A stretch of 64,000 bases of DNA from Deinococcales bacterium (GCA_025359505.1 JANYHH010000028.1:32-64031), one strand, 5' to 3'; positions 1 through 64,000 are shown, counted from the first letter of the stretch. Numbers and translations are program-made. The notes: a model not told the origin generated them from the letters alone.

Positions 1-17
1 ACGGTGAAGCTGACGGT

Positions 18-889
18 ATGTCAAGTACACGCCAGCTTCTCACCCAGCATACTCTCACCGACCTGTTCACCATCGTCTACGTCCTCACCGACGATTACTT
101 AAAGCAATCCAAATCCGCACAGCGTGTCACGCTTCCTATCTCGAGTCAGCAGAAAGGCAGTTACGCTTCTTGATCCCAAGCATGCACCTGACGGGCGGGA
201 TCGCGGAGTTGATGACCATCGCCCTCGTCGGTGAGCTGTTGCACCAATCCGAATCTGGCACTTGGTTTGCACTCGTTAAGAACGAGTTCAGCTCACTGTT
301 TCCGGTGCTGCCAGACATCACTCGGTTTTACCGAGTCCTAAAGAACCTCGAGCGGGTTTGGGCTGATTTTGCGTTGTGTCTTGCCAACAACGCTGATGAA
401 GATACAACGTACAGTACGGACTCTAAACCTTTACCGATCTGTAAGTTGAAACGCGCTCGTTTCCCAAGAGCCATGACCGAAGCCGCGAAGGGATTCAGTA
501 CAATGGGCGGTGTTCACGGCTTCAAATTGCATGCGGTAGTCAACAACGCGCAAGCCATTTGTCGCTTTGCCATCGTTCCAGCGAACGAAGCAGATGTCAC
601 AGTGGCACGGTGCTTAGTAAATGAGAACGAGGATGATCTGAGTCTGATCCTCGGGGATAAGGCGTACCTCGGCATGGGGATTTTCACGCCTTCTAAGCGC
701 AATGCGCGAACACCGCAACCATGGACGAAGTTGATGGACTCAGCGAGAAAGTTGATCGAAACGGTGTTCTCGAGTCTCACCAGAGCCAAGCATTTGGTGT
801 TGGGTCAATTGAATTCGTTCTGGTCGGTACGGGCAAGTGCGTGCAGGAAGATCGCGGCGCACAATCTTGGGTTGTGGCTGGGGCTATAA
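18..889 (+). pseudogene. IS982-family DDE transposase disrupted by a 38-bp insertion
   Basis: The ATG18 frame reads MSSTRQ...LFTIVYVLTDDYLK...QKGSYA and then stops. The 170..889 frame continues ELMTIALVGE...DSKPLPIC...GFKLH...LGDKAY...RKLIETVFS, which are IS982-type DDE motifs. Deleting 167-204 joins the two frames. Confidence 0.85.
167..204 (-). mobile_element. Mini-element copy A (38 bp)
   Basis: Minus strand reads GCGATCCCGCCCGTCAGGTGCATGCTTGGGATCAAGAA; similar to copies at 24776 and 43368; interrupts the transposase. Confidence 0.8.
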
Positions 890-948
890 CCCCCTAGCAC
901 TCGACGTAAACTGTGAAACTCGAGGTGCTACGAACTCGCACGAGGCGG

Positions 949-1983
949 TTACGGCTGGTGCTCGGGGGCATCCTCGCCGCTCTCGAGCACAGAGCGCAGG
1001 GCTGCTGGTGGAAGAAGCCGCGTCACGCGACGATTTTTATCGCGGTACATCACCGCATCGGCATCGCGCAGGCAGGCATCCAAATCCCGTCCATCCACAT
1101 CAGCCCAACCGGATGAAACGTTGGAGAATCCCTCCCGTACCGCTTCGCGCAAGTCCAGCATCTCACGGTTGGGGCCGTGCAGTCCGACGAACTCGTCGCC
1201 GCCGACGCGGTACAACGGGTCTGAAGTGGCGGCAGTGTAGACCTGCACGAATTGCAGCAGGTACTGATCACCCGCGTGATGCCCGTACTCGTCGTTGACG
1301 CGCTTCAAACCGTTGACATCCCACATGCTCAGGCAGCCAGAACCGCGCAAGTTCTGGAAATCCGCCTCGAGCGCGTAGCGGTTGCCCAGTCGGGTCAACG
1401 CATCGCGCATCGCCATAGATTTGAGTTCACTTTGTGCACGCTGCATGTTCATCAGCAGGTGATGGATGTACGCGCCGCACAGCATCGTCGTCAGCAGCAG
1501 CAGTAACCCAATCAGGGCATCTTCACTGAAGGTGTTTTCGCTCATGATAAGGATTGGCCAACTGCTGAGGGCGCAGACAATCGCGCCGCGCCAACCCCAG
1601 AGGAAACTGAGAAACAGCGCTGGTAAGCTCAAAATGGTCAGGCGGGCGAAAGCTGAGCTGAACAACCCACCGCTGTCCGTGACCAGCAGCGGAATGCAAA
1701 ACATAATGCCCAGCAGCGTCAAGCTGACGCCAAACATCGGACGTTGCCGGAAAATCAAAGCGCAGGCGGCCGTCCACAACAAAACGCTGCCAACGCGCCA
1801 CAACCCCGGATTTCCCCACGGGCTGACGAATGGCGATACCAAGTAGATCACCAAAAACGCAAACTCGGCGCTGAGCATCAGTCCCCACATTGAGCGCAGC
1901 AAGGTATCGCTGATCCGCTCCGTCATCAGTTCAGACGCAGCTTTGAGCGAATCCCTCGTATTGAACATACCGACACCGCGCAT
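949..1983 (-). CDS. Membrane-bound diguanylate cyclase (GGDEF)
   Basis: N-terminal hydrophobic helices; DALTRLGNR, DVNGLKRVNDEYGHHAGD and RVGGDEF motifs; GGAG upstream of ATG1983 (the ORF track starts at TTG2010). Confidence 0.9.
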   Translation of the reverse strand: MRGVGMFNTRDSLKAASELMTERISDTLLRSMWGLMLSAEFAFLVIYLVSPFVSPWGNPGLWRVGSVLLWTAACALIFRQRPMFGVSLTLLGIMFCIPLLVTDSGGLFSSAFARLTILSLPALFLSFLWGWRGAIVCALSSWPILIMSENTFSEDALIGLLLLLTTMLCGAYIHHLLMNMQRAQSELKSMAMRDALTRLGNRYALEADFQNLRGSGCLSMWDVNGLKRVNDEYGHHAGDQYLLQFVQVYTAATSDPLYRVGGDEFVGLHGPNREMLDLREAVREGFSNVSSGWADVDGRDLDACLRDADAVMYRDKNRRVTRLLPPAALRSVLESGEDAPEHQP

Positions 1984-2156
1984 GGAATCTCCCAGCGCTA
2001 TTGTAACCAATTCCCCTAATCGTCAGCAGGTCAAGTGACGCAAACGTTCGATTCGGCAGGCTAAAGTTTTGAGCCGATCAAAAGGTGCAAGACGAGAAAT
2101 CGTTTCAAATGACTTGGCAGAAAGCAAGTAGCAGCTCGAGGGACGTTATGTATGGT

Positions 2157-3128
2157 TCAGTAGTTGCGCTGCACGACCTGCATGCCGCCGGCCTCGAGCC
2201 AGTCGGTCAGTCCTGCCACGGCCGCTTTGACGCCGGGCGTGACGAGTGGGCTGCCGAACGACTCGAGACCCGCAATCGAGCGGCCTTCGCCTCGCCGTGA
2301 GACGCTGACCAGCGTTTCCTGCACGAAATCTGGCTCTTCGATGCGGGCCAGCACCACAAGCTTGTCTGGTCTGGTGTAACCCTCGAGCAGGATCACGGTG
2401 TACTCTGCGCCGCGCAGCACGGTTTTTTGGATGGGCTGAGTGGGAATATCTCCGGTGAGGATCGCGTGCGGCATGGGATCTCCTGAACTGCTGACTTTGA
2501 GCGGCTCGAAATCGGCTTGGCTCGAGGCGATTTTTTTGAAGCGGGCGTGGTTGATGCTGATGCCCATCGCTTGCCATTTCTGTGCGTACTTGGTTTGCAG
2601 TGCGGCGGCGGGCGGGGCAGTCTCGAGGATGTCAAAGAGCTTGGTGCTGCGAGCGTTCTCTAAAGCGAACTGGTAATACTCTGGGTGATCGGTGGTCAGC
2701 CACAGCTCGCCGCCAAGCTTCAAGCGCTGTGACAGCAGTTCAAATGTTTCAGTCCGCACGAAGCGGTTCTCCTCATGCTTGCCCTTGGGCCACGGGTCGG
2801 GGAAGTTGACGTACACGCGCTCCAAGCTGTCTGGCGGCAGGATATTGCGAATCAGGAATTCAGCGGCAACCCGAGTAACAATGCCACTTTGCACATGTGC
2901 AGCGCGGTACTTAGCCAAGGCCTTCTGCACGCTGACCCCGGAGATTTCCACGCCGAGGTAATTGACTGCTCCCTCCAACTGATGCTGCAACGCCCAGAAG
3001 TGACCGCCGCCGAAACCGACTTCCAAATGCAGCGGATTGGCGTTTTCAAACAAGCGCTGGCTCGAGTCGGGGTAGTGAAAATCGCTGTGTCTGAGGTAAC
3101 GCATGACTGGTGTTGGATGATGACCCAT
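2157..3128 (-). CDS. trmB: tRNA (guanine-N7)-methyltransferase with C-terminal extension
   Basis: LEVGFGGG, YLGVEIS, VNFPDPWPKGKHEENRF and LTTDHPEY motifs; the start could be ATG3104. Confidence 0.92.
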   Translation of the reverse strand: MGHHPTPVMRYLRHSDFHYPDSSQRLFENANPLHLEVGFGGGHFWALQHQLEGAVNYLGVEISGVSVQKALAKYRAAHVQSGIVTRVAAEFLIRNILPPDSLERVYVNFPDPWPKGKHEENRFVRTETFELLSQRLKLGGELWLTTDHPEYYQFALENARSTKLFDILETAPPAAALQTKYAQKWQAMGISINHARFKKIASSQADFEPLKVSSSGDPMPHAILTGDIPTQPIQKTVLRGAEYTVILLEGYTRPDKLVVLARIEEPDFVQETLVSVSRRGEGRSIAGLESFGSPLVTPGVKAAVAGLTDWLEAGGMQVVQRNY

Positions 3129-3187
3129 GCGGGGCCTTGAGTCAAGCGCTGGTGAGGTGTTACACTTCCCAGCGCTGTGAACGGTTG

Positions 3188-3262
3188 GGCCCCATCATCT
3201 AGCGGTTAGGATAACGCCCTTTCAAGGCGTGTACACGAGTTCAAGTCTCGTTGGGGTCACCA
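3188..3262 (+). tRNA. tRNA-Glu(TTC)
   Basis: Acceptor stem GGCCCCA/TGGGGTC, anticodon arm ACGCC-CTTTCAA-GGCGT, T-loop TTCAAGT, encoded CCA end. Confidence 0.97.
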
Positions 3263-3293
3263 AAAAACCCGCTCTTCACTGAAGCGGGTTTTT
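3263..3293 (+). terminator. Intrinsic terminator after the tRNA (possibly bidirectional)
   Basis: AAAAACCCGCT...AGCGGGTTTTT hairpin with A and T tracts. Confidence 0.8.
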
Positions 3294-3437
3294 CTTTAGC
3301 TCGAGCAGCGTTCAATCAATAATCCGCAATGTTTGCGAGTGCTGTGCTTACCGAGCACATCTGCTCGAGAATCAAGCAATCTCTCGAGGAACCGCGCTCT
3401 TACCTTTGCCTTTTGCCGACTTCTACGAGAAGTTTCG

Positions 3438-3764
3438 TCAGCGCATCATGTCCTCGAGAATCGTTGGGTGCTTGGCGACGTTCATCATCATGTCCAGACT
3501 CGAGATCGCCGCTGGCGGACACACGGCCACGAAGCGGTAGCGGCGCTGACCGCCGCTGCTGATGACCGAGCTGAGCAGCTTGACCTCCAAGGCGACGCTG
3601 CTTTCTATTGTTAAGTTCGGCAGTCCACGCGGGATTTGCACGTTGTCCGCGAGTTCAAAATGACCCGTGACCTCGCCGTTCTGCGCGTTCAGTTGGCGCA
3701 GCACGCAGGCGACCGTCTGAAAAACCACGCTATCGGAGCGCACGACCGCATCTTCGAGCTTCAC
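3438..3764 (-). CDS. Hypothetical protein (108 aa)
   Basis: ORF fills an intergenic gap; CATACT -10-like box 7 nt before the GTG start; no family recognised. Confidence 0.55.
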   Translation of the reverse strand: MKLEDAVVRSDSVVFQTVACVLRQLNAQNGEVTGHFELADNVQIPRGLPNLTIESSVALEVKLLSSVISSGGQRRYRFVAVCPPAAISSLDMMMNVAKHPTILEDMMR

Positions 3765-3865
3765 GAGTCCCAGTATGACACGGGCTGGAGGTGAGAGCAG
3801 TGGAAATCACGCTCCAAGCTGGGGCATACGATGCTTAAAGGTTGTGCCAGTTGGCGGACTGTCGA

Positions 3866-3894
3866 GGTGGGCGAACACACCGTTCGCACCCACC
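3866..3894. repeat. Imperfect REP-like hairpin downstream of smc
   Basis: GGTGGGCGAAC...GTTCGCACCCACC. Confidence 0.4.
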
Positions 3895-3965
3895 GAAAAT
3901 CTTGTCCTGCTCAGGGATCGCTCGAGTTGTGAAGCGACTCCAACACGGCTCGAGCGGGGAAATTT

Positions 3966-6900
3966 TCAGGCTTTTGCTAGCTCGGACGGCTCGTTTTTGA
4001 TGCTGAACGTGCGGCTCGTGCCGCTGGCATCGGTCGTTACGCCCCACAGCGCGTCGGCGATTTCCATCGTGGCTTTTTGATGCGTGACCAGAATGAACTG
4101 CGTGCCTTGATTGGCCAGCAAGCGCAAGAAATGCGTGAAGCGCCGGATGTTGGCTTCGTCCAGTGGCGCGTCCACCTCGTCCAGCACCGCCAAAGGTAAA
4201 CCCGCATCGTCGGCTGGGGCGCTTGCCAAGGCGAACAGGTACGCCAGCGCCGCCATCGTGCGCTCGCCCGCGCTGAGCAGGTGCAGGTTGCGGGTGCGCT
4301 TGCCCTTCGGCGTGACGCGCATTGCCAGCCCCTCGAGCGCCCCATCAGGGTCGCGCACCAGTTCAAGCTCGCCGTCGCCGCCGAGCAGTGAGGCAATGTA
4401 GGTTCTGAAGCTCGCGCCGACTCGAGCGATGCTCTCACCGAGCTTGGCGGTGACTTCGCGCTCCAACGTCTCCAGCGCCTCGCTCAGCTCAGTGACCGCT
4501 GCCCGAGCGTCGCTGACACCGTTTTCCAAATCCGTCAACGCTTGGGTTTCCAGCTCGTATTCTTCGGCCGCCAGCATGTTGACCGCGCCGATTTCGTCGC
4601 GGCGGGCTTTGATCTGCGTGACGCGCTGCGACCAGCCTCTGGGCGTGCCTTCTGGATCAGTGATCTCGAGCAAACTAGACAATGCCTGATCCCGTGCGTC
4701 TGGCTCGAGGTTCGGTAATAATTCAGTCAGCAGCGTTTCAAAATTCCCCTCGCGGCGGCTTTTGGCGTCCCGCGCCCGCTCCAAGGCTTCGCGCCCAGCG
4801 CTCAGCTCACGGCCTTGCGCGGCGACCACGCCCTCGAGACTGCGGCGCTCGGTTTCTAAACGCTCGAGTTCAGCGCGGGCCCCGCCGAGGTCGAGCGTCC
4901 GAGCGGCCGTTTCTAAGCGCTCGATCTCTGGGTTGGCGTGCAGCAGCTTCGCGCTCCACTCGGCTTCCAGACCAGCAATCGCCTCGAGCCGCGCATCAAT
5001 CGCGCCCCGGCGAACCGCGACTTGCTCGAGCCGCGCCACGGCTTGCGCGTAAGTGCGTTGCTGCTCCGCGTAGACCCGCGTTCGCGCCGTCGCGTCGCGC
5101 ACGGCTTCATCGCTCGAGCGTTCGGCATCTCGAGCGATAGTCACGGTCTGGCTGGTGCTGGCGAGCGCCCGTTCCAGCGGCTCGAGGTCGATCTGCTCTA
5201 CTCCGCCCAATGCGAGGCTGACGGCTTGCTGTGCGGCGAGGCGGGCGCTGAGGCTGGTCTGGCGCTGCTCCAAGCCTTCGATCCGCGTGTCGATCTGCAA
5301 CAGCGTCGCTCGGGTCGCTTCCAAGGTTTTACGCAGACCCACGACGCGCCCGTCGGTGCGCGTGACCGCTTCGCGTGAACTGGCGCTCTGCTCTTTTTCA
5401 TCGTTCAGCAGCTCCTCCGACTGAGCGAGGCTGGTTTCTAAGTCACTCAGTTCGCTTCTGGCTTCCTCGAGCCGCCGCGCATCGGCGAAGCTTTCCCCGG
5501 CATTGTCGCGCCCGCGCCCGCCGGTGACTGCGCCGCCGCTCTCCAAGAGTTCGCCGTCCAGTGTCACCAAACGCGGTCGGTCGCGGTACTGGCGGGTCAA
5601 AGCGAGCGCAGTCTCCAAATCGGCGACCAGCAAGGTCTCGCCGAATAAATTCTCCAGCACTGGCCCCAGTGCAGCGCCTTCGATGCCGATCAGACCAGCC
5701 GCGTACCCAAGCACGCCGCGCTCGGTAGCGATCGGCAGATTGCGCCGAGGGCGCACGCGCAGAATATCCAGCGGCAGAAACGTCGCCCGCCCGCCACCGC
5801 GTTTCAGTGATTCGATCACGCTGCGGGCGACCGCACCGCTTTGCACGACGATGTTTTCGGTGCGCCGCCCAAGGGCTGCGCCGATCGCAGTTTCAAATTG
5901 CTTGGGGACGCGCAGCAACTCCGAAACCGGCCCGATGATCCCAGCCACGCCGCTGTTCATCGCACGGCGCGGGCCGTCGGACAGGTAGGCTCTGGATTCG
6001 CGCAGCGTTTCCAAGCGCATCAATTCCTTAGCCAGCGGCGCTCGAGCACCGCGCAGCTCGTTGACCCGTCCGCCAACTTGTGCAATCCGCGCACTGATGC
6101 CAAGCGCTTCGCGCTCCAAGCGCTCGAGCAGCTTCGTGGCCGCCTCGAGTTCGCTCTTTGCTTCCTCGAGTTGCGGGCTAGACTCCGAGCGTTCTGCCCG
6201 AGCAACTTGCAGCTCACTGGCAATCTCCTCGAGCTGGTGCTGAGAAGCCTCGCGCTCGGTCGATTGGCGCGTCTGCGCCTCGAGCTGAGCGCGGTTGCTT
6301 TGCTCCAAGCGGTCGCGCTTGGCGCGAGCGTCAGCCAAATCCTTGCGGGCTTGCAGATCGGCTTGCTCGGCTGACCTGAGCGCTGTTTTCGCCCCCAGCA
6401 ACGCGGCCTCGAGCGCGGGCAGGTCATCGGCTGGCGCAATCGGTGGCTGCGGTGGCTCGAGGGTGGTCAGCGCCAAATTTTCAGTTTCCAAGCTCGTGCG
6501 CTCGTGGCGCAACGCGACGACGCTTTGATCGCCAGCACTCAAACGCTCGCGCAGCACGTTGGCCTCGCCGAGCAGACGCTCCGACTCGGCGCTCAGCCCA
6601 GCGAACGCCGCTTGCTGCCCTTCCCTGTTGACCCGCAACACTTCAAGCGCGGCGGTGGCCGCACTGATCGCGTCCGATGCAGCAGCAGCAGCGACCTCAG
6701 CCTCAGCGATCTCCAGCTCGAGCTTCGCCATCTCCGCTTGCAGCACGCGCACGCGCTGGCGCGAAAGGGCGGTCTCTAATTGTTGCTGCTCGAGCGTCAG
6801 ATTCGTCGATTCGCTGGCTGCCAGCGCCTCGGCTTCCAATTTGACGACGCGCAGGCGTTTGAGCACCGCCAAGTCCTCCGCCCGCTCCAAGTGAACCCGC

Positions 6901-7454
6901 GCCCCCTCGAGCCGTTCCACCGATTGAGCGCGGCGGTGCGTGGCCCGTGACAGTCCAGCCGCCTCTTCCAGATACCCGAGCATCGTCGTCGGATTGGCGC
7001 TGACCACCGCGCCGATCTCGCCCTGCCCGACCACGGCGATGCCGCCGGGCCCCAAGCCGCTGCCGCGCAGGACATCGTGCAGATCGCGCACGCGCACGGT
7101 TTTGCCGCCGATTTCCAGATCCGTGTCGCCATCTCTGTACAGCCGTCTGGCGATGCTGACCGCACCATGTGGCCCGGCCACGCCCGGCACGCCGACCAGC
7201 TCGAGTTGCACCTCGGCCATGTTCAGTGGCGCTTTGCCCGACGAGCCGTGAAAAATCAGCTCCGTGCTTTCACGCACGCGCAACTCGCGGGTGCGTGCCG
7301 TGTGCGACGCCCAGCGAATCGCCTCGATCACATTGCTTTTGCCAGAGCCATTGGGCCCGATCACCGCGTTGACTTGCCCGCTGAACTCCAAGCGCACGCG
7401 CTCACCGAAGGATTTGAAACCCTGAATGGTGACGCTTTGAATCCGAACGCTCAC
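3966..7454 (-). CDS. smc: Chromosome segregation protein SMC
   Basis: IQGFKSF, Walker A GPNGSGKSN, long coiled coils, hinge GRATFLPLD, signature LSAGE, LDEVDAPLD, ILVTH; probable start GTG7454. Confidence 0.95.
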   Translation of the reverse strand: MSVRIQSVTIQGFKSFGERVRLEFSGQVNAVIGPNGSGKSNVIEAIRWASHTARTRELRVRESTELIFHGSSGKAPLNMAEVQLELVGVPGVAGPHGAVSIARRLYRDGDTDLEIGGKTVRVRDLHDVLRGSGLGPGGIAVVGQGEIGAVVSANPTTMLGYLEEAAGLSRATHRRAQSVERLEGARVHLERAEDLAVLKRLRVVKLEAEALAASESTNLTLEQQQLETALSRQRVRVLQAEMAKLELEIAEAEVAAAAASDAISAATAALEVLRVNREGQQAAFAGLSAESERLLGEANVLRERLSAGDQSVVALRHERTSLETENLALTTLEPPQPPIAPADDLPALEAALLGAKTALRSAEQADLQARKDLADARAKRDRLEQSNRAQLEAQTRQSTEREASQHQLEEIASELQVARAERSESSPQLEEAKSELEAATKLLERLEREALGISARIAQVGGRVNELRGARAPLAKELMRLETLRESRAYLSDGPRRAMNSGVAGIIGPVSELLRVPKQFETAIGAALGRRTENIVVQSGAVARSVIESLKRGGGRATFLPLDILRVRPRRNLPIATERGVLGYAAGLIGIEGAALGPVLENLFGETLLVADLETALALTRQYRDRPRLVTLDGELLESGGAVTGGRGRDNAGESFADARRLEEARSELSDLETSLAQSEELLNDEKEQSASSREAVTRTDGRVVGLRKTLEATRATLLQIDTRIEGLEQRQTSLSARLAAQQAVSLALGGVEQIDLEPLERALASTSQTVTIARDAERSSDEAVRDATARTRVYAEQQRTYAQAVARLEQVAVRRGAIDARLEAIAGLEAEWSAKLLHANPEIERLETAARTLDLGGARAELERLETERRSLEGVVAAQGRELSAGREALERARDAKSRREGNFETLLTELLPNLEPDARDQALSSLLEITDPEGTPRGWSQRVTQIKARRDEIGAVNMLAAEEYELETQALTDLENGVSDARAAVTELSEALETLEREVTAKLGESIARVGASFRTYIASLLGGDGELELVRDPDGALEGLAMRVTPKGKRTRNLHLLSAGERTMAALAYLFALASAPADDAGLPLAVLDEVDAPLDEANIRRFTHFLRLLANQGTQFILVTHQKATMEIADALWGVTTDASGTSRTFSIKNEPSELAKA

Positions 7455-7494
7455 CGCCCCACCCGACGCATGGGGGCGAGTGTAACAAATTCGG

Positions 7495-7944
7495 TCACTC
7501 GGGCATCTCGAGGGTCGATTGCCGAGCATCTAGCATCTCGAGGTTTCGTTTCTCGAGCGTCTGCGTCTGAAGCTTCGGCTGCTCGAGTCCCTGCCGCTCA
7601 CGGTAGATCTGCATCGCGGCTTCCGACTCCTCGAGCGGGAACCTCAGCTCATTCGCCGCCATCTTCTCCAGCACCACCTTCTCGAGGTCAACGCCGTACT
7701 GCGAAGCGAGTTTGAGCAATAGCAACGTCACGTCCGCCAGCTCACCACCCAAGCGCTCTCGAGCGGCCGGATCAGGTGATTTATAGCCCTCGAGATGCAG
7801 CGCCTCGCGCATGACTTCGCCCAGTTCCTCCATCAAGTGCAGCGCGGTGTGGGCGGGCGATACCGCATCCCAACCGCGAGCCGCATCGAAATCCTCGAGC
7901 CGCCGTTGCAAGACCGCTAAGCTCGAGGCTACTGCTTCGGGCAC
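7495..7944 (-). CDS. MazG-like nucleotide pyrophosphohydrolase
   Basis: LMEELGEV...GELADV motif. Confidence 0.85.
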   Translation of the reverse strand: MPEAVASSLAVLQRRLEDFDAARGWDAVSPAHTALHLMEELGEVMREALHLEGYKSPDPAARERLGGELADVTLLLLKLASQYGVDLEKVVLEKMAANELRFPLEESEAAMQIYRERQGLEQPKLQTQTLEKRNLEMLDARQSTLEMPE

Positions 7945-8498
7945 GTGTCCTTCGTGTAAGGAACATCGGTTTCGACGCTGCCACCGATGGTCAGTGCGGG
8001 CTTACCGTTCAGCAGGTACTGGACGTTCTTGGCGTCCGCCAACTCGAGCAAGGTGCTGGCCAAGCCGCAGTAAAGCAGCGTCTCAGCCGATAAGCCCATC
8101 TGGTACTGCGCCCACTCGCTCGGGATATCGACGTACAGCGTGTCCTTACGGGCGTAGAGGGTCGGCGTGCTGGCCTCGGGCGGCACGAGTCGCAGGCTCT
8201 GCGCGGCCAGTGGCCCCGCCATCCAGACGCGCACGGCCGCCAAGGCACGCTGCTCCAACGTCTCACCGTTGGCGCTGGCGCTGCGGGTCTCGACGCTGTA
8301 ATTGCGTCCGTCGAGCGCCGCGAAGAACAATTTGACTTGCAGATCGGTCTTGCCGCCCGTGTCGCCTTGCAGCAGCGCCGGGTCGATTTGCAGCGCGGTC
8401 GGACGGGTTTGCAGGTAACGCACGCCCAAGACGCTCAGCACCAGCAGTAGCGCGATCACGTTCCACGGCGTGAGGAAGTAGCCTAGAAAACGCCTCAT
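7929..8498 (-). CDS. GerMN-domain membrane-anchored protein
   Basis: N-terminal transmembrane helix, VKLFF, LYVDIP, LASTLLE...VQYLLNG; follows the amidase gene. Confidence 0.75.
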   Translation of the reverse strand: MRRFLGYFLTPWNVIALLLVLSVLGVRYLQTRPTALQIDPALLQGDTGGKTDLQVKLFFAALDGRNYSVETRSASANGETLEQRALAAVRVWMAGPLAAQSLRLVPPEASTPTLYARKDTLYVDIPSEWAQYQMGLSAETLLYCGLASTLLELADAKNVQYLLNGKPALTIGGSVETDVPYTKDTCPKQ

Positions 8499-9931
8499 CG
8501 GTTCGCGCCCTGAATCTGCGGTTTGAGGTATTCGTATAAGCCGTCCGCCAACGCTTGGGCCAAGCGACGCAGCGCGACTGGATCAGACAAGCGCGTGACA
8601 TCCTCGGCGTTTGAGAACCAGCCTAGATCGATCTGCAATGCCCCTTTAGGCGCGGCGCTCAGCATCAGCGCGTGATCGTGCGACAAGACCTGCGCCTCAC
8701 TGTCCGAGAGCGCCAGAATCCGAGCGCTGACGACATCGGCCAGCGCCTGCGACGCGGCTGAGCCGCTGATGAAACGCTCCAAGAGTGACTTATCGCTCTG
8801 CGAAGCGGTTTTCAGCAGCTCGCGCCCACCAGCGTAGATTCCGCTGACGGGCGCGTCCGGCGAGCGGTAGTAAATCTGCACGCCCTTGGCATTAGAGCCG
8901 GTCAGGGCTGAGGCATGCAAGGAAACGAAGACATCGGCTTGCAGGCTCGCCTCGAGCCGCTTGGCCAGACTGGGGTTGCTGTCGTCGTCGCGGGTGTAAG
9001 CGACTTTGACGCGCCCTTGCAGCGCCGCGCCGATCAACCGCGCCACGCGCAGCGTCAGGTCTTTTTCTTTCAGTGCCCCAGCCGTCACGCCCGCATCCGC
9101 GCCGCCGTGACCCGCGTCCAGCACGACGGTGATGACCCGCGCCTCGAGCGCGACGGGTTGGCGCTCAAAACGCGGGCCGACATCGATGACGATTCGCGCT
9201 GGCACGGCTTCCGTTCCCGCACGAGCGCTCTCAGCCGGCAATGCGAAGATGTTATAGCCACTGGTATCGCTCAACGGCACGCGCACCTCGAGCTTATTGC
9301 CGCTGGGTCTGACCGCCGCCGTTTTGACGAATTGCCCGTCGACTTGGTAATCGGTGATCTCGCCGCTGGTGTAGCGCAAATACACCACCAGATCGTTGCG
9401 CTCGATCCGCGAGGAGAAGCCCGTATCGCGGTTGACCTCGAGCACGAGGCGTTCAGAGCGCGTGGTTTTATCGGATTTCACCGCCAGCAGCTTGGCTTGA
9501 ACGGGTTCGACGATGTAGCTGCCGCTATTTTCCGAGAAGCTCGCGCCGATCGCTTCGGTCACGGTACGCACGGGCAGCAGCAACTGCCCGTTGCCGCGCC
9601 CGGCGGCCAAGCCAGCGCCGCGCACGCCGTTGATCTGCAACGCCTTGGTGTAGCGCGTCGCGGCTTCGTAAGCTCCACCCGCCAACTCAAGTTGCAAGAT
9701 TCGTCCGCCTTGGATCAGTGTGACCGCGTTGTCGCTGGTCTGGATGTCCAGCCCGAGCGCCCCAGCGAATTCAAAGGCGGGCGCATACGCCGCGCCGTTA
9801 TAGAGCGAGGCATTCAGTTTCACCCCGCCAACCTCGAGCGGCTTTTGCTGCACGGATTGGGCCAGCACGGTGATGCCCGCGATCACCGTCAGCGCGACCA
9901 GCCAACTCGAGGCTCGAGCAGGTGCGCTCAT
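8495..9931 (-). CDS. N-acetylmuramoyl-L-alanine amidase (Amidase_3)
   Basis: Signal peptide; VVLDAGHGG, EKDLTL, YTRDDD and FVSLHA motifs. Confidence 0.88.
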   Translation of the reverse strand: MSAPARASSWLVALTVIAGITVLAQSVQQKPLEVGGVKLNASLYNGAAYAPAFEFAGALGLDIQTSDNAVTLIQGGRILQLELAGGAYEAATRYTKALQINGVRGAGLAAGRGNGQLLLPVRTVTEAIGASFSENSGSYIVEPVQAKLLAVKSDKTTRSERLVLEVNRDTGFSSRIERNDLVVYLRYTSGEITDYQVDGQFVKTAAVRPSGNKLEVRVPLSDTSGYNIFALPAESARAGTEAVPARIVIDVGPRFERQPVALEARVITVVLDAGHGGADAGVTAGALKEKDLTLRVARLIGAALQGRVKVAYTRDDDSNPSLAKRLEASLQADVFVSLHASALTGSNAKGVQIYYRSPDAPVSGIYAGGRELLKTASQSDKSLLERFISGSAASQALADVVSARILALSDSEAQVLSHDHALMLSAAPKGALQIDLGWFSNAEDVTRLSDPVALRRLAQALADGLYEYLKPQIQGANR

Positions 9932-10401
9932 CGGTACGCTTCCATCTCGCGCTTGGCGTCCTTGGCTTTTTGCGCCTCGCGTTTGTCGTGCAGCTTTTTG
10001 CCTCTGGCAATCGCGATCTCTATTTTCAAACGGCCTTTGAGGTAATACATTTTCACTGGCACAATCGTCAGCCCGCGCTGCGTGGCGGCGATGTACAACT
10101 CAGACAACTCTTTTTTGTGCAGCAGCAGCTTGCGTTTGCGGCGCGGGTCGTGGTTGTTGTAACTGGCTTTGTCGTATGGCGCGATGTAAAGGTTTTCTAA
10201 ATACAACTCGCTTGACTCAAAGCGGGCGAAGGCATCGCGGAAATCCACGCCCGCCACGCGAATCGACTTAATTTCCGAGCCGCGCAATTCCATACCTGCC
10301 TCGAAACGCTCGAGCAGTTCAAACTCAAATCTGGCGCGGCGGTTATCGAACACGTCGCGGATTTTACCCGTTCGGTGTGAGCTTGGTGAAGGGTGCGCCA
10401 T
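9928..10401 (-). CDS. smpB: SsrA-binding protein
   Basis: NRRARFEF, EAGMELRGSEIKSIR, NHDPRRKRKLLLHK, ARGKKLHDKRE. Confidence 0.97.
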   Translation of the reverse strand: MAHPSPSSHRTGKIRDVFDNRRARFEFELLERFEAGMELRGSEIKSIRVAGVDFRDAFARFESSELYLENLYIAPYDKASYNNHDPRRKRKLLLHKKELSELYIAATQRGLTIVPVKMYYLKGRLKIEIAIARGKKLHDKREAQKAKDAKREMEAYR

Positions 10402-10579
10402 GTGATATCATCTGGGTAAGCATTGCGCTCTGCCGCAAGTCAATAGGCAGCCTCTCGAGTGCAAAAAATTTCTTCCATCCATGTCCACTCTTCACGCCAC
10501 ACCGCTCCTCTTTCGCCCCTCGAGCCAAGCGCTTTGAGTGCAGCGCGAAAACGAAACCACGTCCTGATTAGGAGTCGCC

Positions 10580-13500
10580 ATTACCACTGAACGCACGTCT
10601 GGCACACGCCACAAGCGTACCGTCGCTGTCATAGCAATTCAACCAGCCGTCACGGTCAGCCCTGAAACCGCGCCGCTGAGCAAAGCTCGAGGTCGCCCGC
10701 GCAAAGCGGCCGCGCCCGAAGTGCTCGAGACCGAAATAATCGAAACTGCGCCGCTCGAACTAGTACCGCTCGAGACTGCATCTAGCGAGACCTCGCCCGT
10801 CAAACGCGCCGCTCGAGGGCGCAAAGTGGCGACCCTTGAAGCTGAGCCAATCCAAATCGCGCCTGTTCAACTTGAACTCATCCCACTCGAACCGGCCCGG
10901 CTCGAGCCAGTCGCCAAACCGCGCAAGTCTCGAGCCAAAAAAGCCGATGTCGCCGCTGAACTGGTCACGCTCGAGGGGATCAATACAGCACAAGCCGAAG
11001 TCAGCCCACCAGCACCCGAAGCCAGCGAAGCGGTGGTCGCTCCGCGCACGCGCCGCAGAAAAATCGTCGTTTCAGCAACGCCAGAGTCAGACCCGCCGCA
11101 ACCAGCCGAGACCGTCACCGCCGCAACGCCAGAGCCGACCGCGCCCAAAGCCCGCGCTCGAGGGCGCAAAGCGGTCATCGCGCCAGATCCATCAGCCAGC
11201 GAACCCATTGGAGTTCAGCGCAATAATCCTGACTCAAGCGATCCTGAGCCGAGCAACCTCGAGCCGACTGATTCCGAACCGCAGGAACTCGAGTCAAGTG
11301 AATTCCAGCCCGCGTCGACCCAGCCGCTCAAGCACCTCGTTCGCAGCCGCAAGACCGCCCGCGAGCACGTCTTTGAAACCCAAGCCAAACTCGCCAATCC
11401 CTTGGAGGCGCTCTTAGAACACCTGCGCGTCAACCCCGGCGGACGAGCGCTGCGCGACCTCGAGAAAGACGTGGACGACGCGCTGCTGCGCCGCCTTGGG
11501 GGGCGCAAGGGTTTGGAGGACGCGCTCGAGGAGCTGTGTAAGCTCGGCGCGGTTTTGCAGCTCAAGCGCCACACCTACGCCGCCAGCCGCGACCCGAACG
11601 CGGTCGTCGGGCGTTTAACCGTGCGTCCAGACGGCTGGGGCGTGTTGCAACCCGACACGACTGGATTGCGCGAGATGCTGATTCCGCCGGGCGGACTGCT
11701 GTTCGCGTGGCACGGCGACCGCGTAGTCGGGCGCGAAAGCAAGAAGAACGGCGAGTTGTACGGCGCGGTGATCCGCGTCGTCGAGCGTAAGCGGGGCGTG
11801 CTGGTCGGTGTGACCGAGTTCATCAGGGGCGTGTTGACGCTGCGCCCAGACGAGGCCCTGCTGCCCCGCGTGCCTTTACAACACACAGCAGCGCTGCTGC
11901 CCACCGAGGGCGTTTGGGAGGGTGCTCGAGTCGCGGTGCTGGCGCATTACCCGGAAAGCACAGGCGAGGACGATGTGTACGGCACGGTGCAAACCGTGTT
12001 GGGAAGCAGCAATTCGCTCGAGGCTGAGCGGCTGGCCGCCCGCATCAAATACGACCTCGAGCCGCTTCTGAGCGCAGACGCGTTGAAAGAAGCGCAAAAA
12101 GTCGCTGGCGTCAGCCTCAAGGATTTGCAGGGCAGAGTCGACCTGCGCGGTAAACGCGTGACGGCGGCGCGGATCTATGCGGACGCCCCCTTGGAAGTCG
12201 GCGTGCAAGCTGAACCGCTGGGCAACGGCAACGTGCTGATCGGCATTCACGTCGCGGACGCGGCGTACTTCGTTGAATCTGGTAAAGCGCTCGATGCGGC
12301 GTCAGCGGCTCGAGGGATCGGTTTGAATCTGGGTGGCGAGCGCGTGTCACTGCTGCCTGAGGCGCTGGAGCGAGCGATCGAATTTAAAATCGGTGCGGAT
12401 CGCTTGGCGATTTCCGTACTGGTCGAGGCGACGCCGGACGGCAACGTCGTCAATTACATCGTGCGGCAAAGCGTCATCAACACCAAAGCGACCCTGAGCG
12501 ACGGTCTGGCGGCGGCAGAACGCAAGCTGCTCGAGCGGCTAACGCACGGATTGCGCGAAGCGCGGGGTGAGATGAGCGCCGCGACCAGCGAAGATCACGG
12601 CGCGATGCTCGAGGAACTGCTGCTGCTGGGCAATCGTTTGACGGCCACGTTGATGGCCGGCATCGAAGCGCCAGCCTTGTACCGCCGCGCCCCGCGACTC
12701 GGCGGCGATGTCGAGGCGGCACTGGAGCGCTCCAACGGCGCGTCTCCAGCGATGCTGCAAGGCTTATTCGACGCGCACACCAAACATGGTGTGTTACTGA
12801 TGGGCGTCACCCCAGAACCGGATTTCACCTTAGAGATCACGCGGGGCTTGTCGCGCCACGCCGATCTGGTCAATCAACGCGTGCTGACGTACTGCCTGAC
12901 CAAACTCTCCACGCGCCGCCGCGAGCTGTTGCTCGAGGGACTGCCTGTTCTGGCAGATAGTTTGAACAATTTGGAAAAACGCGCTCGGCTCGCGCAAGTG
13001 AGCGTTCAGCAGTTCCAGTTGTCGCTGCAAATCGCCCCCTTGAGTGCCTGCCGAGGGATCGTCACGGGCATCGACCCGTGGGGCATGGACTTCGCGCTCG
13101 AGAACGGAAGTCAGGCCCGCCTCGGCATCGGTGACATGGACGACGAGTACGTGTTCAGCGACGCCCCAAAAATGCTCAAAGCCCGCTCTGGGCGCGTGTT
13201 CAGGATCGGTAGCATCGCCCGCACGACCGTCACCAGCACCGTCAGCCAGCCCATTCAATTATCCATCGCCAAGACCAACCATCTGTCCATCGCCAAAAAC
13301 AACCATCCTTCCATCGCCAAGACCAACCCCAAGGAGCACATCATGAGTAAGCAAAAACGCGCCGTAGGCGCAAAAAACACATCCGACACCCCGCGCCGCC
13401 AAGTTGTCGTACTGCACGCCAAACCGCGCGGCGAGTACCAGCGCGGCGTGCGCGTCACCGCCCGCAAACTGTATTTCGGCGAGTGGAGCCGCGCCGCTTT

Positions 13501-13981
13501 TGTGGCCAGCGACGAGTTCGGCGGCGAGATCGCGCTCGAGCGGCCGCAGGGGCAGAGCAGCCGCCCACAGGGGCAGTCGAACCAGCCGTCTCGAGGAGGC
13601 GGTGGCGGTCAGCGCTCCAACCAACCCGCCCGCAGTGGTCAGACCGCACAGAATCAGCCCCGCAACGCCCAGCAGGATCCGCAGTCCGATCAGGGCGTGA
13701 CGATCCGCCCGACCCAGACCGCAGCCCAGCGCGAGCAGGCCAAAGCCTCGAGAATCGCGGAGTTGAAGCGCCGCAGTGAGCAGACTTTGGAGCGCAATGC
13801 TGGCCGGGCCGTGCGCGGCCCGATGGAAGGCTCCTCGAGCAGCGCACCGATGCAAGGCTCCGCGAGCGACGCAGCCGCCGCCAGTTCAGACGCGACGCCG
13901 AACGCCCCTCGAGCCGAGGGCGCACCGCACCGCCGCCGTCGGCGCGGCGGGCGCGGCGGCAACAAAACGCCAGCCGCCTGA
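10580..13981 (+). CDS. RNase R/RNB-family protein with degenerate catalytic motifs and long disordered termini
   Basis: Cold-shock-like domains (AWHGDRV, GAVIRVVER), GRVDLR, IGIHVADAAYFV, DRLAISV, LEELLLLGN and an S1-like region. The frame is open from 10568 with AGGAG before ATT10580; the first GTG is at 10721. Confidence 0.75.
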   Translation: MTTERTSGTRHKRTVAVIAIQPAVTVSPETAPLSKARGRPRKAAAPEVLETEIIETAPLELVPLETASSETSPVKRAARGRKVATLEAEPIQIAPVQLELIPLEPARLEPVAKPRKSRAKKADVAAELVTLEGINTAQAEVSPPAPEASEAVVAPRTRRRKIVVSATPESDPPQPAETVTAATPEPTAPKARARGRKAVIAPDPSASEPIGVQRNNPDSSDPEPSNLEPTDSEPQELESSEFQPASTQPLKHLVRSRKTAREHVFETQAKLANPLEALLEHLRVNPGGRALRDLEKDVDDALLRRLGGRKGLEDALEELCKLGAVLQLKRHTYAASRDPNAVVGRLTVRPDGWGVLQPDTTGLREMLIPPGGLLFAWHGDRVVGRESKKNGELYGAVIRVVERKRGVLVGVTEFIRGVLTLRPDEALLPRVPLQHTAALLPTEGVWEGARVAVLAHYPESTGEDDVYGTVQTVLGSSNSLEAERLAARIKYDLEPLLSADALKEAQKVAGVSLKDLQGRVDLRGKRVTAARIYADAPLEVGVQAEPLGNGNVLIGIHVADAAYFVESGKALDAASAARGIGLNLGGERVSLLPEALERAIEFKIGADRLAISVLVEATPDGNVVNYIVRQSVINTKATLSDGLAAAERKLLERLTHGLREARGEMSAATSEDHGAMLEELLLLGNRLTATLMAGIEAPALYRRAPRLGGDVEAALERSNGASPAMLQGLFDAHTKHGVLLMGVTPEPDFTLEITRGLSRHADLVNQRVLTYCLTKLSTRRRELLLEGLPVLADSLNNLEKRARLAQVSVQQFQLSLQIAPLSACRGIVTGIDPWGMDFALENGSQARLGIGDMDDEYVFSDAPKMLKARSGRVFRIGSIARTTVTSTVSQPIQLSIAKTNHLSIAKNNHPSIAKTNPKEHIMSKQKRAVGAKNTSDTPRRQVVVLHAKPRGEYQRGVRVTARKLYFGEWSRAAFVASDEFGGEIALERPQGQSSRPQGQSNQPSRGGGGGQRSNQPARSGQTAQNQPRNAQQDPQSDQGVTIRPTQTAAQREQAKASRIAELKRRSEQTLERNAGRAVRGPMEGSSSSAPMQGSASDAAAASSDATPNAPRAEGAPHRRRRRGGRGGNKTPAA
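13262..13328 (+). repeat. 24-bp tandem repeat, about 2.8 copies, encoding SIAKTNHL-like units
   Basis: TCCATCGCCAAGACCAACCATCTG / TCCATCGCCAAAAACAACCATCCT / TCCATCGCCAAGACCAACC. Confidence 0.9.
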
Positions 13982-13999
13982 CCAGCCCTCCTCTTTTAG

Positions 14000-14035
14000 A
14001 GCGCCCCCTCGAGTCTCGAGGGGGCGCTGTTTTTT
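14000..14035 (+). terminator. Intrinsic terminator whose stem contains two CTCGAG sites
   Basis: AGCGCCCCCTCGAG-T-CTCGAGGGGGCGCT followed by GTTTTTT. Confidence 0.85.
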
Positions 14036-14129
14036 GTGCGGCGTAGATTGGTCGCAAATCCAGTGCAGCCAGCACAGAGTGTTCACGCGGTGGCTTGTTT
14101 GAATCACAAAGCCGTGATAGACCGTTTTT

Positions 14130-17057
14130 ATGGCGAATTACACGACTGGTCAGAAACTCGCAGGTTACACCGTTGGACGCGTGCTGCCGTACCCGCAGGT
14201 TTCTGGGGAGTACATTGAGCTGACCCACGACCACACTGGGGCGCGGCACGTTCACATCGCCTGCCCGGACGACAACAACGCCTTCGCCGTGACCTTCCCG
14301 ACGATCCCAGCCGATGACACGGGCGTCGCGCACATTCTGGAACACATCGTCTTGTGCGGCAGCGAAAAGTACCCGGTGCGCGACCCGTTTTTCAGCATGC
14401 TGCCGCGCAGCTTGAACACCTTCATGAACGCCCTGACCTCGAGCGCGTGGACGAGTTACCCGTTCAGTACACGCAACGAGAAGGATTTCTACAATCTGCT
14501 CGAGGTCTATTTGGATGCGACGTTCTTCCCGAAGATCGCCAAAGACGCGTATTTGCAAGAAGCGTGGCGTTTTGAGTTTGAGGACGGCACGGACGCCAGC
14601 ACGCCGCTCGAGTACAAAGGTGTGGTCTTCAACGAGATGAAGGGCGCGATGGCCAATGTCTCGTCGCAGATGTATCGCACGGTCTACAAGGGCATCTTCC
14701 CGGACATCACTTACGGCAATAACTCTGGTGGCGAGCCGAGCGCGATTCCAAATTTGACTTGGCAGCAACTCAAAGATTTCCACGCCACGCATTACCACCC
14801 GAGCAACGCGTATTTCTACACCTACGGCAGTTTTGACTTGGAGAAAACGCTGGCGATGATCCAAGCCAACGCGCTTTCGCGCTTTACGAAGCTCAATAAA
14901 GACTGGAGCGTGCCAGATCAACCGCGCTTCACCGTGCCGCGCCGCGTGGAACAGATTTACGGTATCGCACCGAGCGACCCAGTTGATAAAAAAGCCCAAG
15001 TCGCCGTGTCGTGGTTGACCGCGCCGATCACGGATTCGTTTGAATTGCTCGCCCTGCGAGTCCTCGAGCGGGTGCTGCTGGCCAACGCCGCTTCGCCCTT
15101 GCGAAAAGCGCTGATCGAATCGAACATCGGTTCTGCGCTGGCCGATACGACGGGCCTCAACGACGATCCACGAGAAGCCGTGTTCACGGCCGGACTCAAA
15201 GATGTCGACGTTTCCGACGCATCGGCCATCGAAAACTTGATTCTCGAGACGCTGCAAAAGCTGGTGACTGACGGCGTGGACAGCGAAATGGTCGGCGCAG
15301 CGATTCACCGCTTTGAAATCGACAACCGCGAGGTCAGCAACAGCGGCATGCCGTTCGCGTTCAAACCCGCCTTCGCAATGCTCGGCGCTTATCTCTACGG
15401 CGGCGATCCGTACAGCAGCTTGCAGTTTGATGCGGATATGGCCCGCTTGGAATCAGCGCGGGCAGACGGGCGCTTTTTTGAAAATCTGATCGAGCGGCAC
15501 TTACTCAGCAACCAGCACCGCGTGACGACGATTCTCAAACCAGACGCTGGGCTGATCGCGCAAAAAGAAGCCGATGAGCGCGTGCGGCTCGAGCAGATTA
15601 AACAGCACCTCGAGCCGGAGCGAATCGCGCAGATCTTAGCCGACGCGCAGATGCTGCAAACCGCGCAGGATGGCGTGCAGGATTTGACGGTCTTGCCGAC
15701 CCTCGAGTTGAGTGACGTGCCGATGAATTTTGACGACGTGCCGCACAGCATCGTAGCGCTGCATGGCGCGACGCTCGGGTTGTTCGCGCAGCCGACGAAC
15801 GGGCTGGCGTACCTCGATTTCAACACGGATTTCAGCGGACTACCGGAAAAGCTCAAAGACCTCCTGCCGATCTTCAACTTCGCCTTCACCAAAATGGGTG
15901 CGGGGGACAGCGATTACCTCGAGATGGCCGGGCGGATCGAGAAATACACCGGCGGGATCGGCGCGTCGGCCGGCACGCGCACCGCGCCGGATGACTTGGG
16001 GGAGTTCAGGCAGGGTTTTAGCTTGAGCACGAAGATGCTTTACCGCAACACCGACCACGCGTTTGAGATTCTGCGCGACTTTCTGACCAACCTGCACTTT
16101 GACTCGCAGCACCTGAAAAACCTCTTGGGCATGTACCGCACGTCATTGGAGGCTCGAGTGATCGGCGGCGGGCACGTCTACGCGCGGGGACTGGCCGAGA
16201 GCCAACTCAGTGGCGTAGGGGTGCTCAAAGAGCGCATGGGCGGCATTTCGCACGTGCGAAACGCCAAACGACTGGCTGCGCTGGACGAAGCCGGCTTGGA
16301 GGAATTGATCGCTGACCTGAACGCGATTGCCGCCCATCTCTTTCGCAGCGCGGGTTTAAGAATCTGCATCACCGCCGAGGACTCGAGGCTCAATGAGTTG
16401 CAATCCAAGTTAGGGACGCTGCTGGCAGCATTGCCGAGTCAAACCGCTGCGAGCACCGCGCCAGACTACGCACCCGCGCCGCGCCAAGCGCAGGCCCGCA
16501 CAGCAGCCGTGCCCGTCGCCTTCGACGCACTGGTGTTCAAAACCGTGCCGTACACCCACGCCGACGCGCCGATCTTGCTGGCCCTGAGCGAGTACCTCAG
16601 AGCACGGTATCTGCACAAGGAAATCCGCGAGAAAGGCGGCGCATACGGTGGTTTCGCCGCTTCTCAACGCGAGGAAGGCGTGTTTGCCTTGCTGTCCTAC
16701 CGCGACCCGCACATCAAACGCACCTTTGACGTGTACGCGGGCGTGCCCGCATTCCTCGAGCAGCCGATCGACCGGGATGCGCTGAAAGAAGCCGTGTTGT
16801 CCGCCTGCGCCGACGTTGACCCCTTGAGCAGCCCCGACACCAAAGGGCGCGGGCGCTTCTTCAACGATTTGGCTGGATACACCTTGGAGCGCCGCGCCGA
16901 GTTCAAGCGTCGCTTGCTGAACGTCACGGCCGATGACCTGCGCCGCGTCACCCAGACGTATTTGAAGAACGGCGCAATGGCTGTCATCTCCAGCGAGGAG
17001 AAAATCGCGGAAGCCAACGCGCAGATGGGCGGAATCTTCGCGGTTGAAGCAGTCTGA
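14130..17057 (+). CDS. Insulinase-family M16C (PreP-like) metallopeptidase
   Basis: GVAHILEHIVLCGSEKYPVRDPFF (HxxEH), KGVVFNEMKG, IREKGGAYG, SYRDP. Confidence 0.95.
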   Translation: MANYTTGQKLAGYTVGRVLPYPQVSGEYIELTHDHTGARHVHIACPDDNNAFAVTFPTIPADDTGVAHILEHIVLCGSEKYPVRDPFFSMLPRSLNTFMNALTSSAWTSYPFSTRNEKDFYNLLEVYLDATFFPKIAKDAYLQEAWRFEFEDGTDASTPLEYKGVVFNEMKGAMANVSSQMYRTVYKGIFPDITYGNNSGGEPSAIPNLTWQQLKDFHATHYHPSNAYFYTYGSFDLEKTLAMIQANALSRFTKLNKDWSVPDQPRFTVPRRVEQIYGIAPSDPVDKKAQVAVSWLTAPITDSFELLALRVLERVLLANAASPLRKALIESNIGSALADTTGLNDDPREAVFTAGLKDVDVSDASAIENLILETLQKLVTDGVDSEMVGAAIHRFEIDNREVSNSGMPFAFKPAFAMLGAYLYGGDPYSSLQFDADMARLESARADGRFFENLIERHLLSNQHRVTTILKPDAGLIAQKEADERVRLEQIKQHLEPERIAQILADAQMLQTAQDGVQDLTVLPTLELSDVPMNFDDVPHSIVALHGATLGLFAQPTNGLAYLDFNTDFSGLPEKLKDLLPIFNFAFTKMGAGDSDYLEMAGRIEKYTGGIGASAGTRTAPDDLGEFRQGFSLSTKMLYRNTDHAFEILRDFLTNLHFDSQHLKNLLGMYRTSLEARVIGGGHVYARGLAESQLSGVGVLKERMGGISHVRNAKRLAALDEAGLEELIADLNAIAAHLFRSAGLRICITAEDSRLNELQSKLGTLLAALPSQTAASTAPDYAPAPRQAQARTAAVPVAFDALVFKTVPYTHADAPILLALSEYLRARYLHKEIREKGGAYGGFAASQREEGVFALLSYRDPHIKRTFDVYAGVPAFLEQPIDRDALKEAVLSACADVDPLSSPDTKGRGRFFNDLAGYTLERRAEFKRRLLNVTADDLRRVTQTYLKNGAMAVISSEEKIAEANAQMGGIFAVEAV

Positions 17058-17127
17058 GGCCAGCGACTCGAGCGAGGTATCGACGATACTCGAGTCTGGA
17101 CTTCGTTGGAAACGTAGTTGACGGACT

Positions 17128-17484
17128 GTAGGGGAGCAACGTGTTGCATTGACTCCGACTTGATCTGAAACACGTGCTGTACAGCATCTGTGCGAATCTC
17201 GAGCGTCGCACAATCCTCTCCCCCAGCCCCTCTCCCGAACAGTGTTGATTTGCACGCATGGGCGTGACGGGAGAGGGGAGCAAAGCCAAACAAAACCAAG
17301 CATGTCCTGCTCGAGGTTTTCCCTCTCCCACCTCGTGCCTTGCACGCATGAGCGTGACCGGGAGAGGGTGGCGCTTTAGCGACGGGAGAGGATTGCGACG
17401 CTTGCACGACCTTGCGCGGTCAAACTGTTGTGTCTCACGGCATCAGTGATGAAGTCCGAGTGTATGAACGTGTTGCGCCCTTAC
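17128..17484. repeat. Cluster of nested REP-like inverted repeats
   Basis: GTAGGGGAGCAACGTGTTGC at 17128; two CCCTCTCCC...GGGAGAGGG hairpins (17227-17278, 17321-17368) inside a larger inverted repeat (~17202-17402); ACGTGTTGCGCCCTTAC at ~17468. Confidence 0.75.
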
Positions 17485-17550
17485 GAAATACCGCCTCCAC
17501 GAGATGCAACGCCCGACCGTCAAACTCACGGTTGACTCGAGCGGCCGTTC

Positions 17551-18522
17551 CTAGCGACGCACGTTGAGCAGCACTCCAACCAGCACCACGTACAGCACCA
17601 GTAACACCAACAGCAACCACGTTTGATTGCGGCGCGGCCCAGCCTCAGCGATGCCCTGCGGCATGGCTGGGTCGTAAACGAAGGTGTGCTTAGAATCCAT
17701 CGGCACTTCCTCGACCGCCGGGGCGGGATCGCGTCCCAGCAGCGGCAATGGATACTGCTTGCGGCGCGGTGTGGCGCGTTTGACCCTGACCAACACCACG
17801 GAAATGTTGTCCGGCCCGCCCGCTTCGTTGGCGGCATCGACCAGTTTCTGCGACAGCGACTCCAACGGGGTGCTGGCTTCAAGACGGATCAGCTCGAGCA
17901 TCTGCTGATCGGTCAGCATGTTGCTCAGTCCGTCCGAGCACAGCAGCAGCAGGTCGTTGTCCCTGAGGTCGATGCCGAACAAATCAAGCCGCAACTGCGG
18001 GCGGCTGCCGAGCGCGTTGGTGATGACATTGCGCCACTTGTGATCCCGTGCTTCGCTTTCAGTGATGAGGCCTTGGCGGACTTTTTCGGCGACCCACGAG
18101 TGATCGCGGGTCAGTTGCGTGATCGTGTCACCGCGCACCAAATACGCCCTCGAGTCGCCGACGTGCCCGATCACGGCCGCGTTGCCGTCGATCAGCACGG
18201 CCGTCATCGTCGTGCCCATGCCACGCGATTCGGCCCGGCGGGCGCTTTGCTGATACACCGCAAAGTTGCTGCGCTGCATCGCACGCGGCAGCGTCTCAGG
18301 CGGCGTGCCGGGCAATTCCTTCATGCCCAGCAGCAGCGCTTCGGTCGCCAGACTCGAGGCGATCTCGCCGGTGCGGTGTCCGCCCATGCCATCGGCGACC
18401 ATCACCAGCTCGCCGCTGGAGAGCGTCTGATGCGCCCAGTGATCCTCGTTCATCTCGCGCAGGCGACCACTGTCGGTCAGACCTGCAATTTCGACGAGGC
18501 TTGTGGCAGCGACCTGAGTCAT
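17551..18522 (-). CDS. PP2C/Stp1-family Ser/Thr phosphatase with C-terminal transmembrane helix
   Basis: GRLREMNED, VADGMGGH, GMGTT, HVGDSRAY, LLCSDGL, GGPDNIS. Confidence 0.93.
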   Translation of the reverse strand: MTQVAATSLVEIAGLTDSGRLREMNEDHWAHQTLSSGELVMVADGMGGHRTGEIASSLATEALLLGMKELPGTPPETLPRAMQRSNFAVYQQSARRAESRGMGTTMTAVLIDGNAAVIGHVGDSRAYLVRGDTITQLTRDHSWVAEKVRQGLITESEARDHKWRNVITNALGSRPQLRLDLFGIDLRDNDLLLLCSDGLSNMLTDQQMLELIRLEASTPLESLSQKLVDAANEAGGPDNISVVLVRVKRATPRRKQYPLPLLGRDPAPAVEEVPMDSKHTFVYDPAMPQGIAEAGPRRNQTWLLLVLLVLYVVLVGVLLNVRR

Positions 18523-18868
18523 TGGTACGTAGTATAACGCGACCCGCACTGGTTATCGGTGCTGATTTGCACGCTCCGCCCGCTTCAAGTCATCGCCTGA
18601 GACCTTGACGCGAAACGCCATGAGTCTGCCAGCTTTGATTCCCCCACCAGAGATCGGCTCGGAGGGATCAAAAGACTGTTTCTCACGGCAGCTCGAGCTG
18701 CTTTTATTGAGCGGTGACTTCGCAGTGTGGAACTGACAAATTTCTCAGCTCTCAAGACCTTTTGAAAAGGCGACCCGCCTCGAGATGCGGCTGGCTCAAT
18801 CTTTCCAAGCAGCACCCATGTCGTTTGGACTGCCTCGAGTTACGGATAGTCGCGGGTAGGCTCACGGT

Positions 18869-19579
18869 ATGGACTTCAAAAACACGGCGGCGCTCGTCAC
18901 GGGCGGCAGTAAAGGCATTGGGCTGGCCATTGCCGAGGCACTGGTCAAACGCGGCGCGGGTGTGGTCATCACGGCCCGCAACGCGGCTGAACTCGAGGCC
19001 GCGGCCACTGGGCTGAACGCTTTGGGTGGCGGCAAAGCCGTCGCGGTGGTCTCGGACGCCCGGGATTACGCGAGTTTAGAATCAGCGGTGCAGGCAGCCG
19101 TGACCCATTTCGGCGGTTTGGACGTGCTGATCGCCAATGCGGGCGTCGGGATTTTCAAACCCGTGCAGGACTTGAGCTTGGAAGACTGGGATGCGGTGAT
19201 CGACACCAATTTGACGGGCGTGTTTTACAGCGTCAAAGCCAGCGTGCCGGAGTTAGCCAAGCGCAAGGGGTACATCATTAATTTATCCAGTTTGGCGGGA
19301 AAGAACCCGTTCAAATTGGGCGCGGCCTACAACGCCAGCAAGTTCGGCTTGAACGGCTTCAGTGAAGCGATCATGCTGGATCTGCGCCCGCTGGGGATCA
19401 AGGTCAGCCAAGTCATGCCCGGCAGCGTCGCCACGTATTTTGGCGGTCACACACCTTCAGAAGCTGATGCGTGGAAAATCCAGCCCGAGGACATCGCGCA
19501 AATCGTGATCGACCTTTTAGAGATGCCCGCACGCACGCTGCCGAGCCGGGTCGAAGTGCGCCCCAGCCAACCGAAGTAA
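18869..19579 (+). CDS. SDR-family oxidoreductase
   Basis: TGGSKGIG, NAG, YNASK. Confidence 0.92.
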   Translation: MDFKNTAALVTGGSKGIGLAIAEALVKRGAGVVITARNAAELEAAATGLNALGGGKAVAVVSDARDYASLESAVQAAVTHFGGLDVLIANAGVGIFKPVQDLSLEDWDAVIDTNLTGVFYSVKASVPELAKRKGYIINLSSLAGKNPFKLGAAYNASKFGLNGFSEAIMLDLRPLGIKVSQVMPGSVATYFGGHTPSEADAWKIQPEDIAQIVIDLLEMPARTLPSRVEVRPSQPK

Positions 19580-19705
19580 ACCCGCTTTGGCTTGGTCTGC
19601 GTGGACTTTGCAACGCAGCAGCGCACGATCAAGCGCTCCGGGCAGTGCACCGATTTTCTGCGCGACGCGTCACGGCGCACCAACGCTCGAGCTGGCAGCG
19701 ACGAT

Positions 19706-20323
19706 CTAGGGCGCGAGTCTCGAGCGTTGCCAGACCCCCTCTTGCAAGCTGTACGCGATGCGGTCGTGCAGCCGCGCTTTCCTGCCCTGCCAGAACTCCA
19801 TGTACTCGGGCGCGACCACGTACCCGCCCCAGTGCGCTGGACGCGGCACGGCGACCGGGTACTCGAGCCGCAACGCCGTCACTCGAGCCTCGAGTTCAGT
19901 GCGGGTCACGACTTGGCTCTGCGGGCTGGCGGCACTGGCGAGTTGGCTTTCCAAAGGGCGACTGGCGAAGTACGCATCAGACTCATCGCTCGAGACTTTA
20001 GCGATGCTGCCCTCGATCCGCACCTGCCGCTCCAAAGCCCCCCACCAGAAGCTCAGGCACACCGCGCCCGTCGCATTGATCTGTGCACCTTTGCGCGACT
20101 CGTAATTGGTGTAAAACGTCAAACCAGCCTCACTCAGTCCGCGCAGCAGCACCACGCGGCTCGAGGGTTTGCCGTTTTGAGCGACGGTGGAAACCGTCAT
20201 CGCGTTCGGTTCAATCTGGTCGCGGGCATCGTTGAGCCAAACCGCGAGTTGTTCTCTTGGGTTCTCGAGCATCTGAGCTTCATCCAATGTGCCGTGCGTG
20301 TAATCCATGCGGTTCTCGAGCAT
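19706..20323 (-). CDS. pdxH: Pyridoxamine 5'-phosphate oxidase
   Basis: EPNAMTVST, SRVVLLR, FYTNYESRKG, RQVRIEG, EFWQGRKARLHDR. Confidence 0.96.
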   Translation of the reverse strand: MLENRMDYTHGTLDEAQMLENPREQLAVWLNDARDQIEPNAMTVSTVAQNGKPSSRVVLLRGLSEAGLTFYTNYESRKGAQINATGAVCLSFWWGALERQVRIEGSIAKVSSDESDAYFASRPLESQLASAASPQSQVVTRTELEARVTALRLEYPVAVPRPAHWGGYVVAPEYMEFWQGRKARLHDRIAYSLQEGVWQRSRLAP

Positions 20324-20336
20324 TCATCAATATTAG

Positions 20337-20370
20337 CTCGAGGTTTGGGTGACGGATTGCAGGCTCGAGG
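20337..20370 (+). repeat. Direct repeat R1 flanking the TA cassette
   Basis: CTCGAGGTTTGGGTGACGGATTGCAGGCTCGAGG; 30 of 35 positions match 21096-21130. Confidence 0.8.
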
Positions 20371-20375
20371 GCGTT

Positions 20376-20804
20376 TCAATTGATCCTGCCACGTTTCAAA
20401 AACCGTAAGAATTGCTCTGGCGTCAACATCTTCACTTCCTCTACTTGCACCAAATCCAGCAAATCGACCTTGTTCCTCGAGATCAGAAACTGAGCTTTGC
20501 CCTGCGTTGCAATCGCAATGATGAAATCATCGTCTGGATCAGGGCTAATTCTTTTTACGCCTCGCACGGGTATGAATTCCGCTTTCTTCTTCACACGGTT
20601 AACCAACGCGCCTGCAATTGTTTTCTTTAGAATTTTTCGCACGTGCGCGTATTTGGAGACCCGTTTGAATTCAGCAACCTGCGCTTTAGAGGTCAGTAAC
20701 GTAAACCGCGACTCTTCGAGCCACGCCCTAAGAATTGCGCCAGTTACCCCATCTGGTTTTGCCGCACCAGCCACCCAAGCGTTTGTATCTAACACCACTC
20801 TCAA
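20376..20804 (-). CDS. PIN-domain (VapC-like) toxin
   Basis: MRVVLDTN and PDPDDDFIIAIA...FLISRN motifs; AT-richer than neighbours. Confidence 0.88.
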   Translation of the reverse strand: MRVVLDTNAWVAGAAKPDGVTGAILRAWLEESRFTLLTSKAQVAEFKRVSKYAHVRKILKKTIAGALVNRVKKKAEFIPVRGVKRISPDPDDDFIIAIATQGKAQFLISRNKVDLLDLVQVEEVKMLTPEQFLRFLKRGRIN

Positions 20805-21037
20805 CGACGACGCTTTTCAACTCTGGCTTGCTTCACAGCCGCGTTTGCAATCTCGTAAACCTCGTCCTCGCTCATTTGCTCGGTCACAGGGTTACGCGCA
20901 GCCAGCAACTTATTGGCATTGAGATCATCGAGGAATGCGTTGAGCGCAAGCTTGATCGCTTCCTCGCGGGTTGTCCGCAACGAACGCCTGATTTGCTCGA
21001 GGGTCTCTGCGTCCCCAGTGGGCAATTCGAGAATCAT
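20801..21037 (-). CDS. Putative ribbon-helix-helix antitoxin
   Basis: 78 aa, overlaps the toxin start by 4 nt, TREEAIKLAL helix, MSEDEV tail; leaderless TAAACT-6nt-ATG. Confidence 0.75.
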   Translation of the reverse strand: MILELPTGDAETLEQIRRSLRTTREEAIKLALNAFLDDLNANKLLAARNPVTEQMSEDEVYEIANAAVKQARVEKRRR

Positions 21038-21095
21038 GCAAAGAGTTTATCACGCCAGAATTACCCGCCAAGCATCCCCACACAATGATTTGCAT

Positions 21096-21130
21096 CTCGA
21101 GGTCTGGCTGAATAGATTGCAGGCTCGAGG
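21096..21130 (+). repeat. Direct repeat R2 flanking the TA cassette
   Basis: CTCGAGGTCTGGCTGAATAGATTGCAGGCTCGAGG. Confidence 0.8.
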
Positions 21131-21143
21131 TAGAATTCAGGGC

Positions 21144-21947
21144 GTGATTATCGTTAAGGTCGGCGGTAGCTTGGGCATTGATTACGACGCGGTGTGCGAC
21201 GACATCGCAGGGCTATGGAAGGCTGGACAGAAACTGATTCTGATTCACGGCGGCAGTGCTGAAACCAACCGCATCGCAGAGTTGCTGGGGCATCCCCCCA
21301 AGTTCGTCACCAGCCCGAGCGGGTACACCAGCCGCTTCACTGACCGCGAGACTTTAGAAATATTCGAGATGGTCTACTGCGGCAAGCAAAACAAAGGCAT
21401 CGTCGAGCGGTTGCAGACAAGAGGGGTGAATGCCGTAGGACTGTCTGGCTTGGACGGGCGCATTTTTGAAGGCAAGCACAAAGACAGCGTGCGAGTCGTG
21501 GAAAATGGCAAAACCAAAGTGCTGCGCGGCGATCACACGGGCACGGTCGAACAGGTCAACACGCACCTGCTCGAGTTACTGCTCCAGAACGGTTATCTGC
21601 CCGTGCTGACCCCGCCCGGCTCGAGCTTTGAGGGCGTGGCGGTCAACGTCGACGGCGACCGTGCGGCGGCTGCGGTCGCGGTCGCAATGAGAGCCGATGC
21701 GCTGCTGCTGCTGTCCAACGTACCGGGCTTGCTGCGCGACTACCCCGACGAGTCCAGCTTGATCGCCAATATCCCCGCTGCCCAAGTCGAAGATTACCTC
21801 GAGTTCGCCAAGGATCGCATGAAGAAGAAAGTTTTGGGCGCAGCCGAAGCCGTGCAGGGCGGCGTGAAACGCGTGATCTTCGGAGATGCGAGGGTGACGA
21901 GTCCCGTCACGCAGGCGATCAAAGGTCGCGGCACAGTCGTCAGCTAA
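21144..21947 (+). CDS. lysZ: [LysW]-aminoadipate kinase (ArgB/LysZ family)
   Basis: IIVKVGGS, LIHGGS, FVTSPSGYTSRFTD, NVDGDRAA, RMKKKV; start GTG21144 after TAGAAT. Confidence 0.9.
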   Translation: MIIVKVGGSLGIDYDAVCDDIAGLWKAGQKLILIHGGSAETNRIAELLGHPPKFVTSPSGYTSRFTDRETLEIFEMVYCGKQNKGIVERLQTRGVNAVGLSGLDGRIFEGKHKDSVRVVENGKTKVLRGDHTGTVEQVNTHLLELLLQNGYLPVLTPPGSSFEGVAVNVDGDRAAAAVAVAMRADALLLLSNVPGLLRDYPDESSLIANIPAAQVEDYLEFAKDRMKKKVLGAAEAVQGGVKRVIFGDARVTSPVTQAIKGRGTVVS

Positions 21948-22141
21948 ACCGCGTTGACTGCTCGAGCGACTGAGCGCCGCTACAATCCACCAGTCTGCAA
22001 AACTCAAGCTCTGCGCGTACCCGTGTGATCCGGGGCCGCTGCCACTGAAGTTTCACAGCGGTTTTCATCTTCGCCCGAGCAAAGAAGGCTTTTTTCAACT
22101 TCGGTTTCACCGCTGTGTCAAATCTACTCGCGTTGCGCGTC

Positions 22142-22205
22142 GTGCCCATGCACGCAAGGTGTGATGTGCCCATGCACGCAAGGTGTGATGTGCCCATAGG
22201 TGTGA
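22142..22205 (+). repeat. 24-bp tandem repeat, two full copies plus one internally deleted copy
   Basis: GTGCCCATGCACGCAAGGTGTGAT x2, then GTGCCCAT-AGGTGTGA. Confidence 0.9.
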
Positions 22206-22233
22206 CGCTCGAGCGTTGAAGAGGGAATCGCTG

Positions 22234-24102
22234 TCAGGCCATCTCGAGCAGGTTCGATAACTCTTCCCAACGCGTCATGATGGTCAGCAGTTCTGTATCA
22301 ATCTCAGCGTTGCGCCGCCCGAGGGCAGCGAAGTCAGTGTTGGCATTCGGCGTGGACAATTCAACGGTGACTCGAGTCTGCTCCGCCTCGAGCGCGGCGA
22401 TGCTCGTTTCGACTGTCCCCAGTTCCTGCTTGAGCTTCCACGGGTTGACGCTTTTCTTCGCGGTCACTTTCTCAATCGGCGCTTTGACTTCAAGAACTGG
22501 CGCGGCTTTGCCCTGATGTTTTTCCTTGTAATACGCGTAGCCGCCCGGATAACTGTAAAACTCGTTATCCTCGAGCAGCCAGATCGCGTTGGAGATATTC
22601 TCCAAAAAGCGGCGGTCGTGACTGACCAGAATGAGTGTCCCATTGAAGGCTTGCAGCGCCCCCTCGAGCGATTCGACCATTTCCATGTCGAGGTGATTGG
22701 TCGGCTCGTCCAAGATTAGAAAGTTGTATTCCTCCAAGGAGAGTTTCAGCAATGCAAGTCTGGCGCGTTCGCCGCCGGAGAGGGCACTGATTTTCTTGTA
22801 CTGCGCGTCGAACGGGAACAGGTACGCGCCCAAATAATCGTGAACTTCTTGGTCAGAGTTTAAATACCGCGCAATCTCCTGAAACAAGGTGTTGTTCGGA
22901 TCGACGCCGCGCAATTGCTGGTCGTAATACCCGACCTTGACCCTCGAGCCGAGCCGCGTGAATGAGCGTGGATCGTCCACCGCTTCAAACCCCAGCAGGC
23001 AGCGCACCAGCGTGGTTTTACCCGCGCCGTTCCTGCCGACGACCGCGATGCGCTCCCCGCGCCGCACGGTCACGTCGACATCGTGAAACAGCGTGCGATT
23101 GCCGAAGACTTTCTTCAGGTGCGCCCCGATCATCACGATTTCACCGCTGTCAATCGCGGTGAACTTGACTCGAGCGACTTTTTCTTCGGGTGGCGGCGCG
23201 TCCGTCAAATCGCCCGCGAAGCGATCCACGCGCTTTTGCATACTGCGGGCGCGAATCGCTAATTTTTCATTGCGATGCCCCCAGATTCGCATCTGCTCGG
23301 TCAAATCCTCCAAGCGCCCCAGCTCGCGCTGCTCGTTGGCATACGTGCGGGCCTGCACCTCGAGTTCGGCGTCGCGGCGCGTTTTGAACGCCGTGTAATT
23401 GCCCTCATAGACGCGCACCTCGGAGCGTGAGACGAGCGCCGTTTTCGTGGCAATCGCGTCCAGAAACGCTCGGTCGTGCGACACCGCGACAATCGCGCCG
23501 GGGTAATGGCGCAGGAAGCCTTCCAGCCACTCGAGCATCTGAATGTCTAAATGGTTCGTCGGCTCGTCCAGCAGCAGCAGCTCTGGCTGCGCGACCAGAA
23601 TCTGCGCCAGTGCCAAGCGCGTGCGCTCGCCGCCGCTCAAGCCCGTGACCAATTCGTCCTCGCGCCCCGTGAACTCCAAACTATGCAGCACCGCATCGCG
23701 CCGCGAGTTGCGGGCGTAACCGCCGCGCAAACGGTAATGCTCCTCGAGTTCGTGATACGCGTCCAAAGAAACTGGATTCTCGAGGTCAGCTTCCAGCGCT
23801 TTCATGCTGGCTTCTAGATCATCGAGTTCGGTGAACGCACCCTCGACCACGCTGCGAATCGTGCTATCGGCGACAAAACTTGGGTCTTGCTCCAAAACGC
23901 GGATGCTGAGGTTTTTGGCCAGCAGCACCCGCCCGCCGCTCGGCTCTTCCCTGCCCGACAGTAATTTGAGCACCGTGGTTTTACCCGCGCCGTTGCGCCC
24001 GACCAGCGCCACGCGGTCGCCGGGCTGCACGGCGAAATTCACGCCAGACAGCACGTCCTGCGAACCGTAAAACTTATCGATATTCTCGAGCGCTGCCAGC
24101 AT
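22234..24102 (-). CDS. ABC-F family ATP-binding protein
   Basis: Two ABC domains (GRNGAGKTT, LSGGE, LDEPTNHLD each twice), no transmembrane segments, C-terminal coiled coil. Confidence 0.95.
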   Translation of the reverse strand: MLAALENIDKFYGSQDVLSGVNFAVQPGDRVALVGRNGAGKTTVLKLLSGREEPSGGRVLLAKNLSIRVLEQDPSFVADSTIRSVVEGAFTELDDLEASMKALEADLENPVSLDAYHELEEHYRLRGGYARNSRRDAVLHSLEFTGREDELVTGLSGGERTRLALAQILVAQPELLLLDEPTNHLDIQMLEWLEGFLRHYPGAIVAVSHDRAFLDAIATKTALVSRSEVRVYEGNYTAFKTRRDAELEVQARTYANEQRELGRLEDLTEQMRIWGHRNEKLAIRARSMQKRVDRFAGDLTDAPPPEEKVARVKFTAIDSGEIVMIGAHLKKVFGNRTLFHDVDVTVRRGERIAVVGRNGAGKTTLVRCLLGFEAVDDPRSFTRLGSRVKVGYYDQQLRGVDPNNTLFQEIARYLNSDQEVHDYLGAYLFPFDAQYKKISALSGGERARLALLKLSLEEYNFLILDEPTNHLDMEMVESLEGALQAFNGTLILVSHDRRFLENISNAIWLLEDNEFYSYPGGYAYYKEKHQGKAAPVLEVKAPIEKVTAKKSVNPWKLKQELGTVETSIAALEAEQTRVTVELSTPNANTDFAALGRRNAEIDTELLTIMTRWEELSNLLEMA

Positions 24103-24158
24103 ACTGTTCGGGAGTGTACCTCAGTCGCTCGAAGCTCGAGCGTTAAACTTAGGATTAC

Positions 24159-24755
24159 GTGAATTTCTTCATCGGTGGCTCGCCGTGCAGTGGCAAAAGC
24201 ACAATCTGCGACGCACTGGCTGAGCGTCACGGGCTACGCGCTCATCACTGCGATGACCATTACGACGCGCATCTCAGCCGCGCCCTCAGCGGCTCGAGCC
24301 TAGCGCAGTTTCAGCGGCTTTCGTGGCTGGAGGCCTCCACGACGCATTCGCTCGAGCGGATGATCGCCGATGAACTCAGCGCCAATGTCGAGTTAGCCGC
24401 ATTCGCGCTCGAGGATGTGGACGCCATCGGTTCGCCCGTGATCGCCGAGGGTATGCCGTTCCTGCCGGATGTGATGGCGACATTGCAACCTCGAGCAGGC
24501 GCGGTTTATCTCGTGCCGAGTCCAGCCTTTCAGCGCTGGCTTTACGCCGAGCGCGAATGGGCGCAAGGTTTGCTGGCGACCACAGCAGACTCAATCGGCG
24601 TTTTCGAGCGTTGGATGGCTCGAGATGCGAGCAATGCCCGCTTCATTCACGCTCGAGCGACGGCACTTGGGTTCGCAGTACTCGAGGTCGATGGACGGTT
24701 AAGTCTTGAGGAGACCGTGACTTGGTGCGAACGTCATTTGGGGCTGACGCGTTAG
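24159..24755 (+). CDS. P-loop nucleotide kinase-like protein
   Basis: N-terminal IGGSPCSGKST Walker A. Confidence 0.75.
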   Translation: MNFFIGGSPCSGKSTICDALAERHGLRAHHCDDHYDAHLSRALSGSSLAQFQRLSWLEASTTHSLERMIADELSANVELAAFALEDVDAIGSPVIAEGMPFLPDVMATLQPRAGAVYLVPSPAFQRWLYAEREWAQGLLATTADSIGVFERWMARDASNARFIHARATALGFAVLEVDGRLSLEETVTWCERHLGLTR

Positions 24756-24764
24756 TCGCCAATC

Positions 24765-24830
24765 GTAGGGGCGCAGCGACCCAGCCCGAAGGTGCATGAT
24801 TTGCGCCTCAAGACACATGTTGCGCCCCTC
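24765..24830. repeat. GTAG-type REP palindrome split by mini-element copy B
   Basis: GTAGGGGCGCA | 39 bp | ACATGTTGCGCCCCTC. Confidence 0.8.
24776..24814 (+). mobile_element. Mini-element copy B (39 bp)
   Basis: GCGACCCAGCCCGAAGGTGCATGATTTGCGCCTCAAGAC; removal restores a perfect 24-bp palindrome. Confidence 0.8.
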
Positions 24831-24917
24831 GCCGCCGCGCAGCCCCACGTCGAACACACGCAAAACCTCTCGAGCGAGACGGGTGGCTCGAGTCCAACCT
24901 AATAGTTATTGTGCTGT

Positions 24918-25661
24918 TCACAGTTTGTTTAAGCTGACCGAACAGTCGGGCAAATCAGCAATCACGACGCTTGTAACGAATTCAGGCGCATGGGCGACGA
25001 TCTCCCCCTGCGGTGAAACAATCATTGTGCAACCGTAACTAAGCCAATCGTTAGCCTCTCCCACGACATCGCTCGAGATAACCCAGCAACCCGTCTCTCG
25101 CGCTCGAGCGACTAAATTCTCAAAGCTCTTCGGTCGCCAAGTTTCGGCAATGGCTCGAGGTAAGAAGTTATTGAGCGGGTAGAACAGAATTTTCGCCCCT
25201 ACCGCTGCGGTTTGCAATGCCAACTCTGGGTAGTTGGCATCGTTGCAAATGTTGATCCCGAACCGCATCCCGCTCGCCTCGAAAATCGGCACGTCGGTTC
25301 CGGGACTGAGCGCTTTTTCGTTCGCGTGAATTTTGCGGTAACACCCGATCAACGCACCTGAACGCATCACGCCCGCTGTATTGAAAAAACGTTCCCCGTC
25401 ACGCTCGAGGAAACCTAGAATGGAGGTGACTTTTGAGTCCCGCGTTGCTTCCAGCAGATAATGCAGGTGTTCACCCTGAATGCTCAGGGCATGAAGCGTG
25501 ATCTGTTTGGAATCAAGGAAGTAACCCGTGAGATGGCATTCAGGGAACACAGCGATGTCCACGCCCAATTCGTCACACTCGAGCAACTGCTTTTTCAGCT
25601 CTGTCACGCGTTGCTCGAGGCGACCGGGTTCATGTCGGGTTTGAAAGGCGGCGATCTTCAC
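24918..25661 (-). CDS. Carbon-nitrogen hydrolase (nitrilase superfamily)
   Basis: VFPE, YRKIH and NICND supply the E-K-C triad. Confidence 0.9.
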   Translation of the reverse strand: MKIAAFQTRHEPGRLEQRVTELKKQLLECDELGVDIAVFPECHLTGYFLDSKQITLHALSIQGEHLHYLLEATRDSKVTSILGFLERDGERFFNTAGVMRSGALIGCYRKIHANEKALSPGTDVPIFEASGMRFGINICNDANYPELALQTAAVGAKILFYPLNNFLPRAIAETWRPKSFENLVARARETGCWVISSDVVGEANDWLSYGCTMIVSPQGEIVAHAPEFVTSVVIADLPDCSVSLNKL

Positions 25662-25799
25662 AGCTCGCCTGTTTGACCCGCAATGATCCGCATTGCATCA
25701 AAAAGTTCGGTCATGCTCGGCATTATCGCCGACTCGAGCCAGACCGCAGCATAGACAGGTTGCTCGAGTCGCACCAAAAAGCCCTCTAAAATCTCAGTC

Positions 25800-26405
25800 A
25801 TGTACATCCCCGCGTACTCGAGCATGACCGAAACCGACGCTTGGGCGCTGATGCGCGATTACCCGTTCGCGCTGCTCGTGACCGCGCCGGACGGTGTGCC
25901 GTTTGCGACTTCAGTACCGTTCACGGTCATCAAAGAATCGCGCACATTGCTGACGCACGTGTCGATTGCCAACCCGCAGTGGCGGCATCTGCAACCGAAT
26001 CTCGAGGTGCTGGTGATTTTCCAAGCCGAGCACGCCTTCGTGTCCTCGCGCTGGTACGAATCTGCGCCGCAAGTCCCAACGTGGAATTACGCGACCGTTC
26101 ACGCCTACGCAACCGCTCGCATCCTCGAGCCGGACGAATTGCACGCGCAGCTCGAGGGGCTGATGGCGGCGCACGGGCACGCGGCGGACATGACCGCGCT
26201 GCCAGCCGATTACCTCGAGCGCATGAAGAACGGCATTGTCGGCATTGGCTTACAGGTCACGCGGCTCGAGGGTAAGCACAAACTCTCGCAGAACCGCACG
26301 GCTGCTGACCAGCGCGGCGCGGTCGCGCAACTCGAGACGCAGGGCGAGTTGGAGCAGGCGGTTGCGGCGCGAATGCGATTAAGTCTCGAGCCGCAAGTAC
26401 CGTGA
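25800..26405 (+). CDS. PaiB-like FMN-binding negative transcriptional regulator
   Basis: MYIP, PFALLVT, VPTWNY, KLSQNR. Confidence 0.88.
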   Translation: MYIPAYSSMTETDAWALMRDYPFALLVTAPDGVPFATSVPFTVIKESRTLLTHVSIANPQWRHLQPNLEVLVIFQAEHAFVSSRWYESAPQVPTWNYATVHAYATARILEPDELHAQLEGLMAAHGHAADMTALPADYLERMKNGIVGIGLQVTRLEGKHKLSQNRTAADQRGAVAQLETQGELEQAVAARMRLSLEPQVP

Positions 26406-26485
26406 ACGCTGCCCGCGAGCCAGTCCTCAATCTGACACGCTCCGCGCAACTGCTCGGGGTCTCCTAGACTGGCGACTGGTCGCGT

Positions 26486-27358
26486 CTACTTAGAATGGTG
26501 AGTCTCACCAAGCCCGACCAACTGTTCACTGATCGCCCAGAGTTCTTTTTGCGCCGCGACATCCTTGGCAAGATCGCTGGGTTGGACTTCGTTGCAATTG
26601 TCAAAAAAGTATTTCCCAGTCACGCTCGTCACTTCTGGGGAACTCGAGAGGTAAATGCTGGTTCTTGCACCTCGAGTCGGTTTGACCATCACCAGATTGG
26701 CAATCCAACGCACTGGGCCCGGCATCGTTCGCCAGAGGTTCGAGCCGATCACGCCGGGATGCAGGGCATTCGAGGTCACGCGGGTTCCCTCGAGTTGGCG
26801 GGCCAGTTCATTTGAGAAGAGAATATTGAAGAGTTTGGTGTTGCAATACGTTTGCCATCCCTTGGCTGGCGAGTTGGGGCGGTCGTACTCGCGCTCGCTT
26901 TGGATGTCAGCGAAGTTCGCCTTGCCATTGCCGTGCGCCACGCTCGAGACGGTAACGACGCGACCCTGATCTGATTTTTTCAGATGCTCGAGCAAAAGGT
27001 TGGTCAGCAAAAACGGTGCGAGGTGATTGACCGCCAGTTGCACCTCCATGCCTTCAGCCGTGATTTGGCGCACGGCTGGCACGAGCGCGGCGTTGTTGAC
27101 CAACACGTCTAAACGCGGGAAGCGATTTTGCACCTCGAGCGCCAAGTGGCGAACGTCCACCTGCAATGACAAATCCGCCAGCATCAGGTGAATGTTCGCG
27201 CCGCCCGAGTCGCGTTTAACCTGCTCGAGTGCCGCCTGACCTCTGCTGCGATCCCGAGCGACAAGGATCACGGTTGCACCCAGTTTTGCGAGTTCGGTCA
27301 CGGTCACAAGTCCGATACCAGAATTTCCACCTGTCACCAGCACGATTTTCCCGTTCAT
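26486..27358 (-). CDS. SDR oxidoreductase (retinol dehydrogenase-like)
   Basis: TGGNSGIG, VNHLAPFLLT, YCNTK, LHPG. Confidence 0.9.
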   Translation of the reverse strand: MNGKIVLVTGGNSGIGLVTVTELAKLGATVILVARDRSRGQAALEQVKRDSGGANIHLMLADLSLQVDVRHLALEVQNRFPRLDVLVNNAALVPAVRQITAEGMEVQLAVNHLAPFLLTNLLLEHLKKSDQGRVVTVSSVAHGNGKANFADIQSEREYDRPNSPAKGWQTYCNTKLFNILFSNELARQLEGTRVTSNALHPGVIGSNLWRTMPGPVRWIANLVMVKPTRGARTSIYLSSSPEVTSVTGKYFFDNCNEVQPSDLAKDVAAQKELWAISEQLVGLGETHHSK

Positions 27359-27464
27359 GATTGCTCCTACTGAGTTCGGCAACTTCAGTGTCATTAAGCG
27401 TCGCCGTACACAGCTTCTGTGACCCATACGTAAGTTAACCGAATCATGGGGTTATCAATAATGT

Positions 27465-28403
27465 TCAGCAATGCTCGAGTAACACTTCGACCGCCGCCAG
27501 ATCTTGCACGCCCAAGCCAACCAATTTCGCCACTGTGATCTGCTCGCCTGATGTTCTGCCCAAGTTTGGATTGGAGAGCAGCGTGCCAAGTTCAATCAGG
27601 CTCGAGGTTTCGAGTGTTCCAGATTTCAGGGCGTGCGCGATGTCGCCGTATGTTTGATTGACCAGCAGCGAATCGACCACGATCACATCCGCCCGTTTGA
27701 GTACACCCAACTCGAGTTCGCATTTTCGGTCATCGTCCGCGCCGACGGCCGTGATGTGCGTTCCGGGTTGCAGCCATTCACCACGAATCAGCGGTGTTGT
27801 GCTGGCGGTGACGGTGACGATGATCTCGGACGCCCGCACCAAGTGCTCGAGATCGGTGCTGACTTCGACCTTCACGCCGGGCAGTTGCGGCTCGAGTTGC
27901 GCCTGAATCGCTTTGGCTTTCTGGGCACTTCTGCCCCAGATCAGCAGGCGCTTAAAGTCGATCACAGTTTTGTGCGCCAGCGGTTGCCACAACCCTTGAA
28001 TGCCCGTGCCGATCACACCGAGCGTTTTGGCATCAGCGCAAGCCAGCGCGTGACTGGCGACCGCGCCAGCCACAGCGGTGCGCCAATCGGTCAGCAACCC
28101 GCCGTCTAGCACCATCGCCACGGGCGCACCAGTGTTCGCATCGAAAGCCATCACCGCGCCGTCCCAGACTGGCAACCCTCGAGCGATGTTCTGCTGAAAG
28201 CCAGCCGAGACTTTGACGGCAAAGACCTTGCTGCCCGCCATGAAACCGCTCTTGATGTGCACCTCGCCACCGTTGGGGCGCAAAAATCCAATCGCGTCGC
28301 TCGAGTCACCTTTGGAGAAGGCTTTGAAGGCGTCGCGCATCGGTTCGATCAAACCTGAGAGTTTGAGGTGAGCGCGAACTTGTTCGGCGGAAATGATTTT
28401 CAC
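27465..28403 (-). CDS. Ornithine cyclodeaminase/mu-crystallin family protein
   Basis: LTDWRTA, IGTGIQG, HITAVGAD, GLGVQDLA. Confidence 0.9.
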   Translation of the reverse strand: MKIISAEQVRAHLKLSGLIEPMRDAFKAFSKGDSSDAIGFLRPNGGEVHIKSGFMAGSKVFAVKVSAGFQQNIARGLPVWDGAVMAFDANTGAPVAMVLDGGLLTDWRTAVAGAVASHALACADAKTLGVIGTGIQGLWQPLAHKTVIDFKRLLIWGRSAQKAKAIQAQLEPQLPGVKVEVSTDLEHLVRASEIIVTVTASTTPLIRGEWLQPGTHITAVGADDDRKCELELGVLKRADVIVVDSLLVNQTYGDIAHALKSGTLETSSLIELGTLLSNPNLGRTSGEQITVAKLVGLGVQDLAAVEVLLEHC

Positions 28404-28404
28404 G

Positions 28405-29517
28405 TCAATCCCTGCGCTTCAAGTAATCCTCTAAGATTCCGAGGGCTTCGGGCATATTGGAGCGTCCGTAGCCCACGCGAACGTGACGCGGTTGATCGTA
28501 AACGCTACCGGGCAGCAACAGCACGCCGGTTTCGCGCACGATCTCCTCGCAAAATGCCATCACATCACCGCCGATGTTGACTTTTGGAAATCCAATCGGG
28601 CTGGCGTCAGGTTTGACCCAAGAAAACAAATCGCTGTGACGTTCAAAAAAGGCTTGCATCAGTGGCAGGTTCTTTTGCACGATCTCGAGATTGCGCGACA
28701 AGATCACGTCGCGTTGCCGCAACGCGAGGGCCGTCAGGAATTCCGACGGAGCGCTCGAGCAGATCGTCGTGTAGTACTTGAAATGCAGGCATTTCTCGAT
28801 CACGCTCTTGTTGCGCGTCGCCAGCCAGCCCAAGCGCAATCCGGGCAGCCCGTAGGCTTTGCTCATCGATCCGAGCGAGATCGCGTTTTCAAAAGCGTCG
28901 CAGGCGGCGGGCAATCGCTGGCTGGGATCGTGCTCCAACTCGCGGTACACCTCGTCGCATAAGACAATAATGCCGCGCTCCTTGGCGAGGTTCATGACGC
29001 TTGCGAAGACTTCGGGGGTCATGTTCGTGCCAGTCGGGTTGGACGGCGTGTTGATGTACAGCAGCTTCGTGTTCGGTTGAATCATCTGCCCAAGTGCGCC
29101 CAAATCGTGTGCCCAACCATCCTCGTAATGGCGCTGCCACGTGCTGACTTCCGCGTCGGTGCTGCGTGCAACCTCGAGACCGCTTTCGTAGCACGGCGTT
29201 TCGACGATCACGTGATCGCCAGCACCGACTAGTGCGTGATAGGCGACGAAAATACCTTCTTCGGCGCTGGAGAGTACCAGCACGTCGTCGGCTTCTTGCG
29301 TTTGGTAAATCGTGGTGATGGCTTGGCGCAAATACGGTGCGCCGGGGGCTTCGGTGTACCCCAACCAGTGCTCGTCCATGGCTTCTCGAGCACCGGGTTC
29401 AAGGGAAAGCAGTTCGCCCAGCGTGCGCGATTGCGCGTCGCTGCTCGAGAGCATGAACTTGGCGCTGAACTCGTACTTGGCGTAATAATGCTCAATGCGG
29501 AAGGGTTTAATGTTCAT
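28405..29517 (-). CDS. PLP-dependent class I/II aminotransferase
   Basis: NTPSNPTG, DEVY, SMSKAYGLPGLRLGW. Confidence 0.92.
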   Translation of the reverse strand: MNIKPFRIEHYYAKYEFSAKFMLSSSDAQSRTLGELLSLEPGAREAMDEHWLGYTEAPGAPYLRQAITTIYQTQEADDVLVLSSAEEGIFVAYHALVGAGDHVIVETPCYESGLEVARSTDAEVSTWQRHYEDGWAHDLGALGQMIQPNTKLLYINTPSNPTGTNMTPEVFASVMNLAKERGIIVLCDEVYRELEHDPSQRLPAACDAFENAISLGSMSKAYGLPGLRLGWLATRNKSVIEKCLHFKYYTTICSSAPSEFLTALALRQRDVILSRNLEIVQKNLPLMQAFFERHSDLFSWVKPDASPIGFPKVNIGGDVMAFCEEIVRETGVLLLPGSVYDQPRHVRVGYGRSNMPEALGILEDYLKRRD

Positions 29518-29572
29518 TCATTTCCTCGGCTCTTCTAGACTCGGACTGCTTGAGCGTTACTGATTTCTGGCA

Positions 29573-30202
29573 TCACTGATTTCTGGCCTCGTTCAACCAG
29601 TTGTAAACCGTGGCGCGTGAAACGTTGAGAATTTCGGCGACGTGCTGCGTGGCGTTGCGGGTAGAAAAAAGTTGTTTGGCATCCAAAGCCCGTACCGCAT
29701 CAATTTTCTGCGCTCGGGTCAGCGCGGGCAGCGGCGTGTTGACCTCGCGCAAATGCTGACCGAGCGCAGCATGGATTTGTTCGCGCCAGTCGCGTTCGAT
29801 CAGGGCCGTCGGAGGACTCGAGGCGGTGGCGGTAAACAGGTCAATGAAAGCGCTGAAGGCATCGAAGCTCGAGACATCCAAATTCAGGCAAAGCAATCCG
29901 ATGCGTTCGCCATTTTCGTCACGCACGACGCTGCTGACGCATTTCAGGCGGCGACCGTCCCAATTGCTGCGCTCGTAAGGGCCGTAGACATCGCGGTCTT
30001 GCTCGAGCTGGATTTCCTCGGCAATCAGGGACGCTTCGCCCGGACTGCGACGCGAAAAATTATTCCAGATTTTAACCACCCGATCCGTTTCAAAGTCATG
30101 CAGCACGACTTCGGCATTTGGGTGCAACCAAACGGCGATGCCTTGGGCAATCGGGAAAGCGTGGGCGTATCGCGCCTCGAGCTTGGCTTTGGAAAAGCGC
30201 AC
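29573..30202 (-). CDS. YheO/DauR-like PAS + HTH transcriptional regulator
   Basis: EVVLHD, IGLLCLNLD, VAEILNVSRATVYNWL. Confidence 0.88.
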   Translation of the reverse strand: MRFSKAKLEARYAHAFPIAQGIAVWLHPNAEVVLHDFETDRVVKIWNNFSRRSPGEASLIAEEIQLEQDRDVYGPYERSNWDGRRLKCVSSVVRDENGERIGLLCLNLDVSSFDAFSAFIDLFTATASSPPTALIERDWREQIHAALGQHLREVNTPLPALTRAQKIDAVRALDAKQLFSTRNATQHVAEILNVSRATVYNWLNEARNQ

Positions 30203-30223
30203 ACTTGGACTATACGTCCAAGT
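30203..30223. promoter_or_regulatory. Palindromic operator overlapping the -10 box of the YheO-like gene
   Basis: ACTTGGAC-TATAC-GTCCAAGT; an extra GTCCAAGT half-site at 30244. Confidence 0.6.
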
Positions 30224-30367
30224 TCAACGGAGCGTCAAATCGCGTCCAAGTCAAATGCCCGAAAACACGAGATGAAACTCGGCGAGCATATTGGCTGGAT
30301 CAAAGGCTCATGGTGCGCTCGAGCTGAGCAGCGATGCGAGCCAGACCTCGAGTGCGAGAACACCCCC

Positions 30368-31765
30368 TCAGATCGTGACGGGGGCGCTGCTGAAGAGGTT
30401 GTTGAGCGATTCCGTCATCGTCGGGTGCGCGAACACGCCCTCGCGGATGGCTGTTGCCGTGACGCCGCCGATCATCGCCATCTGCAAAACCGCCATGACC
30501 TCGCCGCCCTCATAGCCCAGCACGGTCGCGCCCAGAATCAAATCAGTTTGGGCATCCACGACGGCTTTCATCACGCCCGCCGTCTCATTGATCTCAATCG
30601 CCCTTGCGACGCTGGTCATCGGCAGGCGGTAAAGCCGCAATTTGCGTCCGGACGCTCGAGCCTGATCTTCGAACATGCCGACCCTGCCCAGTTGCGGATC
30701 GGTGAACATCGTGTACGGCGCGAGGCGGTCGGTCGTGGTGCGCGTCCCAGCGTGCAGCAACGCGTCCCTGACGATACGGTAATCGTCGTAGGAAATATGC
30801 GTGAAGGCGGGGCCACCCTTGATGTCGCCCAGCGCGTAAATCCCCGCCACATCGGTCTCGAGCGTTGGCTGGACTGGGATAAATCCTCGAGCGTCGGTCT
30901 GTAAGCCCGTGGACTCGAGGTTGAGGCGGTCAGTGTTCGGCGTGCGCCCGATGGCGACGAGCAGGTGCGAACCCGTGAGGCTGCGATCTCCAGCTTCACT
31001 GTGTAACTCGAGGCTGATCTGACCGCTCGAGCTGCGCTGCACGTGCTTGACCTCGCAGCCAGATTCAAAGCTGACGCCCTCGGAGTTCAACACCCGCACG
31101 ATGGCGCTCGAGACGTCCTCGTCCTCGCGCTCGAGCAGGCGCTTGGCGCGTTCGATCACGGTCACGCGGCTGCCGAAGCGGGCGAACATCTGCGCGAATT
31201 CAAAGCCGATGTACCCGCCGCCCAGAATCACCAGATGCTCCGGCACGCTGTCCAGCTCCATGATCGCCGTGGAATCCAGCGCACCGACTTCGCTCAGTCC
31301 TGCAATCTCTGGCACGAACGGGCGCGTGCCCGCGTTGATAAAAATTTTCTCTGCCTCGAGCGTTCGCGTACCACCGCTTTGCAATTGCACCTCGAGCTGC
31401 TTGATGCCCGTGAATTTCGCCTCGCCGAAGATCAGCTCCACACCTTCGATGCGCTCCAAGCTCCCCTGACTGCCCGATCTGAACGACTCAACGATTGCCC
31501 GCTTGCGGCTGCGGACAACCTCGAAATCAACGCTGACCGCGCCGTGCTGCACGCCGTACTCGGCAGCTCGCCGCGCCACGTGCGCGACCCTCGCGCTGGC
31601 GATCATCGTTTTGGTCGGCGTGCAACCCTCGTTGACGCACGTGCCACCGACGTGTTCGCGCTCAATCAGCGCGACTTTCCAGCCCGCTTTGGCGAGTGCC
31701 CCCGCGAGTGGCCCGCCCGCTTGTCCCGCGCCGACCACGATGGCATCAAACTCTGGTTCGCTCAT
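30368..31765 (-). CDS. Pyridine nucleotide-disulfide oxidoreductase (RclA/YkgC-like)
   Basis: GAGQAG, GGTCVNEGCTPTK, GGGYIG, HPT; no MerA C-terminal Cys pair. Confidence 0.9.
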   Translation of the reverse strand: MSEPEFDAIVVGAGQAGGPLAGALAKAGWKVALIEREHVGGTCVNEGCTPTKTMIASARVAHVARRAAEYGVQHGAVSVDFEVVRSRKRAIVESFRSGSQGSLERIEGVELIFGEAKFTGIKQLEVQLQSGGTRTLEAEKIFINAGTRPFVPEIAGLSEVGALDSTAIMELDSVPEHLVILGGGYIGFEFAQMFARFGSRVTVIERAKRLLEREDEDVSSAIVRVLNSEGVSFESGCEVKHVQRSSSGQISLELHSEAGDRSLTGSHLLVAIGRTPNTDRLNLESTGLQTDARGFIPVQPTLETDVAGIYALGDIKGGPAFTHISYDDYRIVRDALLHAGTRTTTDRLAPYTMFTDPQLGRVGMFEDQARASGRKLRLYRLPMTSVARAIEINETAGVMKAVVDAQTDLILGATVLGYEGGEVMAVLQMAMIGGVTATAIREGVFAHPTMTESLNNLFSSAPVTI

Positions 31766-31862
31766 GGATTCAGTATGAAGCCCCCAGCTTGACTAAACCT
31801 GAATGCAGCGGTGTGCGCTGTTTCACGCCCTCGAGCCAGATTGCTTCATATGATGAGCACCA

Positions 31863-33635
31863 ATGACCGCGACCCGCACCCTAACTGCGTTGACCGTGCT
31901 GATCGCCTTGAGCCTCAGTGCCTGCAATTCCACGCCGATCACCGAAGCCCCCGTGAACCCAATGACGCCGCTCGAGGCGCAAACGCAAGCCATGAAACTC
32001 TGGCGCGACGATGACCGCGCACAACACCCAAAAGGGTCATGCAGCGGCTGCCACGGCGCGGACTTTTACGATCTGGCGCGGATCGGCTCTACTCAAGTAG
32101 ACATTCTGCGCCGCGCCAAGATCGACGGCGCGACCGCGCAGGAAGCGGCTGCGCTCGCCCAAGCAATCCAGCAGATTCGCGCTCGAGACAGCCTACCGCT
32201 CGAGAACCCCCGCACCTTCCGCCCGTTCCAGCCCGGCGGCGCGGTGCTGGCTGGTTTGACGCCACTCGAGCGCGACATCAACTTCGCACGCGAATTAGAG
32301 CCACTGCTGCCGACCCTGTTTGGGACGCGCATCGATTCGCTCGAGGCAGCTAAAAAAGCTCGCGCTGAGCTGATGGATTTAATCAAAGGCGAAAACGCGG
32401 GCGGCGCGAACTCAAGCCGCATGAACCTGCGCTCTTTGCCAACGGGCATTCAGTACCCGCTGTGGTCGGCTGATCTGGCGCAAGGTGAGTCCGAAGGCAC
32501 GCTCAACGACTGGCTGGCGGACATCGCGCTGGATGCGACGCCGGAATTTAAGACGCAGTGGCACGCCTTGCAAGACGCGTACCTTGGCAATTCCAGCGAC
32601 GAAAACTTCTGGAAAATGTACGCGGCCGTGCCGCAAATGACAGCCACCAAACCGTTCGAGCGCTGCACCATCGGCGGCATCAACCCGAACCTCGCGTGCG
32701 GCGCGGTCGACGATTTCGCGCTGCACAAGCTCCGCAGCGCGATGATCGGGCAGCATTTGATGCGAACTCAGCACGCGGCTCGGGCGGGTTTCGCGCAAGG
32801 GCCGCTGGCGTTCTCGTATCTGGACAACGCCAGTTACATTGCTAAAAGCGATTTCCTGTCCGGCGGGGACATGTGGGAAATCGGCGACAGCGCCCGCACG
32901 ATGATGGACGAAAACCAAAACGCGGGCAGCTTGCGCGTGACCCTCGAGCGGCTGGGCTTGCCGAAATTCGTGCGTGAGAGCGTGTCTGCGATCACCAGTG
33001 TCAGCGCAGAGCAGCAGCGCTTGCGTCTGACGTGGTTCTGGATTGGCTTCACCTTTGAACCGAGCTTCGCCCGCATCAGCGGCAGCAACTCGACCAAAGT
33101 CGGTGAGTACATGGTCGGCAGCTTGATCGACGAGAACATGCACCTCCACAACGCGTTCTCGCAAAACGTGCGCTTGATCGCCAAGGGTTATCTGCCCGAG
33201 GCGAACGTCAAAACAAGCGGCAGTAAACTCACCCTCGAGACGCCGGCTTTTTTGATGAATTACGGGTACTTCATCGGGTACGGCCGCCCCGTACTGCACT
33301 GGAACGAAGACCGCAAGAACCCACTGCCTGTAGCGCTCAAACTCGAGCAGGAAGGCTTGTGGCAGCGCTTCGTCGGCAACGGTTTTCGCATGAGCATGTA
33401 CTTGCAAATGGATAGTTTAGACACGGCGGATGCCGCAACCAAGGCCAAGTTGCTCGAGAATCTGCGTGTGACCACGGCAGGCGTGACGACGCAGAAATGG
33501 GGCGCAGACGCGATCAAACCGTTTTTTGACACCTATGAACCCAAGTACGATTCGTACACGCCGCTCGAGTACCGCGCCGATCTGGATTTGATGAACGCGC
33601 TGAACGCCAAAATCGGCGTCAGCAGCAGCTACTGA
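31863..33635 (+). CDS. Uncharacterised lipoprotein with one c-type heme motif
   Basis: Lipobox LSAC followed by CSGCH; the rest is unrecognised. Confidence 0.75.
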   Translation: MTATRTLTALTVLIALSLSACNSTPITEAPVNPMTPLEAQTQAMKLWRDDDRAQHPKGSCSGCHGADFYDLARIGSTQVDILRRAKIDGATAQEAAALAQAIQQIRARDSLPLENPRTFRPFQPGGAVLAGLTPLERDINFARELEPLLPTLFGTRIDSLEAAKKARAELMDLIKGENAGGANSSRMNLRSLPTGIQYPLWSADLAQGESEGTLNDWLADIALDATPEFKTQWHALQDAYLGNSSDENFWKMYAAVPQMTATKPFERCTIGGINPNLACGAVDDFALHKLRSAMIGQHLMRTQHAARAGFAQGPLAFSYLDNASYIAKSDFLSGGDMWEIGDSARTMMDENQNAGSLRVTLERLGLPKFVRESVSAITSVSAEQQRLRLTWFWIGFTFEPSFARISGSNSTKVGEYMVGSLIDENMHLHNAFSQNVRLIAKGYLPEANVKTSGSKLTLETPAFLMNYGYFIGYGRPVLHWNEDRKNPLPVALKLEQEGLWQRFVGNGFRMSMYLQMDSLDTADAATKAKLLENLRVTTAGVTTQKWGADAIKPFFDTYEPKYDSYTPLEYRADLDLMNALNAKIGVSSSY

Positions 33636-33659
33636 GCAGCTCGAGGGTAAAATCTGCAC

Positions 33660-34151
33660 ATGGAACTCGAGATTCGCCGCGCCACGCCCCGAGACCTCGA
33701 GCCGATGCTCGAGTGGCGCGGGGGTGGCGAAGCAATGAAGACCGCGCTGAGCGCCGAGTTCGCGGCGCAGATATTCGGCGAGCGCACGATTCTGATTGCG
33801 TTCGATCCGCCCGAACAACAAGTCGGAACGGTTCAGCTCGTGCGAAATCACCAAGATCCAGACCTGAGCAACGTCACCAGCGTTTACCTTCAAGGGTTGG
33901 AAGTCCTCGGGACTCACCGAGGACGCGGCGTGGGAACGGCACTAATTCGTGCGCTCGAGTCGCAGGCGGTATTGCTCGGGTGCTCGAGGGTGACGCTGAT
34001 GGTCGACTCAGACAATGCGCCCGCGTTGGCGCTGTACAGGAAGCTCGGATATCAGAAGTTCAAGCGAGCGCTCGACGTTTGGGACGGGCAAACGTACACC
34101 GTGGACTGTTTTGAGAAGAATCTGGACAGCGCGACGGCTGACACCCGTTAA
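33660..34151 (+). CDS. GNAT acetyltransferase
   Basis: HRGRGVG and NAPALALYRKLGY. Confidence 0.88.
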   Translation: MELEIRRATPRDLEPMLEWRGGGEAMKTALSAEFAAQIFGERTILIAFDPPEQQVGTVQLVRNHQDPDLSNVTSVYLQGLEVLGTHRGRGVGTALIRALESQAVLLGCSRVTLMVDSDNAPALALYRKLGYQKFKRALDVWDGQTYTVDCFEKNLDSATADTR

Positions 34152-34161
34152 CCGTCTCGAG

Positions 34162-34971
34162 CTACTCGTCTCGAGCAGCGTGTCTCTGGCGCGGGTCGAG
34201 CTGGACGCGCAAAGCCTCGCCGCAGGCGTTGATGCTCAGCACCAGCAGCGTCAGCGCCGCGCCGGGCAAGAGGCTCAACCACCACTGCCCGCTGTAGAGC
34301 CGCCCATACCCCAGCGCGATGCTCGAGCCGAGACTTGGCGTGTCCACTCCTGTTCCCAAACCGAGAAACGACAGCGCGGCTTCGCTGAGCATATTCGCGG
34401 GAATCTCGAGCGTGAACTTGACGATCAATGCGCCCATAATGCCGGGCAAGACGTGCCGCACGATGATGAGGCGCATTCCAGCCCCGAGCGCCTGCGCCGC
34501 CAGCACATGCTCCAACGAGCGCTGAGACAGCGCTCCGGCTCGAGCCAGCCGCGCAAACCCAGCCCAACTGGTCAGCCCCAAGACGACGATCAATTTGTCC
34601 AAACCTGTTCCCCACAAGGCCAACACGACCAGCGCGACCAGCATCCCCGGCAAGGAGAGTCCAACATCCACCGCCCGCATCACCAGCCGCTCGAGCCAGC
34701 CGCCGCTGTAACCGGCCAGCAAGCCGAGCGGAATGCCGATTCCCGCGCCGATCAGACTCGAGGCGATCCCGACCAGCAAGGAGACGCGCAAACCGTGCAG
34801 CGTCAGGCTCAGCACGTCGCGCCCCAGTGCATCTGTGCCAAGCAGATGTGTCAGGCTCGAGAGCGGCGGCAGCAGCGCACTGCCCAGATCCTGCGCTCGA
34901 GGGTCGGGGGTGAAGAGCGGCGCGAACACGGCGAGCAGCGCGATTGCCGCTAGCCCCCACCATGCCTTCAC
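34162..34971 (-). CDS. Peptide/nickel ABC permease (DppC-like)
   Basis: HLLGTDALGRD, RHVLP, EAALSFLGLG. Confidence 0.92.
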   Translation of the reverse strand: MKAWWGLAAIALLAVFAPLFTPDPRAQDLGSALLPPLSSLTHLLGTDALGRDVLSLTLHGLRVSLLVGIASSLIGAGIGIPLGLLAGYSGGWLERLVMRAVDVGLSLPGMLVALVVLALWGTGLDKLIVVLGLTSWAGFARLARAGALSQRSLEHVLAAQALGAGMRLIIVRHVLPGIMGALIVKFTLEIPANMLSEAALSFLGLGTGVDTPSLGSSIALGYGRLYSGQWWLSLLPGAALTLLVLSINACGEALRVQLDPRQRHAARDE

Positions 34972-35882
34972 GCGTACCTCACTCGAGGGTCGACCAGCCC
35001 GTACAGCGCGTCGGTCAGCAAGTTCAAGCCCAGCACCGTGCCGCTCGAGATCAAGGTGTACGCCAGAATCAACGGGTAATCCAATCGCGTCAGCCCCTCG
35101 AGCGCGAGGCGGTTGATGCCGGGCAGCGCGAACAGCGTCTCAGAAATGACCGTACCAGACAGCAAGCTGCCCAGTTGCAAGCCCAGAATGGTGATGAATG
35201 GCAGCAATGCGTTCCTGAGCGCGTGACCGTACAAAATCGCACCCGAGGGCAAACCTTTGGCGCGGGCGGTGCGGATGAAATCCTCGGGCAGCACCTCGAG
35301 CAGACCAGCGCGGATGTAGCGCGTGAACAGCGCGACTCTGGGAATGCTCAAAGTCAACGCGGGCAAGATGAAATGCGTCCAGTCGCTCGCACCCTGCGAC
35401 GGCAGCACGCGCCACTGCACCGCGAAGACGAAAATCAACACGATGCCGATGAAGAACGTCGGGGCGCTGACCGCGACGGCGCTGCCAGTCAGAATCGCAC
35501 GCTCGAGCCTAGCGCCGTGGCGGGCGGCGGCGATCACGCCAAGCGGCACGCCGATCAGCAAGGAGAGCGTCAGCGACACGGCAACCAGCAACAGTGTTAT
35601 CGGTAGGCGCTCGAGCAGCAGCGGCAAGGCAGGGCGGTCGAAGACGAAACTCTTGCCAAGGTTTCCCTCGAGTACGCCGATCAAGTAACGCCCGTAGCGC
35701 TCGAGCGGCGCGGCGTCGAGTCCCAAGCTCTGCTCGAGCGCCAGCCGTTCCTGTGATGTGGCGCTGTCAGACACCAGCAGCGAGATTGGATCGCCCGCGA
35801 GGTTGATGCCGACGAAGGTTAGCGTCAGAATCAACCACAGCGTCAGCAGCGTTTGACCGACTCGAGTGAGGAGGTACGTCAA
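34968..35882 (-). CDS. Peptide/nickel ABC permease (DppB-like)
   Basis: GNLGKSF, FIRTARAKGL, HALRNA, ETLFALPG. Confidence 0.92.
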   Translation of the reverse strand: MTYLLTRVGQTLLTLWLILTLTFVGINLAGDPISLLVSDSATSQERLALEQSLGLDAAPLERYGRYLIGVLEGNLGKSFVFDRPALPLLLERLPITLLLVAVSLTLSLLIGVPLGVIAAARHGARLERAILTGSAVAVSAPTFFIGIVLIFVFAVQWRVLPSQGASDWTHFILPALTLSIPRVALFTRYIRAGLLEVLPEDFIRTARAKGLPSGAILYGHALRNALLPFITILGLQLGSLLSGTVISETLFALPGINRLALEGLTRLDYPLILAYTLISSGTVLGLNLLTDALYGLVDPRVRYA

Positions 35883-36775
35883 AACTCGATGCCCTTGAGC
35901 GCGAGCCGCCGCAGATCATGCGACCAGCCCCACGATGCGTCCTCCAGCGACCACGACAAGCTCAGCAGCGCGTGCAGTTGGACGAAAGTTTGCAGCCGCT
36001 CGAGGTTCAGTGTTTGATGGCGCTCGTAGCCGCGTCTGAAACCCTCGAGATGGGTGGAGAGGTTGGGAAACGGGCCAGCCTCGTCTCGAGACATCGCCCG
36101 CGCCACGTCGTACTCGGGCCACGCGAGTACAGGTTCATCAAAGTCAATCATCCAAACTTTCACACTGTCCCAGACGGCATTGGCGGGTCTGAAATCGCCG
36201 TGACAAGTCAGCATCTCGGACATCGGCAAGCCCTCGAGCCACGGTGTCAAACGCTGGTAGACCTCGAGCAGCTCGGCATCGTTTCGCACGGTCTGCTCAA
36301 TCTTGCGCCAGAAGGTTCGCAAGCTAAAGCGCTCTGGCAGCATCGCGCCGCTCGAGGTCATCACGGCTCGAGGTTCGTAACCTGCGCTGGCTTTGTGCAG
36401 CCGACCTGCCGCCGCGCCCCACAGCTCAAGTTGAGTGTCGGTGATCGCGTCCCCGAGTGATTGCCCGTTGATCCCAGTCCAAACGGTCGCCAGCCAATCG
36501 CCATCGCGCTCGATCAAACAACCAGCATTCGACTCGAGCGCCCCCGACACATTCGCGCCGTTCGCCGCTAGCCACCGCGCCCAGTCCACGCCCGCCGCGA
36601 CAAGTTCCATGTCCCGCAAATTCGAGCGAACCAAGCGCAAGTAATGCCCGCTGCTCAAGCGGTAGACGAGATTCGCACTGACACCCACGCGCTCGAGAAC
36701 CGTGTCATCCCACAGACTCGCCGCTCGAGCCGCCGTGTCCTGCGGTAAATCCGCGAGGGTCTGCGCCCAAGTCAA
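35879..36775 (-). CDS. APH/homoserine kinase type II-like phosphotransferase
   Basis: CHGDFRPAN and IDFD motifs. Confidence 0.85.
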   Translation of the reverse strand: MTWAQTLADLPQDTAARAASLWDDTVLERVGVSANLVYRLSSGHYLRLVRSNLRDMELVAAGVDWARWLAANGANVSGALESNAGCLIERDGDWLATVWTGINGQSLGDAITDTQLELWGAAAGRLHKASAGYEPRAVMTSSGAMLPERFSLRTFWRKIEQTVRNDAELLEVYQRLTPWLEGLPMSEMLTCHGDFRPANAVWDSVKVWMIDFDEPVLAWPEYDVARAMSRDEAGPFPNLSTHLEGFRRGYERHQTLNLERLQTFVQLHALLSLSWSLEDASWGWSHDLRRLALKGIEF

Positions 36776-37182
36776 TGCTTCACCAACCGCCAGCGCCCTC
36801 CGCCCAAGTCAGCGGCTGACCCTCGAGCCTCGAGTTGCTTTAAAACCTCGAGCGCCGCTGACTGATCGAGCAATGTGGCATTGGTGATTTGCTCCACGGT
36901 CAACTCATTACCGTTGCGATACGCGAGGCGCAAAATCGCCCGCTCTCCCCTGTCCGAACGTGGGCTGTCCGTTTGCCGCGTTTCGATGCGCCTGAACAGC
37001 AAAAACGCGCCGAATCCCGCAGCGACCGCCACCAGCACCTCGAGCCACCACAGGCGGAAGCCGAAAGTCGTCATGCCCAGCAGTCTCGAGCCGATGATGC
37101 TCAGCACGCCTAGGCAGGCGTAACCAAAGCCGATGCCGAGCGCGATGGAGACCGCAATGGCTGGAATTCTCTGCATCATCAC
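36772..37182 (-). CDS. Membrane protein with a C-terminal winged-helix-like domain
   Basis: Two hydrophobic helices, then AILRLA...LTVEQI...VLKQLEARG; coupled to both neighbours. Confidence 0.65.
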
Positions 37183-38543
37183 CCCATTGACGCGCTCGAG
37201 GTTACGGGTGAGAACGGCTGCATCGGCGCGAAACTCACTTGCCGCACGGTTTGCGTGACCTCACCGAACAGCATGTGCGGCGTGGCGTGCGTGATTTTGG
37301 CTTTGTAAATCCCCGCGATCGGCGCTTGACCCGCTGGCAGTAAAACCGTGTGATGCCCGCTCGAGTGCCCCTCCATGAACGACGGTTCATAAGCGGGCCC
37401 GCGCATCAGCACCTCGAATTCCTTGCCGACCAGCGCCGTGTTTTTCAGTTGCGACCAGTGTTTCTGACGCTCGATCAGGCGCTGCAAGCGTTCGACCTTG
37501 ACCTCTTTGGGCAGGTCGTCAAAGTGTGCGTAGCTGGGCGTGCCGGGGCGGGCGCTGTAGAGGTACATGTAGGCTTGGTCGTAGCCAACCGCGTCGTACA
37601 GCTCCAAGGTCTGCTGAAAGTCACTTTCGGTCTCGCCCGCAAAGCCGACGATCAGATCGGTCGTGATGAAAACCTCGGGCATCACGCTTCGCATCCGTTC
37701 AATCCGCTCGAGATACCACTGAGCCGTGTACTCGCGCCCCATGCGTTTCAGCACGCGGTCACTGCCGCTCTGCACGGGCAGGTGAATGTACTTGCAGACA
37801 TTGGCGGTCTGCGCGATCACGTCGATGATCTCGTCGGTGAAATCCATCGGGTGCGAAGTCGTGAACTTGACTCGAGGAATGCCGCTGCGCCCCACGCGAC
37901 GCAGCAACTCGGCGAAGCTCGGAAAACCAGCGCGGTCAAGTCCGTAAGAGTTGACGTTCTGCCCCAGCAAATTCACCTCGAGCGATCCCGCCGCGACGAT
38001 TCCCTCGAGTTCTTTGAGGATGTCGTCAGGATCGCGGCTGACCTGCGGGCCACGCGTTTGCGGCACGATGCAATACGTGCAGTGATGATCGCAACCGCGC
38101 TGAATCGTCAGCATCGCACTCAACCTGCCCTGCGGTGGCGGCGCGATGAAGCTGTTGATGTCGTCCTTGAACGCCAGATTCCAGAATTTGCCGTTGCCCT
38201 CGAGCGCCCGCCCAATGTCCAGCAAGGCTCCGGGCCCAAGCAGCACGTCGACCTCGTACTTCTTGGCGATCTGCTGCCCTTCTTCTAACTGCGCCAAACA
38301 GCCCATCATCCCGAGCATCAAGCCCTTCGAGTGCTTGAGTTTACGCAGATCCCCAAAAACGGATTTGACCTTATCGACCGGCTTGCCGCGCACCGCGCAG
38401 GTGTTGACCAGCACGAAATCAGCCTCGTCGACGCTTCGCACCATCTCAGCACCCAGCGCCACGAGCTGCGACTCCACCAGATGCGAGTCGTACTCGTTCA
38501 TCTGGCAGCCGTGAGTAATCATGTGAACACGCGTAAAAACCAC
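37179..38543 (-). CDS. miaB: tRNA-2-methylthio-N6-dimethylallyladenosine synthase
   Basis: [23 protein letters not shown] radical SAM motif, [12 protein letters not shown] domain; probable start GTG38543. Confidence 0.95.
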
Positions 38544-38630
38544 CTGCCTCGAAGGGTATTTTACGCCCTCGAGCTGGGCGTGACATCCCGAGGCTCGAGG
38601 GGGGATGAGGCTGCGTGCTAAACTGCTCAT

Positions 38631-38819
38631 ATGACGGCAATTCGCAAACCCACAAGCGAAAAAACGGGCGCACCAACATCGGCAAAGAAACCCGCTCGTA
38701 AAGCGGTGCGTAAAAACGTTAAAAGCGAGTCTCCGACATCATGGGCTGATGCTCGCAAAATGATGGGAGATTTGATTAAACAAAACTCCAAAGCGCTGAA
38801 AAAACTAGCGAGGCTGTGA
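38631..38819 (+). CDS. Small putative antitoxin (62 aa)
   Basis: Leaderless TAAACT-6nt-ATG; directly upstream of the doc-like gene; C-terminal amphipathic helix. Confidence 0.6.
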
Positions 38820-39266
38820 GTGAACGACCCGACTTCCAACCGCGCTGATTTCCGGCATCGCGGGATGAAGTTTCCGACGGTGCGAGCTGTGAACGAGTTG
38901 CACGATGGCATTCTGCTCTAAAGCAGCGGCTTGGCAGGCGTGAAGAACGCGGGATTGCTCGAGAGCGCCGTGCGTAAAGTTGTCGTCACCGCAGGAGGTG
39001 AGGACGCTTACGCGGGGCTGTACTGTAAAGCCGCCGCCGTTGGATTCAGCATCATTCAGAATCAGGTGTTTAACGACGCCAATAAACGCACTGGCCTGTT
39101 GACCATGCTCTACATCTTGCGTTTGAACGGCGTGCGCGTCAAACCATCCGAGGACGCCTCGAGTACATTGGCGATTCTGATTGCGACGGGGCATCTGAAC
39201 ATTGATGGCATCAGAGCGGCATTGCTGCACTGGGCGGGCGAAAACCCGAGCAGCACGACACTTTAA
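38820..39266 (+). pseudogene. Doc/Fic-family toxin with an in-frame stop
   Basis: ELHDGILL*SSGLAGVKNAGLLESA with TAA at 38919-38921; Fic motif reads QVFNDANKR (His replaced by Gln). Confidence 0.8.
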
Positions 39267-39304
39267 GGTTCAAGCGCTGTAATCCTCGAGCGTTGGCTCA
39301 CACA

Positions 39305-40261
39305 TCACGCCGCTTTTTTCTTCGGTTTCTTCACGCCCGCGATCTCTAATGTATACGCGCACGGCGCGGGTTTGTGCGTGACGATCAGCTCGTGCAATAA
39401 GTCAACGGGCACGACCGTGCCTTCGGGCGGGTTGATGCGAACTTTGAAGGTGAACGGTTGCTTATCGTCGGTCGTGATCTGCGGCGTCAAACCCGTACAC
39501 AACTCAATTGCTCGAGACAACCCATATTCAGTGCCGCGCCAACGCACCAAATCCATCGCCTCGAGCAAAACCCGTCTACGCCGCGCTTCGGGCCAGTGTG
39601 CGGGCGCGGGGAAGCCCAGCCACTGACTGATCGGCGCGAGCATCTGCACGGGCGCAGTGCGCGGGTCAAAATACATGGCGATGTGATCCTGCCGCCACTC
39701 GAGCGGCTCCCAGATCGTTTCAAAGATCATTAAAAAACGGTGCAAGAAGTCCGTGCCGTGGAAAATCGCGGGCAGGTCGCGCATGTACAGCGCACCGGGC
39801 CCCTTGGCTTTCGGGGCTGGGTACAGCGCAATCGCGGGCGGGAGCGGCGCGGCCGCGGGCGGCGGCGTGTAAGGTTCTTCTGGCAGTTCCGCCTCGAGTT
39901 CAGCTTTGGGGAGCGGCTGAAGCTCCTTGACGTTTGGTGTGCCCTCGCCCGGCTCGTAACTGAGCACGTAAGGCCCAATCTGGATCGGTAATCCGGGCAG
40001 CAGCGGATACGGGCGGTCTGGCTCGAGCTTGTTGCCCGCGACGAACGTGCCTTTTTCGCTGGATAAATCAACGATCACCGGGCCAGTGGGCGTCATGCTG
40101 ATCTCGGCGTGTTTGCGGCTGACGCCGGGTAAGCCGAGCGGCAGGTTGTTCTCAGCGCTTCTCCCAATGGTCAGCACGTCCTCTAAGGCTGTGGTGAACA
40201 CGACTTGACCCTGAAATTGCACGATGATCTGCGCGGGCTTCGCCACGTTTAGCGCCTCCAA
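39305..40261 (-). CDS. FHA domain fused to a phage-tail/baseplate wedge (P2 gpI-like) protein
   Basis: FHA motifs IGRS...VSRKHA...DLSSEKGTFV; Pro-rich linker; LPAIF...FLHRFL...FDPRTAP...WRGT...HKPA. Confidence 0.85.
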   Translation of the reverse strand: MEALNVAKPAQIIVQFQGQVVFTTALEDVLTIGRSAENNLPLGLPGVSRKHAEISMTPTGPVIVDLSSEKGTFVAGNKLEPDRPYPLLPGLPIQIGPYVLSYEPGEGTPNVKELQPLPKAELEAELPEEPYTPPPAAAPLPPAIALYPAPKAKGPGALYMRDLPAIFHGTDFLHRFLMIFETIWEPLEWRQDHIAMYFDPRTAPVQMLAPISQWLGFPAPAHWPEARRRRVLLEAMDLVRWRGTEYGLSRAIELCTGLTPQITTDDKQPFTFKVRINPPEGTVVPVDLLHELIVTHKPAPCAYTLEIAGVKKPKKKAA

Positions 40262-40322
40262 TCAGATAGCTCGAGGTCACATTTTTGATGCTGACATTGC
40301 CTCGAGCCTCGAGTCCGTCTCA

Positions 40323-42335
40323 TCAGCCCGCCTCGCCGCGAATCACGGCGCGGACGCGGTGCGTTTCGCTGGCTAAAAGTGCGCCCGGCGCGACCTCAAG
40401 GTGGCTGGGGACGGGACGCGGCGGTTGGTTGCTGCCGGGATCGCTGACGCCCACGCGCACCTCTTCGACGTACTCGACGCCTTCGATCCGTTGCAGAATC
40501 GCCACAAGTTCGGGTTGGTGCAGGTCGCGCCCGAACGGGTAGCCCAGTCCGCGTGGGCCACCGTTGTAGGGATTGAGGAATTTGTACAGCGCAGCCTCGG
40601 CTTTGGCTTCTATGGCGACCAATACTTCAGGGTCAGTGCCGACGGGCACGCGCAGCTTGGCTTCGACCGACACGAAGATTAATTGCGGGCCGCGCACCTC
40701 TAAAGACGTGCCGACCAAGATGCGGCTTTTTAAGAGTTCAAAAACCTCAGCCCTCGTCTCGGCGCTGAGCGTCATCGCCTCGAGCGGCACGCGACCTGAT
40801 GTTTTATCGGTGCTGGGCAGCACGATCAGCGCTACAGCGCCGGGCTTCGGGGCATTTGGGACGGGCAGACCAGCGTTGCCCGGTGCGAAGCAGTACGCCC
40901 GTGCCACACCGGGGACTCGAGTCGCCATCGTCTCGTAATCATCAGCGGCGACGGCTCTCGTGCGGGTGCGGAGGTGTTGCGGCGCTCTGAGTTTCGCGTC
41001 GTCCAAATTTTGCGCGTCGCGCCCACCAATCGCTTCGGAGCGATTGATGACCCTCGCCACGAACGGGATGCTGCTTTTCAAAACGCTCAATGCGCCGCGT
41101 GGCACATTGCCGATTACGCCGCCACCGAACTGGTAGCGGGAGAACCGCAGATGAGCGCCTTTCGCGGGAATCGCGCCGAAGGTGTACACGTTGCCGTCCG
41201 GTTGCGGCAGCGTCGGCGCAAGCGTGATCGTCCCCTCAAGCGCGTCCAGTGTGTAGTGCTTGTCGTCGCGCCCGGAATCGGCGAAGTCACTGACCTCGCG
41301 CCACGGCTCACTCGCGCCGCCCGCTTCGACGGTCAGGAAATCGCGCTCTGGATCGCGGGACAACAGCGGCGCGTTCAGCAACTTGAAGCGCTGCCCCGGC
41401 GTGGCTTCGCTCAGGCCCAGCAGCTCGTTCTGCACGGTGATCGCGTGTCGCGCCCCGACCGTGCCACCGCGAGACTCGATCGTGAGTTTCTCCAACTCTG
41501 GCGACACGCGGTAGCCCATCTGGGCTTGCGCCTCGGTTAAACGCACGCGCAGCCAGTACGCCTCGAGATTCTGAAAAGCACGGCTTTGCATCTGCGGCAG
41601 GTGCAGGATCACCTCGCCGCTCTGGTTGAAACCGCCCGTACCGTCGTACTCCAAGTCGCAACCGACCCACTGGGTGGTCACGCCCTGCCAGACCTCCCAG
41701 CGCAGCGGCGGATTGGTCGGGTCGACGCCCGCGCCGCCCGCGACTTCGCAGGTTAAGAGCAGCGCCAAGACGTGAAAACTGTGGTCTTTTTCCAAAGCAA
41801 GGTAGAAGGCATCCCCGGATTGCGGCGGCGTGGTGAACAAAGTCAAGCGCTGGCCCGGCAGCTCCAAACGCTTTAAGTCGTGGCGCAGCCACGGCGCGTC
41901 ACGCGACTGGGCCGCGCCGCGTGTGAACGCGCCGAGCAGCGTCGGCGGGCGGATCGTCAGCAGCTTTTCCGTACTGAAGGTGATCGCTTGACTGGTTTCG
42001 GTACGCACCGTGGCGACCTCTGTGCCTTCAGCGATCAGCAGATCCGTACCTTGGGCTTTGGAGAGGTAAAACGTCATCGGCGCAATCGCCGCTCTGGGCG
42101 GCTCGAGGGTCACGCCCATCAATTCCAGAAACTTGGTGTACATTTTGTCCGGCACTTGATTGACGCGGTACAGCAGCAGATCGGTCATCCACGCGAACAG
42201 TTCGATCAATGCCACGCCCGGATCGGAGACGTTGTGATCCGTCCACTCAGGAGTGAATTGCGGGATCATGCGCTTAGCTTGATCGACGATATCTTGGAAT
42301 TTGCGGTCGTCCAAATTGATGTCTGGCAGTGCCAT
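40323..42335 (-). CDS. Baseplate J-like assembly protein
   Basis: LDDRKFQDIVD, PEWTDHNVSDPGVALIELFAW, RAVAADDYE, GYPFGR. Confidence 0.92.
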   Translation of the reverse strand: MALPDINLDDRKFQDIVDQAKRMIPQFTPEWTDHNVSDPGVALIELFAWMTDLLLYRVNQVPDKMYTKFLELMGVTLEPPRAAIAPMTFYLSKAQGTDLLIAEGTEVATVRTETSQAITFSTEKLLTIRPPTLLGAFTRGAAQSRDAPWLRHDLKRLELPGQRLTLFTTPPQSGDAFYLALEKDHSFHVLALLLTCEVAGGAGVDPTNPPLRWEVWQGVTTQWVGCDLEYDGTGGFNQSGEVILHLPQMQSRAFQNLEAYWLRVRLTEAQAQMGYRVSPELEKLTIESRGGTVGARHAITVQNELLGLSEATPGQRFKLLNAPLLSRDPERDFLTVEAGGASEPWREVSDFADSGRDDKHYTLDALEGTITLAPTLPQPDGNVYTFGAIPAKGAHLRFSRYQFGGGVIGNVPRGALSVLKSSIPFVARVINRSEAIGGRDAQNLDDAKLRAPQHLRTRTRAVAADDYETMATRVPGVARAYCFAPGNAGLPVPNAPKPGAVALIVLPSTDKTSGRVPLEAMTLSAETRAEVFELLKSRILVGTSLEVRGPQLIFVSVEAKLRVPVGTDPEVLVAIEAKAEAALYKFLNPYNGGPRGLGYPFGRDLHQPELVAILQRIEGVEYVEEVRVGVSDPGSNQPPRPVPSHLEVAPGALLASETHRVRAVIRGEAG

Positions 42336-42479
42336 GGTGTCTGTTCCTCGTTTCTGCGTGCGGACTCGAGCGGGAAAAAGTGCGTTCTCGAGCTTTGTTT
42401 TGAGCTTCTGGCTTCACCTCGAGCACTTTGCTCTCTGCGGTCTGCCCTCTGCGGTCTGCCCTCCGCCCTCTGCTTGCCT

Positions 42480-42875
42480 TCACTCCCCCGGAATGCGGTA
42501 GAACGGATAGACCAACGTGCGCTTATCTAACGTCGCTTTGACGCGGTAATCGACGTGGACATCCATGCGCTCGGTGTTGCCTTCGCTCGGACGGGCGGTG
42601 ACGTTCAGCACGGTAATGCGCGGCTCCCAGAAGCGCAGCGCTTCCTCGACGTAGTATTCAGCCATGCCCCACGTGTTGGCGTCGTTCGGCGCGAAGATCA
42701 ATTCGTGAATCTGGCAACCGAATTCTGGACGCATCACGCGCTGACCTTTTGGGGTCAGCAAAATCATCATAATAGCCTGCTCAATATCCGTGACCTGCCG
42801 CGCCAAGCCAATCCGCCCTCTGGCATCGACACCGATTGGGAACGCCCAGCCCACCCCGAGAAAATCGCTGCTCAT
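42480..42875 (-). CDS. GPW/gp25-family baseplate protein
   Basis: FLGVGWAFP, GQRVMRPEFGC, WEPRI, LVYPFY. Confidence 0.93.
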   Translation of the reverse strand: MSSDFLGVGWAFPIGVDARGRIGLARQVTDIEQAIMMILLTPKGQRVMRPEFGCQIHELIFAPNDANTWGMAEYYVEEALRFWEPRITVLNVTARPSEGNTERMDVHVDYRVKATLDKRTLVYPFYRIPGE

Positions 42876-42987
42876 AGGTAGCTCCCAGCCAACACTTTGA
42901 CTTTTTCGAGATCACAGTGACGACAGCTCGAGGCTGTTCTGCTCGAGGCTGTGTAGCGAGGCACATTGAATCTTGAGATCTGCATGT

Positions 42988-43281
42988 TCATCCCCCGATC
43001 AGTACGGTAAAACAGCCCAGCACAATCGACCCGCCGTGCGCGGTCATGTCCCCCATCCGAGCGGCCGGCTTGCCGCCGATCATTACGGTCGCGCTGCCCA
43101 TGACGATCGAGTCTGGCGGGCCAACACACGTCAACATATCCCCCAAGCACGCGGCGGGTAGCCCACCAATCAGCACCGTCGAGCAGCCCGGCGGCAGAAT
43201 CGGCCCGCCCACGTGCGGCACGATCCCCGTCACCATCGGGCAGACGTGCATGTCACCAACTCGAGCGGCTGGTTGACTCAC
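42988..43281 (-). CDS. PAAR-domain spike-tip protein
   Basis: PAARVGD, PAACLGD, PAARMGD; start GTG43281 or ATG43299. Confidence 0.92.
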   Translation of the reverse strand: MSQPAARVGDMHVCPMVTGIVPHVGGPILPPGCSTVLIGGLPAACLGDMLTCVGPPDSIVMGSATVMIGGKPAARMGDMTAHGGSIVLGCFTVLIGG

Positions 43282-43367
43282 TGGTCGAACCTCGGGCATT
43301 GGGTTGTTTTCATGGGTCTCCTCGAGTTGCTTCGCGCTTAGGGCGGTTTGCAAATACGTTGTCGCAC

Positions 43368-43407
43368 TTCTTGACCCTGAAAGCAGCACCTGACGGGCTT
43401 GGGTCGC
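43368..43407 (-). mobile_element. Mini-element copy C (40 bp)
   Basis: Minus strand reads GCGACCCAAGCCCGTCAGGTGCTGCTTTCAGGGTCAAGAA; lies between vgrG and the PAAR gene. Confidence 0.78.
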
Positions 43408-43461
43408 TTCGTGCTCTCACTCCATTGCAAACCGCTGAGTTGTTTCCACTCGGTTTCCTCG

Positions 43462-43494
43462 AAAATGGTTGACATCAACCCCGTCAACCATTTT
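43462..43494 (-). terminator. Hairpin after vgrG (terminator or stabiliser)
   Basis: AAAATGGTTGAC-9nt-GTCAACCATTTT. Confidence 0.6.
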
Positions 43495-43504
43495 GAAATT
43501 TGCC

Positions 43505-45247
43505 CTAGTTGATCTTGACGATTGCGCCTTTGACTTCAGTCATCGCTCCACCCTCGAGCTTCGCGGTCGTGTCGCCTTTCAACGAGAGCGTCAAGCCTTT
43601 GACATCCACGCCGGTTGCGCCTTCGATGTTGACGCTGGCTTGGGCTTTGAGTTTGATGTCGGTCGCGGCTTCCATTTCAATCCCCTGCTCACTCTTGAAC
43701 TTCATCGCGCCTTTGGCGGTGACGGTCACTTTGCCTTCCATCTCAATGGTCAGATCGCCACTGCTCGAGTCGATTTTGATCAGGTTCTTGCCGGTTTTAT
43801 CTAAAATCGTGATGTTTTCACTGCCGCTGGTGTCGTCCAGAATGAAGGTGTGGCCGCTGCGGGACTCAATGATGCGCTGGTCGATGGCTTTGTCGTTTTT
43901 GAGCGGCGGATCGTCTTGGCCGTTCCACAGTCCGCCCAGCACGTAAGGCTGATCCAAATCACTGTGCTCAAAACCAACCAGCACCTCGTCACCGACTTCG
44001 GGGGTGTACATCACGCCGCGCTTCTTACCGCCGCCAATGCTGATGACCCGCGCCCAATCGCTACCGTCATCGCTGGATAGAAACGGGTATTTAAGTTTGA
44101 CGCGGCCCATGTCAAGCGGGTCTTTGTTGTCAGTCACCAACGCCACCGCGACGGTGCTGGGGGCCCGAAACTCGCGGTCTGGGGAGAGGATTGACACGAT
44201 GTTCTGAGGACTGTGGCTCGAGACGGTGAAGCCAGTGGTGTAACCATCACTGGGCGAGAAGCTGTGCGTCGCGCCAGTCACGAAGTACTCTCCGCTGAAG
44301 CGCGTCCCGACACCAGCGATTTTTATTTTGCTGCCCGCCAGTAACTTGGGGTTGCCGCTGGCGCTGCCGTGCGCCTCGATTTTTTGCCCCTCAAAGCGGT
44401 CTGCCACGGCCTGCGCGAGCTTATCGGCTGCGCCTTGCGTTCGCACGACAGGCTCGTTGACCAGATACTTGGCAGTCACGCTGTGGGCTTGACTGGCCAG
44501 ATCACCACCGCTTTGTCCGACGCCCGTCTTCGGCGCGGTCGTGCCTTTGACCGCTTTACCCAGCACCTCTTGTTTGTCCTTGACGTTCCAACCGCGCACC
44601 TGCACTTCCGAAACCTGCGCTGAAGTAGACAGGCGCGGGAAGAAATCGTTCAGTCCCTCGTGCAGCTTTAACTCGAGCGCCGGGTCGTTGCTGGGCGGAG
44701 CGCAGTGAATCGTTTCTCCTTCGGCGTACAGGAAGCGCCCGAGCGCAGCGGCGCGGGTTTGCAGAAACTCTAAATTGCTTTGGTTGGGCTGGAAAATATG
44801 CTCATAGACTTCGCTGCTGGAGGTGACATCGGCTTTCAAACCGATTTCGCGGATGATTTTTTCCATCACGTCGCTGTCGGTCATCTGCACGAAGGTTCTG
44901 ACGTAGCGCCCACGGGTCAGGCGATGCAGGCGGTCAAAAGCCCTGACCGTGACCTTCTGCTCACCGCCCTCGAAGCTCGGCTCGAGTTCGACAATTTCAC
45001 CATCGAAGATCGTGTTTTCGCCGTTTTCGGTTTTGGATTTGATTTTTAAGGTCTTGCCGGGCATCAGTGACGCGTCGTCCGCCCATTTAGCTTCGTTGTC
45101 GGTCAACGTCAGCGTGGCCACGTCGGGCAGGTGCAGGCTCGAGTCGACTTGGATCTGCTGCAAAGCTTGCTGCAATTCTGGTGGCGTTTCCACACCACCG
45201 AGTTCGATGTAGAAATGCGGTTGGTGCTGGCTCGAGCCTTCAGGCAT
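43505..45247 (-). CDS. VgrG-like spike protein
   Basis: gp27-like N-terminal region; DPLDMGRVKLKYP, WARV, PEVGDEVLVGFEH, YVLGGLWNG; C-terminal beta-helix. Confidence 0.93.
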   Translation of the reverse strand: MPEGSSQHQPHFYIELGGVETPPELQQALQQIQVDSSLHLPDVATLTLTDNEAKWADDASLMPGKTLKIKSKTENGENTIFDGEIVELEPSFEGGEQKVTVRAFDRLHRLTRGRYVRTFVQMTDSDVMEKIIREIGLKADVTSSSEVYEHIFQPNQSNLEFLQTRAAALGRFLYAEGETIHCAPPSNDPALELKLHEGLNDFFPRLSTSAQVSEVQVRGWNVKDKQEVLGKAVKGTTAPKTGVGQSGGDLASQAHSVTAKYLVNEPVVRTQGAADKLAQAVADRFEGQKIEAHGSASGNPKLLAGSKIKIAGVGTRFSGEYFVTGATHSFSPSDGYTTGFTVSSHSPQNIVSILSPDREFRAPSTVAVALVTDNKDPLDMGRVKLKYPFLSSDDGSDWARVISIGGGKKRGVMYTPEVGDEVLVGFEHSDLDQPYVLGGLWNGQDDPPLKNDKAIDQRIIESRSGHTFILDDTSGSENITILDKTGKNLIKIDSSSGDLTIEMEGKVTVTAKGAMKFKSEQGIEMEAATDIKLKAQASVNIEGATGVDVKGLTLSLKGDTTAKLEGGAMTEVKGAIVKIN

Positions 45248-45264
45248 GGGCAGTTACCGACTCT

Positions 45265-45942
45265 TTAGGCATTCGGGATCACCAGCACGGTTCCAGCCGA
45301 TAGCCGTCGCACGGCCGCCAAGTTATTCATCTCGGCGATGCTGCGCCACGCGCTCGTTTCACCCAAGGTTTTATACGCGATTAGTCCCAGCGTTTCGCCT
45401 TCTTGCACCGTCCACAGGCGCTCACCGCCGACCCCGCCCGAAGTTGGGTTCTGACTGGCCTGCGCGTCGCTGTCGTCCACCTGCGTAAAGGTCACGTTCA
45501 GCGTCGCCCGCACGGGCGTGCCATCGGCTAAAAAAAGCGTGTATTTGGCGCTGACGCTCTGCACGACGCTCTGGAAAACCACGCGGCGGCTTTCCTTGTT
45601 TTGCCCCCAGATGAACAAGACTTTGGCGGGGCGACCCTTCTTGGATTTTTTGTCTTTCAAAGTATCGTCGACTTTCATCAGATCAAAAATCTTTTTGGTG
45701 TGGACGCTGACATCCTTTTCAGAGGCTTCGTAAGTATCAAAAAACAATTCGACTTTCATCGTCGCGGGTTTACCGCTTTTAAATTCCAACTTGCTGGTGT
45801 TCTTGCCAGCCCCTTGCGGCGCTGTCCATTCGACGGTTTTCTCAATCGTGTATTCCTTGGGGTTGAACAGGCAATCGATCTTGTTGCCGGCCCCTTCACC
45901 CTCAAGGATTTCGATGCGGGCTTTGACGGGCGCTTCACTCAT
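45265..45942 (-). CDS. CIS tube-initiator protein with LysM domain (Afp7-like)
   Basis: FNPKEYT, LFFDT, GTPVRA, NPTSGG, C-terminal LysM (GETLGLIA...WRSIAEMN). Confidence 0.9.
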   Translation of the reverse strand: MSEAPVKARIEILEGEGAGNKIDCLFNPKEYTIEKTVEWTAPQGAGKNTSKLEFKSGKPATMKVELFFDTYEASEKDVSVHTKKIFDLMKVDDTLKDKKSKKGRPAKVLFIWGQNKESRRVVFQSVVQSVSAKYTLFLADGTPVRATLNVTFTQVDDSDAQASQNPTSGGVGGERLWTVQEGETLGLIAYKTLGETSAWRSIAEMNNLAAVRRLSAGTVLVIPNA

Positions 45943-45970
45943 GGTTCAACTCCTCTCACAGTCCACTCTT

Positions 45971-48900
45971 TCACAGTCCACCTCGGCGGCGGTCAGTTTG
46001 CAAGCGGCGCTTCAGCACGTCGTAAACCTGCTTGGCAAGCTGCTCGAGGTCTGGGCCGCCGCCGCCAGCCGCACCGCCCGCTTCGGGTAATTCGCGCCCG
46101 ACTTCAGCCGCTTGTGGACTGGCGCTCGAGGCTGAACTGCCACTGGAGGCGCTGCTCCCTAAACCGCTCGAGGAGACGCTGCCACCGTACCCAGCCGGAT
46201 TGGTGGTCGTCGCATTCGCGCCCCAACCCTGCGGCGATAACCCCGCACCAATCAGCGATACGACACCTGAATCGCTCGCGGAATCGTCGCCTGAGGGCGC
46301 ACCCAGCGCGGGCAGACTCTCCCACGGTGCGGGCAATCCGTTCCAACTGGCGGCGGCACTCAGAACCGTCGGGTCGGCGCTCAGCGGTTCAGCGCCAGCA
46401 ATCTGTACCACTCGAGCCTCAGCCGCCAGAGCGCGTTCTTCTTCGCTGGCGAAGCTGGACACACCTGTGAGCAGTGGGGCGCGGCTTTGCCGCACGGCGT
46501 TGCTGGGCTGCACAATGCTGCTCGGCTCGACCGCGCTCGAGGGTGATGCAGTGCTGCGCGTGTCAGAGCTGCCGACCGCTGGCACGAAGCGGCGCGAGAC
46601 GGACTCGAACGAGCGAGGCGTCTCGAGCGACGGCTGCGCCGAAACTGGTCGCTCAGCGGCTGCGTCCTCAGCCAATGAACCTGAAGCTGGCTCGAGCCTC
46701 GAGTCTGGTGGCCGTGAGCCTGCCGATCGCTGCTGCTGAGCGGCGTGAATCAACTCGTGCGCCAGCAAGCCGAGCTGCGCTGGCGTCTCGAGGTTGCTGG
46801 CATCGGGCAGCAGCACCGCGCCATCTTGGGTGGCGGCCTCAGCGCGAAAATCGCGGGTCACGCGGCTGGCGGTTTCGCCCGTGTAGACGCTGACCTCGTT
46901 GGGGTCAAAGCCGACCAGCGGCTCCAAAAAGCGCCGGGTTGCACCACTCAAGCGCACTGGCTCGAGGATCGGGGTGGCGGCTGATTCATCCGAGCTTGAT
47001 AAGGCATCAGCAATCAGTCGCTCTGGAACAGCCGCTCGAGTCATCCACTCACCCTCGAGCGGCACTGGTTCTAGCGCGGCGAAGTCCTGATTCTTGAGCG
47101 TGAGCGGCTCGAGCGGCGCTGGGCTGGGTTGTGCTGCTGCGGGTTGCGCTCGGGCTGACGCTGCTTGAACTGGCGTGATCGCGCCTAAACTGGGCGCGGT
47201 GCTGCTGACCGTCGTGCGCGGGGCAACGAAGCGCCGCGCTGGACTGAGGGCTGACTCGGGCGGCGCTGACTCGAGCGGCATGGAAGCGATCAGCCCGCTC
47301 GAGGCTATCGTGTTCGAGGCTGTACTACTGGGGACAGTGCTGCTGGGGCTTGACACAGATGACACAACTCGAGCAGTACGGGGGAGCGCTGGCTCGCTCG
47401 GAGCGGGAAGCGGCGTTGGGTCGTTCGGATCGCGGTAGGCTTCGATGCCAATCGCGGTCGCTTCGTCCACTGAAGCGTAGCGCCGGATCAGCGCCATCCC
47501 CCAATCGTGCGGCGTGCGCTGGCTCATGTCCTCTGGAATGGCTAGCAGCGCGGCTTGCGAGCGCTCACGGATGGCTGAAGCGCCCAACGGTTCGCTTTCA
47601 TCAACAGCGATTGCTGGTGGGCTGCTCACTGCTGCCACTCCCTCGAGCGGCGCTGCGGCGAATAGCGCAGATGGCTCGAGGGGTATCGTTGTGGGCGCAC
47701 TCGAGTCGCTGGTTGCAGCTTCAAACGGTGCAATCTCGAGCGGTGCAATCTCGAGCGGTGCAGCCGCAGGTGGTGAGGCTGTGATTGGCGCATCGTCGAA
47801 GGCTTCGTCGCCGGGCTGGGCGAAACGTTGGCGCAGCAACCGCGCCCATTCCTCGCTTGATCGGCGCGGCGTTTCATCAATCGGCGCTTCTGGCGCGACT
47901 TCGGGCTTCAGATCGCGCGGCGGCATGTTGCGCGGTGGTCGCGCTTGGAATTCCTCGATCACGCGCCCTCTGATCGTCGGCTGGATCGGGGTTGTGCTGG
48001 GCGCAAATAGATCGGCAGCGGGCGGCGCGGCAACCTCTAAACTGACGGGCGCAGGCACGTTCGGCGCGACCACCTCGGGCACTGGCGACACTGGCATGAC
48101 CTCGAGTGGCACAGATTCGTTAGCGGTAAGTGCGTTCGCCATGAGCGCGTCGGCAATGGGTTCAGCAACGGTCGGCACATCCCGCGACAGCGCGGGGTCT
48201 AGCGCGGACAATTGCGGCTCGAGCGGCTGATCTGACGCGGCAACAGCGCTTTCCAGCGTTGCCGCAGCCGCCTCGGCCGGTTCTGGCTCGGGCGAGATTT
48301 GAGCGAATGACACGCCTGCCAACGCCGCATCCAACCTCTCCTGCACTGTCCCTTGCGGCGCGGCACTGGCTCGAGGCATGGGCGGGCTGACGGGCTGCTC
48401 AGCCGCCAGCCGCGTTTCAGTCACCGATGACGTTGGCGCATTCGCTGGAACGCTCGGCTCGAGCAAAGCGCTTGGTTGCACCGCAATCGGTTCCGTTTGA
48501 ACGCTGGGCTGCTCAAGGAAAGTTTCGGCAAACGCGGCTTCAACAGGCTGCTCGAGCGGCTGATTGGCAATCACACCATCGTCCGACCCGAGGATAGGTT
48601 CAGTCAAGGCAAGTTGGGCGAGCGTAGCAAATTCTGGGCCCGAGTCAGACGCGACCTCGAGCGGCGGTGTTGAAATCGCAGTCGCGTCCGACAACTCGAG
48701 GTCAGCCACACCCTGCTGCTCGAGGTTCACCGATTCCTGCGACTCGAGGTTCGCTACGGTTTGCGGCTCGAGCGGCACAGTGTTAAGCGGCACAGTGTTA
48801 AGCGGCGCAGCAGCTTCTCGAGCCACGACTGGCACTGCAATCACTCGAGGAGCAGCGTTATCGAGCGCTCGGGGAGCGACACTGCGCGAGGCGTTCATGA

Positions 48901-49036
48901 TTTGCGGAGCTGGCGCGGTCACACCAACGGCTCGCAAAGCGCTCGGCACGCCCTGACGCAACGCCAGTTTATGCGGGTCGTAGACGCTCCTCGCAAAGCG
49001 GCGGCTGGCGTTGAGACGCTCGAGCAGGGCGGTCAT
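45971..49036 (-). CDS. Large Pro/Ala/Ser-rich eCIS core (DUF4157) protein
   Basis: RRFLEPLVG...AEAATQDGAV...GLLAHELIHAAQQ (HExxH) embedded in low-complexity sequence. Confidence 0.82.
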   Translation of the reverse strand: MTALLERLNASRRFARSVYDPHKLALRQGVPSALRAVGVTAPAPQIMNASRSVAPRALDNAAPRVIAVPVVAREAAAPLNTVPLNTVPLEPQTVANLESQESVNLEQQGVADLELSDATAISTPPLEVASDSGPEFATLAQLALTEPILGSDDGVIANQPLEQPVEAAFAETFLEQPSVQTEPIAVQPSALLEPSVPANAPTSSVTETRLAAEQPVSPPMPRASAAPQGTVQERLDAALAGVSFAQISPEPEPAEAAAATLESAVAASDQPLEPQLSALDPALSRDVPTVAEPIADALMANALTANESVPLEVMPVSPVPEVVAPNVPAPVSLEVAAPPAADLFAPSTTPIQPTIRGRVIEEFQARPPRNMPPRDLKPEVAPEAPIDETPRRSSEEWARLLRQRFAQPGDEAFDDAPITASPPAAAPLEIAPLEIAPFEAATSDSSAPTTIPLEPSALFAAAPLEGVAAVSSPPAIAVDESEPLGASAIRERSQAALLAIPEDMSQRTPHDWGMALIRRYASVDEATAIGIEAYRDPNDPTPLPAPSEPALPRTARVVSSVSSPSSTVPSSTASNTIASSGLIASMPLESAPPESALSPARRFVAPRTTVSSTAPSLGAITPVQAASARAQPAAAQPSPAPLEPLTLKNQDFAALEPVPLEGEWMTRAAVPERLIADALSSSDESAATPILEPVRLSGATRRFLEPLVGFDPNEVSVYTGETASRVTRDFRAEAATQDGAVLLPDASNLETPAQLGLLAHELIHAAQQQRSAGSRPPDSRLEPASGSLAEDAAAERPVSAQPSLETPRSFESVSRRFVPAVGSSDTRSTASPSSAVEPSSIVQPSNAVRQSRAPLLTGVSSFASEEERALAAEARVVQIAGAEPLSADPTVLSAAASWNGLPAPWESLPALGAPSGDDSASDSGVVSLIGAGLSPQGWGANATTTNPAGYGGSVSSSGLGSSASSGSSASSASPQAAEVGRELPEAGGAAGGGGPDLEQLAKQVYDVLKRRLQTDRRRGGL

Positions 49037-49104
49037 GACGAACTCCGTTTCAGTTTAATATTTGCGTTGAGGACGATGTTGAGCAGGCGAAATAAAATAA
49101 AATC

Positions 49105-49539
49105 CTATTTTTTAGCGAGCTGCAAACCGCTGTGCGCCAACTCGAGCGACTCGATGGCGGCCGCGTTGCCGCTGGCTTGGTACTGCGGGCCCGTCCATTT
49201 GACGGGGTACGCGCCGTCGTAATTCCAGCGCATCAACTCGTCGCCTTTAGAGTTAAACATCACGATAGAGACGTTCTTGCGCTCAATTTTGCCCAGTGCC
49301 ACATTGCTGATCCAGTCCAAAAAGGCTTTGGAGTTGGTCATGCCACGCTTCAAAGTCAAATTGCCGACTTTCGTGCGGCCGGGCAGTTTATGCACGAAGC
49401 TGTTGACACCGCCCTCGGTGTATTCAAAAACCTCGATCTCGAGCTGCAAACCGCTGGCTTCGGTGAACAGGGCCTGCTCTCCCGTCACGCCTTCAATGGA
49501 GACGTAAAAGCGGCTAGCGGCGTAAGAGTCTTCAGGCAT
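49105..49539 (-). CDS. Phage tail tube protein (gp19-like), copy 2
   Basis: FTEASGL, EGGVN...HKLPG, LTLKRG, YPVKWTGP, IESLELAH. Confidence 0.93.
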   Translation of the reverse strand: MPEDSYAASRFYVSIEGVTGEQALFTEASGLQLEIEVFEYTEGGVNSFVHKLPGRTKVGNLTLKRGMTNSKAFLDWISNVALGKIERKNVSIVMFNSKGDELMRWNYDGAYPVKWTGPQYQASGNAAAIESLELAHSGLQLAKK

Positions 49540-49575
49540 TCTCAGTCACCTCCAGTGAAAATAGCTCGAGCCTTC

Positions 49576-49630
49576 AGCTTCATTTCTTCAGCTTCATTTC
49601 TTTAGCTTCATTTCTTTAGCTTCGATTTCT
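49576..49630. repeat. 14-bp tandem repeat, about 4 copies
   Basis: AGCTTCATTTCTTY units. Confidence 0.85.
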
Positions 49631-49726
49631 AGACTTGGCGCTCTGACCTCTGGCTTTCAAACGCCGCGCTTCCTCGAGCATCAGCTTGTAGACGGCTGCC
49701 GCAAGCTTTTCAACATCAACGCTCAT
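49616..49726 (-). CDS. 36-aa small protein absent from the ORF track
   Basis: MSVDVEKLAAAVYKLMLEEARRLKARGQSAKSRNRS; ATGA overlap with the upstream stop; resembles the C-terminus of the DUF4157 protein. Confidence 0.7.
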   Translation of the reverse strand: MSVDVEKLAAAVYKLMLEEARRLKARGQSAKSRNRS

Positions 49727-50073
49727 GGCGCTCCCAGATCCAGCTCAAAATTCGTACCGCAGTTCGGACAGCGCGTTTCGATCACGCTCCCCAAGGTGTT
49801 CAGTTGCAAATACACATCCTGCAAATGCGCGTAATCGCTGCTGAACAGCCCCTCGATCACCGCGACCGGCACGGGCGAGATGCTGCCCAAGCGGGTCACG
49901 ACGCGGCTTAAAAGCAGCAGCCCCAAATACAACTCGTTGAGCTTGACTCGAGGGTCGCTCAAAGGCTCAACCTCGTCCCGCGCTGTGGCTAAGCGCATCA
50001 CGCCGCGCTGATGAACGTTGCCCGCATCATCGACGTAACCCCTCGGCAAGACGAATTCAAATTCTGTTTGCAT
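49723..50073 (-). CDS. Conserved eCIS tail-assembly-like protein
   Basis: TEFEFVLPRGYVD, GVMRLATARDE, LSRVVTRLG, CPNCG. Confidence 0.85.
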   Translation of the reverse strand: MQTEFEFVLPRGYVDDAGNVHQRGVMRLATARDEVEPLSDPRVKLNELYLGLLLLSRVVTRLGSISPVPVAVIEGLFSSDYAHLQDVYLQLNTLGSVIETRCPNCGTNFELDLGAP

Positions 50074-50134
50074 AGTGTGTTCGCATAGTGGTTCGCATAA
50101 TGCCTCAGGGGTCTAGCCTCGAGTTCACAAAACG

Positions 50135-50165
50135 GTTCGAGGGCGAAATTGACTCGCCCTCGAAC
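50135..50165 (-). terminator. Hairpin after the major tube gene
   Basis: GTTCGAGGGCGA-7nt-TCGCCCTCGAAC, followed by CGTTTT on the minus strand. Confidence 0.65.
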
Positions 50166-50172
50166 GCTGGGA

Positions 50173-50613
50173 TCACTTCTCGCGCTTGTAGGCTTCAAAG
50201 ACAATCGTGATGTCTTCAATGCCAACCTCGTTGCTCTTGGCATCCAGCGTCGGGCCGGTCAGCTTGCTGCACCACGCCGCCTCGAGCGTCCAACGGGCGA
50301 CCTCTTTGTTATCGGTGCTGTACGCGACCACGGAGACGTTCTTGCGGGCTTCCTCGATCTTGCCCTCTTCGACCAGCTTGCGCCATTTCCACAAATCGAG
50401 GTTGTCGGACAGACCGCGCTTGAAGGTGATCGGCGTGAGCTTCATCGTACCGGGGATTTGCTTTTGAATGACCTTGCCATCCTTACCGCTGTACGGCGTG
50501 GTGATGACGTTGTTCTCGGTCGTGAAACCGCTGGCTTCACGAAAATGCGCGTTGGTCACACCGGGCACGTCGACCATGAAATAACTTGCATTGAGTGGAT
50601 CTTTCTCTGCCAT
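50173..50613 (-). CDS. Major phage tail tube protein (gp19-like)
   Basis: FREASG, ITFKRG, LWKWR, RKNVS, WCSKLTGPTLDA. Confidence 0.93.
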   Translation of the reverse strand: MAEKDPLNASYFMVDVPGVTNAHFREASGFTTENNVITTPYSGKDGKVIQKQIPGTMKLTPITFKRGLSDNLDLWKWRKLVEEGKIEEARKNVSVVAYSTDNKEVARWTLEAAWCSKLTGPTLDAKSNEVGIEDITIVFEAYKREK

Positions 50614-50694
50614 AAGTCACCTAACTTTCGTATTGATTGCGCGTCTCGAGTCCCGAGGGCGCGAGAGGGTCGAGTTGTTTGAAATCGGTAAAAA

Positions 50695-52254
50695 CTACGC
50701 GCCGCCACCAGAAAACTGCGAGAACCTAAAGATCACGAACTCGGCAGGCTTGACGGGCGCGATACCGATTTCCACATAGAGCCGACCGAGGTCTCGAGTT
50801 TCGGGTGGGTTGATCTCCTCGTCGCATTTGACGAAAAACGCTTGCGAGGCGGTCGCGCCGAACAGTGCGCCGTCGCGGTAGACCGTGCCTAAGAAGGCGT
50901 TGATATCGCGCTTGACGCGCTCCCAGAGGTTCATGTCGTTTGGCTCGAAGACGATCCATTGCGTGCCGCGCTCGACGGACTTTTCAACGTAGTTGAACAA
51001 GCGCCGCACGTTGATGTAGCGCCACGCTGGATCGCTAGACAGCGTGCGAGCGCCCCAGACGCGCACGCCCATGCCGGTGAAGGTGCGGATGCAGTTGATG
51101 CCACTGGGGTTGAGGGTGTCCTGCTCGCCCTTCGTGACCTGCGTGACTGGATCGAGCGCCCCGCGCACGATTTCATTGGCGGGGGCTTTGTGAACGCCGC
51201 GCTCGCCGTCGTTTCTGGCCCAGATGCCCGCCATGTGGCCCGATGGTGGAATCGCCAACGGCTTACCATCCGAACCGCTGACTTTGACCCACGGGTAGTA
51301 CAGCGCCGCCGCTTGCGAGTCGTAATTAGCGTCCTTCTCGCGCCACTTTTTGACTTCCTGCGGCGTCATGTCTGGCAACGGGTCAATGATCGCCATTCGC
51401 CCGCGCACGCGCTCGCAGTGCGACATCATCGCCAGTTGCACGGCTTTTACGCCGTCCTTGTCGATCATGCCCTGCATGTAAGCGCTCATCAAATCGGGCG
51501 CGACAAGTATCGTCACGTCTTCGGCGATCTCGAGTCCCTCGAGACCTGTACGGGTGCTGACATCGCCGACGAAATGCGTGCTTTGCACCATCGGCAGGCT
51601 CGAGCCTTGAACAGCTTTGATCACGAAGCTGCCCAACTCCGGGGCGCGTTCAGCGGGTGCGCCCGCGCCTTTTTCCTCGGTGATCGTGATCAGTTGGCTC
51701 TGCGCGACAGCCTCGGCGACCGCCCGCGATTTCGCACCCTTGGCGGGTTTGCCCAAGACGACGTTCTCAAAGACTTCCTCGAGCGTGCCCATCTTGACCC
51801 GCAGCGTGAACGCGCCCTCGTCCACATCGTCCGATGGCGGGCGCGTGATCTCCACGCTGACGTCGCTCGAGGCAGCGCCCTTGGTGGTGATCGTCAGGCT
51901 GGGCACGGCCTTGGAAGCGCGGCTCGGGAGTTGCGCCGAAGCGGATTTCTCTTCTTTGCCACCGGTCGCCACCACGCGGGTCACGTAGCAGCGCGTACCA
52001 CCATTGTTGAAGTACCCGTAGATGCTGTAAGAAAGGAACGCGTTGGGCATGTGCGGGTTTTTACTGCCACCCTCCTCGAGCGCCCCGAAGGTATCGACAT
52101 ACTGCTGCCACGAAGTCACCAGCATGGGGGTGTTGGCCGGGCCGCTCGGGGCAAATCCGACAAAAGCCGCCATGGCCGTGCCAACACCCTCGATGGGCCG
52201 CGGCCCCGAGTTGACCTCTTCGATGTAAACGCCCGGCGATAGGTACTCTGGCAT
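50695..52254 (-). CDS. Contractile tail sheath protein
   Basis: MPEYLSPGVYIEEV, YYPWV, RGVHKAPAN, VWGARTL, WRYINVRR, PVKPAEFVIFR; AAGGAG ribosome-binding site. Confidence 0.96.
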   Translation of the reverse strand: MPEYLSPGVYIEEVNSGPRPIEGVGTAMAAFVGFAPSGPANTPMLVTSWQQYVDTFGALEEGGSKNPHMPNAFLSYSIYGYFNNGGTRCYVTRVVATGGKEEKSASAQLPSRASKAVPSLTITTKGAASSDVSVEITRPPSDDVDEGAFTLRVKMGTLEEVFENVVLGKPAKGAKSRAVAEAVAQSQLITITEEKGAGAPAERAPELGSFVIKAVQGSSLPMVQSTHFVGDVSTRTGLEGLEIAEDVTILVAPDLMSAYMQGMIDKDGVKAVQLAMMSHCERVRGRMAIIDPLPDMTPQEVKKWREKDANYDSQAAALYYPWVKVSGSDGKPLAIPPSGHMAGIWARNDGERGVHKAPANEIVRGALDPVTQVTKGEQDTLNPSGINCIRTFTGMGVRVWGARTLSSDPAWRYINVRRLFNYVEKSVERGTQWIVFEPNDMNLWERVKRDINAFLGTVYRDGALFGATASQAFFVKCDEEINPPETRDLGRLYVEIGIAPVKPAEFVIFRFSQFSGGGA

Positions 52255-52618
52255 GACACTCCTTGTCCGCGCCGCTCGAGGGTTTGAGGTCAATACTCGA
52301 GGACGCTCCCACGCTTAGATCAACGGGGTCGAATGTGGGCTTTGGGTTGAAATAGCGTCGCTTGACTCATTCAAGATGCTACACGACCCGCAAAAAAGTG
52401 TGGCGAAACGCGCCAAAAAACCTGTGCTGAACGCGAGAAATCGCATCACATTTCTCAGCTCGAGGGCTTGAGTGAATTCGCTCGCCGATGCTCAAATCGG
52501 GCCACTGACCTCGAGACCGCTCCCGAGAAAGCGCTTGGTGTTACGCATGAAACCTGAGTCTGGTCTGTATAATGTTGACAGAGATTCGCGCCGCAGTTTT
52601 TGGCGCTCGAGGTCAATC

Positions 52619-53752
52619 ATGGATTACTACGAAATGCTGGGCGTGGCCCGCAGTGCCGACGCCGACGAAATCAAACGCGCTTACCGCGCTCTGGCCCTCA
52701 AGTACCACCCGGACAAGAACCCCGGCAACAAAGAAGCCGAAGAGAAGTTCAAGCAGATCAACGAGGCTTACGCGGGTTTGAAAGACCCTGAGACCAGAGC
52801 GCAGTACGACGCGACGGGCCGGGTTGGTTCGCAGGGTGGTTTTGATGCAGGCGGTTTCGCCGGGCAGCAGGGGGATTTATTTGACTTGTTCAACAGTGTC
52901 TTCGGCGGTGACATCTTCGGCGGGCAGCGACAGGGACAGACTCGAGGCGGGAAACGCCCGCAGCGCGGCGAGGATTTGCAGGTCGAAACCCGCATCACCT
53001 TGGAGCAAGCCCGCGCTGGCGCGGACATCGAAGTGGACGTGGACAAACTCAGCACCTGCGAGCATTGCCACGGTGGGCGGGGCGAGCCGGGCGGCAAAGG
53101 CTTACAAGGCTGCGCGACCTGCGGCGGCAGCGGTCAGGTGCGCCAGACGCAGCGCACAATCCTTGGAAACTTCGTCACGGCCGCGACCTGCCCGACCTGT
53201 AAAGGCAGCGGCGAGATCAACCCTGAACCCTGCACCAAATGCAGCGGGCGCGGGCGAACGATCAAACAGGAAAAAGTCACGGTGCAACTCCCGAAAGGCA
53301 TCGACGGCGGCTACCGTCTGCGCGTCTCCGGGCAGGGCAATCAGGGCTTCAATGGCGGCCCAGCGGGAGACCTGTACGTCTTCCTAGATTTGGAGCCGCA
53401 CGAGCACCTGACCCGCGAGACCGACGACCTGCATTACACCTTGCCGATTGGACTGGCGCAGGCGGCCTTGGGTGGCAAGTTTGAAATCCCGACCTTGGAC
53501 GGCACGCAAGTCATCGAAGTCGGCGCGGGCGCTCAGGGCGGCGACACCGTGAAACTGCGCGGTAAGGGCATGCCGCGCCTGCAAGCCAGCGGTGCGGGCG
53601 AGCTGATCGTGACCTTGGAAGTCAGCGTCCCGAAGAAGCTCAGTAAACGAGCGCGTGAATTGCTCGAGGAGTACGCCCGCGAGGTCGGCGAGGAAACTTT
53701 GCACCCGCAGACCTTATTGCAAAAAATCGGTAAAGCATTCAGGGGCGATTAG
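52619..53752 (+). CDS. dnaJ: Chaperone DnaJ
   Basis: DYYEMLGV, HPD, G/F-rich region, four CxxCxGxG-type repeats. Confidence 0.96.
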   Translation: MDYYEMLGVARSADADEIKRAYRALALKYHPDKNPGNKEAEEKFKQINEAYAGLKDPETRAQYDATGRVGSQGGFDAGGFAGQQGDLFDLFNSVFGGDIFGGQRQGQTRGGKRPQRGEDLQVETRITLEQARAGADIEVDVDKLSTCEHCHGGRGEPGGKGLQGCATCGGSGQVRQTQRTILGNFVTAATCPTCKGSGEINPEPCTKCSGRGRTIKQEKVTVQLPKGIDGGYRLRVSGQGNQGFNGGPAGDLYVFLDLEPHEHLTRETDDLHYTLPIGLAQAALGGKFEIPTLDGTQVIEVGAGAQGGDTVKLRGKGMPRLQASGAGELIVTLEVSVPKKLSKRARELLEEYAREVGEETLHPQTLLQKIGKAFRGD

Positions 53753-53757
53753 CTCGA

Positions 53758-54318
53758 GTGACGCGCATTCACAGCTTTGCCCCAATCGCCCGCCGCGACG
53801 CCCGCATCCTGATCCTCGGGTCTGTGCCGGGCGTCAAATCGCTGGGGGCGCTGGAATATTACGCGCACCCGCGCAATGCGTTTTGGGAGATCATGGATGC
53901 ACTGTGCGGCGCGGCTCGAGGCTTGCCCTACGAGCAGCGTCTCGAGCGTTTGCAGGATGCGGGCATCGCCGTTTGGGATGTCTTGCACAGCGCCGAGCGC
54001 GAGGGTAGTTTGGACAGCGCGATTCAGCACGCGATTCCGAACGACCTCAAAGGTTTGCTCGAGGCTTGCCCGAGCGTCGAACTGATCGCGCTGAACGGCT
54101 CGTATGCGGCCACGACTTTCAAACGCTATGCACGCGCCACCTTTGATCCTCGAGCTGGCTTGCGCGTCGTGACGCTGCCCAGCACCAGCCCCGCCAATGC
54201 TCGAGTCGGCGTGCAGCGCAAAATTGAGCTTTGGCGCGATGCCCTCGAGCCGGACTTGCTGAAACCAGTGCTGCTTGAACCAATGCTGCTCGCGTCAGCA
54301 CCGATTAGGGACGCGTGA
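53758..54318 (+). CDS. UDG-superfamily DNA glycosylase (deoxyinosine glycosylase-like)
   Basis: LILGSVPG, YYAHPRNAFW, GSLDSAI, LPSTSPANA. Confidence 0.88.
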   Translation: MTRIHSFAPIARRDARILILGSVPGVKSLGALEYYAHPRNAFWEIMDALCGAARGLPYEQRLERLQDAGIAVWDVLHSAEREGSLDSAIQHAIPNDLKGLLEACPSVELIALNGSYAATTFKRYARATFDPRAGLRVVTLPSTSPANARVGVQRKIELWRDALEPDLLKPVLLEPMLLASAPIRDA

Positions 54319-54730
54319 AAAGAGAATCGTTCGCGGCGTCCCCGTGGCAATTGCTGCACAACCCCTGCCCGTCCGGCCCACCCGCGCCAACCGCGTACCG
54401 CCCGCCCTTGGGAAAGTACTCTTCGTAATACCAGCCCGACTTTTGCTTGAGCATCACCGCGATGAACGTGGGATTGGCGATTGCCCCAGCGGTTTTGACA
54501 ACGATACTGCCAAGCGGCAACGCACCTTTTTTCTTCCACGCGTCGCTGGCGATTTTGTTGGCGAACACGACTTTGCTCAAGCCAGCGTGCGGGCCGCCCG
54601 TGTCTTTGGGCGATGAGACTTTCGTCCAGGCCGTGAACCCGTTCAGTTCTGGGCGCAAGCCCGGCAGGTTGGCCGCGACCGCTCCAGCCAATGCAATCAT
54701 TCCAGCGACCATCAGCAGTTGCCTCGTCAT
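54305..54730 (-). CDS. Exported cytochrome P460-like monoheme protein
   Basis: Signal peptide, VFAN, LPLGSIVVK, AVMLK, GWYY, C-terminal CSNCH. Confidence 0.75.
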   Translation of the reverse strand: MTRQLLMVAGMIALAGAVAANLPGLRPELNGFTAWTKVSSPKDTGGPHAGLSKVVFANKIASDAWKKKGALPLGSIVVKTAGAIANPTFIAVMLKQKSGWYYEEYFPKGGRYAVGAGGPDGQGLCSNCHGDAANDSLFTRP

Positions 54731-54860
54731 ACTGACACTCTACGCAGGTCAACCACTCGAGGTTCATTTGCTCGAGGGTGACTCGGGACAAGGGATTTTG
54801 TGCAACCCGTGTTATCTTCGCTGGCGCTATTTTCAGGTCACACCAACCGGGAGGTGAACA

Positions 54861-55391
54861 ATGCTGCACAGTCAACAAAACGGCGTCACCGTGCGCGAGG
54901 TGCGCGAATCGGATCTGGCGCAGTACCGCGACCTGCGCTTGGAGGCGCTGAAAAGCTCACCGCTGGCGTTTGGCGCGGATTACCAAGAGTCGCTCTCCCT
55001 CTCCGGTAGCGCGTGGCTCGAGCGCGTGCGGCAAAACATCGGCAGCCACTTCGCTGGCCTATTCGTCGCTGAACGCGAAGGCGTGTTGATCGGCATGACG
55101 GGCGTGCGCCGCGATTACGGCGTGAAATCCCAGCACAACGCGACCATCTGGGGCGTGTACGTGCGATCCAGCGCTCGAGGGACTGGTCTGGCGGGGACGC
55201 TGCTGGCGCACGCGATGCTCTGGGCGCAGCAGATGGGCGTGACGCGGCTCGAGCTGAAAGTCAGTACCCAAAACTCAAATGCGCTCAAGCTCTACACCAA
55301 AGCCGGTTTCGAGATCGCGGGCACGCTGCACGGCACGCTGCGAATCGCGGATCAGATCGCTGACGAGTACATCCTCGAGCGCAGCTTGTAG
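54861..55391 (+). CDS. GNAT acetyltransferase
   Basis: IWGVYV...ARGTG, NSNALKLYTKAGF; GGAGG ribosome-binding site. Confidence 0.9.
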   Translation: MLHSQQNGVTVREVRESDLAQYRDLRLEALKSSPLAFGADYQESLSLSGSAWLERVRQNIGSHFAGLFVAEREGVLIGMTGVRRDYGVKSQHNATIWGVYVRSSARGTGLAGTLLAHAMLWAQQMGVTRLELKVSTQNSNALKLYTKAGFEIAGTLHGTLRIADQIADEYILERSL

Positions 55392-55399
55392 ATTTTAAA

Positions 55400-56647
55400 T
55401 TACGGGTGCGGCGCGGTAGCGGTCACGCTCGAGGGTCGGTCATCGTGCGTTTCTGGGTACTTGGCGAAGGTGCGAATCGCCAATCCCAGCCCAATCGCCG
55501 TGAAGATCGCACCCGCGAAGAACGACGCACCGGGCACGCCTCGTGGCACGAAATACGTGAACAGCGCCGTTGCGATCAGCGGCCCGACCACGCCCGTGAG
55601 CGTCAATGCGCTCGAGAGTGCCCCTTGCACCGCACCCTGCTCAGAGTCCGAGACATTCCTCGAGATGAGTCCCTGCGCGGCTGGCCCGGCAATGCCGCCC
55701 AGACCACTGACGAAAATAATCACGTAGATCATCCAACCCTGCGGCGCGAGACCGTAGGCGATGCTGCTCAGCGCCGCCAGCCCCAAACCGAATTGAATAG
55801 CGCGGCGCTCACCCAATCGCGGCAGGATCAGCCGCAGCAAACCGCCCTGCACGATCGCGGCCGACAGCCCGACCGCCGCCAGCGACAAGCCGACCTGCAA
55901 GGTATCCCACTCATAGCGCAAGCCCGTGTAGTAGACCCAGATCGTCTGCAAACCGTTCTGCGCCAGCGACGAGAAGATAAACCCAACCGCGAGGCTCAGC
56001 ACAATCGGCGCTCGAGCCAACATGCCGATGGAACCAATCGGGTTGGCTCGAGTGAAAGAAAAAGCGCGGCGGTTCTGGGGCTGTAAGCTCTCGGGCAGCA
56101 CGAAGAAACCGTAGAGCACGTTGACGAACGTGATCCCCGCAACGACCAGAAACGGTAAGCGCAGGTCAACGCTACCCAGAATCCCGCCGAGCGCGGGGCC
56201 GACGATGAACCCCAGCCCAAACGCCACGCCGATCAGCCCAAAATTCTGGGCGCGTTTCTCGGGCGGCGAGACATCGGCGATGTAGGCTGACACGGCCGAG
56301 ATATTCGCGCCTGTGATGCCGGCAATCAAACGCCCGACCAGCAACCACGCTAAGTTAGGCGCGAACGCCAGCAGCAAGTAATCGAGCGCCGAGCCGAGCA
56401 GCGAAATCAGAATGATCGGGCGACGCCCGTACTGATCGGACAGATTCCCCAGAATCGGCGCGAAAATAAACTGCATCACCGCGTAAATCGCCGTGATCCA
56501 CCCGCCGAATTGCGCCGCCTGACCGACATCACCCGCGACGAACTTCTCAATCAATTTGGGCACAATCGGCGCGACCAGACCGATGCCGATGATGTCCAAA
56601 AACAGTGTGACAAAAACAAAACCGAGCGCAGGCTGACGTTTACTCAT
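55400..56647 (-). CDS. TCR/Tet-family MFS transporter
   Basis: [36 protein letters not shown]. Confidence 0.9.
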
Positions 56648-56793
56648 AGCTCCCCCGTGTCGCAACCACCCAGTCTACAACCTCGAGCGTAAAGGTCATT
56701 TCAGCCAATTGCCCCGTGCTCGAGCCAGCACCTGTTCGACTCGAGGCAGGCGCGAATCTCGAGCTGATCCGAATCGCGTGCTAGATTGCCGAA

Positions 56794-57585
56794 ATGGTTT
56801 CAATTGATCTGACCGGCAAAGTCGCGCTGATCGCGGGCGTCCAGAACAGCTACAGCCTCGGTTGGGCGGCTGCCAAGAAGGTTTTGGAGGCAGGCGCGAG
56901 CTGCATCTTCTCGTATCAGGGCGAGCGCAACCAACCCGTCTTAGAGAAATTGACAGCCGAGTACGGCGCTCAAATTCTGCTGCTCGAGCAGTGCGATGTC
57001 AGCGTGGACGCCGATCTGGACAGGTTATTCGCCGCGATTGATGCCAAGGGCATTCAGCTAGATTACCTGATGCACGCGATTGCGTTCACGCCGCGTGAAA
57101 CGCAGGAGAACCCGTTCTTGGAGACCTCACGCGACGGCTGGCGAATCGCTTTGGACATCAGCGCGTACAGCTTGGTGGCGCTGTCTGGACGCGCCGCGAA
57201 ACTGATGAACGACAATGGCAGCATCGTCGCGCTGACCTATTTTGCATCTGAAAAAGTCGTCCCCAAATACAACGTGATGGGCGTGGCCAAAGCGGCGCTC
57301 GAGGCATCGGCGCGGTACTTGGCCTACGATTTGGGTACAAGGGGCATTCGCGTCAACTGCGTCTCGCCGGGCCCGATGCGTACCGTCGCTGCCAAAAGCA
57401 TTCCCGGCTTTAGTCAGATGATGGATAAAACCGCCAGTGTCGCCGCGATGAAGAAAAACGCGAGTTTTGACGACGTTGGTAACATGTGCCTGTTTTTGTT
57501 CAGCCCGATGAGCAATGCCACGACCGGCGAGACAATCTATGTCGATGGTGGTTACAGCGTGATGGGCATGAGCTTTGAGAGTTAG
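56794..57585 (+). CDS. fabI: Enoyl-ACP reductase
   Basis: ISAYSL, YNVMGVAKAALE, GIRVN, SPGPMRT, YVDGG. Confidence 0.93.
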   Translation: MVSIDLTGKVALIAGVQNSYSLGWAAAKKVLEAGASCIFSYQGERNQPVLEKLTAEYGAQILLLEQCDVSVDADLDRLFAAIDAKGIQLDYLMHAIAFTPRETQENPFLETSRDGWRIALDISAYSLVALSGRAAKLMNDNGSIVALTYFASEKVVPKYNVMGVAKAALEASARYLAYDLGTRGIRVNCVSPGPMRTVAAKSIPGFSQMMDKTASVAAMKKNASFDDVGNMCLFLFSPMSNATTGETIYVDGGYSVMGMSFES

Positions 57586-57589
57586 ATTG

Positions 57590-57629
57590 GCTCGAGACGT
57601 ACCAGCTCGAGACGTACCAGCTCGAGACG
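57590..57629 (+). repeat. 15-bp tandem repeat, about 2.7 copies, anchored on CTCGAG
   Basis: GCTCGAGACGTACCA units. Confidence 0.9.
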
Positions 57630-57664
57630 CAGTGCGGCTGCCCCACAATCACCGCGAGGCTCGA

Positions 57665-58093
57665 TCATTGCGCCCACCAAATGCCCATCATTTGTCGCAG
57701 TGCCACGATTTTCCCCATGTGGTACGCGTTGTGAACAGCTAAACTACGCAAAGCATCGCTCGTCGTCACGCCCGGTTCGACGGTGAAATTCAAGCGCTCT
57801 GGCGATCTCGTCCAGTCCAGCGCGGTTTCTATCCCTGTCAAGAATTCTGCGACCAATGCTGTCCATTCCTCGAGTTTTACTGGCCCGTGTGTTGGGTAGA
57901 GATCGCCTTCCTCCCAAGGTTGATCCCGTAGAACAATTTTTTGCCACAGTACGGTGTGCCACAACTCCGCAAAAATCGACTGGCATTGGTCGGATGGAAC
58001 CGCGCTGACTTGCTCGAGCGTCAGCCCAGAGAGAATGCGGCTGCGCTCGGCGTACTCGCCGTGAAATAAATGCTCCCACTGATTCATGAACAC
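57665..58093 (-). CDS. DinB-family protein
   Basis: SIFAELWH...WQ and HNAYHMGKI motifs. Confidence 0.8.
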   Translation of the reverse strand: MFMNQWEHLFHGEYAERSRILSGLTLEQVSAVPSDQCQSIFAELWHTVLWQKIVLRDQPWEEGDLYPTHGPVKLEEWTALVAEFLTGIETALDWTRSPERLNFTVEPGVTTSDALRSLAVHNAYHMGKIVALRQMMGIWWAQ

Positions 58094-58135
58094 CCCACAT
58101 TACTGAAACGCTCGCTCAATCAGTCTAGCCAAAGC

Positions 58136-58597
58136 TCAGGCTCTTTTAGGCTCGAGCGGTACTGACTCGAGCAGGTGCTGATACGCGCCGCGCAAAATGA
58201 AAAAGAACGGGATCCACCAGATCACGTCGTTCGTCAGGTTATTCCACGCGAACGCCAGCGGTAATTGGCTGCTGGCAACAGCGTAAATCATCCCGAGCGG
58301 CCCGAGCACCTTACCGATCAAGCCGACCAGCACCATCGGCCAGTACAGATACGGATTGAACGCGGCGATGAAGTAACCAATCGCGTAACAGCCGACCATC
58401 AAGCCGACCGATTGCCACAACGGTAAATACTCAGGGACGTTCATGCCGAGCAGCGTGAAACTCTGCGCGGGAAACAAGCCGACCCATAAACCCCACAACG
58501 CGTTGTAGCCAGCCGCCGCCAGCAAGGTGTAGGTCATCCAGCGCGGGTGCTTCGTGGTGCGAAAGTGGTTGGTCAGCCGATGGAAGACTCGAGTCAC
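58136..58597 (-). CDS. Hypothetical membrane protein
   Basis: About four hydrophobic helices; leaderless TACAGT-6nt-GTG. Confidence 0.7.
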   Translation of the reverse strand: MTRVFHRLTNHFRTTKHPRWMTYTLLAAAGYNALWGLWVGLFPAQSFTLLGMNVPEYLPLWQSVGLMVGCYAIGYFIAAFNPYLYWPMVLVGLIGKVLGPLGMIYAVASSQLPLAFAWNNLTNDVIWWIPFFFILRGAYQHLLESVPLEPKRA

Positions 58598-58697
58598 CCT
58601 GTGACTGTAGTCCTGTTCAAAGCGGGCTAAACGTCACTCGAGCGCTGCCTTCACGAGCGACTTGCCCGCGAAGCTCATTTCAGGGCAGACTCGAGCG

Positions 58698-59684
58698 ATG
58701 AGACTTTTGGTGCTGGGCGGCACGCAATTCGTCGGGCGACACATCGTCAGCGCAGCCGTTGAGCGCGGTCATCACGTCACACTCTTTCACCGTGGCAGCC
58801 GCGATCCGTTCCCAGCGTGCGAAAACATTTTAGGCGACCGCGAGCATGACCTCGAGCGCTTGCGAGGCGAGTGGGACGCCGTGGTGGACACCTGCGGGTA
58901 TATGCCACGCATCGTCAGTCTGAGCACGGCGCACCTCGAGCCTTTCGTCAAGCGTTACGCGTTCATCAGTTCGATCAGTGCATACACCAGTCTCAAAGGA
59001 TTGCCAGATGAAGCCGCACCGCTCGGGCAGCTCGAGGCAGAGACCGAAGAAGTCAGTGGCTCGAGTTACGGCCCGTTGAAAGCGCTGTGCGAGCGAGTCG
59101 TGACCGACATCTTCGGCACTCGAGGACTGGTGATCCGTCCGGGCTTGGTGGTTGGCCCGTTCGACCCGACCGACCGCTTCTCGTACTGGGTGGACAGAAT
59201 CGCTCGAGGCGGCGAGGTGCTTGCGCCGGAAGGAGTAGCGCAACAGACCTGCTTCATTGACGCCCGCGATTTGGGACGGTTCGTGATTCACGCGCTCGAG
59301 ACAGATTCAAGCGGCGCGTTCAATGCCGACGGGCGGGGGCAATCACTGCCAGACGTGCTCGAGGTCATGCGCTCGGTCAGCGGCAGCGACGCGACGTTCA
59401 CGTGGGCGAGCCGCGAGTTTCTGCTCGAGCAAACTGTGACACCGTGGGCGGGCGCGGACAGCCTGCCATTGTGGACAGTCGGCGATCCGCTCGGTGTGAG
59501 CATCAGCAAGGCGCTGAGTGCAGGATTGACGCACCGCCCGCTCGAGGACACCGTGATTGATACGCTCGAGTGGCTGCGGTCACACGGGGCTGACCACGTA
59601 TGGCGCAGCGGCATTACGGCGGCTCGAGAAACGGCCTTGCTCGAGATGTGGAAATCTGGAGGGCTATCAACCTCTCAGGGCTAA
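58698..59684 (+). CDS. NAD-dependent epimerase/dehydratase family protein
   Basis: LGGTQFVG, FISSISAY, YGPLKALCE, IRPGLVVGP. Confidence 0.9.
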   Translation: MRLLVLGGTQFVGRHIVSAAVERGHHVTLFHRGSRDPFPACENILGDREHDLERLRGEWDAVVDTCGYMPRIVSLSTAHLEPFVKRYAFISSISAYTSLKGLPDEAAPLGQLEAETEEVSGSSYGPLKALCERVVTDIFGTRGLVIRPGLVVGPFDPTDRFSYWVDRIARGGEVLAPEGVAQQTCFIDARDLGRFVIHALETDSSGAFNADGRGQSLPDVLEVMRSVSGSDATFTWASREFLLEQTVTPWAGADSLPLWTVGDPLGVSISKALSAGLTHRPLEDTVIDTLEWLRSHGADHVWRSGITAARETALLEMWKSGGLSTSQG

Positions 59685-59770
59685 ACGCAAACTCACTCGA
59701 GGGTCAGCATGTTGTTGCCTGAAGACTGAGGAACAGATTCGCCTGCCCTCGAAGCTAACAGGAGATCAAA

Positions 59771-60328
59771 ATGGATCGTGCGTCCAAAGCAATCACACTG
59801 AGCATGGAATCGCTACGTGCCCTAGCGAACTGGGCTGCCGATTGCGCCGAGCGATCCCTCGAGGTCTACGAGGCGCACCCTCACGGGGACGCCCGACCCC
59901 GCGCGGCAATCGCGGGTAGCCGAGCATTTGCGGGCGGTGAAAAGCGCTCGAATCGGTTGCGCACATTGGCTTGGGCGGCGTACGCGGCTGCGCGGGAAAT
60001 CGGCGATCCTGCCAGTGCCGCTGCCGCACACGCCGCGAGCATGGCGGCAGCGATTGCTTACACGCATCCTTTGGCGGACGTTCACCAAACCAAGCACATT
60101 GTCGGCCCTGCGGGCTATGCGGCGCTGGCACTGGAACTCGTCGACAACGGCGACTCGAGCGCGGCCGATGATGCGGTTCGGTGGGCGATTGAACACGCGA
60201 GTCCCGAGGTGGGCGCGGTCTTGCGGCAAATGCCCGAGCGAACCGCTGGGAAAAGCCGTTTGGATGCAATTTTTTATGCGCTGGATGTTGGAATTCGCTC
60301 GCGGACGATTCTCAACGCAACTGAGTAA
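59771..60328 (+). CDS. Imm5-like (putative immunity) helical protein
   Basis: LANWAADCAER, DARPRAAI, Ala-rich helices. Confidence 0.65.
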   Translation: MDRASKAITLSMESLRALANWAADCAERSLEVYEAHPHGDARPRAAIAGSRAFAGGEKRSNRLRTLAWAAYAAAREIGDPASAAAAHAASMAAAIAYTHPLADVHQTKHIVGPAGYAALALELVDNGDSSAADDAVRWAIEHASPEVGAVLRQMPERTAGKSRLDAIFYALDVGIRSRTILNATE

Positions 60329-60514
60329 CTTTAGTGAGTTGTCAAGTTCATCCTGCATAGTCCAGGTCGGGAATTACGCGGCTCGAGGTACTTTTAGATC
60401 AGTCTTCGGATGGCTGAATATCGAGTTGGTCTCGAGCAAGTCCAGTGCAAATCAAAGTTGATCGTGGCTAAAACTCGAGCCGTCTCACGACCCTCGGGCA
60501 GCCACCTCAACTCC

Positions 60515-62809
60515 TCACTCGAGCAGGTCATCGAGTTGCCTCGGGTTCATCTCCACGCGCACCCGCACGCCGCCCTCGCGGAAACTGCGGGCTGGCTCGA
60601 GCAGGTGCGTCAAGCGCTCCATCGTGTCGGCCCGCACGAGAAGCTGATAGGCGTACAGCCCTTTGAGGCGGGCGATGCTGGTCGGCGCTGGGCCCAGCAA
60701 CTCCATGCCATCCGCGCCGCGATCCCTGATTAAAGCCCCCAGTTTGCTCGAGGAGACCTGCGCGTCCTGCTGCCGCCTTGCGGCGATTTGCACTTGCGCG
60801 AGTTTGGTGAACGGCGGGTAGGAGAACGCCTCACGGCTGGCCAGTTCGGACTGCGGATAGACGCTGACATCGGCGTCGGCTTGAATGCCGGTCAGTGCCA
60901 AGTGACCCGCTTGGAAGGTCTGGACGACCAGCAGCGGGGCCCTTGTCGGATGCCATTCCAGCAGTTGGCGCAACGCGAAGTGGTAGCGCTCCCCTGCCCT
61001 GAAGTCCGGGCTGGTGTGCATCGTGTCCGCGAACGACAGCGCGATCAAGGCAAGATCCGGCAGCGGCTCGAGTCCCAGCACAGCCGTCGTACCGACGACC
61101 ACGCCCGGTTCGCCTCGGTAAAGCTTCGTCAAGTCATCGCGCTGATCGCGGTCGTAACGGTAAATCGGCGTGCCGCGCAGCAGCGTTTGCAGTTCGCGCT
61201 GAATCCATTGCGTGCCGGGCCCACGGGGCGACAGCACCAGCCCCTCGCAACTTGGGCAATGCGTCGGTGGGCGCGTGGTGTAGCCGCACTGGTGGCATTC
61301 CAGTGAGCGCGTCTCGAGGTGATAGCGCAGCGGCACGTCGCAATTCGGGCAGCCGGGCAGCCAGCCGCAGTCCTTGCAGCGGATCACGGCCGAGTACCCG
61401 CGACGCGGCGCGATCACGACGGCTTGGCGGCCGCGCTCAGCGGTTTGGCGCAGGACTTTTTTTAAGGTCGTGCTGATCGGGAACGATTCCCTCGCCACCG
61501 GCATGTTCATCATCGGGCCCGTGTCTGGCGGCACAGCTTGGGCTGATAAATCCACAATGTGCAATCTGGCTCGAGGGGCTGGGATCACGATGCCGGGCAG
61601 CGCTAAACTTTCAGCGGCTGGGACGCTGCCCGCGTACAGCAGCTTCGCGCCCGCGTGGGCGGCGCGAATGCGGGCGACTTCGGGGATGAACGCCCTCGAG
61701 CCACTGTGCAGTTTCCACGCGTCTGAAAGCTCGTCTTCGATGATGATCAGTTTTAAGTCGTACAGCGGCGCAATCAGCGAGAACGGCGTGCCGAACAGCA
61801 CTTCAATCTCACCGCGCTGACCAGCCCGCCAGACCGCTTCGCGCTGCGGGTGCTTCAAATCACCGCTGAGTAGCGCACTCTGGCGCACGCCGCTGAGCGC
61901 GGCGAATGCCCGGTGCAACCTCGAGTAATCCGGCGCGAGGTACAGCACCGCGCCTTCCGTGCGGCGCAGCAGTTCAGCGATCACCGCGAAGCGTTCAAGT
62001 GGTTTGCCGCCGTGCAACCGCGCGATCAAATGCGGCTCGAGGATATCCGCTCGCTCGAGGGTGTCCAGCGCGGCTCGAGGGAGGCGTTCAGTGCGGGGCG
62101 CGGCGGGTAGGGCAACGATCTGCGGCACGCGCACGCGCTCGGCTGCACCCATGCTCATCAGCTTGGTGACGATGCCGGCGCTGACGCCAGCGGCCTCTGC
62201 CCACGCGACGCCGCTGTCGAATTGCTGCATTTCAATCAGCGCCTCGAGTGCTAATGTTTGCTTAGCGGTCAGGCGCGGCGGCGCGAAGTCGGGGCTGTAA
62301 CGCACGACCTCTTTGGTCGGGCCAATAATTTTAGCGGTTTCCTCCAACAAGCCCTGTGAGCGCAGAAACTCAAGCAGTCCCGGATCGTGCAGCGGCGCGG
62401 ATGTCCAGCGTTGCAGCCGCGTTGCGCCACTCGGCAGTTCGTCTAGATTCACGCCGCCCAGCAGCCGAATTTGGTGTTCCAGCAGCGGCTCGAGTCCCCA
62501 CGGCACGAAGTCTTGATAGGCGATGCCCGCGTAGCAAAAGCAGGCCCGCGCAATCTCGAGCAAAGCCGCGCAGCCGTCGGATGAGAGGATCGGATCGGTG
62601 TCTAAGAGCGCGATGGCGTCTTTGAGGTTCAGGTCATCGCGCTCAACTTCCACGATTTCGACCACCAGCCCAACCCTTGCGCCGCCCTGCCACGGCACGA
62701 GCACGCGCCGTCCAAGCGCGTCACTGTCAGCGCCGTGGACGGGTCTGAAGTCATAGGCGGGAATCGGCAGTGGCACGACCACGCGCCAACGCGTGTGGGT
62801 CACAGGCAA
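60515..62809 (-). CDS. priA: Primosomal protein N' with degenerate helicase motifs
   Basis: N-terminal 3'-binding domain, RRGYS, four CxxC pairs, GPGTQWI, YPPF, LLGPAP; Walker A and DExH are degenerate. Confidence 0.9.
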   Translation of the reverse strand: MPVTHTRWRVVVPLPIPAYDFRPVHGADSDALGRRVLVPWQGGARVGLVVEIVEVERDDLNLKDAIALLDTDPILSSDGCAALLEIARACFCYAGIAYQDFVPWGLEPLLEHQIRLLGGVNLDELPSGATRLQRWTSAPLHDPGLLEFLRSQGLLEETAKIIGPTKEVVRYSPDFAPPRLTAKQTLALEALIEMQQFDSGVAWAEAAGVSAGIVTKLMSMGAAERVRVPQIVALPAAPRTERLPRAALDTLERADILEPHLIARLHGGKPLERFAVIAELLRRTEGAVLYLAPDYSRLHRAFAALSGVRQSALLSGDLKHPQREAVWRAGQRGEIEVLFGTPFSLIAPLYDLKLIIIEDELSDAWKLHSGSRAFIPEVARIRAAHAGAKLLYAGSVPAAESLALPGIVIPAPRARLHIVDLSAQAVPPDTGPMMNMPVARESFPISTTLKKVLRQTAERGRQAVVIAPRRGYSAVIRCKDCGWLPGCPNCDVPLRYHLETRSLECHQCGYTTRPPTHCPSCEGLVLSPRGPGTQWIQRELQTLLRGTPIYRYDRDQRDDLTKLYRGEPGVVVGTTAVLGLEPLPDLALIALSFADTMHTSPDFRAGERYHFALRQLLEWHPTRAPLLVVQTFQAGHLALTGIQADADVSVYPQSELASREAFSYPPFTKLAQVQIAARRQQDAQVSSSKLGALIRDRGADGMELLGPAPTSIARLKGLYAYQLLVRADTMERLTHLLEPARSFREGGVRVRVEMNPRQLDDLLE

Positions 62810-62954
62810 GGCAACTCGAGCGGTGATGTCAACATGTCCTCGAGCCGATCCATAGCCTTGAGTTTACTCCGTTCGAGGCGTAGTCACCAAGCTAAAGACC
62901 GCAATGCTGGACTCGAGAAGTGAATCAAAGATGTACTGCACGCATAAATTGACG

Positions 62955-62988
62955 ATATGTTGACAACGTAACGTTTCGGTGCTATATT
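62955..62988 (+). promoter_or_regulatory. Sigma70-type promoter of ssb overlapped by an RDRM-like (DdrO) site
   Basis: TTGACA (62960) - 17 bp - TATATT (62983) with an extended TG; ATATGTTGACAACGTAA at 62955-62971. Confidence 0.7.
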
Positions 62989-63070
62989 CATTGGCAGACG
63001 CCTCTCGAGCGTCGCACTTAACGGCAACTAGGTCCCGCACATCTCGCACAGAACCAAGGAGAACAAGATT

Positions 63071-63874
63071 ATGGCTCGAGGTATCAACAGTGTTTTACTG
63101 ATCGGCGCACTCACCCGTGACCCAGAGTTGCGCTACACCCCGAACGGCGCAGCCGTACTGAGCATCACCGTGGCTGGCGATAGTGTCGTCACCGACCTCG
63201 GCGGCGATGTCCGCAGCTTGCCGTGGTATCAGCGCGTCGAGTTAGTTAGCCGCAGTGCTGAAACGCTGCAAAATCAGCTCAAAGCGGGCAGCAGCGTACT
63301 GGTCGAAGGCAAACTGGATTACCAAAGCTGGGAAAACGAGCAAGGCGAGCGCCGCAGCAAGGTGATCGTCCGAGCCAACCGCATCGACCCACTCGCACCG
63401 AACGATCGCAGTGAGCAGATCATCACCGATAAAGTCGGCGGTTATCGTTTACTGGACGCGATCAACCAGACCGTCATCAGCGGCAATCTGGCTCGTGACC
63501 CCGTGATCCGCCACACGCAGAACGGGCATTCCGTCGCCAGCTTCGCGGTCGCCGTTACGGAGAGCTGGAAGGACGTGCAGGGCGAGTGGCAGCAAAAGCC
63601 GCATTACATCGACGTGACGCTGTGGCACGGCTTAGCTGACGCCGCCAGTGGACTTCAAAAGGGCGATCCAGTGATGATCTCCGGGCGCTTGACCAACGAC
63701 TCGTGGACGGACGCCAGCGGGCAAAAACGCTACAGCACGAAGCTCGAGGCGGAGCGCATGGAACTGCTGCAACGCCGCCTGCAGGCGGAAGCGCAACAGC
63801 CAGCCGCACCGCTCGAGCCAGAACCAGTCGCCTTACCAAAAGCAGCCAAGCCACGCAACCGCGCCGCCGCGTGA
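63071..63874 (+). CDS. ssb: Single-stranded DNA-binding protein with two OB folds
   Basis: MARGINSVLLIGALTRDPELRYTP; second fold NQTVISGNLARDP; AAGGAG ribosome-binding site. Confidence 0.93.
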   Translation: MARGINSVLLIGALTRDPELRYTPNGAAVLSITVAGDSVVTDLGGDVRSLPWYQRVELVSRSAETLQNQLKAGSSVLVEGKLDYQSWENEQGERRSKVIVRANRIDPLAPNDRSEQIITDKVGGYRLLDAINQTVISGNLARDPVIRHTQNGHSVASFAVAVTESWKDVQGEWQQKPHYIDVTLWHGLADAASGLQKGDPVMISGRLTNDSWTDASGQKRYSTKLEAERMELLQRRLQAEAQQPAAPLEPEPVALPKAAKPRNRAAA

Positions 63875-64000
63875 CGGCCGTGCTGCACAGCGCTTCAACC
63901 TCGTGGGGAGCGTCAACCAGCGCCCCCTCGAGCGCCACGCAAATCGCCAGCATCACACGCGGCGCTCGGCAAGACGAGTATCAACACCTGCTGCTCGAGT
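63871..64000 (+). CDS. Possible partial ORF coupled to ssb
   Basis: GTGA overlap with the ssb stop; frame open to the window end. Confidence 0.3.
   Translation, partial: MTAVLHSASTSWGASTSAPSSATQIASITRGARQDEYQHLLLE

Follow-up and report, generated by a model that had tools for sequence, protein, structure and literature searches.

The 64,000-base stretch of Deinococcales DNA analysed here (the window) carries 430 copies of the palindrome CTCGAG (6.7 per kb), located within genes, in all reading frames, and between genes, as illustrated by a housekeeping gene, a gap beside a tRNA gene and two close groupings of sites (Table 1). None of 100 dinucleotide-preserving shuffles of the window reached this number (mean 27.8, sd 4.8, maximum 41). 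A sequence-only reading of the window had counted 27 sites in positions 1-5000 and judged the density similar throughout; the recount gave exactly 27, where base composition predicts about 1.6, and every 2-kb bin contained 5 to 22 sites.

Table 1 Features of the window that illustrate the placement of CTCGAG sites
Feature	Position	Strand	Observation
tRNA gene	3188-3259		No CTCGAG inside
Stretch without ORF of at least 150 aa, downstream of the tRNA gene	3260-3965		7 CTCGAG, at 3300, 3364, 3383, 3453, 3499, 3921 and 3949
SMC housekeeping gene, 1187 aa	3966-7529	-	25 CTCGAG in 3,564 bp; Pfam SMC_N and SMC_hinge
Cluster of four CTCGAG	7507-7587		Spacings of 30, 15 and 30 bp, multiples of three
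CTCGAG pair CTCGAGNCTCGAG, spacing 7	9906-9918		Like arrangement at 14008-14020 and 19882-19894

The genome (4,230,927 bases, 59.5% GC) holds 27,140 sites, about one per 156 bp or some 6,400 per Mb, which makes CTCGAG its commonest hexamer, covering 3.85% of all bases, and each of 1,496 overlapping 5-kb windows contains at least seven. Observed/expected ratios were 20.0, 15.8, 11.5 and 3.9 under Markov models of order 0, 1, 2 and 3, with CTCGAG the top-ranked hexamer at all four orders, the last of which already corrects for TCGA. The ratio drops to 1.22 at order 4, a circular figure because 89% of CTCGA pentamers fall within CTCGAG. Likewise, 64% of TCGA tetramers sit within the word, the remaining 15 NTCGAN words score 0.24-1.85, leaving TCGA outside CTCGAG at expectation, and the 18 one-letter variants of CTCGAG score 0.20-1.36, near expectation.

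Coding sites are distributed over the three frames as 12,788, 3,053 and 5,013, with frame 0 (CTC GAG, Leu-Glu) comprising 61%, and their density (5.9 per kb) is lower than that of non-coding DNA (10.4 per kb), in agreement with the earlier description of sites in all frames and between genes. Over 485,578 bp of non-coding DNA, a fraction that takes in small genes since ORF calling was crude (stop-to-stop, at least 100 aa, greedy, GC3 filter), the excess is 36.6-fold at order 0 and 23.1-fold at order 1. The sequence-only reading had allowed that the enrichment might disappear on correction for TCGA and codon usage; the order-3 model leaves 3.9-fold, as above, and synonymous-codon shuffles that keep protein and codon usage leave 5.1-fold (3.7-, 19.9- and 9.9-fold by frame), while a codon permutation control gave 12.2-fold.

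At least one site is present in 3,250 of 3,323 ORFs, and the proteome is dragged along, with about 11,000 surplus Leu-Glu pairs. Leu-Glu is the most over-represented dipeptide (18,797 seen against 7,548 expected, 2.49-fold), whereas Glu-Leu, with 7,848 occurrences, stands at 1.04-fold, and among the codon pairs for Leu-Glu, CTCGAG is used at 6.75 times expectation, CTGGAG at 0.11 and CTCGAA at 0.24. Among the peptide words previously said to fill disordered protein regions, LE, PLE (2.75-fold) and SS (1.57-fold) are indeed enriched but AR is not (1.00-fold). Site density is highest, at 15.7 per kb, within 30 bp past stop codons; in frame 0 it declines from 4.74 per kb in the least conserved genes to 2.98 in the most conserved (Spearman -0.17, p 0.01), and restriction-modification genes, defence islands and low-GC accessory genes contain only 0-3 sites per kb.

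Genome-wide spacings between sites show a 3-base periodicity, a spacing of 7 is over-represented (275 against 166 expected), and a spacing of 6, which would create GAGCTC, does not occur in the genome (167 expected). Spacing is near-Poisson, with variance/mean of 1.0-2.4 in G000 and 0.8-1.0 in its congener G001, and the spectrum of one 400-kb stretch of G001, a length too short for longer periods of 10-90 kb, had no peak above the 95% shuffle threshold. Of the flanking bases, only those next to the word show a preference, for G (0.43) at -1 and for C (0.44) at +1; from -12 to -2 and from +2 to +12 the composition is near background, with no further consensus.

The excess was found in all 19 genomes of the Deinococcales family (4,300-6,800 sites per Mb, 47-61% GC), one of them a chromosome in a single contig, and 6.4-7.8 sites per kb are still present in family loci at 47% and 55% GC; CTCGAG hyper-abundance is a lineage trait, independent of GC. 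Extending the comparison across Deinococcota revealed a gradation from depletion in Deinococcus (0-1 sites per 5.7-7.3 kb at four loci, with Deinococcus-like genomes also depleted) through intermediate Thermaceae genera to 20-36-fold in the Deinococcales family; an Allomeiothermus silvanus plasmid showed 3.7-fold. In a Thermus-like genus the word used is CCTCGAGG, and CTCGAG has about the same frequency there as its reverse GAGCTC. Sites flanked by CC..GG make up 34 of 34 in G022 and 213 of 422 in G196, and elsewhere 1 of 59 in G019, 2 of 100 in G220 and 0.2-3.9% over the family. Within a single GTDB genus, G253 reaches 7,010 sites per Mb whereas its counterpart G197 shows no excess (297 per Mb, 0.30 per kb). 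These observations confirm a real, lineage-wide, DNA-level hyper-iteration of CTCGAG, comparable in size to that of HIP1 (GCGATCGC), of which we found no earlier report in the literature.

Site turnover was examined in 233 ortholog pairs (256,878 nt, one-way best hits) between G000 and G001, the latter represented by 520 kb out of 5.1 Mb. Conservation of CTCGAG by frame was 0.356, 0.204 and 0.312, against control-hexamer medians of 0.233, 0.246 and 0.254, with ranks of 335/398, 124/364 and 243/355 (percentiles of about 84, 34 and 68), and is not above that of control motifs. At 934 conserved Leu-Glu pairs CTCGAG was used in 63.6% and 48.0% of cases in the two genomes and jointly in 37.0%, compared with 30.5% if independent; a kappa-like measure of shared codon choice was 0.36 against a control median of 0.20, which may therefore reflect some persistence at site level. 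In just 6.4%, 6.5% and 3.6% of cases did the orthologous place differ from CTCGAG by a single letter (medians for the controls about 30%, minima 7.6-8.9%), so that near-misses were scarcer than for any control. In non-coding DNA the nine classes of one-letter variants occur at 0.44-1.93 times expectation with C-to-T decay products at the top, the deamination product CTTGAG/CTCAAG being second commonest (1.89-fold), and none is selectively emptied.

Ordinary site conservation, few near-misses, near-random spacing and fewer sites in conserved genes and imported islands therefore point to a bias of about e^3 towards forming the word, acting across the genome irrespective of position, with turnover of sites. 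In non-coding DNA CTCGAG is 23-37 times as frequent as expected under neutrality, which corresponds to a scaled advantage (S) of about 3.1-3.6. We consider it highly probable (about 0.9) that a pressure acting on the DNA itself throughout the genome, indifferent to position, keeps CTCGAG at about one per 156 bp in this uncultured family by helping any change that creates the word to become fixed; single sites are gained and lost, conserved genes have fewer of them because of protein constraint, and imported DNA has few at the outset.

The expectation of the sequence-only reading that a cognate methyltransferase would accompany the word found no support. Searches with Pfam PF07669, PF02384, PF01555, PF00145 and PF02086 returned no conserved methylase candidate, and neither an XhoI-family nuclease (that family only being searched) nor Vsr was detected in any of the 19 family genomes. 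C5 methylases are present in 18 of the 19, but those of hyper-iterated genomes are non-orthologous (25-38% identity) and located in site-poor imported DNA; the genes of G001 and G196 were taken as recent imports because they contain no CTCGAG. The complete genome of G001 encodes only type I, type ISP, one imported C5 and two Dam-class methylases, one of this set resembling M.CbeI, which we take to be a GGCC-specific enzyme. G196 (3.5 sites per kb) has a single imported C5 gene and no N6_N4 or Dam-class match, and G003 (21,883 sites, 91% complete) gave no C5 match. The known enzyme systems found here do not explain the excess. XhoI, PaeR7I and BsuMI recognise the identical word, but genomes usually avoid restriction targets, as happens here with GAGCTC, whereas CTCGAG is enriched 20-fold. 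An XhoI-family nuclease gene does adjoin an N6_N4 methylase gene in G021, a genome of another family.

In E. coli, Dcm and Vsr very-short-patch repair shape CCWGG-related words and bias oligomers genome-wide. A comparable system, in which a CTCGAG methylase and a mismatch endonuclease or glycosylase would turn near-sites into sites and mend decayed ones, was the lead of the sequence-only reading, and fits the richness of the family in methylases, with C5 enzymes in 18 of 19 genomes, and the absence of all three main methylase families from G197, which does not show the excess. We nevertheless regard it as quite improbable, as the effect is far larger than in E. coli, neither Vsr, in the 19 family genomes, nor a conserved C5 enzyme was found, G003 reaches its site number with no C5 match and G196 with the single imported C5 gene, the T:G-derived variant CTTGAG/CTCAAG shows no depletion, the effect is alike for every variant class and a process specific for one mismatch type does not easily yield 36-fold. 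Such repair is discussed for HIP1 by Elhai in the excerpt available of that account (PMC4390886); of the four processes previously offered for CTCGAG (methyl-directed repair, recombination, DNA uptake and nucleoid protein binding), methyl-directed or mismatch-specific repair is least favoured. A by-product of codon usage, of Leu-Glu-rich proteins or of a general TCGA excess would agree with the predominance of frame 0, the similar frequencies of CTCGAG and GAGCTC in the Thermus-like genus, as a codon effect predicts, and the order-4 ratio, were the latter not circular. It is ruled out, with hardly any residual doubt, by the 36-fold non-coding excess, the 19.9- and 9.9-fold excesses in frames 1 and 2, the asymmetry between LE and EL, TCGA at expectation elsewhere and the excess left at order 3, and the excess persists from 47% to 61% GC. 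Dispersed repeats of the REP or MITE type, miniature mobile element copies, or an assembly, binning or vector artefact would account for high copy number only and are discarded with equal assurance, given flanks limited to one weak base per side, sites in nearly all ORFs and the excess in 19 of 19 genomes and in G253; contigs from four other public runs cover the same stretch.

Two explanations of the pressure itself call for closer weighing. It is possible, at somewhat under even odds, that the pressure is a molecular drive as proposed for DNA uptake sequences. A putative sequence-specific recogniser, presumably dimeric because the word is palindromic, would favour CTCGAG-bearing DNA in uptake or recombination between relatives, so that site-rich fragments would replace site-poor alleles whichever letter differs, and lineage flanks (GC..GC in the Deinococcales family, CC..GG in the Thermus-like genus) could represent its dialects. 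The competence genes ComEC and DprA were present in all five genomes tested, but do not discriminate, since G197 also has both. Alternatively, each site could be slightly beneficial and interchangeable with the others, as a nucleoid-protein binding site or as a self-mark for defence or repair, with or without methylation. This diffuse selection, which we consider rather unlikely, is compatible with the value of S, with turnover while density is kept and fewer sites under protein constraint, with the minimum of seven sites in all overlapping 5-kb windows and with the kappa-like persistence at conserved Leu-Glu pairs, and selection and a nucleoid role have been argued for HIP1, as excerpted from PMC5861425. 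Selection would however have to maintain some 27,000 sites, each of weak effect, at a visible protein-sequence cost; conservation is not above control words and no periodicity was found in the 400-kb stretch, unlike the evidence for HIP1, spacing is random rather than regular, density peaks where DNA is least constrained and not at a functional landmark, and the searches identified neither a conserved methylase nor a binding protein. The patterns seen are equally expected under drive and under a small additive benefit per site, and the data do not separate the two.

Comparison with known iterated words places CTCGAG closer to uptake sequences than to HIP1. In the available excerpts of two accounts, HIP1 and other cyanobacterial palindromes show at least 15-fold excess in coding (all frames) and non-coding DNA, lineage-wide with exceptions and with lineage-specific extensions (PMC4390886, PMC5861425), HIP1 at 300-2,700 per Mb (PMC4390886) and with reported site conservation and periodicity (PMC5861425); GGCGCC of Calothrix PCC 7103 provides a hexamer precedent, Calothrix D253 having an observed/expected ratio of 15.5 in 19,301 nt, slightly below PCC 7103 (PMC4390886). 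Measured against these excerpts, the analogy drawn in the sequence-only reading holds for a short palindrome in excess of at least about 15-fold genome-wide (at orders 0 and 1 alike), in all frames, in non-coding DNA and throughout a lineage. CTCGAG, another word in another phylum and denser than HIP1, departs from it in that its sites are not conserved above controls and in its strong distortion of the proteome; to the methylase link and the periodicity of HIP1 no counterpart was found among the five Pfam methylase families searched or in the 400-kb stretch.

The uptake sequences USS of Pasteurellaceae and DUS of Neisseriaceae resemble CTCGAG in their thousands of copies in and between genes, scarcity under protein constraint, turnover, dialects, associated competence genes and effect on the proteome. 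Known uptake sequences have 9-12 bases, are non-palindromic and are about 8 times sparser, whereas CTCGAG is a six-base palindrome with weak flank preference, and the competence genes here are shared by relatives that lack the excess. Thermus is not known to prefer any particular sequence in DNA uptake. That CTCGAG is the word of an undescribed Deinococcota self-DNA recognition, in which a dimeric protein would confer uptake or recombination specificity, with dialects CCTCGAGG in Thermus and a GC-flanked form in the Deinococcales family and Trueperaceae-like genomes, and with loss or counter-selection in Deinococcus, appears unlikely. If true, no drive of the uptake-sequence kind would have been known before outside Proteobacteria, and none at such density; its strength would have sufficed to put Leu-Glu ahead of all other dipeptides in over-representation in the proteome.

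Few large-scale features of bacterial genomes are as poorly understood as hyper-iterated short words such as HIP1 and uptake sequences, and whether HIP1 is upheld by selection or neutral drive is still argued. CTCGAG adds an independent case, in another phylum and with a different word, higher density and a measurable protein-sequence cost, and the contrast between G253 and G197 within one GTDB genus, together with cultured organisms, makes it testable. CTCGAG density also serves as a practical marker of resident versus imported DNA in these genomes, and aids binning.

The hexamer CTCGAG occurs 430 times in the window, against 27.8 (sd 4.8) in dinucleotide-preserving shuffles, none of 100 of which reached that number. 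The sequence-only reading had taken the word to be hyper-iterated in the manner of the cyanobacterial palindrome HIP1; its count of 27 sites in positions 1-5000 was reproduced exactly, and the even density that it described holds, with 5-22 sites in every 2-kb bin. The window comes from contig C21 of an assembly (G000; 4,230,927 bases in 127 contigs, 59.5% GC, 91.8% complete) in which CTCGAG is the commonest hexamer, with 27,140 sites, or one per 156 bases, making up 3.85% of all bases. The observed/expected ratio was 20.0, 15.8 and 11.5 under Markov models of order 0, 1 and 2, respectively, and under order 3, which takes in tetramer counts including that of TCGA, CTCGAG was still the top hexamer, at 3.9-fold. 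The order-4 ratio of 1.22 is circular, because 89% of CTCGA pentamers lie inside CTCGAG. TCGA falls within CTCGAG in 64% of cases; the remaining 15 NTCGAN words score 0.24-1.85, with TTCGAA as low as 0.24, and the 18 one-letter variants of CTCGAG score 0.20-1.36.

Open reading frames were called crudely (stop to stop, at least 100 aa, greedily by length), giving 3,690 ORFs over 89% of the genome, and a filter on GC3 minus GC2 (>0.1) kept 3,323 and dropped 367. Sites lie in all frames (12,788 read as CTC GAG, 3,053 and 5,013 in the other two) and between genes, as had been noticed from the sequence, with a density of 10.4 per kb outside all ORFs versus 5.9 per kb in coding DNA. When synonymous codons were shuffled gene by gene, with protein and codon usage unchanged, 4,099 sites were obtained, which puts the excess at 5.1-fold (3.7-, 19.9- and 9.9-fold by frame), and codon permutation gave 1,703 sites and an excess of 12.2-fold; in 485,578 bp of non-coding DNA the excess was 36.6-fold (order 0) and 23.1-fold (order 1). 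The excess thus survives correction for codon usage and for TCGA, under which the sequence-only reading had allowed that it might disappear; codon usage, TCGA excess, repeats and artefact are excluded as its cause.

Almost all ORFs (3,250 of 3,323) carry at least one site, and the encoded proteins are altered accordingly. Leu-Glu is the most over-represented dipeptide (18,797 vs 7,548 expected, 2.49-fold), Glu-Leu stands at 1.04-fold, and the tripeptide LER at 4.19-fold. CTCGAG writes 68% of Leu-Glu pairs, 6.75-fold the codon-usage expectation, with the codings CTGGAG and CTCGAA reduced to 0.11 and 0.24 of theirs. The peptides said to fill disordered regions are enriched proteome-wide in the case of LE, PLE (2.75-fold) and SS (1.57-fold), but not of AR (1.00-fold).

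No longer consensus was found around CTCGAG in G000, where the only marked preferences are for G at -1 (0.43) and C at +1 (0.44). Spacings between sites are geometrically distributed, with a ripple of three bases; a spacing of 6, which would create GAGCTC, does not occur (0 vs 167 expected) and a spacing of 7 is frequent (275 vs 166 expected). The largest site-free gap measures 3,118 bp, and the site count does not drop below 7 in any of 1,496 overlapping 5-kb windows (mean 32.2, sd 8.0). With bins from 250 bp to 10 kb wide, the variance/mean ratio of site counts was 1.0-2.4 in G000 and 0.8-1.0 in G001, a congener with a single-contig chromosome, and no spectral peak exceeded the 95% shuffle threshold in one 400-kb stretch of the latter. 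Density peaks at 15.7 per kb in the first 30 bp past stop codons and reaches 10.8 per kb in the 60 bp before starts, with about 5.5 per kb in gene bodies. A hairpin or terminator role was rejected, palindromic extension of the site being rarer than independence predicts and a spacing of 7 being unable to loop.

The MiaB-like protein of the window has its best matches in Deinococcales bacterium MAGs (71-79% identity), followed by Deinococcus (61-66%) and then Trueperaceae MAGs (53-58%); a 16S search of the 91.8%-complete assembly returned no rRNA. All 19 genomes of the uncultured Deinococcales family that includes G000 (5 genera, 57-94% complete) contain 4,300-6,800 CTCGAG per Mb. In two loci of the family with a GC content of 47% and 55%, the density is still 6.4 and 7.8 per kb, respectively; four loci of Deinococcus have 0-1 sites each. 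The phylum was surveyed over 251 genomes, among which related genomes are non-independent observations, and the family names of the coded groups apart from Thermus are those that we infer. The 92 genomes of a large Deinococcus-like genus carry 9-270 sites per Mb, which does not exceed expectation, and the 30 of a Thermus-like genus 630-1,560 per Mb, a density close to that of the reversed word GAGCTC, as expected from a codon effect. Other Thermaceae genera, presumably Meiothermus and allies, reach 1,400-3,500 per Mb and some presumed Trueperaceae 2,000-2,600 per Mb. Two outliers belong to the Deinococcus-like family, namely G253 (24,536 sites in 3.5 Mb at 52% GC, evenly spread among its 7 contigs) and G196 (13,562 sites in 3.8 Mb); G197, placed in the same genus as G253 but with only 71-75% protein identity to it in two genes, has 683 sites in 2.3 Mb. 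The first 50 kb of one plasmid each served as named anchors and contained 45 sites in Thermus thermophilus HB8 pTT27, 63 (17 expected) in Allomeiothermus silvanus pMESIL01 and 8 (17 expected) in Deinococcus radiodurans MP1. Among the matches listed for viral contigs with three close CTCGAG, 80 loci had DNA, most of them at 64-72% GC, and there GAGCTC is frequent too, unlike in the Deinococcales family. The literature searched, supplements such as methylome tables excepted, contained no report of abundant CTCGAG in Deinococcota, nor one that connects the word with iterated palindromes.

The bases next to the site differ between lineages. Two octamers with alternative one-base flank pairs, CCTCGAGG and GCTCGAGC, were distinguished. 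CCTCGAGG accounts for 1,768 of 1,966 and 1,818 of 2,203 sites in two Thermus-like genomes (G022 and G026), 39 of 45 in the 50 kb of pTT27 and 213 of 422 in G196, but for only 0.17-3.9% of sites in the Deinococcales family, against about 6% expected; in two presumed Trueperaceae genomes it occupies 1 of 59 and 2 of 100 sites, and GCTCGAGC is favoured. In G000 itself CCTCGAGG is strongly avoided (47 of 27,140 sites, versus 910 of 23,515 in G001). TCGA is rare in the Thermus-like genomes (L293-L296) and lies almost wholly within CCTCGAGG (34 of 35 in 40 kb of G022), an octamer that is spared the avoidance of TCGA; in the 50 kb of pTT27 (L330), 45 of 49 TCGA are within CTCGAG, 39 of those in CCTCGAGG.

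Around the window, the MiaB gene alone aligned with G001 at the DNA level, so that 520 kb of G001 (about 10% of the chromosome) and protein best hits, taken one way, were used. Of 277 best-hit pairs, 267 had a unique G000 partner and the 233 with at least 50% identity were retained, comprising 256,878 aligned nt, 71% identical, with four-fold sites 51% identical. By frame, 35.6%, 20.4% and 31.2% of G000 sites were shared by G001; the medians for control hexamers (at least 60 occurrences) were 23.3%, 24.6% and 25.4%, and the ranks of CTCGAG, 335 of 398, 124 of 364 and 243 of 355, are unremarkable. At 934 Leu-Glu pairs kept in both genomes, CTCGAG is used in 63.6% and 48.0%, and jointly in 37.0% versus 30.5% under independence; a kappa-like measure (0.36; median of the controls 0.20) indicates that some site persistence remains. 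The exceptional trait of CTCGAG in this comparison is a shortage of near-misses: the orthologous hexamer is exactly one letter off in 6.4%, 6.5% and 3.6% of cases by frame, where controls have medians of about 30% and minima of 7.6-8.9%. Frame-0 density decreases from 4.74 to 2.98 per kb toward more conserved genes (Spearman -0.17, p 0.01). Non-coding one-letter variants stand close to expectation (0.44-1.93-fold), C-to-T decay products being the commonest, and the 23-37-fold non-coding excess leads us to infer that gains are fixed more readily than losses, with a scaled S of about 3.1-3.6. Seven public runs contain part of the window, with about 2,969 differences in total; a segment skipped by contigs of related organisms in other public runs (see table) suggests an insertion in the window or a deletion in those organisms.

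An orphan methyltransferase tracking the enrichment, which the sequence-only reading proposed to look for, did not emerge: among the five canonical families searched (PF07669, PF02384, PF01555, PF00145 and PF02086) we find no conserved cognate methylase. Methylases are numerous in G000, which encodes one type I system, two type ISP enzymes, two MmeI-like enzymes, two long helicase-linked or Eco57I-class proteins, one TaqI/BseCI-like enzyme, three C5 genes and three N6_N4 genes. The complete chromosome of G001 has fewer, namely type I genes, one type ISP, one C5 and two Dam-class genes, the C5 gene containing no CTCGAG and lying within a site-poor island. Eighteen C5 methylases compared were mostly 25-38% identical to each other. 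The Eco57I/TaqI-type methylase of G000 has its closest match in 30 relatives at only 32% identity and, lacking a close ortholog there, cannot explain a family-wide trait; together with the ORF that follows it, it may form a putative restriction system for a TCGA-core word. A Dam-class methylase common to G000 and G001 (71% identity) matches PDB 7M6B (M.CbeI, an N4-cytosine methylase; E 2.9e-90), whose target we take to be GGCC; present in 8 of the 19 family genomes, it was rejected as the agent. GGCC stands at 0.33-fold in G000. Searches for XhoI-family nucleases gave matches in 0 of 19 genomes of the family and in 1 of 12 outside it. G197 (5 contigs), devoid of the CTCGAG excess, had no match to PF00145, PF02384 or PF01555 and only a weak fragment in the Dam-class search, a suggestive result, though from one small genome.

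As a phenomenon, CTCGAG is a highly iterated palindrome, with a hexamer precedent in GGCGCC of Calothrix, according to PMC4390886. The pattern requires a genome-wide, position-indifferent bias toward completing the word, one that acts on all resident DNA, is opposed by protein constraint and lets single sites turn over. Our preferred reading, with a probability of about 0.35-0.4, is molecular drive, in which biased uptake or recombination would favour CTCGAG, as proposed for uptake sequences; we prefer it because the proteome is strongly distorted, sites are densest where DNA is least constrained, spacing is random and flanks form dialects. ComEC and DprA are present, but they are so in G197 as well, and CTCGAG, although it behaves like uptake sequences, fails their motif definition. 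Diffuse selection for site density, as argued for HIP1, seems somewhat less likely to us, yet these data do not separate it from drive, and the two are the readings that remain. In PMC5861425, HIP1 is reported with a methylase link, site conservation and periodicity, features not seen for CTCGAG in the five methylase families, the comparison of G000 with G001 and the 400-kb stretch, respectively. Repair specific to a mismatch type would also complete the word, but it fits worst, since Vsr was detected in 0 of 19 family genomes (1 of 12 others), no conserved enzyme turned up in the five methylase families searched, and no class of variant is affected differently from the rest.

Few sites occur in imported DNA, the surroundings of restriction-modification genes with atypical codon usage having 0-3 CTCGAG per kb. 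Among the products of the poorest 5-kb windows of G000 are a KAP NTPase, a GTPase-associated conflict system and a low-GC sugar transporter with a fucosidase, and also an S-layer protein and a giant repeat adhesin, for which protein constraint is the likelier cause. The conflict system is probably a recent import, because its codon usage is atypical and its genes carry only 1-3 sites each.

Coordinates of features in the window and elsewhere in G000
Feature	Position	Locus coordinates	Remarks
Contractile-injection-system-like cluster	window 39305-52293		
Baseplate_J	window 40323-42335		within the cluster
VgrG-like spike	window 43505-45247		within the cluster
1021-aa protein with eCIS core domain	window 45971-49036		within the cluster
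Tail sheath	window 50695-52293		within the cluster
Second sheath gene	contig C29	L326:1071-2654	
Segment skipped by related contigs in other public runs	window 20324-21115		792 bases; about 30 other letters there
TaqI/BseCI-like adenine methylase	contig C34, 10706-12427	L090:3707-5431	Eco57I and TaqI_C domains; in G000 alone
307-aa ORF		L090:5469-6392	follows the methylase; no Pfam match
GTPase-associated conflict system and trypsin-EAD1 protein	contig C54, ~89,800-96,500	L322:3833-10523	GAP1-N1, DO-GTPase1, DO-GTPase2, GASH

Several other palindromes are near-absent from G000 (two-strand counts in 4.23 Mb: GGCGCC 20, GAGCTC 18, GGTACC 24, CTGCAG 46, CAGCTG 52, GCGCGC 64), and the avoided set of G001 differs (GTCGAC and GACGTC, 0 vs 169 expected in 520 kb; L105-L130). 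GAGCTC occurs at most 25 times in 16 of 19 family genomes; SacI-family nucleases gave matches in 6 of the 19 family genomes and in 0 of 12 from outside the family, and in one case the gene adjoins a C5 methylase. Such avoidance is ordinary restriction avoidance, the opposite of the behaviour of CTCGAG. The next most enriched word of G000 without CTCGAG overlap is TGATCG/CGATCA (8,642 copies, 4.67-fold), and the palindromes TGATCA (0.64-fold) and CGATCG (0.55-fold) are low. The injection-system-like cluster of the window has an ordinary CTCGAG density.

Follow-up and report, generated by a model that had tools for sequence, protein, structure and literature searches.

Precisely inserted hairpin units of 36-41 nt, very probably mobile, in one family of Deinococcales

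Three related units in one window

Can a sequence of about 40 nt be a mobile element and, if so, what moves it? The question is raised by three related units in the window (the whole stretch of 64,000 nt of Deinococcales DNA analysed here), each of which lies inside another repeat:

167-204, minus strand: copy A, a 38-nt unit with P1 stem GATCCC/GGGATC, inside an IS982 transposase gene.
24776-24814, plus strand: copy B, 39 nt long, whose core has a GAA triloop and whose host is a REP-like palindrome tagged with GTAG.
43368-43407, minus strand: copy C, a 40-nt unit with P1 stem GACCC/GGGTC, inside a MITE-like repeat.

The sequences and coordinates given in the initial annotation match the window letter for letter. 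That annotation placed B in a vgrG-PAAR spacer; it is C that lies in a PAAR/VgrG-like spacer, and B lies between two ordinary convergent genes. Its description of an element present three times was also a large undercount.

Family size and distribution

With the 13-nt core alone (up to one mismatch), the window contains 3 matches compared with 2.74 expected, and 56 of 100 shuffled windows reach 3. A strict full-length pattern, AGCG-N5-6-GCCCGNNAGGTGC-N10-14-CAAGA, was run on 41 genomes. It identifies 65 copies in the genome from which the window derives (the own genome), far above chance, and the reversed pattern gives no match in any of the 41. The strict pattern is present in all 18 genomes of the same, uncultured Deinococcales family (1-217 copies each) and in none of 22 genomes from four sister families.

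The profile and covariance scans proposed at the outset agree with this. A profile built from A, B and C gives 51 matches in the own genome (E<0.01) and a covariance model gives 71 (E<=0.01), exactly three of them within the window: A (59.8 bits, the top match of the genome), C (37.5 bits) and B (20.1 bits). In a scan of public genomes, 78 of 80 among the matches listed are titled Deinococcales or Deinococcota MAGs. In a large sister genus, the covariance model finds only 1-3 weak matches, in 5 of 77 genomes. Two genomes of sister families retain one unit at a shared locus. A, B and C are members of a large family of non-autonomous single-hairpin mini-elements of 36-41 nt. The units are mostly intergenic in the own genome. 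They also land in transposase genes, which they break.

Structure of the unit

On its top strand the unit reads 5'-GC, a first stem strand (P1), a core hairpin (P2), a T-rich linker of 3-6 nt, the second stem strand (P1') and AAGA(A or CA)-3'. The hairpin part is a single structure of 31 nt with two helices, the tails are of 2-6 nt and there is no ORF, in keeping with the proposal that the element is non-autonomous. P1 (4-7 bp) is free to vary in sequence while pairing is kept. The core hairpin is invariant (GCCC-GNNA-GG(T)GC, with a bulged T).

That the element is structured, as first proposed, is borne out by the pairing of P1. Pairs 2-5 of P1 hold in 84.0% of cells across 169 distinct units, compared with 51.2% +/- 1.5 after shuffling (maximum 55.6% across 1000 shuffles). 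In the same set, the base before GCCCG and the base after GGTGC form a Watson-Crick pair in 72.2% (shuffled, 35.5% +/- 3.4) and the core loop is G-N-N-A in 164 units. An alignment of 68 rows includes double changes at 5 of 6 P1 pairs and has a P1 covariation score of 0.391, compared with 0.136 when shuffled and at most 0.094 when slid. Pairing of P2 has no covariation support because P2 never varies. The minimum free energy fold of copy A is that of the family model. Its stability is unremarkable (z = -0.49), which counts against the HUH enzyme explanation given below. Copy B folds together with its REP-like flanks (-16.3 kcal/mol, z = -2.15).

All 127 aligned units begin with GCG, and neither a GTAG nor a CGTC tag occurs among them (the preceding base was included for 77 own-genome units). 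The units have no terminal inverted repeats, the ends GCG and AAGAA not being inverted, and no terminator-like U tract. At the gathering score, Rfam identifies only a tRNA in the window, and the sole Rfam match around copy A is at chance level (E = 1.7).

Empty sites and insertion rules

Each of the three copies interrupts a host element that can be delimited:

1-908, plus strand: IS982-family insertion sequence, host of A, in two halves (ORF 18-173 and ORF 170-889).
24765-24775, plus strand: 5' half of the REP-like host of B (GTAG tag and 5' arm).
24815-24828, plus strand: 3' half of the REP-like host of B.
43339-43507, minus strand: MITE-like host of C, 169 bp, with ends TAGGGC...GCCCTA.

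ORF 170-889 matches NF033520 (transpos_IS982; 138.8 bits, cut-off 130), and the host of A also matches PF13612. The initial annotation predicted precise empty sites for all three copies, and exact ones were found. Two IS982 homologues from two other genera (G009:C137 and G006:C825) are without exactly those 38 bp, reading TTACGC^GGAGTTG where the window reads TTACGCCGAACTT. For B, the own genome contains the uninterrupted palindrome on contigs C62 (twice) and C30, with 100% identity across the junction (26-28 nt); this is the palindrome expected from removing B. For C, GTCGCAC^TTCGTGC is uninterrupted on contigs C60 and C120, leaving intact the predicted GCAC-TTC-GTGC, and a diverged version occurs on C15. 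A different 39-nt member occupies another site of the same IS982 family in G006.

An ungapped empty counterpart was obtained for 109 units, giving 94 non-redundant sites, of which 33 are inside another unit and 61 are non-nested. The absence of a consistent target duplication, also proposed initially, holds at the empty sites of A, B, C and the others. The junctions follow a simple rule. The base 5' of the unit is A in 73 of 77 own-genome units (using a search pattern that does not require A). Of the 94 reconstructed empty sites, 92 have A at position -1 and 72 have G at position +1. The right-hand joint departs from A|G in about 23% of cases, B among them with A|A. A top-strand A|G reads C|T on the opposite, bottom strand. 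A stem of at least 5 bp brackets the joint in 13 of the 61 non-nested empty sites; the corresponding share among 3000 randomly chosen intergenic A|G positions is 5.9%.

Units also occur head-to-tail, as 26 exact adjacent pairs in 19 arrays with no spacer. The boundaries, whose variation would have spoken against a defined element, are constant: all 26 junctions share one 1-nt register. The other two outcomes named beforehand as refuting it, a lack of further copies and intact IS982 homologues that contain the 38 bp, were not encountered either. Units with different arms (different subfamilies) are joined in 8 pairs and identical units in 12. The neighbours of the arrays look like ordinary housekeeping genes on reading their translations. 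No strand bias was observed relative to GC skew (10 v 15, p=0.42) or to gene strand (11 v 10).

Units hitch-hike with their hosts. In the own genome, 14 copies with a unit identical to C are all in the same MITE, whose ends were set where similarity starts and stops (11 copies aligned with 200-nt flanks) and many copies of which are at contig ends. The composite of REP and unit found at B recurs at eight further loci. The own genome contains about 240 GTAGGGG-tagged hairpins (regex search). The ends of the IS982 element recur at other contig ends, and its interior, including A, is a single Logan contig at about 4x flank depth.

A proposed mechanism and candidate enzymes

The unit is very probably a mobile mini-element. 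As a whole, our best explanation, to which we give a probability of about 0.45, is a precise non-autonomous hairpin element moved as single-stranded DNA (ssDNA), in trans, by a Y1 HUH enzyme. The unit inserts in one orientation between A and, usually, G, with no target duplication. It prefers the 3' edge of hairpin G..A loops (those of REP-like palindromes, of MITEs and of further small repeats), the core loop of a fellow unit, producing nesting, and the 3' end of a neighbouring one, producing exact head-to-tail arrays. Within an IS, MITE or REP it also multiplies passively along with its host. The family and its structure, the precise insertion with its junction rule, the nested and arrayed units and the hitch-hiking are demonstrated; the ssDNA form and the enzyme are proposed.

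Movement as ssDNA through a HUH/Y1 enzyme is, taken separately, a tentative proposal. The enzyme would cut and rejoin the unit, and its likeliest candidates would be the three RAYT-like proteins of the genome. On the bottom strand the left end, right end and target joints are all C|T, compatible with TnpA-REP-type cleavage. As described in PMC3333891, the Escherichia coli TnpA-REP acts only on ssDNA, has C|T at the cut as its only sequence need and generates tandem copies by strand transfer. This C|T specificity is known solely for the E. coli enzyme, which counts against the HUH step.

The initial annotation left open an RNA- or ssDNA-based route. Because the own genome (92% complete) yields no reverse transcriptase domain (RVT_1) in a search to which control genomes responded, the mechanism is narrowed towards ssDNA. 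A link between the unit and an enzyme gene by position did not emerge. The own genome encodes one IS200 TnpA and three RAYT-like proteins (57.9-69.2 bits on NF047646, below the 80-bit cut-off). As for the suggested test of co-occurrence with RAYT, RAYT-like genes are present in 16 of 18 genomes of the family but also in 8 of 42 sister-family genomes, which are without the element by the strict pattern, and one genome with 37 copies (G017) has no RAYT-like match. Another (G001) has 3 RAYT-like genes and only 7 units. PF01797 has no match in G003 and G002, genomes with 84 and 135 copies respectively, although the RAYT-like protein query is positive in both.

At the three RAYT-like loci of the own genome, no unit occurs within 900 nt. 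The RAYT-like query was used to retrieve 8 loci (the own gene, six relatives and one sister-family genome), of which one (L174) has units, and there are none at another 4 RAYT-like loci retrieved; for Y1_Tnp loci the figure is 1 of 12. A REP in cis, needed by the E. coli TnpA-REP, is found within 400 nt at 5 of 59 loci compared with a control mean of 3.7. No Ssn-like nuclease was found in the own genome, where the sole PF01541 (GIY-YIG) match is in a 612-aa ORF whose size suggests UvrC.

Alternative explanations

Across five genera the stems drift but the core GCCCGNNAGGTGC and the tails stay the same, an indication that a dedicated reader exists. This reader may be an enzyme that belongs to no recognised type (neither Y1/HUH nor reverse transcriptase nor Ssn), is particular to this Deinococcales family and recognises the core hairpin and tails. 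Such an enzyme, which we consider unlikely, would fit the lack of a positional link to any Y1 gene, the restriction of high copy number to one family when RAYT-like genes are not so restricted, and the tag and head-to-tail arrangement, both unlike those of REPs (PMC3733652). Against it, the C|T joints suit a known enzyme class and there is no candidate gene, the array neighbours reading as housekeeping genes. A bolder and somewhat less probable version is a transposable element of a new class, smaller than any other known, which would carry its own targets (the core loop and 3' end) and be moved by an unrecognised family-specific enzyme.

It is decidedly unlikely that there is no present transposition and that a few old insertions have been spread by their hosts (IS982, MITE, REP), the arrays arising through slippage or unequal recombination. 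The shared MITE of the 14 identical C copies and the identical array pairs would suit this; B is always within the same REP, and all of the roughly 4 IS982 copies seem to carry A, no contig skipping it. Host spread does not, however, account for 61 different non-nested contexts and 33 nested ones with empty counterparts, for two independent insertions that occupy different positions in the IS982 homologues of two genera, for adjacent pairs that mix subfamilies, or for a copy number that varies from 1 to 217 within one family.

Improbable in turn is the idea that units are mainly functional sites under selection (for host-protein binding or RNA stability), mobility being secondary. An invariant core across five genera, mostly intergenic positions and the unit at the same locus in G104 and G161 are what it would predict. 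It leaves precise nested and tandem insertion unexplained, and the units disrupt transposase genes, have no terminator-like U tract and are inconsistently oriented to neighbouring genes (11 loci opposite, 5 same, counted by locus).

GNNA loops, bulges and G.A pairs are stable in ssDNA as well as in RNA. Spread through an RNA copy that is reverse-transcribed or reverse-spliced is highly improbable: the strand-specific structure and the classic RNA motifs (GNNA loop, bulged U, tandem G.A pairs) would fit it, but RVT_1 was not found, there is no Rfam match and no excess of G.U over A.C (at the P2-extension pair, T.G 14 and C.A 19).

Significance

How very small repeats (SDRs, REPs, NTS) spread is still largely unsolved, and the family described here is an unusually clean case. 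It offers a fixed unit with a one-line structural grammar, a simple junction rule (A|G = C|T), dozens of filled and empty site pairs in single genomes and from 1 to over 200 copies per genome in one bacterial family. The search for its enzyme is therefore directly testable with oligonucleotides and a few candidate proteins. In practice, the units break assemblies and split genes (here the IS982 transposase). They also form mosaic repeats with REPs and MITEs, and may explain the 'mosaic' repeats of Deinococcus. A minimal hairpin directing precise ssDNA insertion could serve as a tool.

Comparison with known systems

Two classes were considered and rejected. The unit is not a MITE, for which it was already judged too short: it has no terminal inverted repeats or duplication, and 36-41 nt compares with roughly 50-500 bp. 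Nor is it a CRISPR repeat, since its arrays are without spacers and the two resident 37-nt CRISPR repeats are, by inspection, unrelated to it.

IS200/IS605 elements, and the non-autonomous PATEs derived from them, have two different end hairpins and are at least 100 bp long; PATEs insert 3' of a fixed tetra- or pentanucleotide. The units share with them the lack of target duplication, insertion on the 3' side of a short motif, always in one orientation, and, putatively, hairpin recognition. They differ in having one 31-nt hairpin, a target of only A|R and a one-base (A) 5' rule. The donor of IS200/IS605 is ssDNA according to PMC6006769. NTS/SRM, described in PMC11893778, are oriented hairpin repeats of 20-50 nt that number in the hundreds; a small GIY-YIG nuclease dedicated to them, Ssn, reads them in ssDNA form. 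The units are likewise oriented hairpin repeats, but the NTS/SRM motif is of the CGTC type and the own genome is without a small GIY-YIG gene.

The initial annotation knew of no description in Deinococcota, and none was found in the literature searched. The nearest are the mosaic-type SNRs of D. radiodurans, from the same phylum, compared by description only; PMC1978522 counts 295 of them, in no fewer than 9 types, and speaks of an 'unusual, mosaic structure'. They are not of the same sequence family as the unit because of the few weak covariance matches in the sister genus (g7) noted above.

The closest analogues are REP/BIME and the cyanobacterial SDRs. REPs and units are hairpins of 20-40 nt with a short conserved unpaired tag, stems that covary within subfamilies and a high, lineage-specific copy number; the compensatory stem changes expected of REP palindromes are present in the unit. 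The unit differs in its tag (AGC/AAGAA, not GTAG or CGTC) and in having two helices with an invariant core. REPs are mostly in inverted pairs (HH/TT, BIME) and rarely head-to-tail, unlike the arrays described here. A REPtron, in which a RAYT gene is flanked by cognate repeats, was not found for the unit at the own loci (0/3), and among the 8 fetched only L174 has units. The own genome holds GTAG REPs and RAYT-like genes besides the units, which insert in REP loops and are not themselves REPs.

Small dispersed repeats (SDRs) were reportedly described in cyanobacteria by Elhai and colleagues in 2008 (Genome Res 18:1484). SDRs nest in one another. On the partial descriptions available, SDRs and units differ in phylum, sequence and size (36-41 nt for the unit); by the same descriptions both are very short, without an ORF, dispersed and in tandem, and thought to be mobile. 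A hyper-abundant short palindrome is a further trait shared by the two host lineages: HIP1 in cyanobacteria, CTCGAG here.

Copy number and distribution of the mini-element

The coordinates and letters of the three copies reported in the initial annotation are exact. All three lie inside other mobile or repeated DNA:

167-204, minus strand: copy A, 38 nt, in an IS982-family element (1-908)
24776-24814, plus strand: copy B, 39 nt, in a REP-like palindrome
43368-43407, minus strand: copy C, 40 nt, in a MITE-like repeat (43339-43507)

The window corresponds to positions 32-64031 of contig C21 of the source genome (G000; 4.23 Mb in 127 contigs). The 13-nt core of the unit alone is at chance level in the window (3 matches against 2.74 expected). 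A profile built from A, B and C identifies 51 places in the source genome at E<0.01, which provides the further genome-wide copies that the initial annotation proposed to look for. The strict pattern AGCG-N5-6-GCCCGNNAGGTGC-N10-14-CAAGA gives 65 matches in this genome, and its reversed form, used as a control, gives none in each of 41 genomes. A covariance model finds at least 71 places at E<=0.01, a count covering 150 scored candidates of approximately 4500 first-look ones, with exactly three in the window. Iterated nhmmer yields 50 matches and does not reach the more distant subfamilies. The unit family is real, abundant and cleanly defined.

Every one of the 18 other genomes of this bacterial family (five genera, with 1 to 217 matches each) contains the strict pattern, and none of the 22 genomes of four sister families in the order does. 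A scan using one genome per species gave at least 116 stretches; among the matches listed, 78 of 80 carry Deinococcales or Deinococcota MAG titles, and the remaining two (L068 and L092), with poorly paired stems, look like chance. When applied to 150 other genomes of the phylum, the covariance model gave one to three weak matches in 13, and a few of these out-of-family matches are convincing single copies. A well-formed unit with identical flanks occupies one shared locus in two genomes of a large sister genus (G104:C67:2988-3022 and G161:C1:1102994-1103028), and one further unit outside the high-copy family occurs in genome G101. The unit family is therefore present, at very low copy, beyond the high-copy lineage.

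Structure of the unit

Two sets of distinct units underlie the anatomy: 127 that were aligned and 169 (source genome plus fetched loci) that were parsed. Each unit begins with GC, followed by an outer stem (P1) of 4 to 7 bp that always opens with G-C, the core GCCCG-NN-A-GGTGC, three to six mostly T-rich bases, the 3' arm of P1, and a terminal AAGA extended by A (62 cases), by CA (19) or by some other short sequence. P1 covaries freely (for example, GATCCT/AGGATC, GATTCC/GGAATC, GACCAT/ATGGTC, GACCAC/GTGGTC, GCCC/GGGC and GCCGC/GCGGC), and one subfamily, GCGAACA/TGTGAGC, has tandem G.A/A.G within the stem.

Among the 169 units, P1 pairs 2 to 5 are paired in 84.0% of cells compared with 51.2% +/- 1.5 (maximum 55.6%) in 1000 shuffles in which 3' halves were swapped among units. 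Over inconsistently gapped MAFFT columns the values are 56.0% and 47.4%, and unit-by-unit parsing is preferred. In a gap-consistent subset of 68 rows, both partners change in five of the six P1 pairs. Covariation scores 0.391 there; shuffling lowers this to 0.136, and sliding the partners to 0.094 or less. Rows had been selected beforehand for at least five of six pairs, which inflates their 97.6% pairing; 84.0% is the unbiased figure.

The core can be folded as GC, a bulged T and CC, capped by a G-N-N-A tetraloop that 164 of the 169 units share. The four core pairs are invariant, and covariation thus gives evidence neither for nor against them. The base preceding GCCCG and the one following GGTGC form a Watson-Crick pair in 72.2% of units against 35.5% when shuffled (A-T 72, T-A 35, C-G 8, G-C 7). 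For copy A, the minimum-energy fold is exactly the family structure, of ordinary stability (z = -0.49). Since G.A pairs and GNNA loops occur only on the written strand, the structure is strand-specific.

A search of Rfam returned no similar family. Resemblance to domain 5 of group II introns, to attC sites of integrons or to IS91 ends was considered and rejected: the tails are unpaired and a matching core site is absent.

Insertion sites

Each unit was removed in silico and the joined flanks were searched for an empty counterpart, that is, a host site lacking the unit (^ marks the joint). Ungapped counterparts were found for 109 units, representing 94 non-redundant sites. In 33 of these the site lies inside another unit, just after the tetraloop A (GCCCG-N-N-A^GGTGC); the remaining 61 are elsewhere, for the most part in small repeats of other families. 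The initial annotation had claimed that there is no consistent target duplication, and none of the 94 sites shows one.

The base preceding the unit is adenine in 73 of 77 cases in the source genome (G in three, C in one, the latter being copy A), where the pattern used did not impose it. In the reconstructed sites, position -1 is adenine in 92 of 94, a figure partly built in for loci from the public-genome scan, which were fetched with an A-initial pattern; position +1 is G in 72 and A in 17. With G as the first base of the unit and A as its last, A^G is the top-strand reading at both joints and at the target, and C^T the bottom-strand one. The unit is structured, has fixed ends and inserts in one orientation between A and G or A.

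Preferred targets are loops of G..A hairpins and, in the unit itself, the core loop and the 3' end. A perfect stem of at least 5 bp brackets the joint within 6 nt in 13 of the 61 non-nested sites, compared with 5.9% of 3000 random intergenic A^G sites. With nested sites included, 46 of 94, about half, are hairpin loops (for example, GCAC-GAA^GTGC, the host of C, and CTCTCCC-GCA^(A)GGGAGAG). Further small hairpin repeats act as hosts at C1:48046, C80:29710, C68:7323 and C15:18803 of the source genome, each also uninterrupted elsewhere; examples of host repeats are CTCTCCCGCA^AGGGAGAGG, CCCCCTGCGAAGTA^AGGGGG and GAGAGAA^GGGTTGGGGATGAG.

Copies A, B and C as precise insertions

Copy A splits an IS982-family transposase gene (NF033520, scoring 138.8 bits; cut-off 130). 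Its proposed status as a precise insertion was to be checked against intact IS982 homologues: those of two relatives from other genera (G009:C137, 70% identical, and G006:C825, 68%) are missing precisely the 38 bp of A. The copy in G006 carries instead a different 39-nt member at another site and in the other orientation, which introduces a stop codon. In Logan assemblies (four runs of one study), the IS982 interior with copy A is a single contig of depth 41.3, and the unique flank has a depth of 10.4; these rough depths suggest about four IS982 copies, all with A. No joint skipping the 38 bp occurs in these contigs, which drop rare variants. Within the unit lie the start codons (TTG 170, ATG 182) of the downstream ORF (170-889), which spans positions 3-241 of the 243-position IS982 model. 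This may explain the continued spread of the IS.

Precise insertion also holds for the other two copies. The GTAG-tagged palindrome that hosts B is uninterrupted at C62 (twice) and C30, and the composite of palindrome and unit is repeated at eight further loci. The host of C is a 169-bp MITE-like repeat with ends TAGGGC...GCCCTA, approximately 129 bp without the unit. The repeat lies in at least 13 other places of the source genome, many at contig ends. Most of its copies carry the unit, 14 of them an identical one, and GTCGCAC^TTCGTGC is uninterrupted in the identical-host copies at C60 and C120 and in a diverged copy at C15. In the related genome G001, only one flanking gene of the orthologous B locus was found; the spacer orthologous to that of C is too diverged to align and the entire MITE is absent. 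Minus-strand ORFs at 40323-45247 of the window (baseplate J-like, PAAR-like and VgrG/gpD-like hub) look, from their translations, like a contractile injection or phage-tail-like system.

Candidate mechanisms

The best-fitting known chemistry is movement of single-stranded DNA by a Y1 HUH enzyme, to which we attribute a probability of roughly 35 to 40%. The moving form would be a single-stranded substrate, cut and joined by an enzyme acting in trans. According to PMC3333891, E. coli TnpA-REP acts only on single-stranded DNA, requires only the dinucleotide C^T for cutting, forms a covalent intermediate and can assemble tandem copies by strand transfer. The source genome contains one IS200/IS605 TnpA, truncated at the edge of a contig, and three genes resembling REP-associated tyrosine transposases (RAYT-like; NF047646 57.9-69.2 bits, below the 80-bit cut-off, and missed by Pfam):

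G000:C91:2840-3406, RAYT-like gene
G000:C19:7501-8157, RAYT-like gene
G000:C78:26634-27347, RAYT-like gene

It also contains approximately 240 GTAGGGG-tagged hairpins (for example, window 24765-24828), although other tags score as high in a control, and REP-like palindromes occur within the RAYT-like reading frames themselves. The initial annotation proposed a test of co-occurrence with HUH/RAYT genes: RAYT-like genes are present in 16 of 18 family genomes, and also in 8 of 42 sister-family genomes.

Units flank no Y1/RAYT-like gene among the loci examined, with two exceptions. At L147 a unit lies approximately 1.4 kb from such a gene. At L174 (G007:C488, another genus of the family) a 36-nt unit lies within a RAYT-like gene, at locus position 1779, with a second unit downstream in opposite orientation. 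REPs occur within 400 nt of units at 5 of 59 loci against a control mean of 3.7, and neither this nor the strand bias of units relative to GC skew or gene strand is significant; by crude gene calls, units and co-directional neighbours are in opposite orientation at 11 loci and in the same at five. At the right-hand joint, about one quarter of cases depart from A^G. The scarce gene linkage, REPs that are not generally close in cis, the lack of a visible strand bias and these joints all count against a Y1 enzyme.

That the mover is an enzyme of unrecognised type is less likely. An Ssn-type GIY-YIG nuclease was not found in the source genome, whose sole GIY-YIG match is in a 612-aa ORF; Y2_Tnp also gave no match there, and its control was equally silent.

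The head-to-tail arrays bear on whether units spread only passively. The 26 adjacent pairs are spread over 19 arrays, 14 with two units, three with three and two with four. Boundaries are constant as expected, all 26 pairs sharing the single register AAGA-A-GCG. Twelve pairs consist of identical units, which is compatible with slippage, but in eight the arms differ, which favours insertion directly at the 3' end of a unit already in place. Purely passive spread is improbable. Array length varies among copies of one host repeat (two, two, three and four units at C8, C24, C5 and C10). From their translations, the array neighbours are ordinary housekeeping genes, and no gene is common to the array neighbourhoods.

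Even less probable is that the units were functional elements first. An RNA route, for which co-occurrence with reverse transcriptases was to be checked, is the least credible: no reverse transcriptase domain (RVT_1) was found in the 92%-complete source genome.

Other repeats in the genome

There are 27,140 occurrences of the palindrome CTCGAG in 4.23 Mb (6.4 per kb), twofold more than of any other hexamer. Among palindromic hexamers AGCGCT comes second with 4,107, and base composition predicts approximately 1,360 for CTCGAG. It resembles a 'highly iterated palindrome' of the HIP1 type, here in a Deinococcales lineage. Examples in the window are at 141-146, 24653-24658 and 43322-43327, and it is also found inside both CRISPR repeats. 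The CRISPR arrays are of two kinds, with 37-nt repeats, one ending ATTGAAAC and the other starting GTTTCAATCC:

G000:C40:20321-20907, CRISPR array
G000:C85:878-1350, CRISPR array
G000:C85:12868-13247, CRISPR array

A CRISPR origin of the units was rejected, both repeats being unrelated to them by inspection.

Comparison with known systems

Literature searches found no description of the unit in Deinococcota, in agreement with the initial claim. The units lack defining features of REPs, MITEs, CRISPRs and NTS/SRM and are therefore not members of these groups. The 'mosaic-type' SNRs of D. radiodurans, as described, may be an analogous phenomenon; they are not the same sequence family. By behaviour, the closest analogues include REP/BIME mosaics and the cyanobacterial SDRs, which, by their description, are very small, both dispersed and in tandem, and thought to be mobile by an unknown mechanism.
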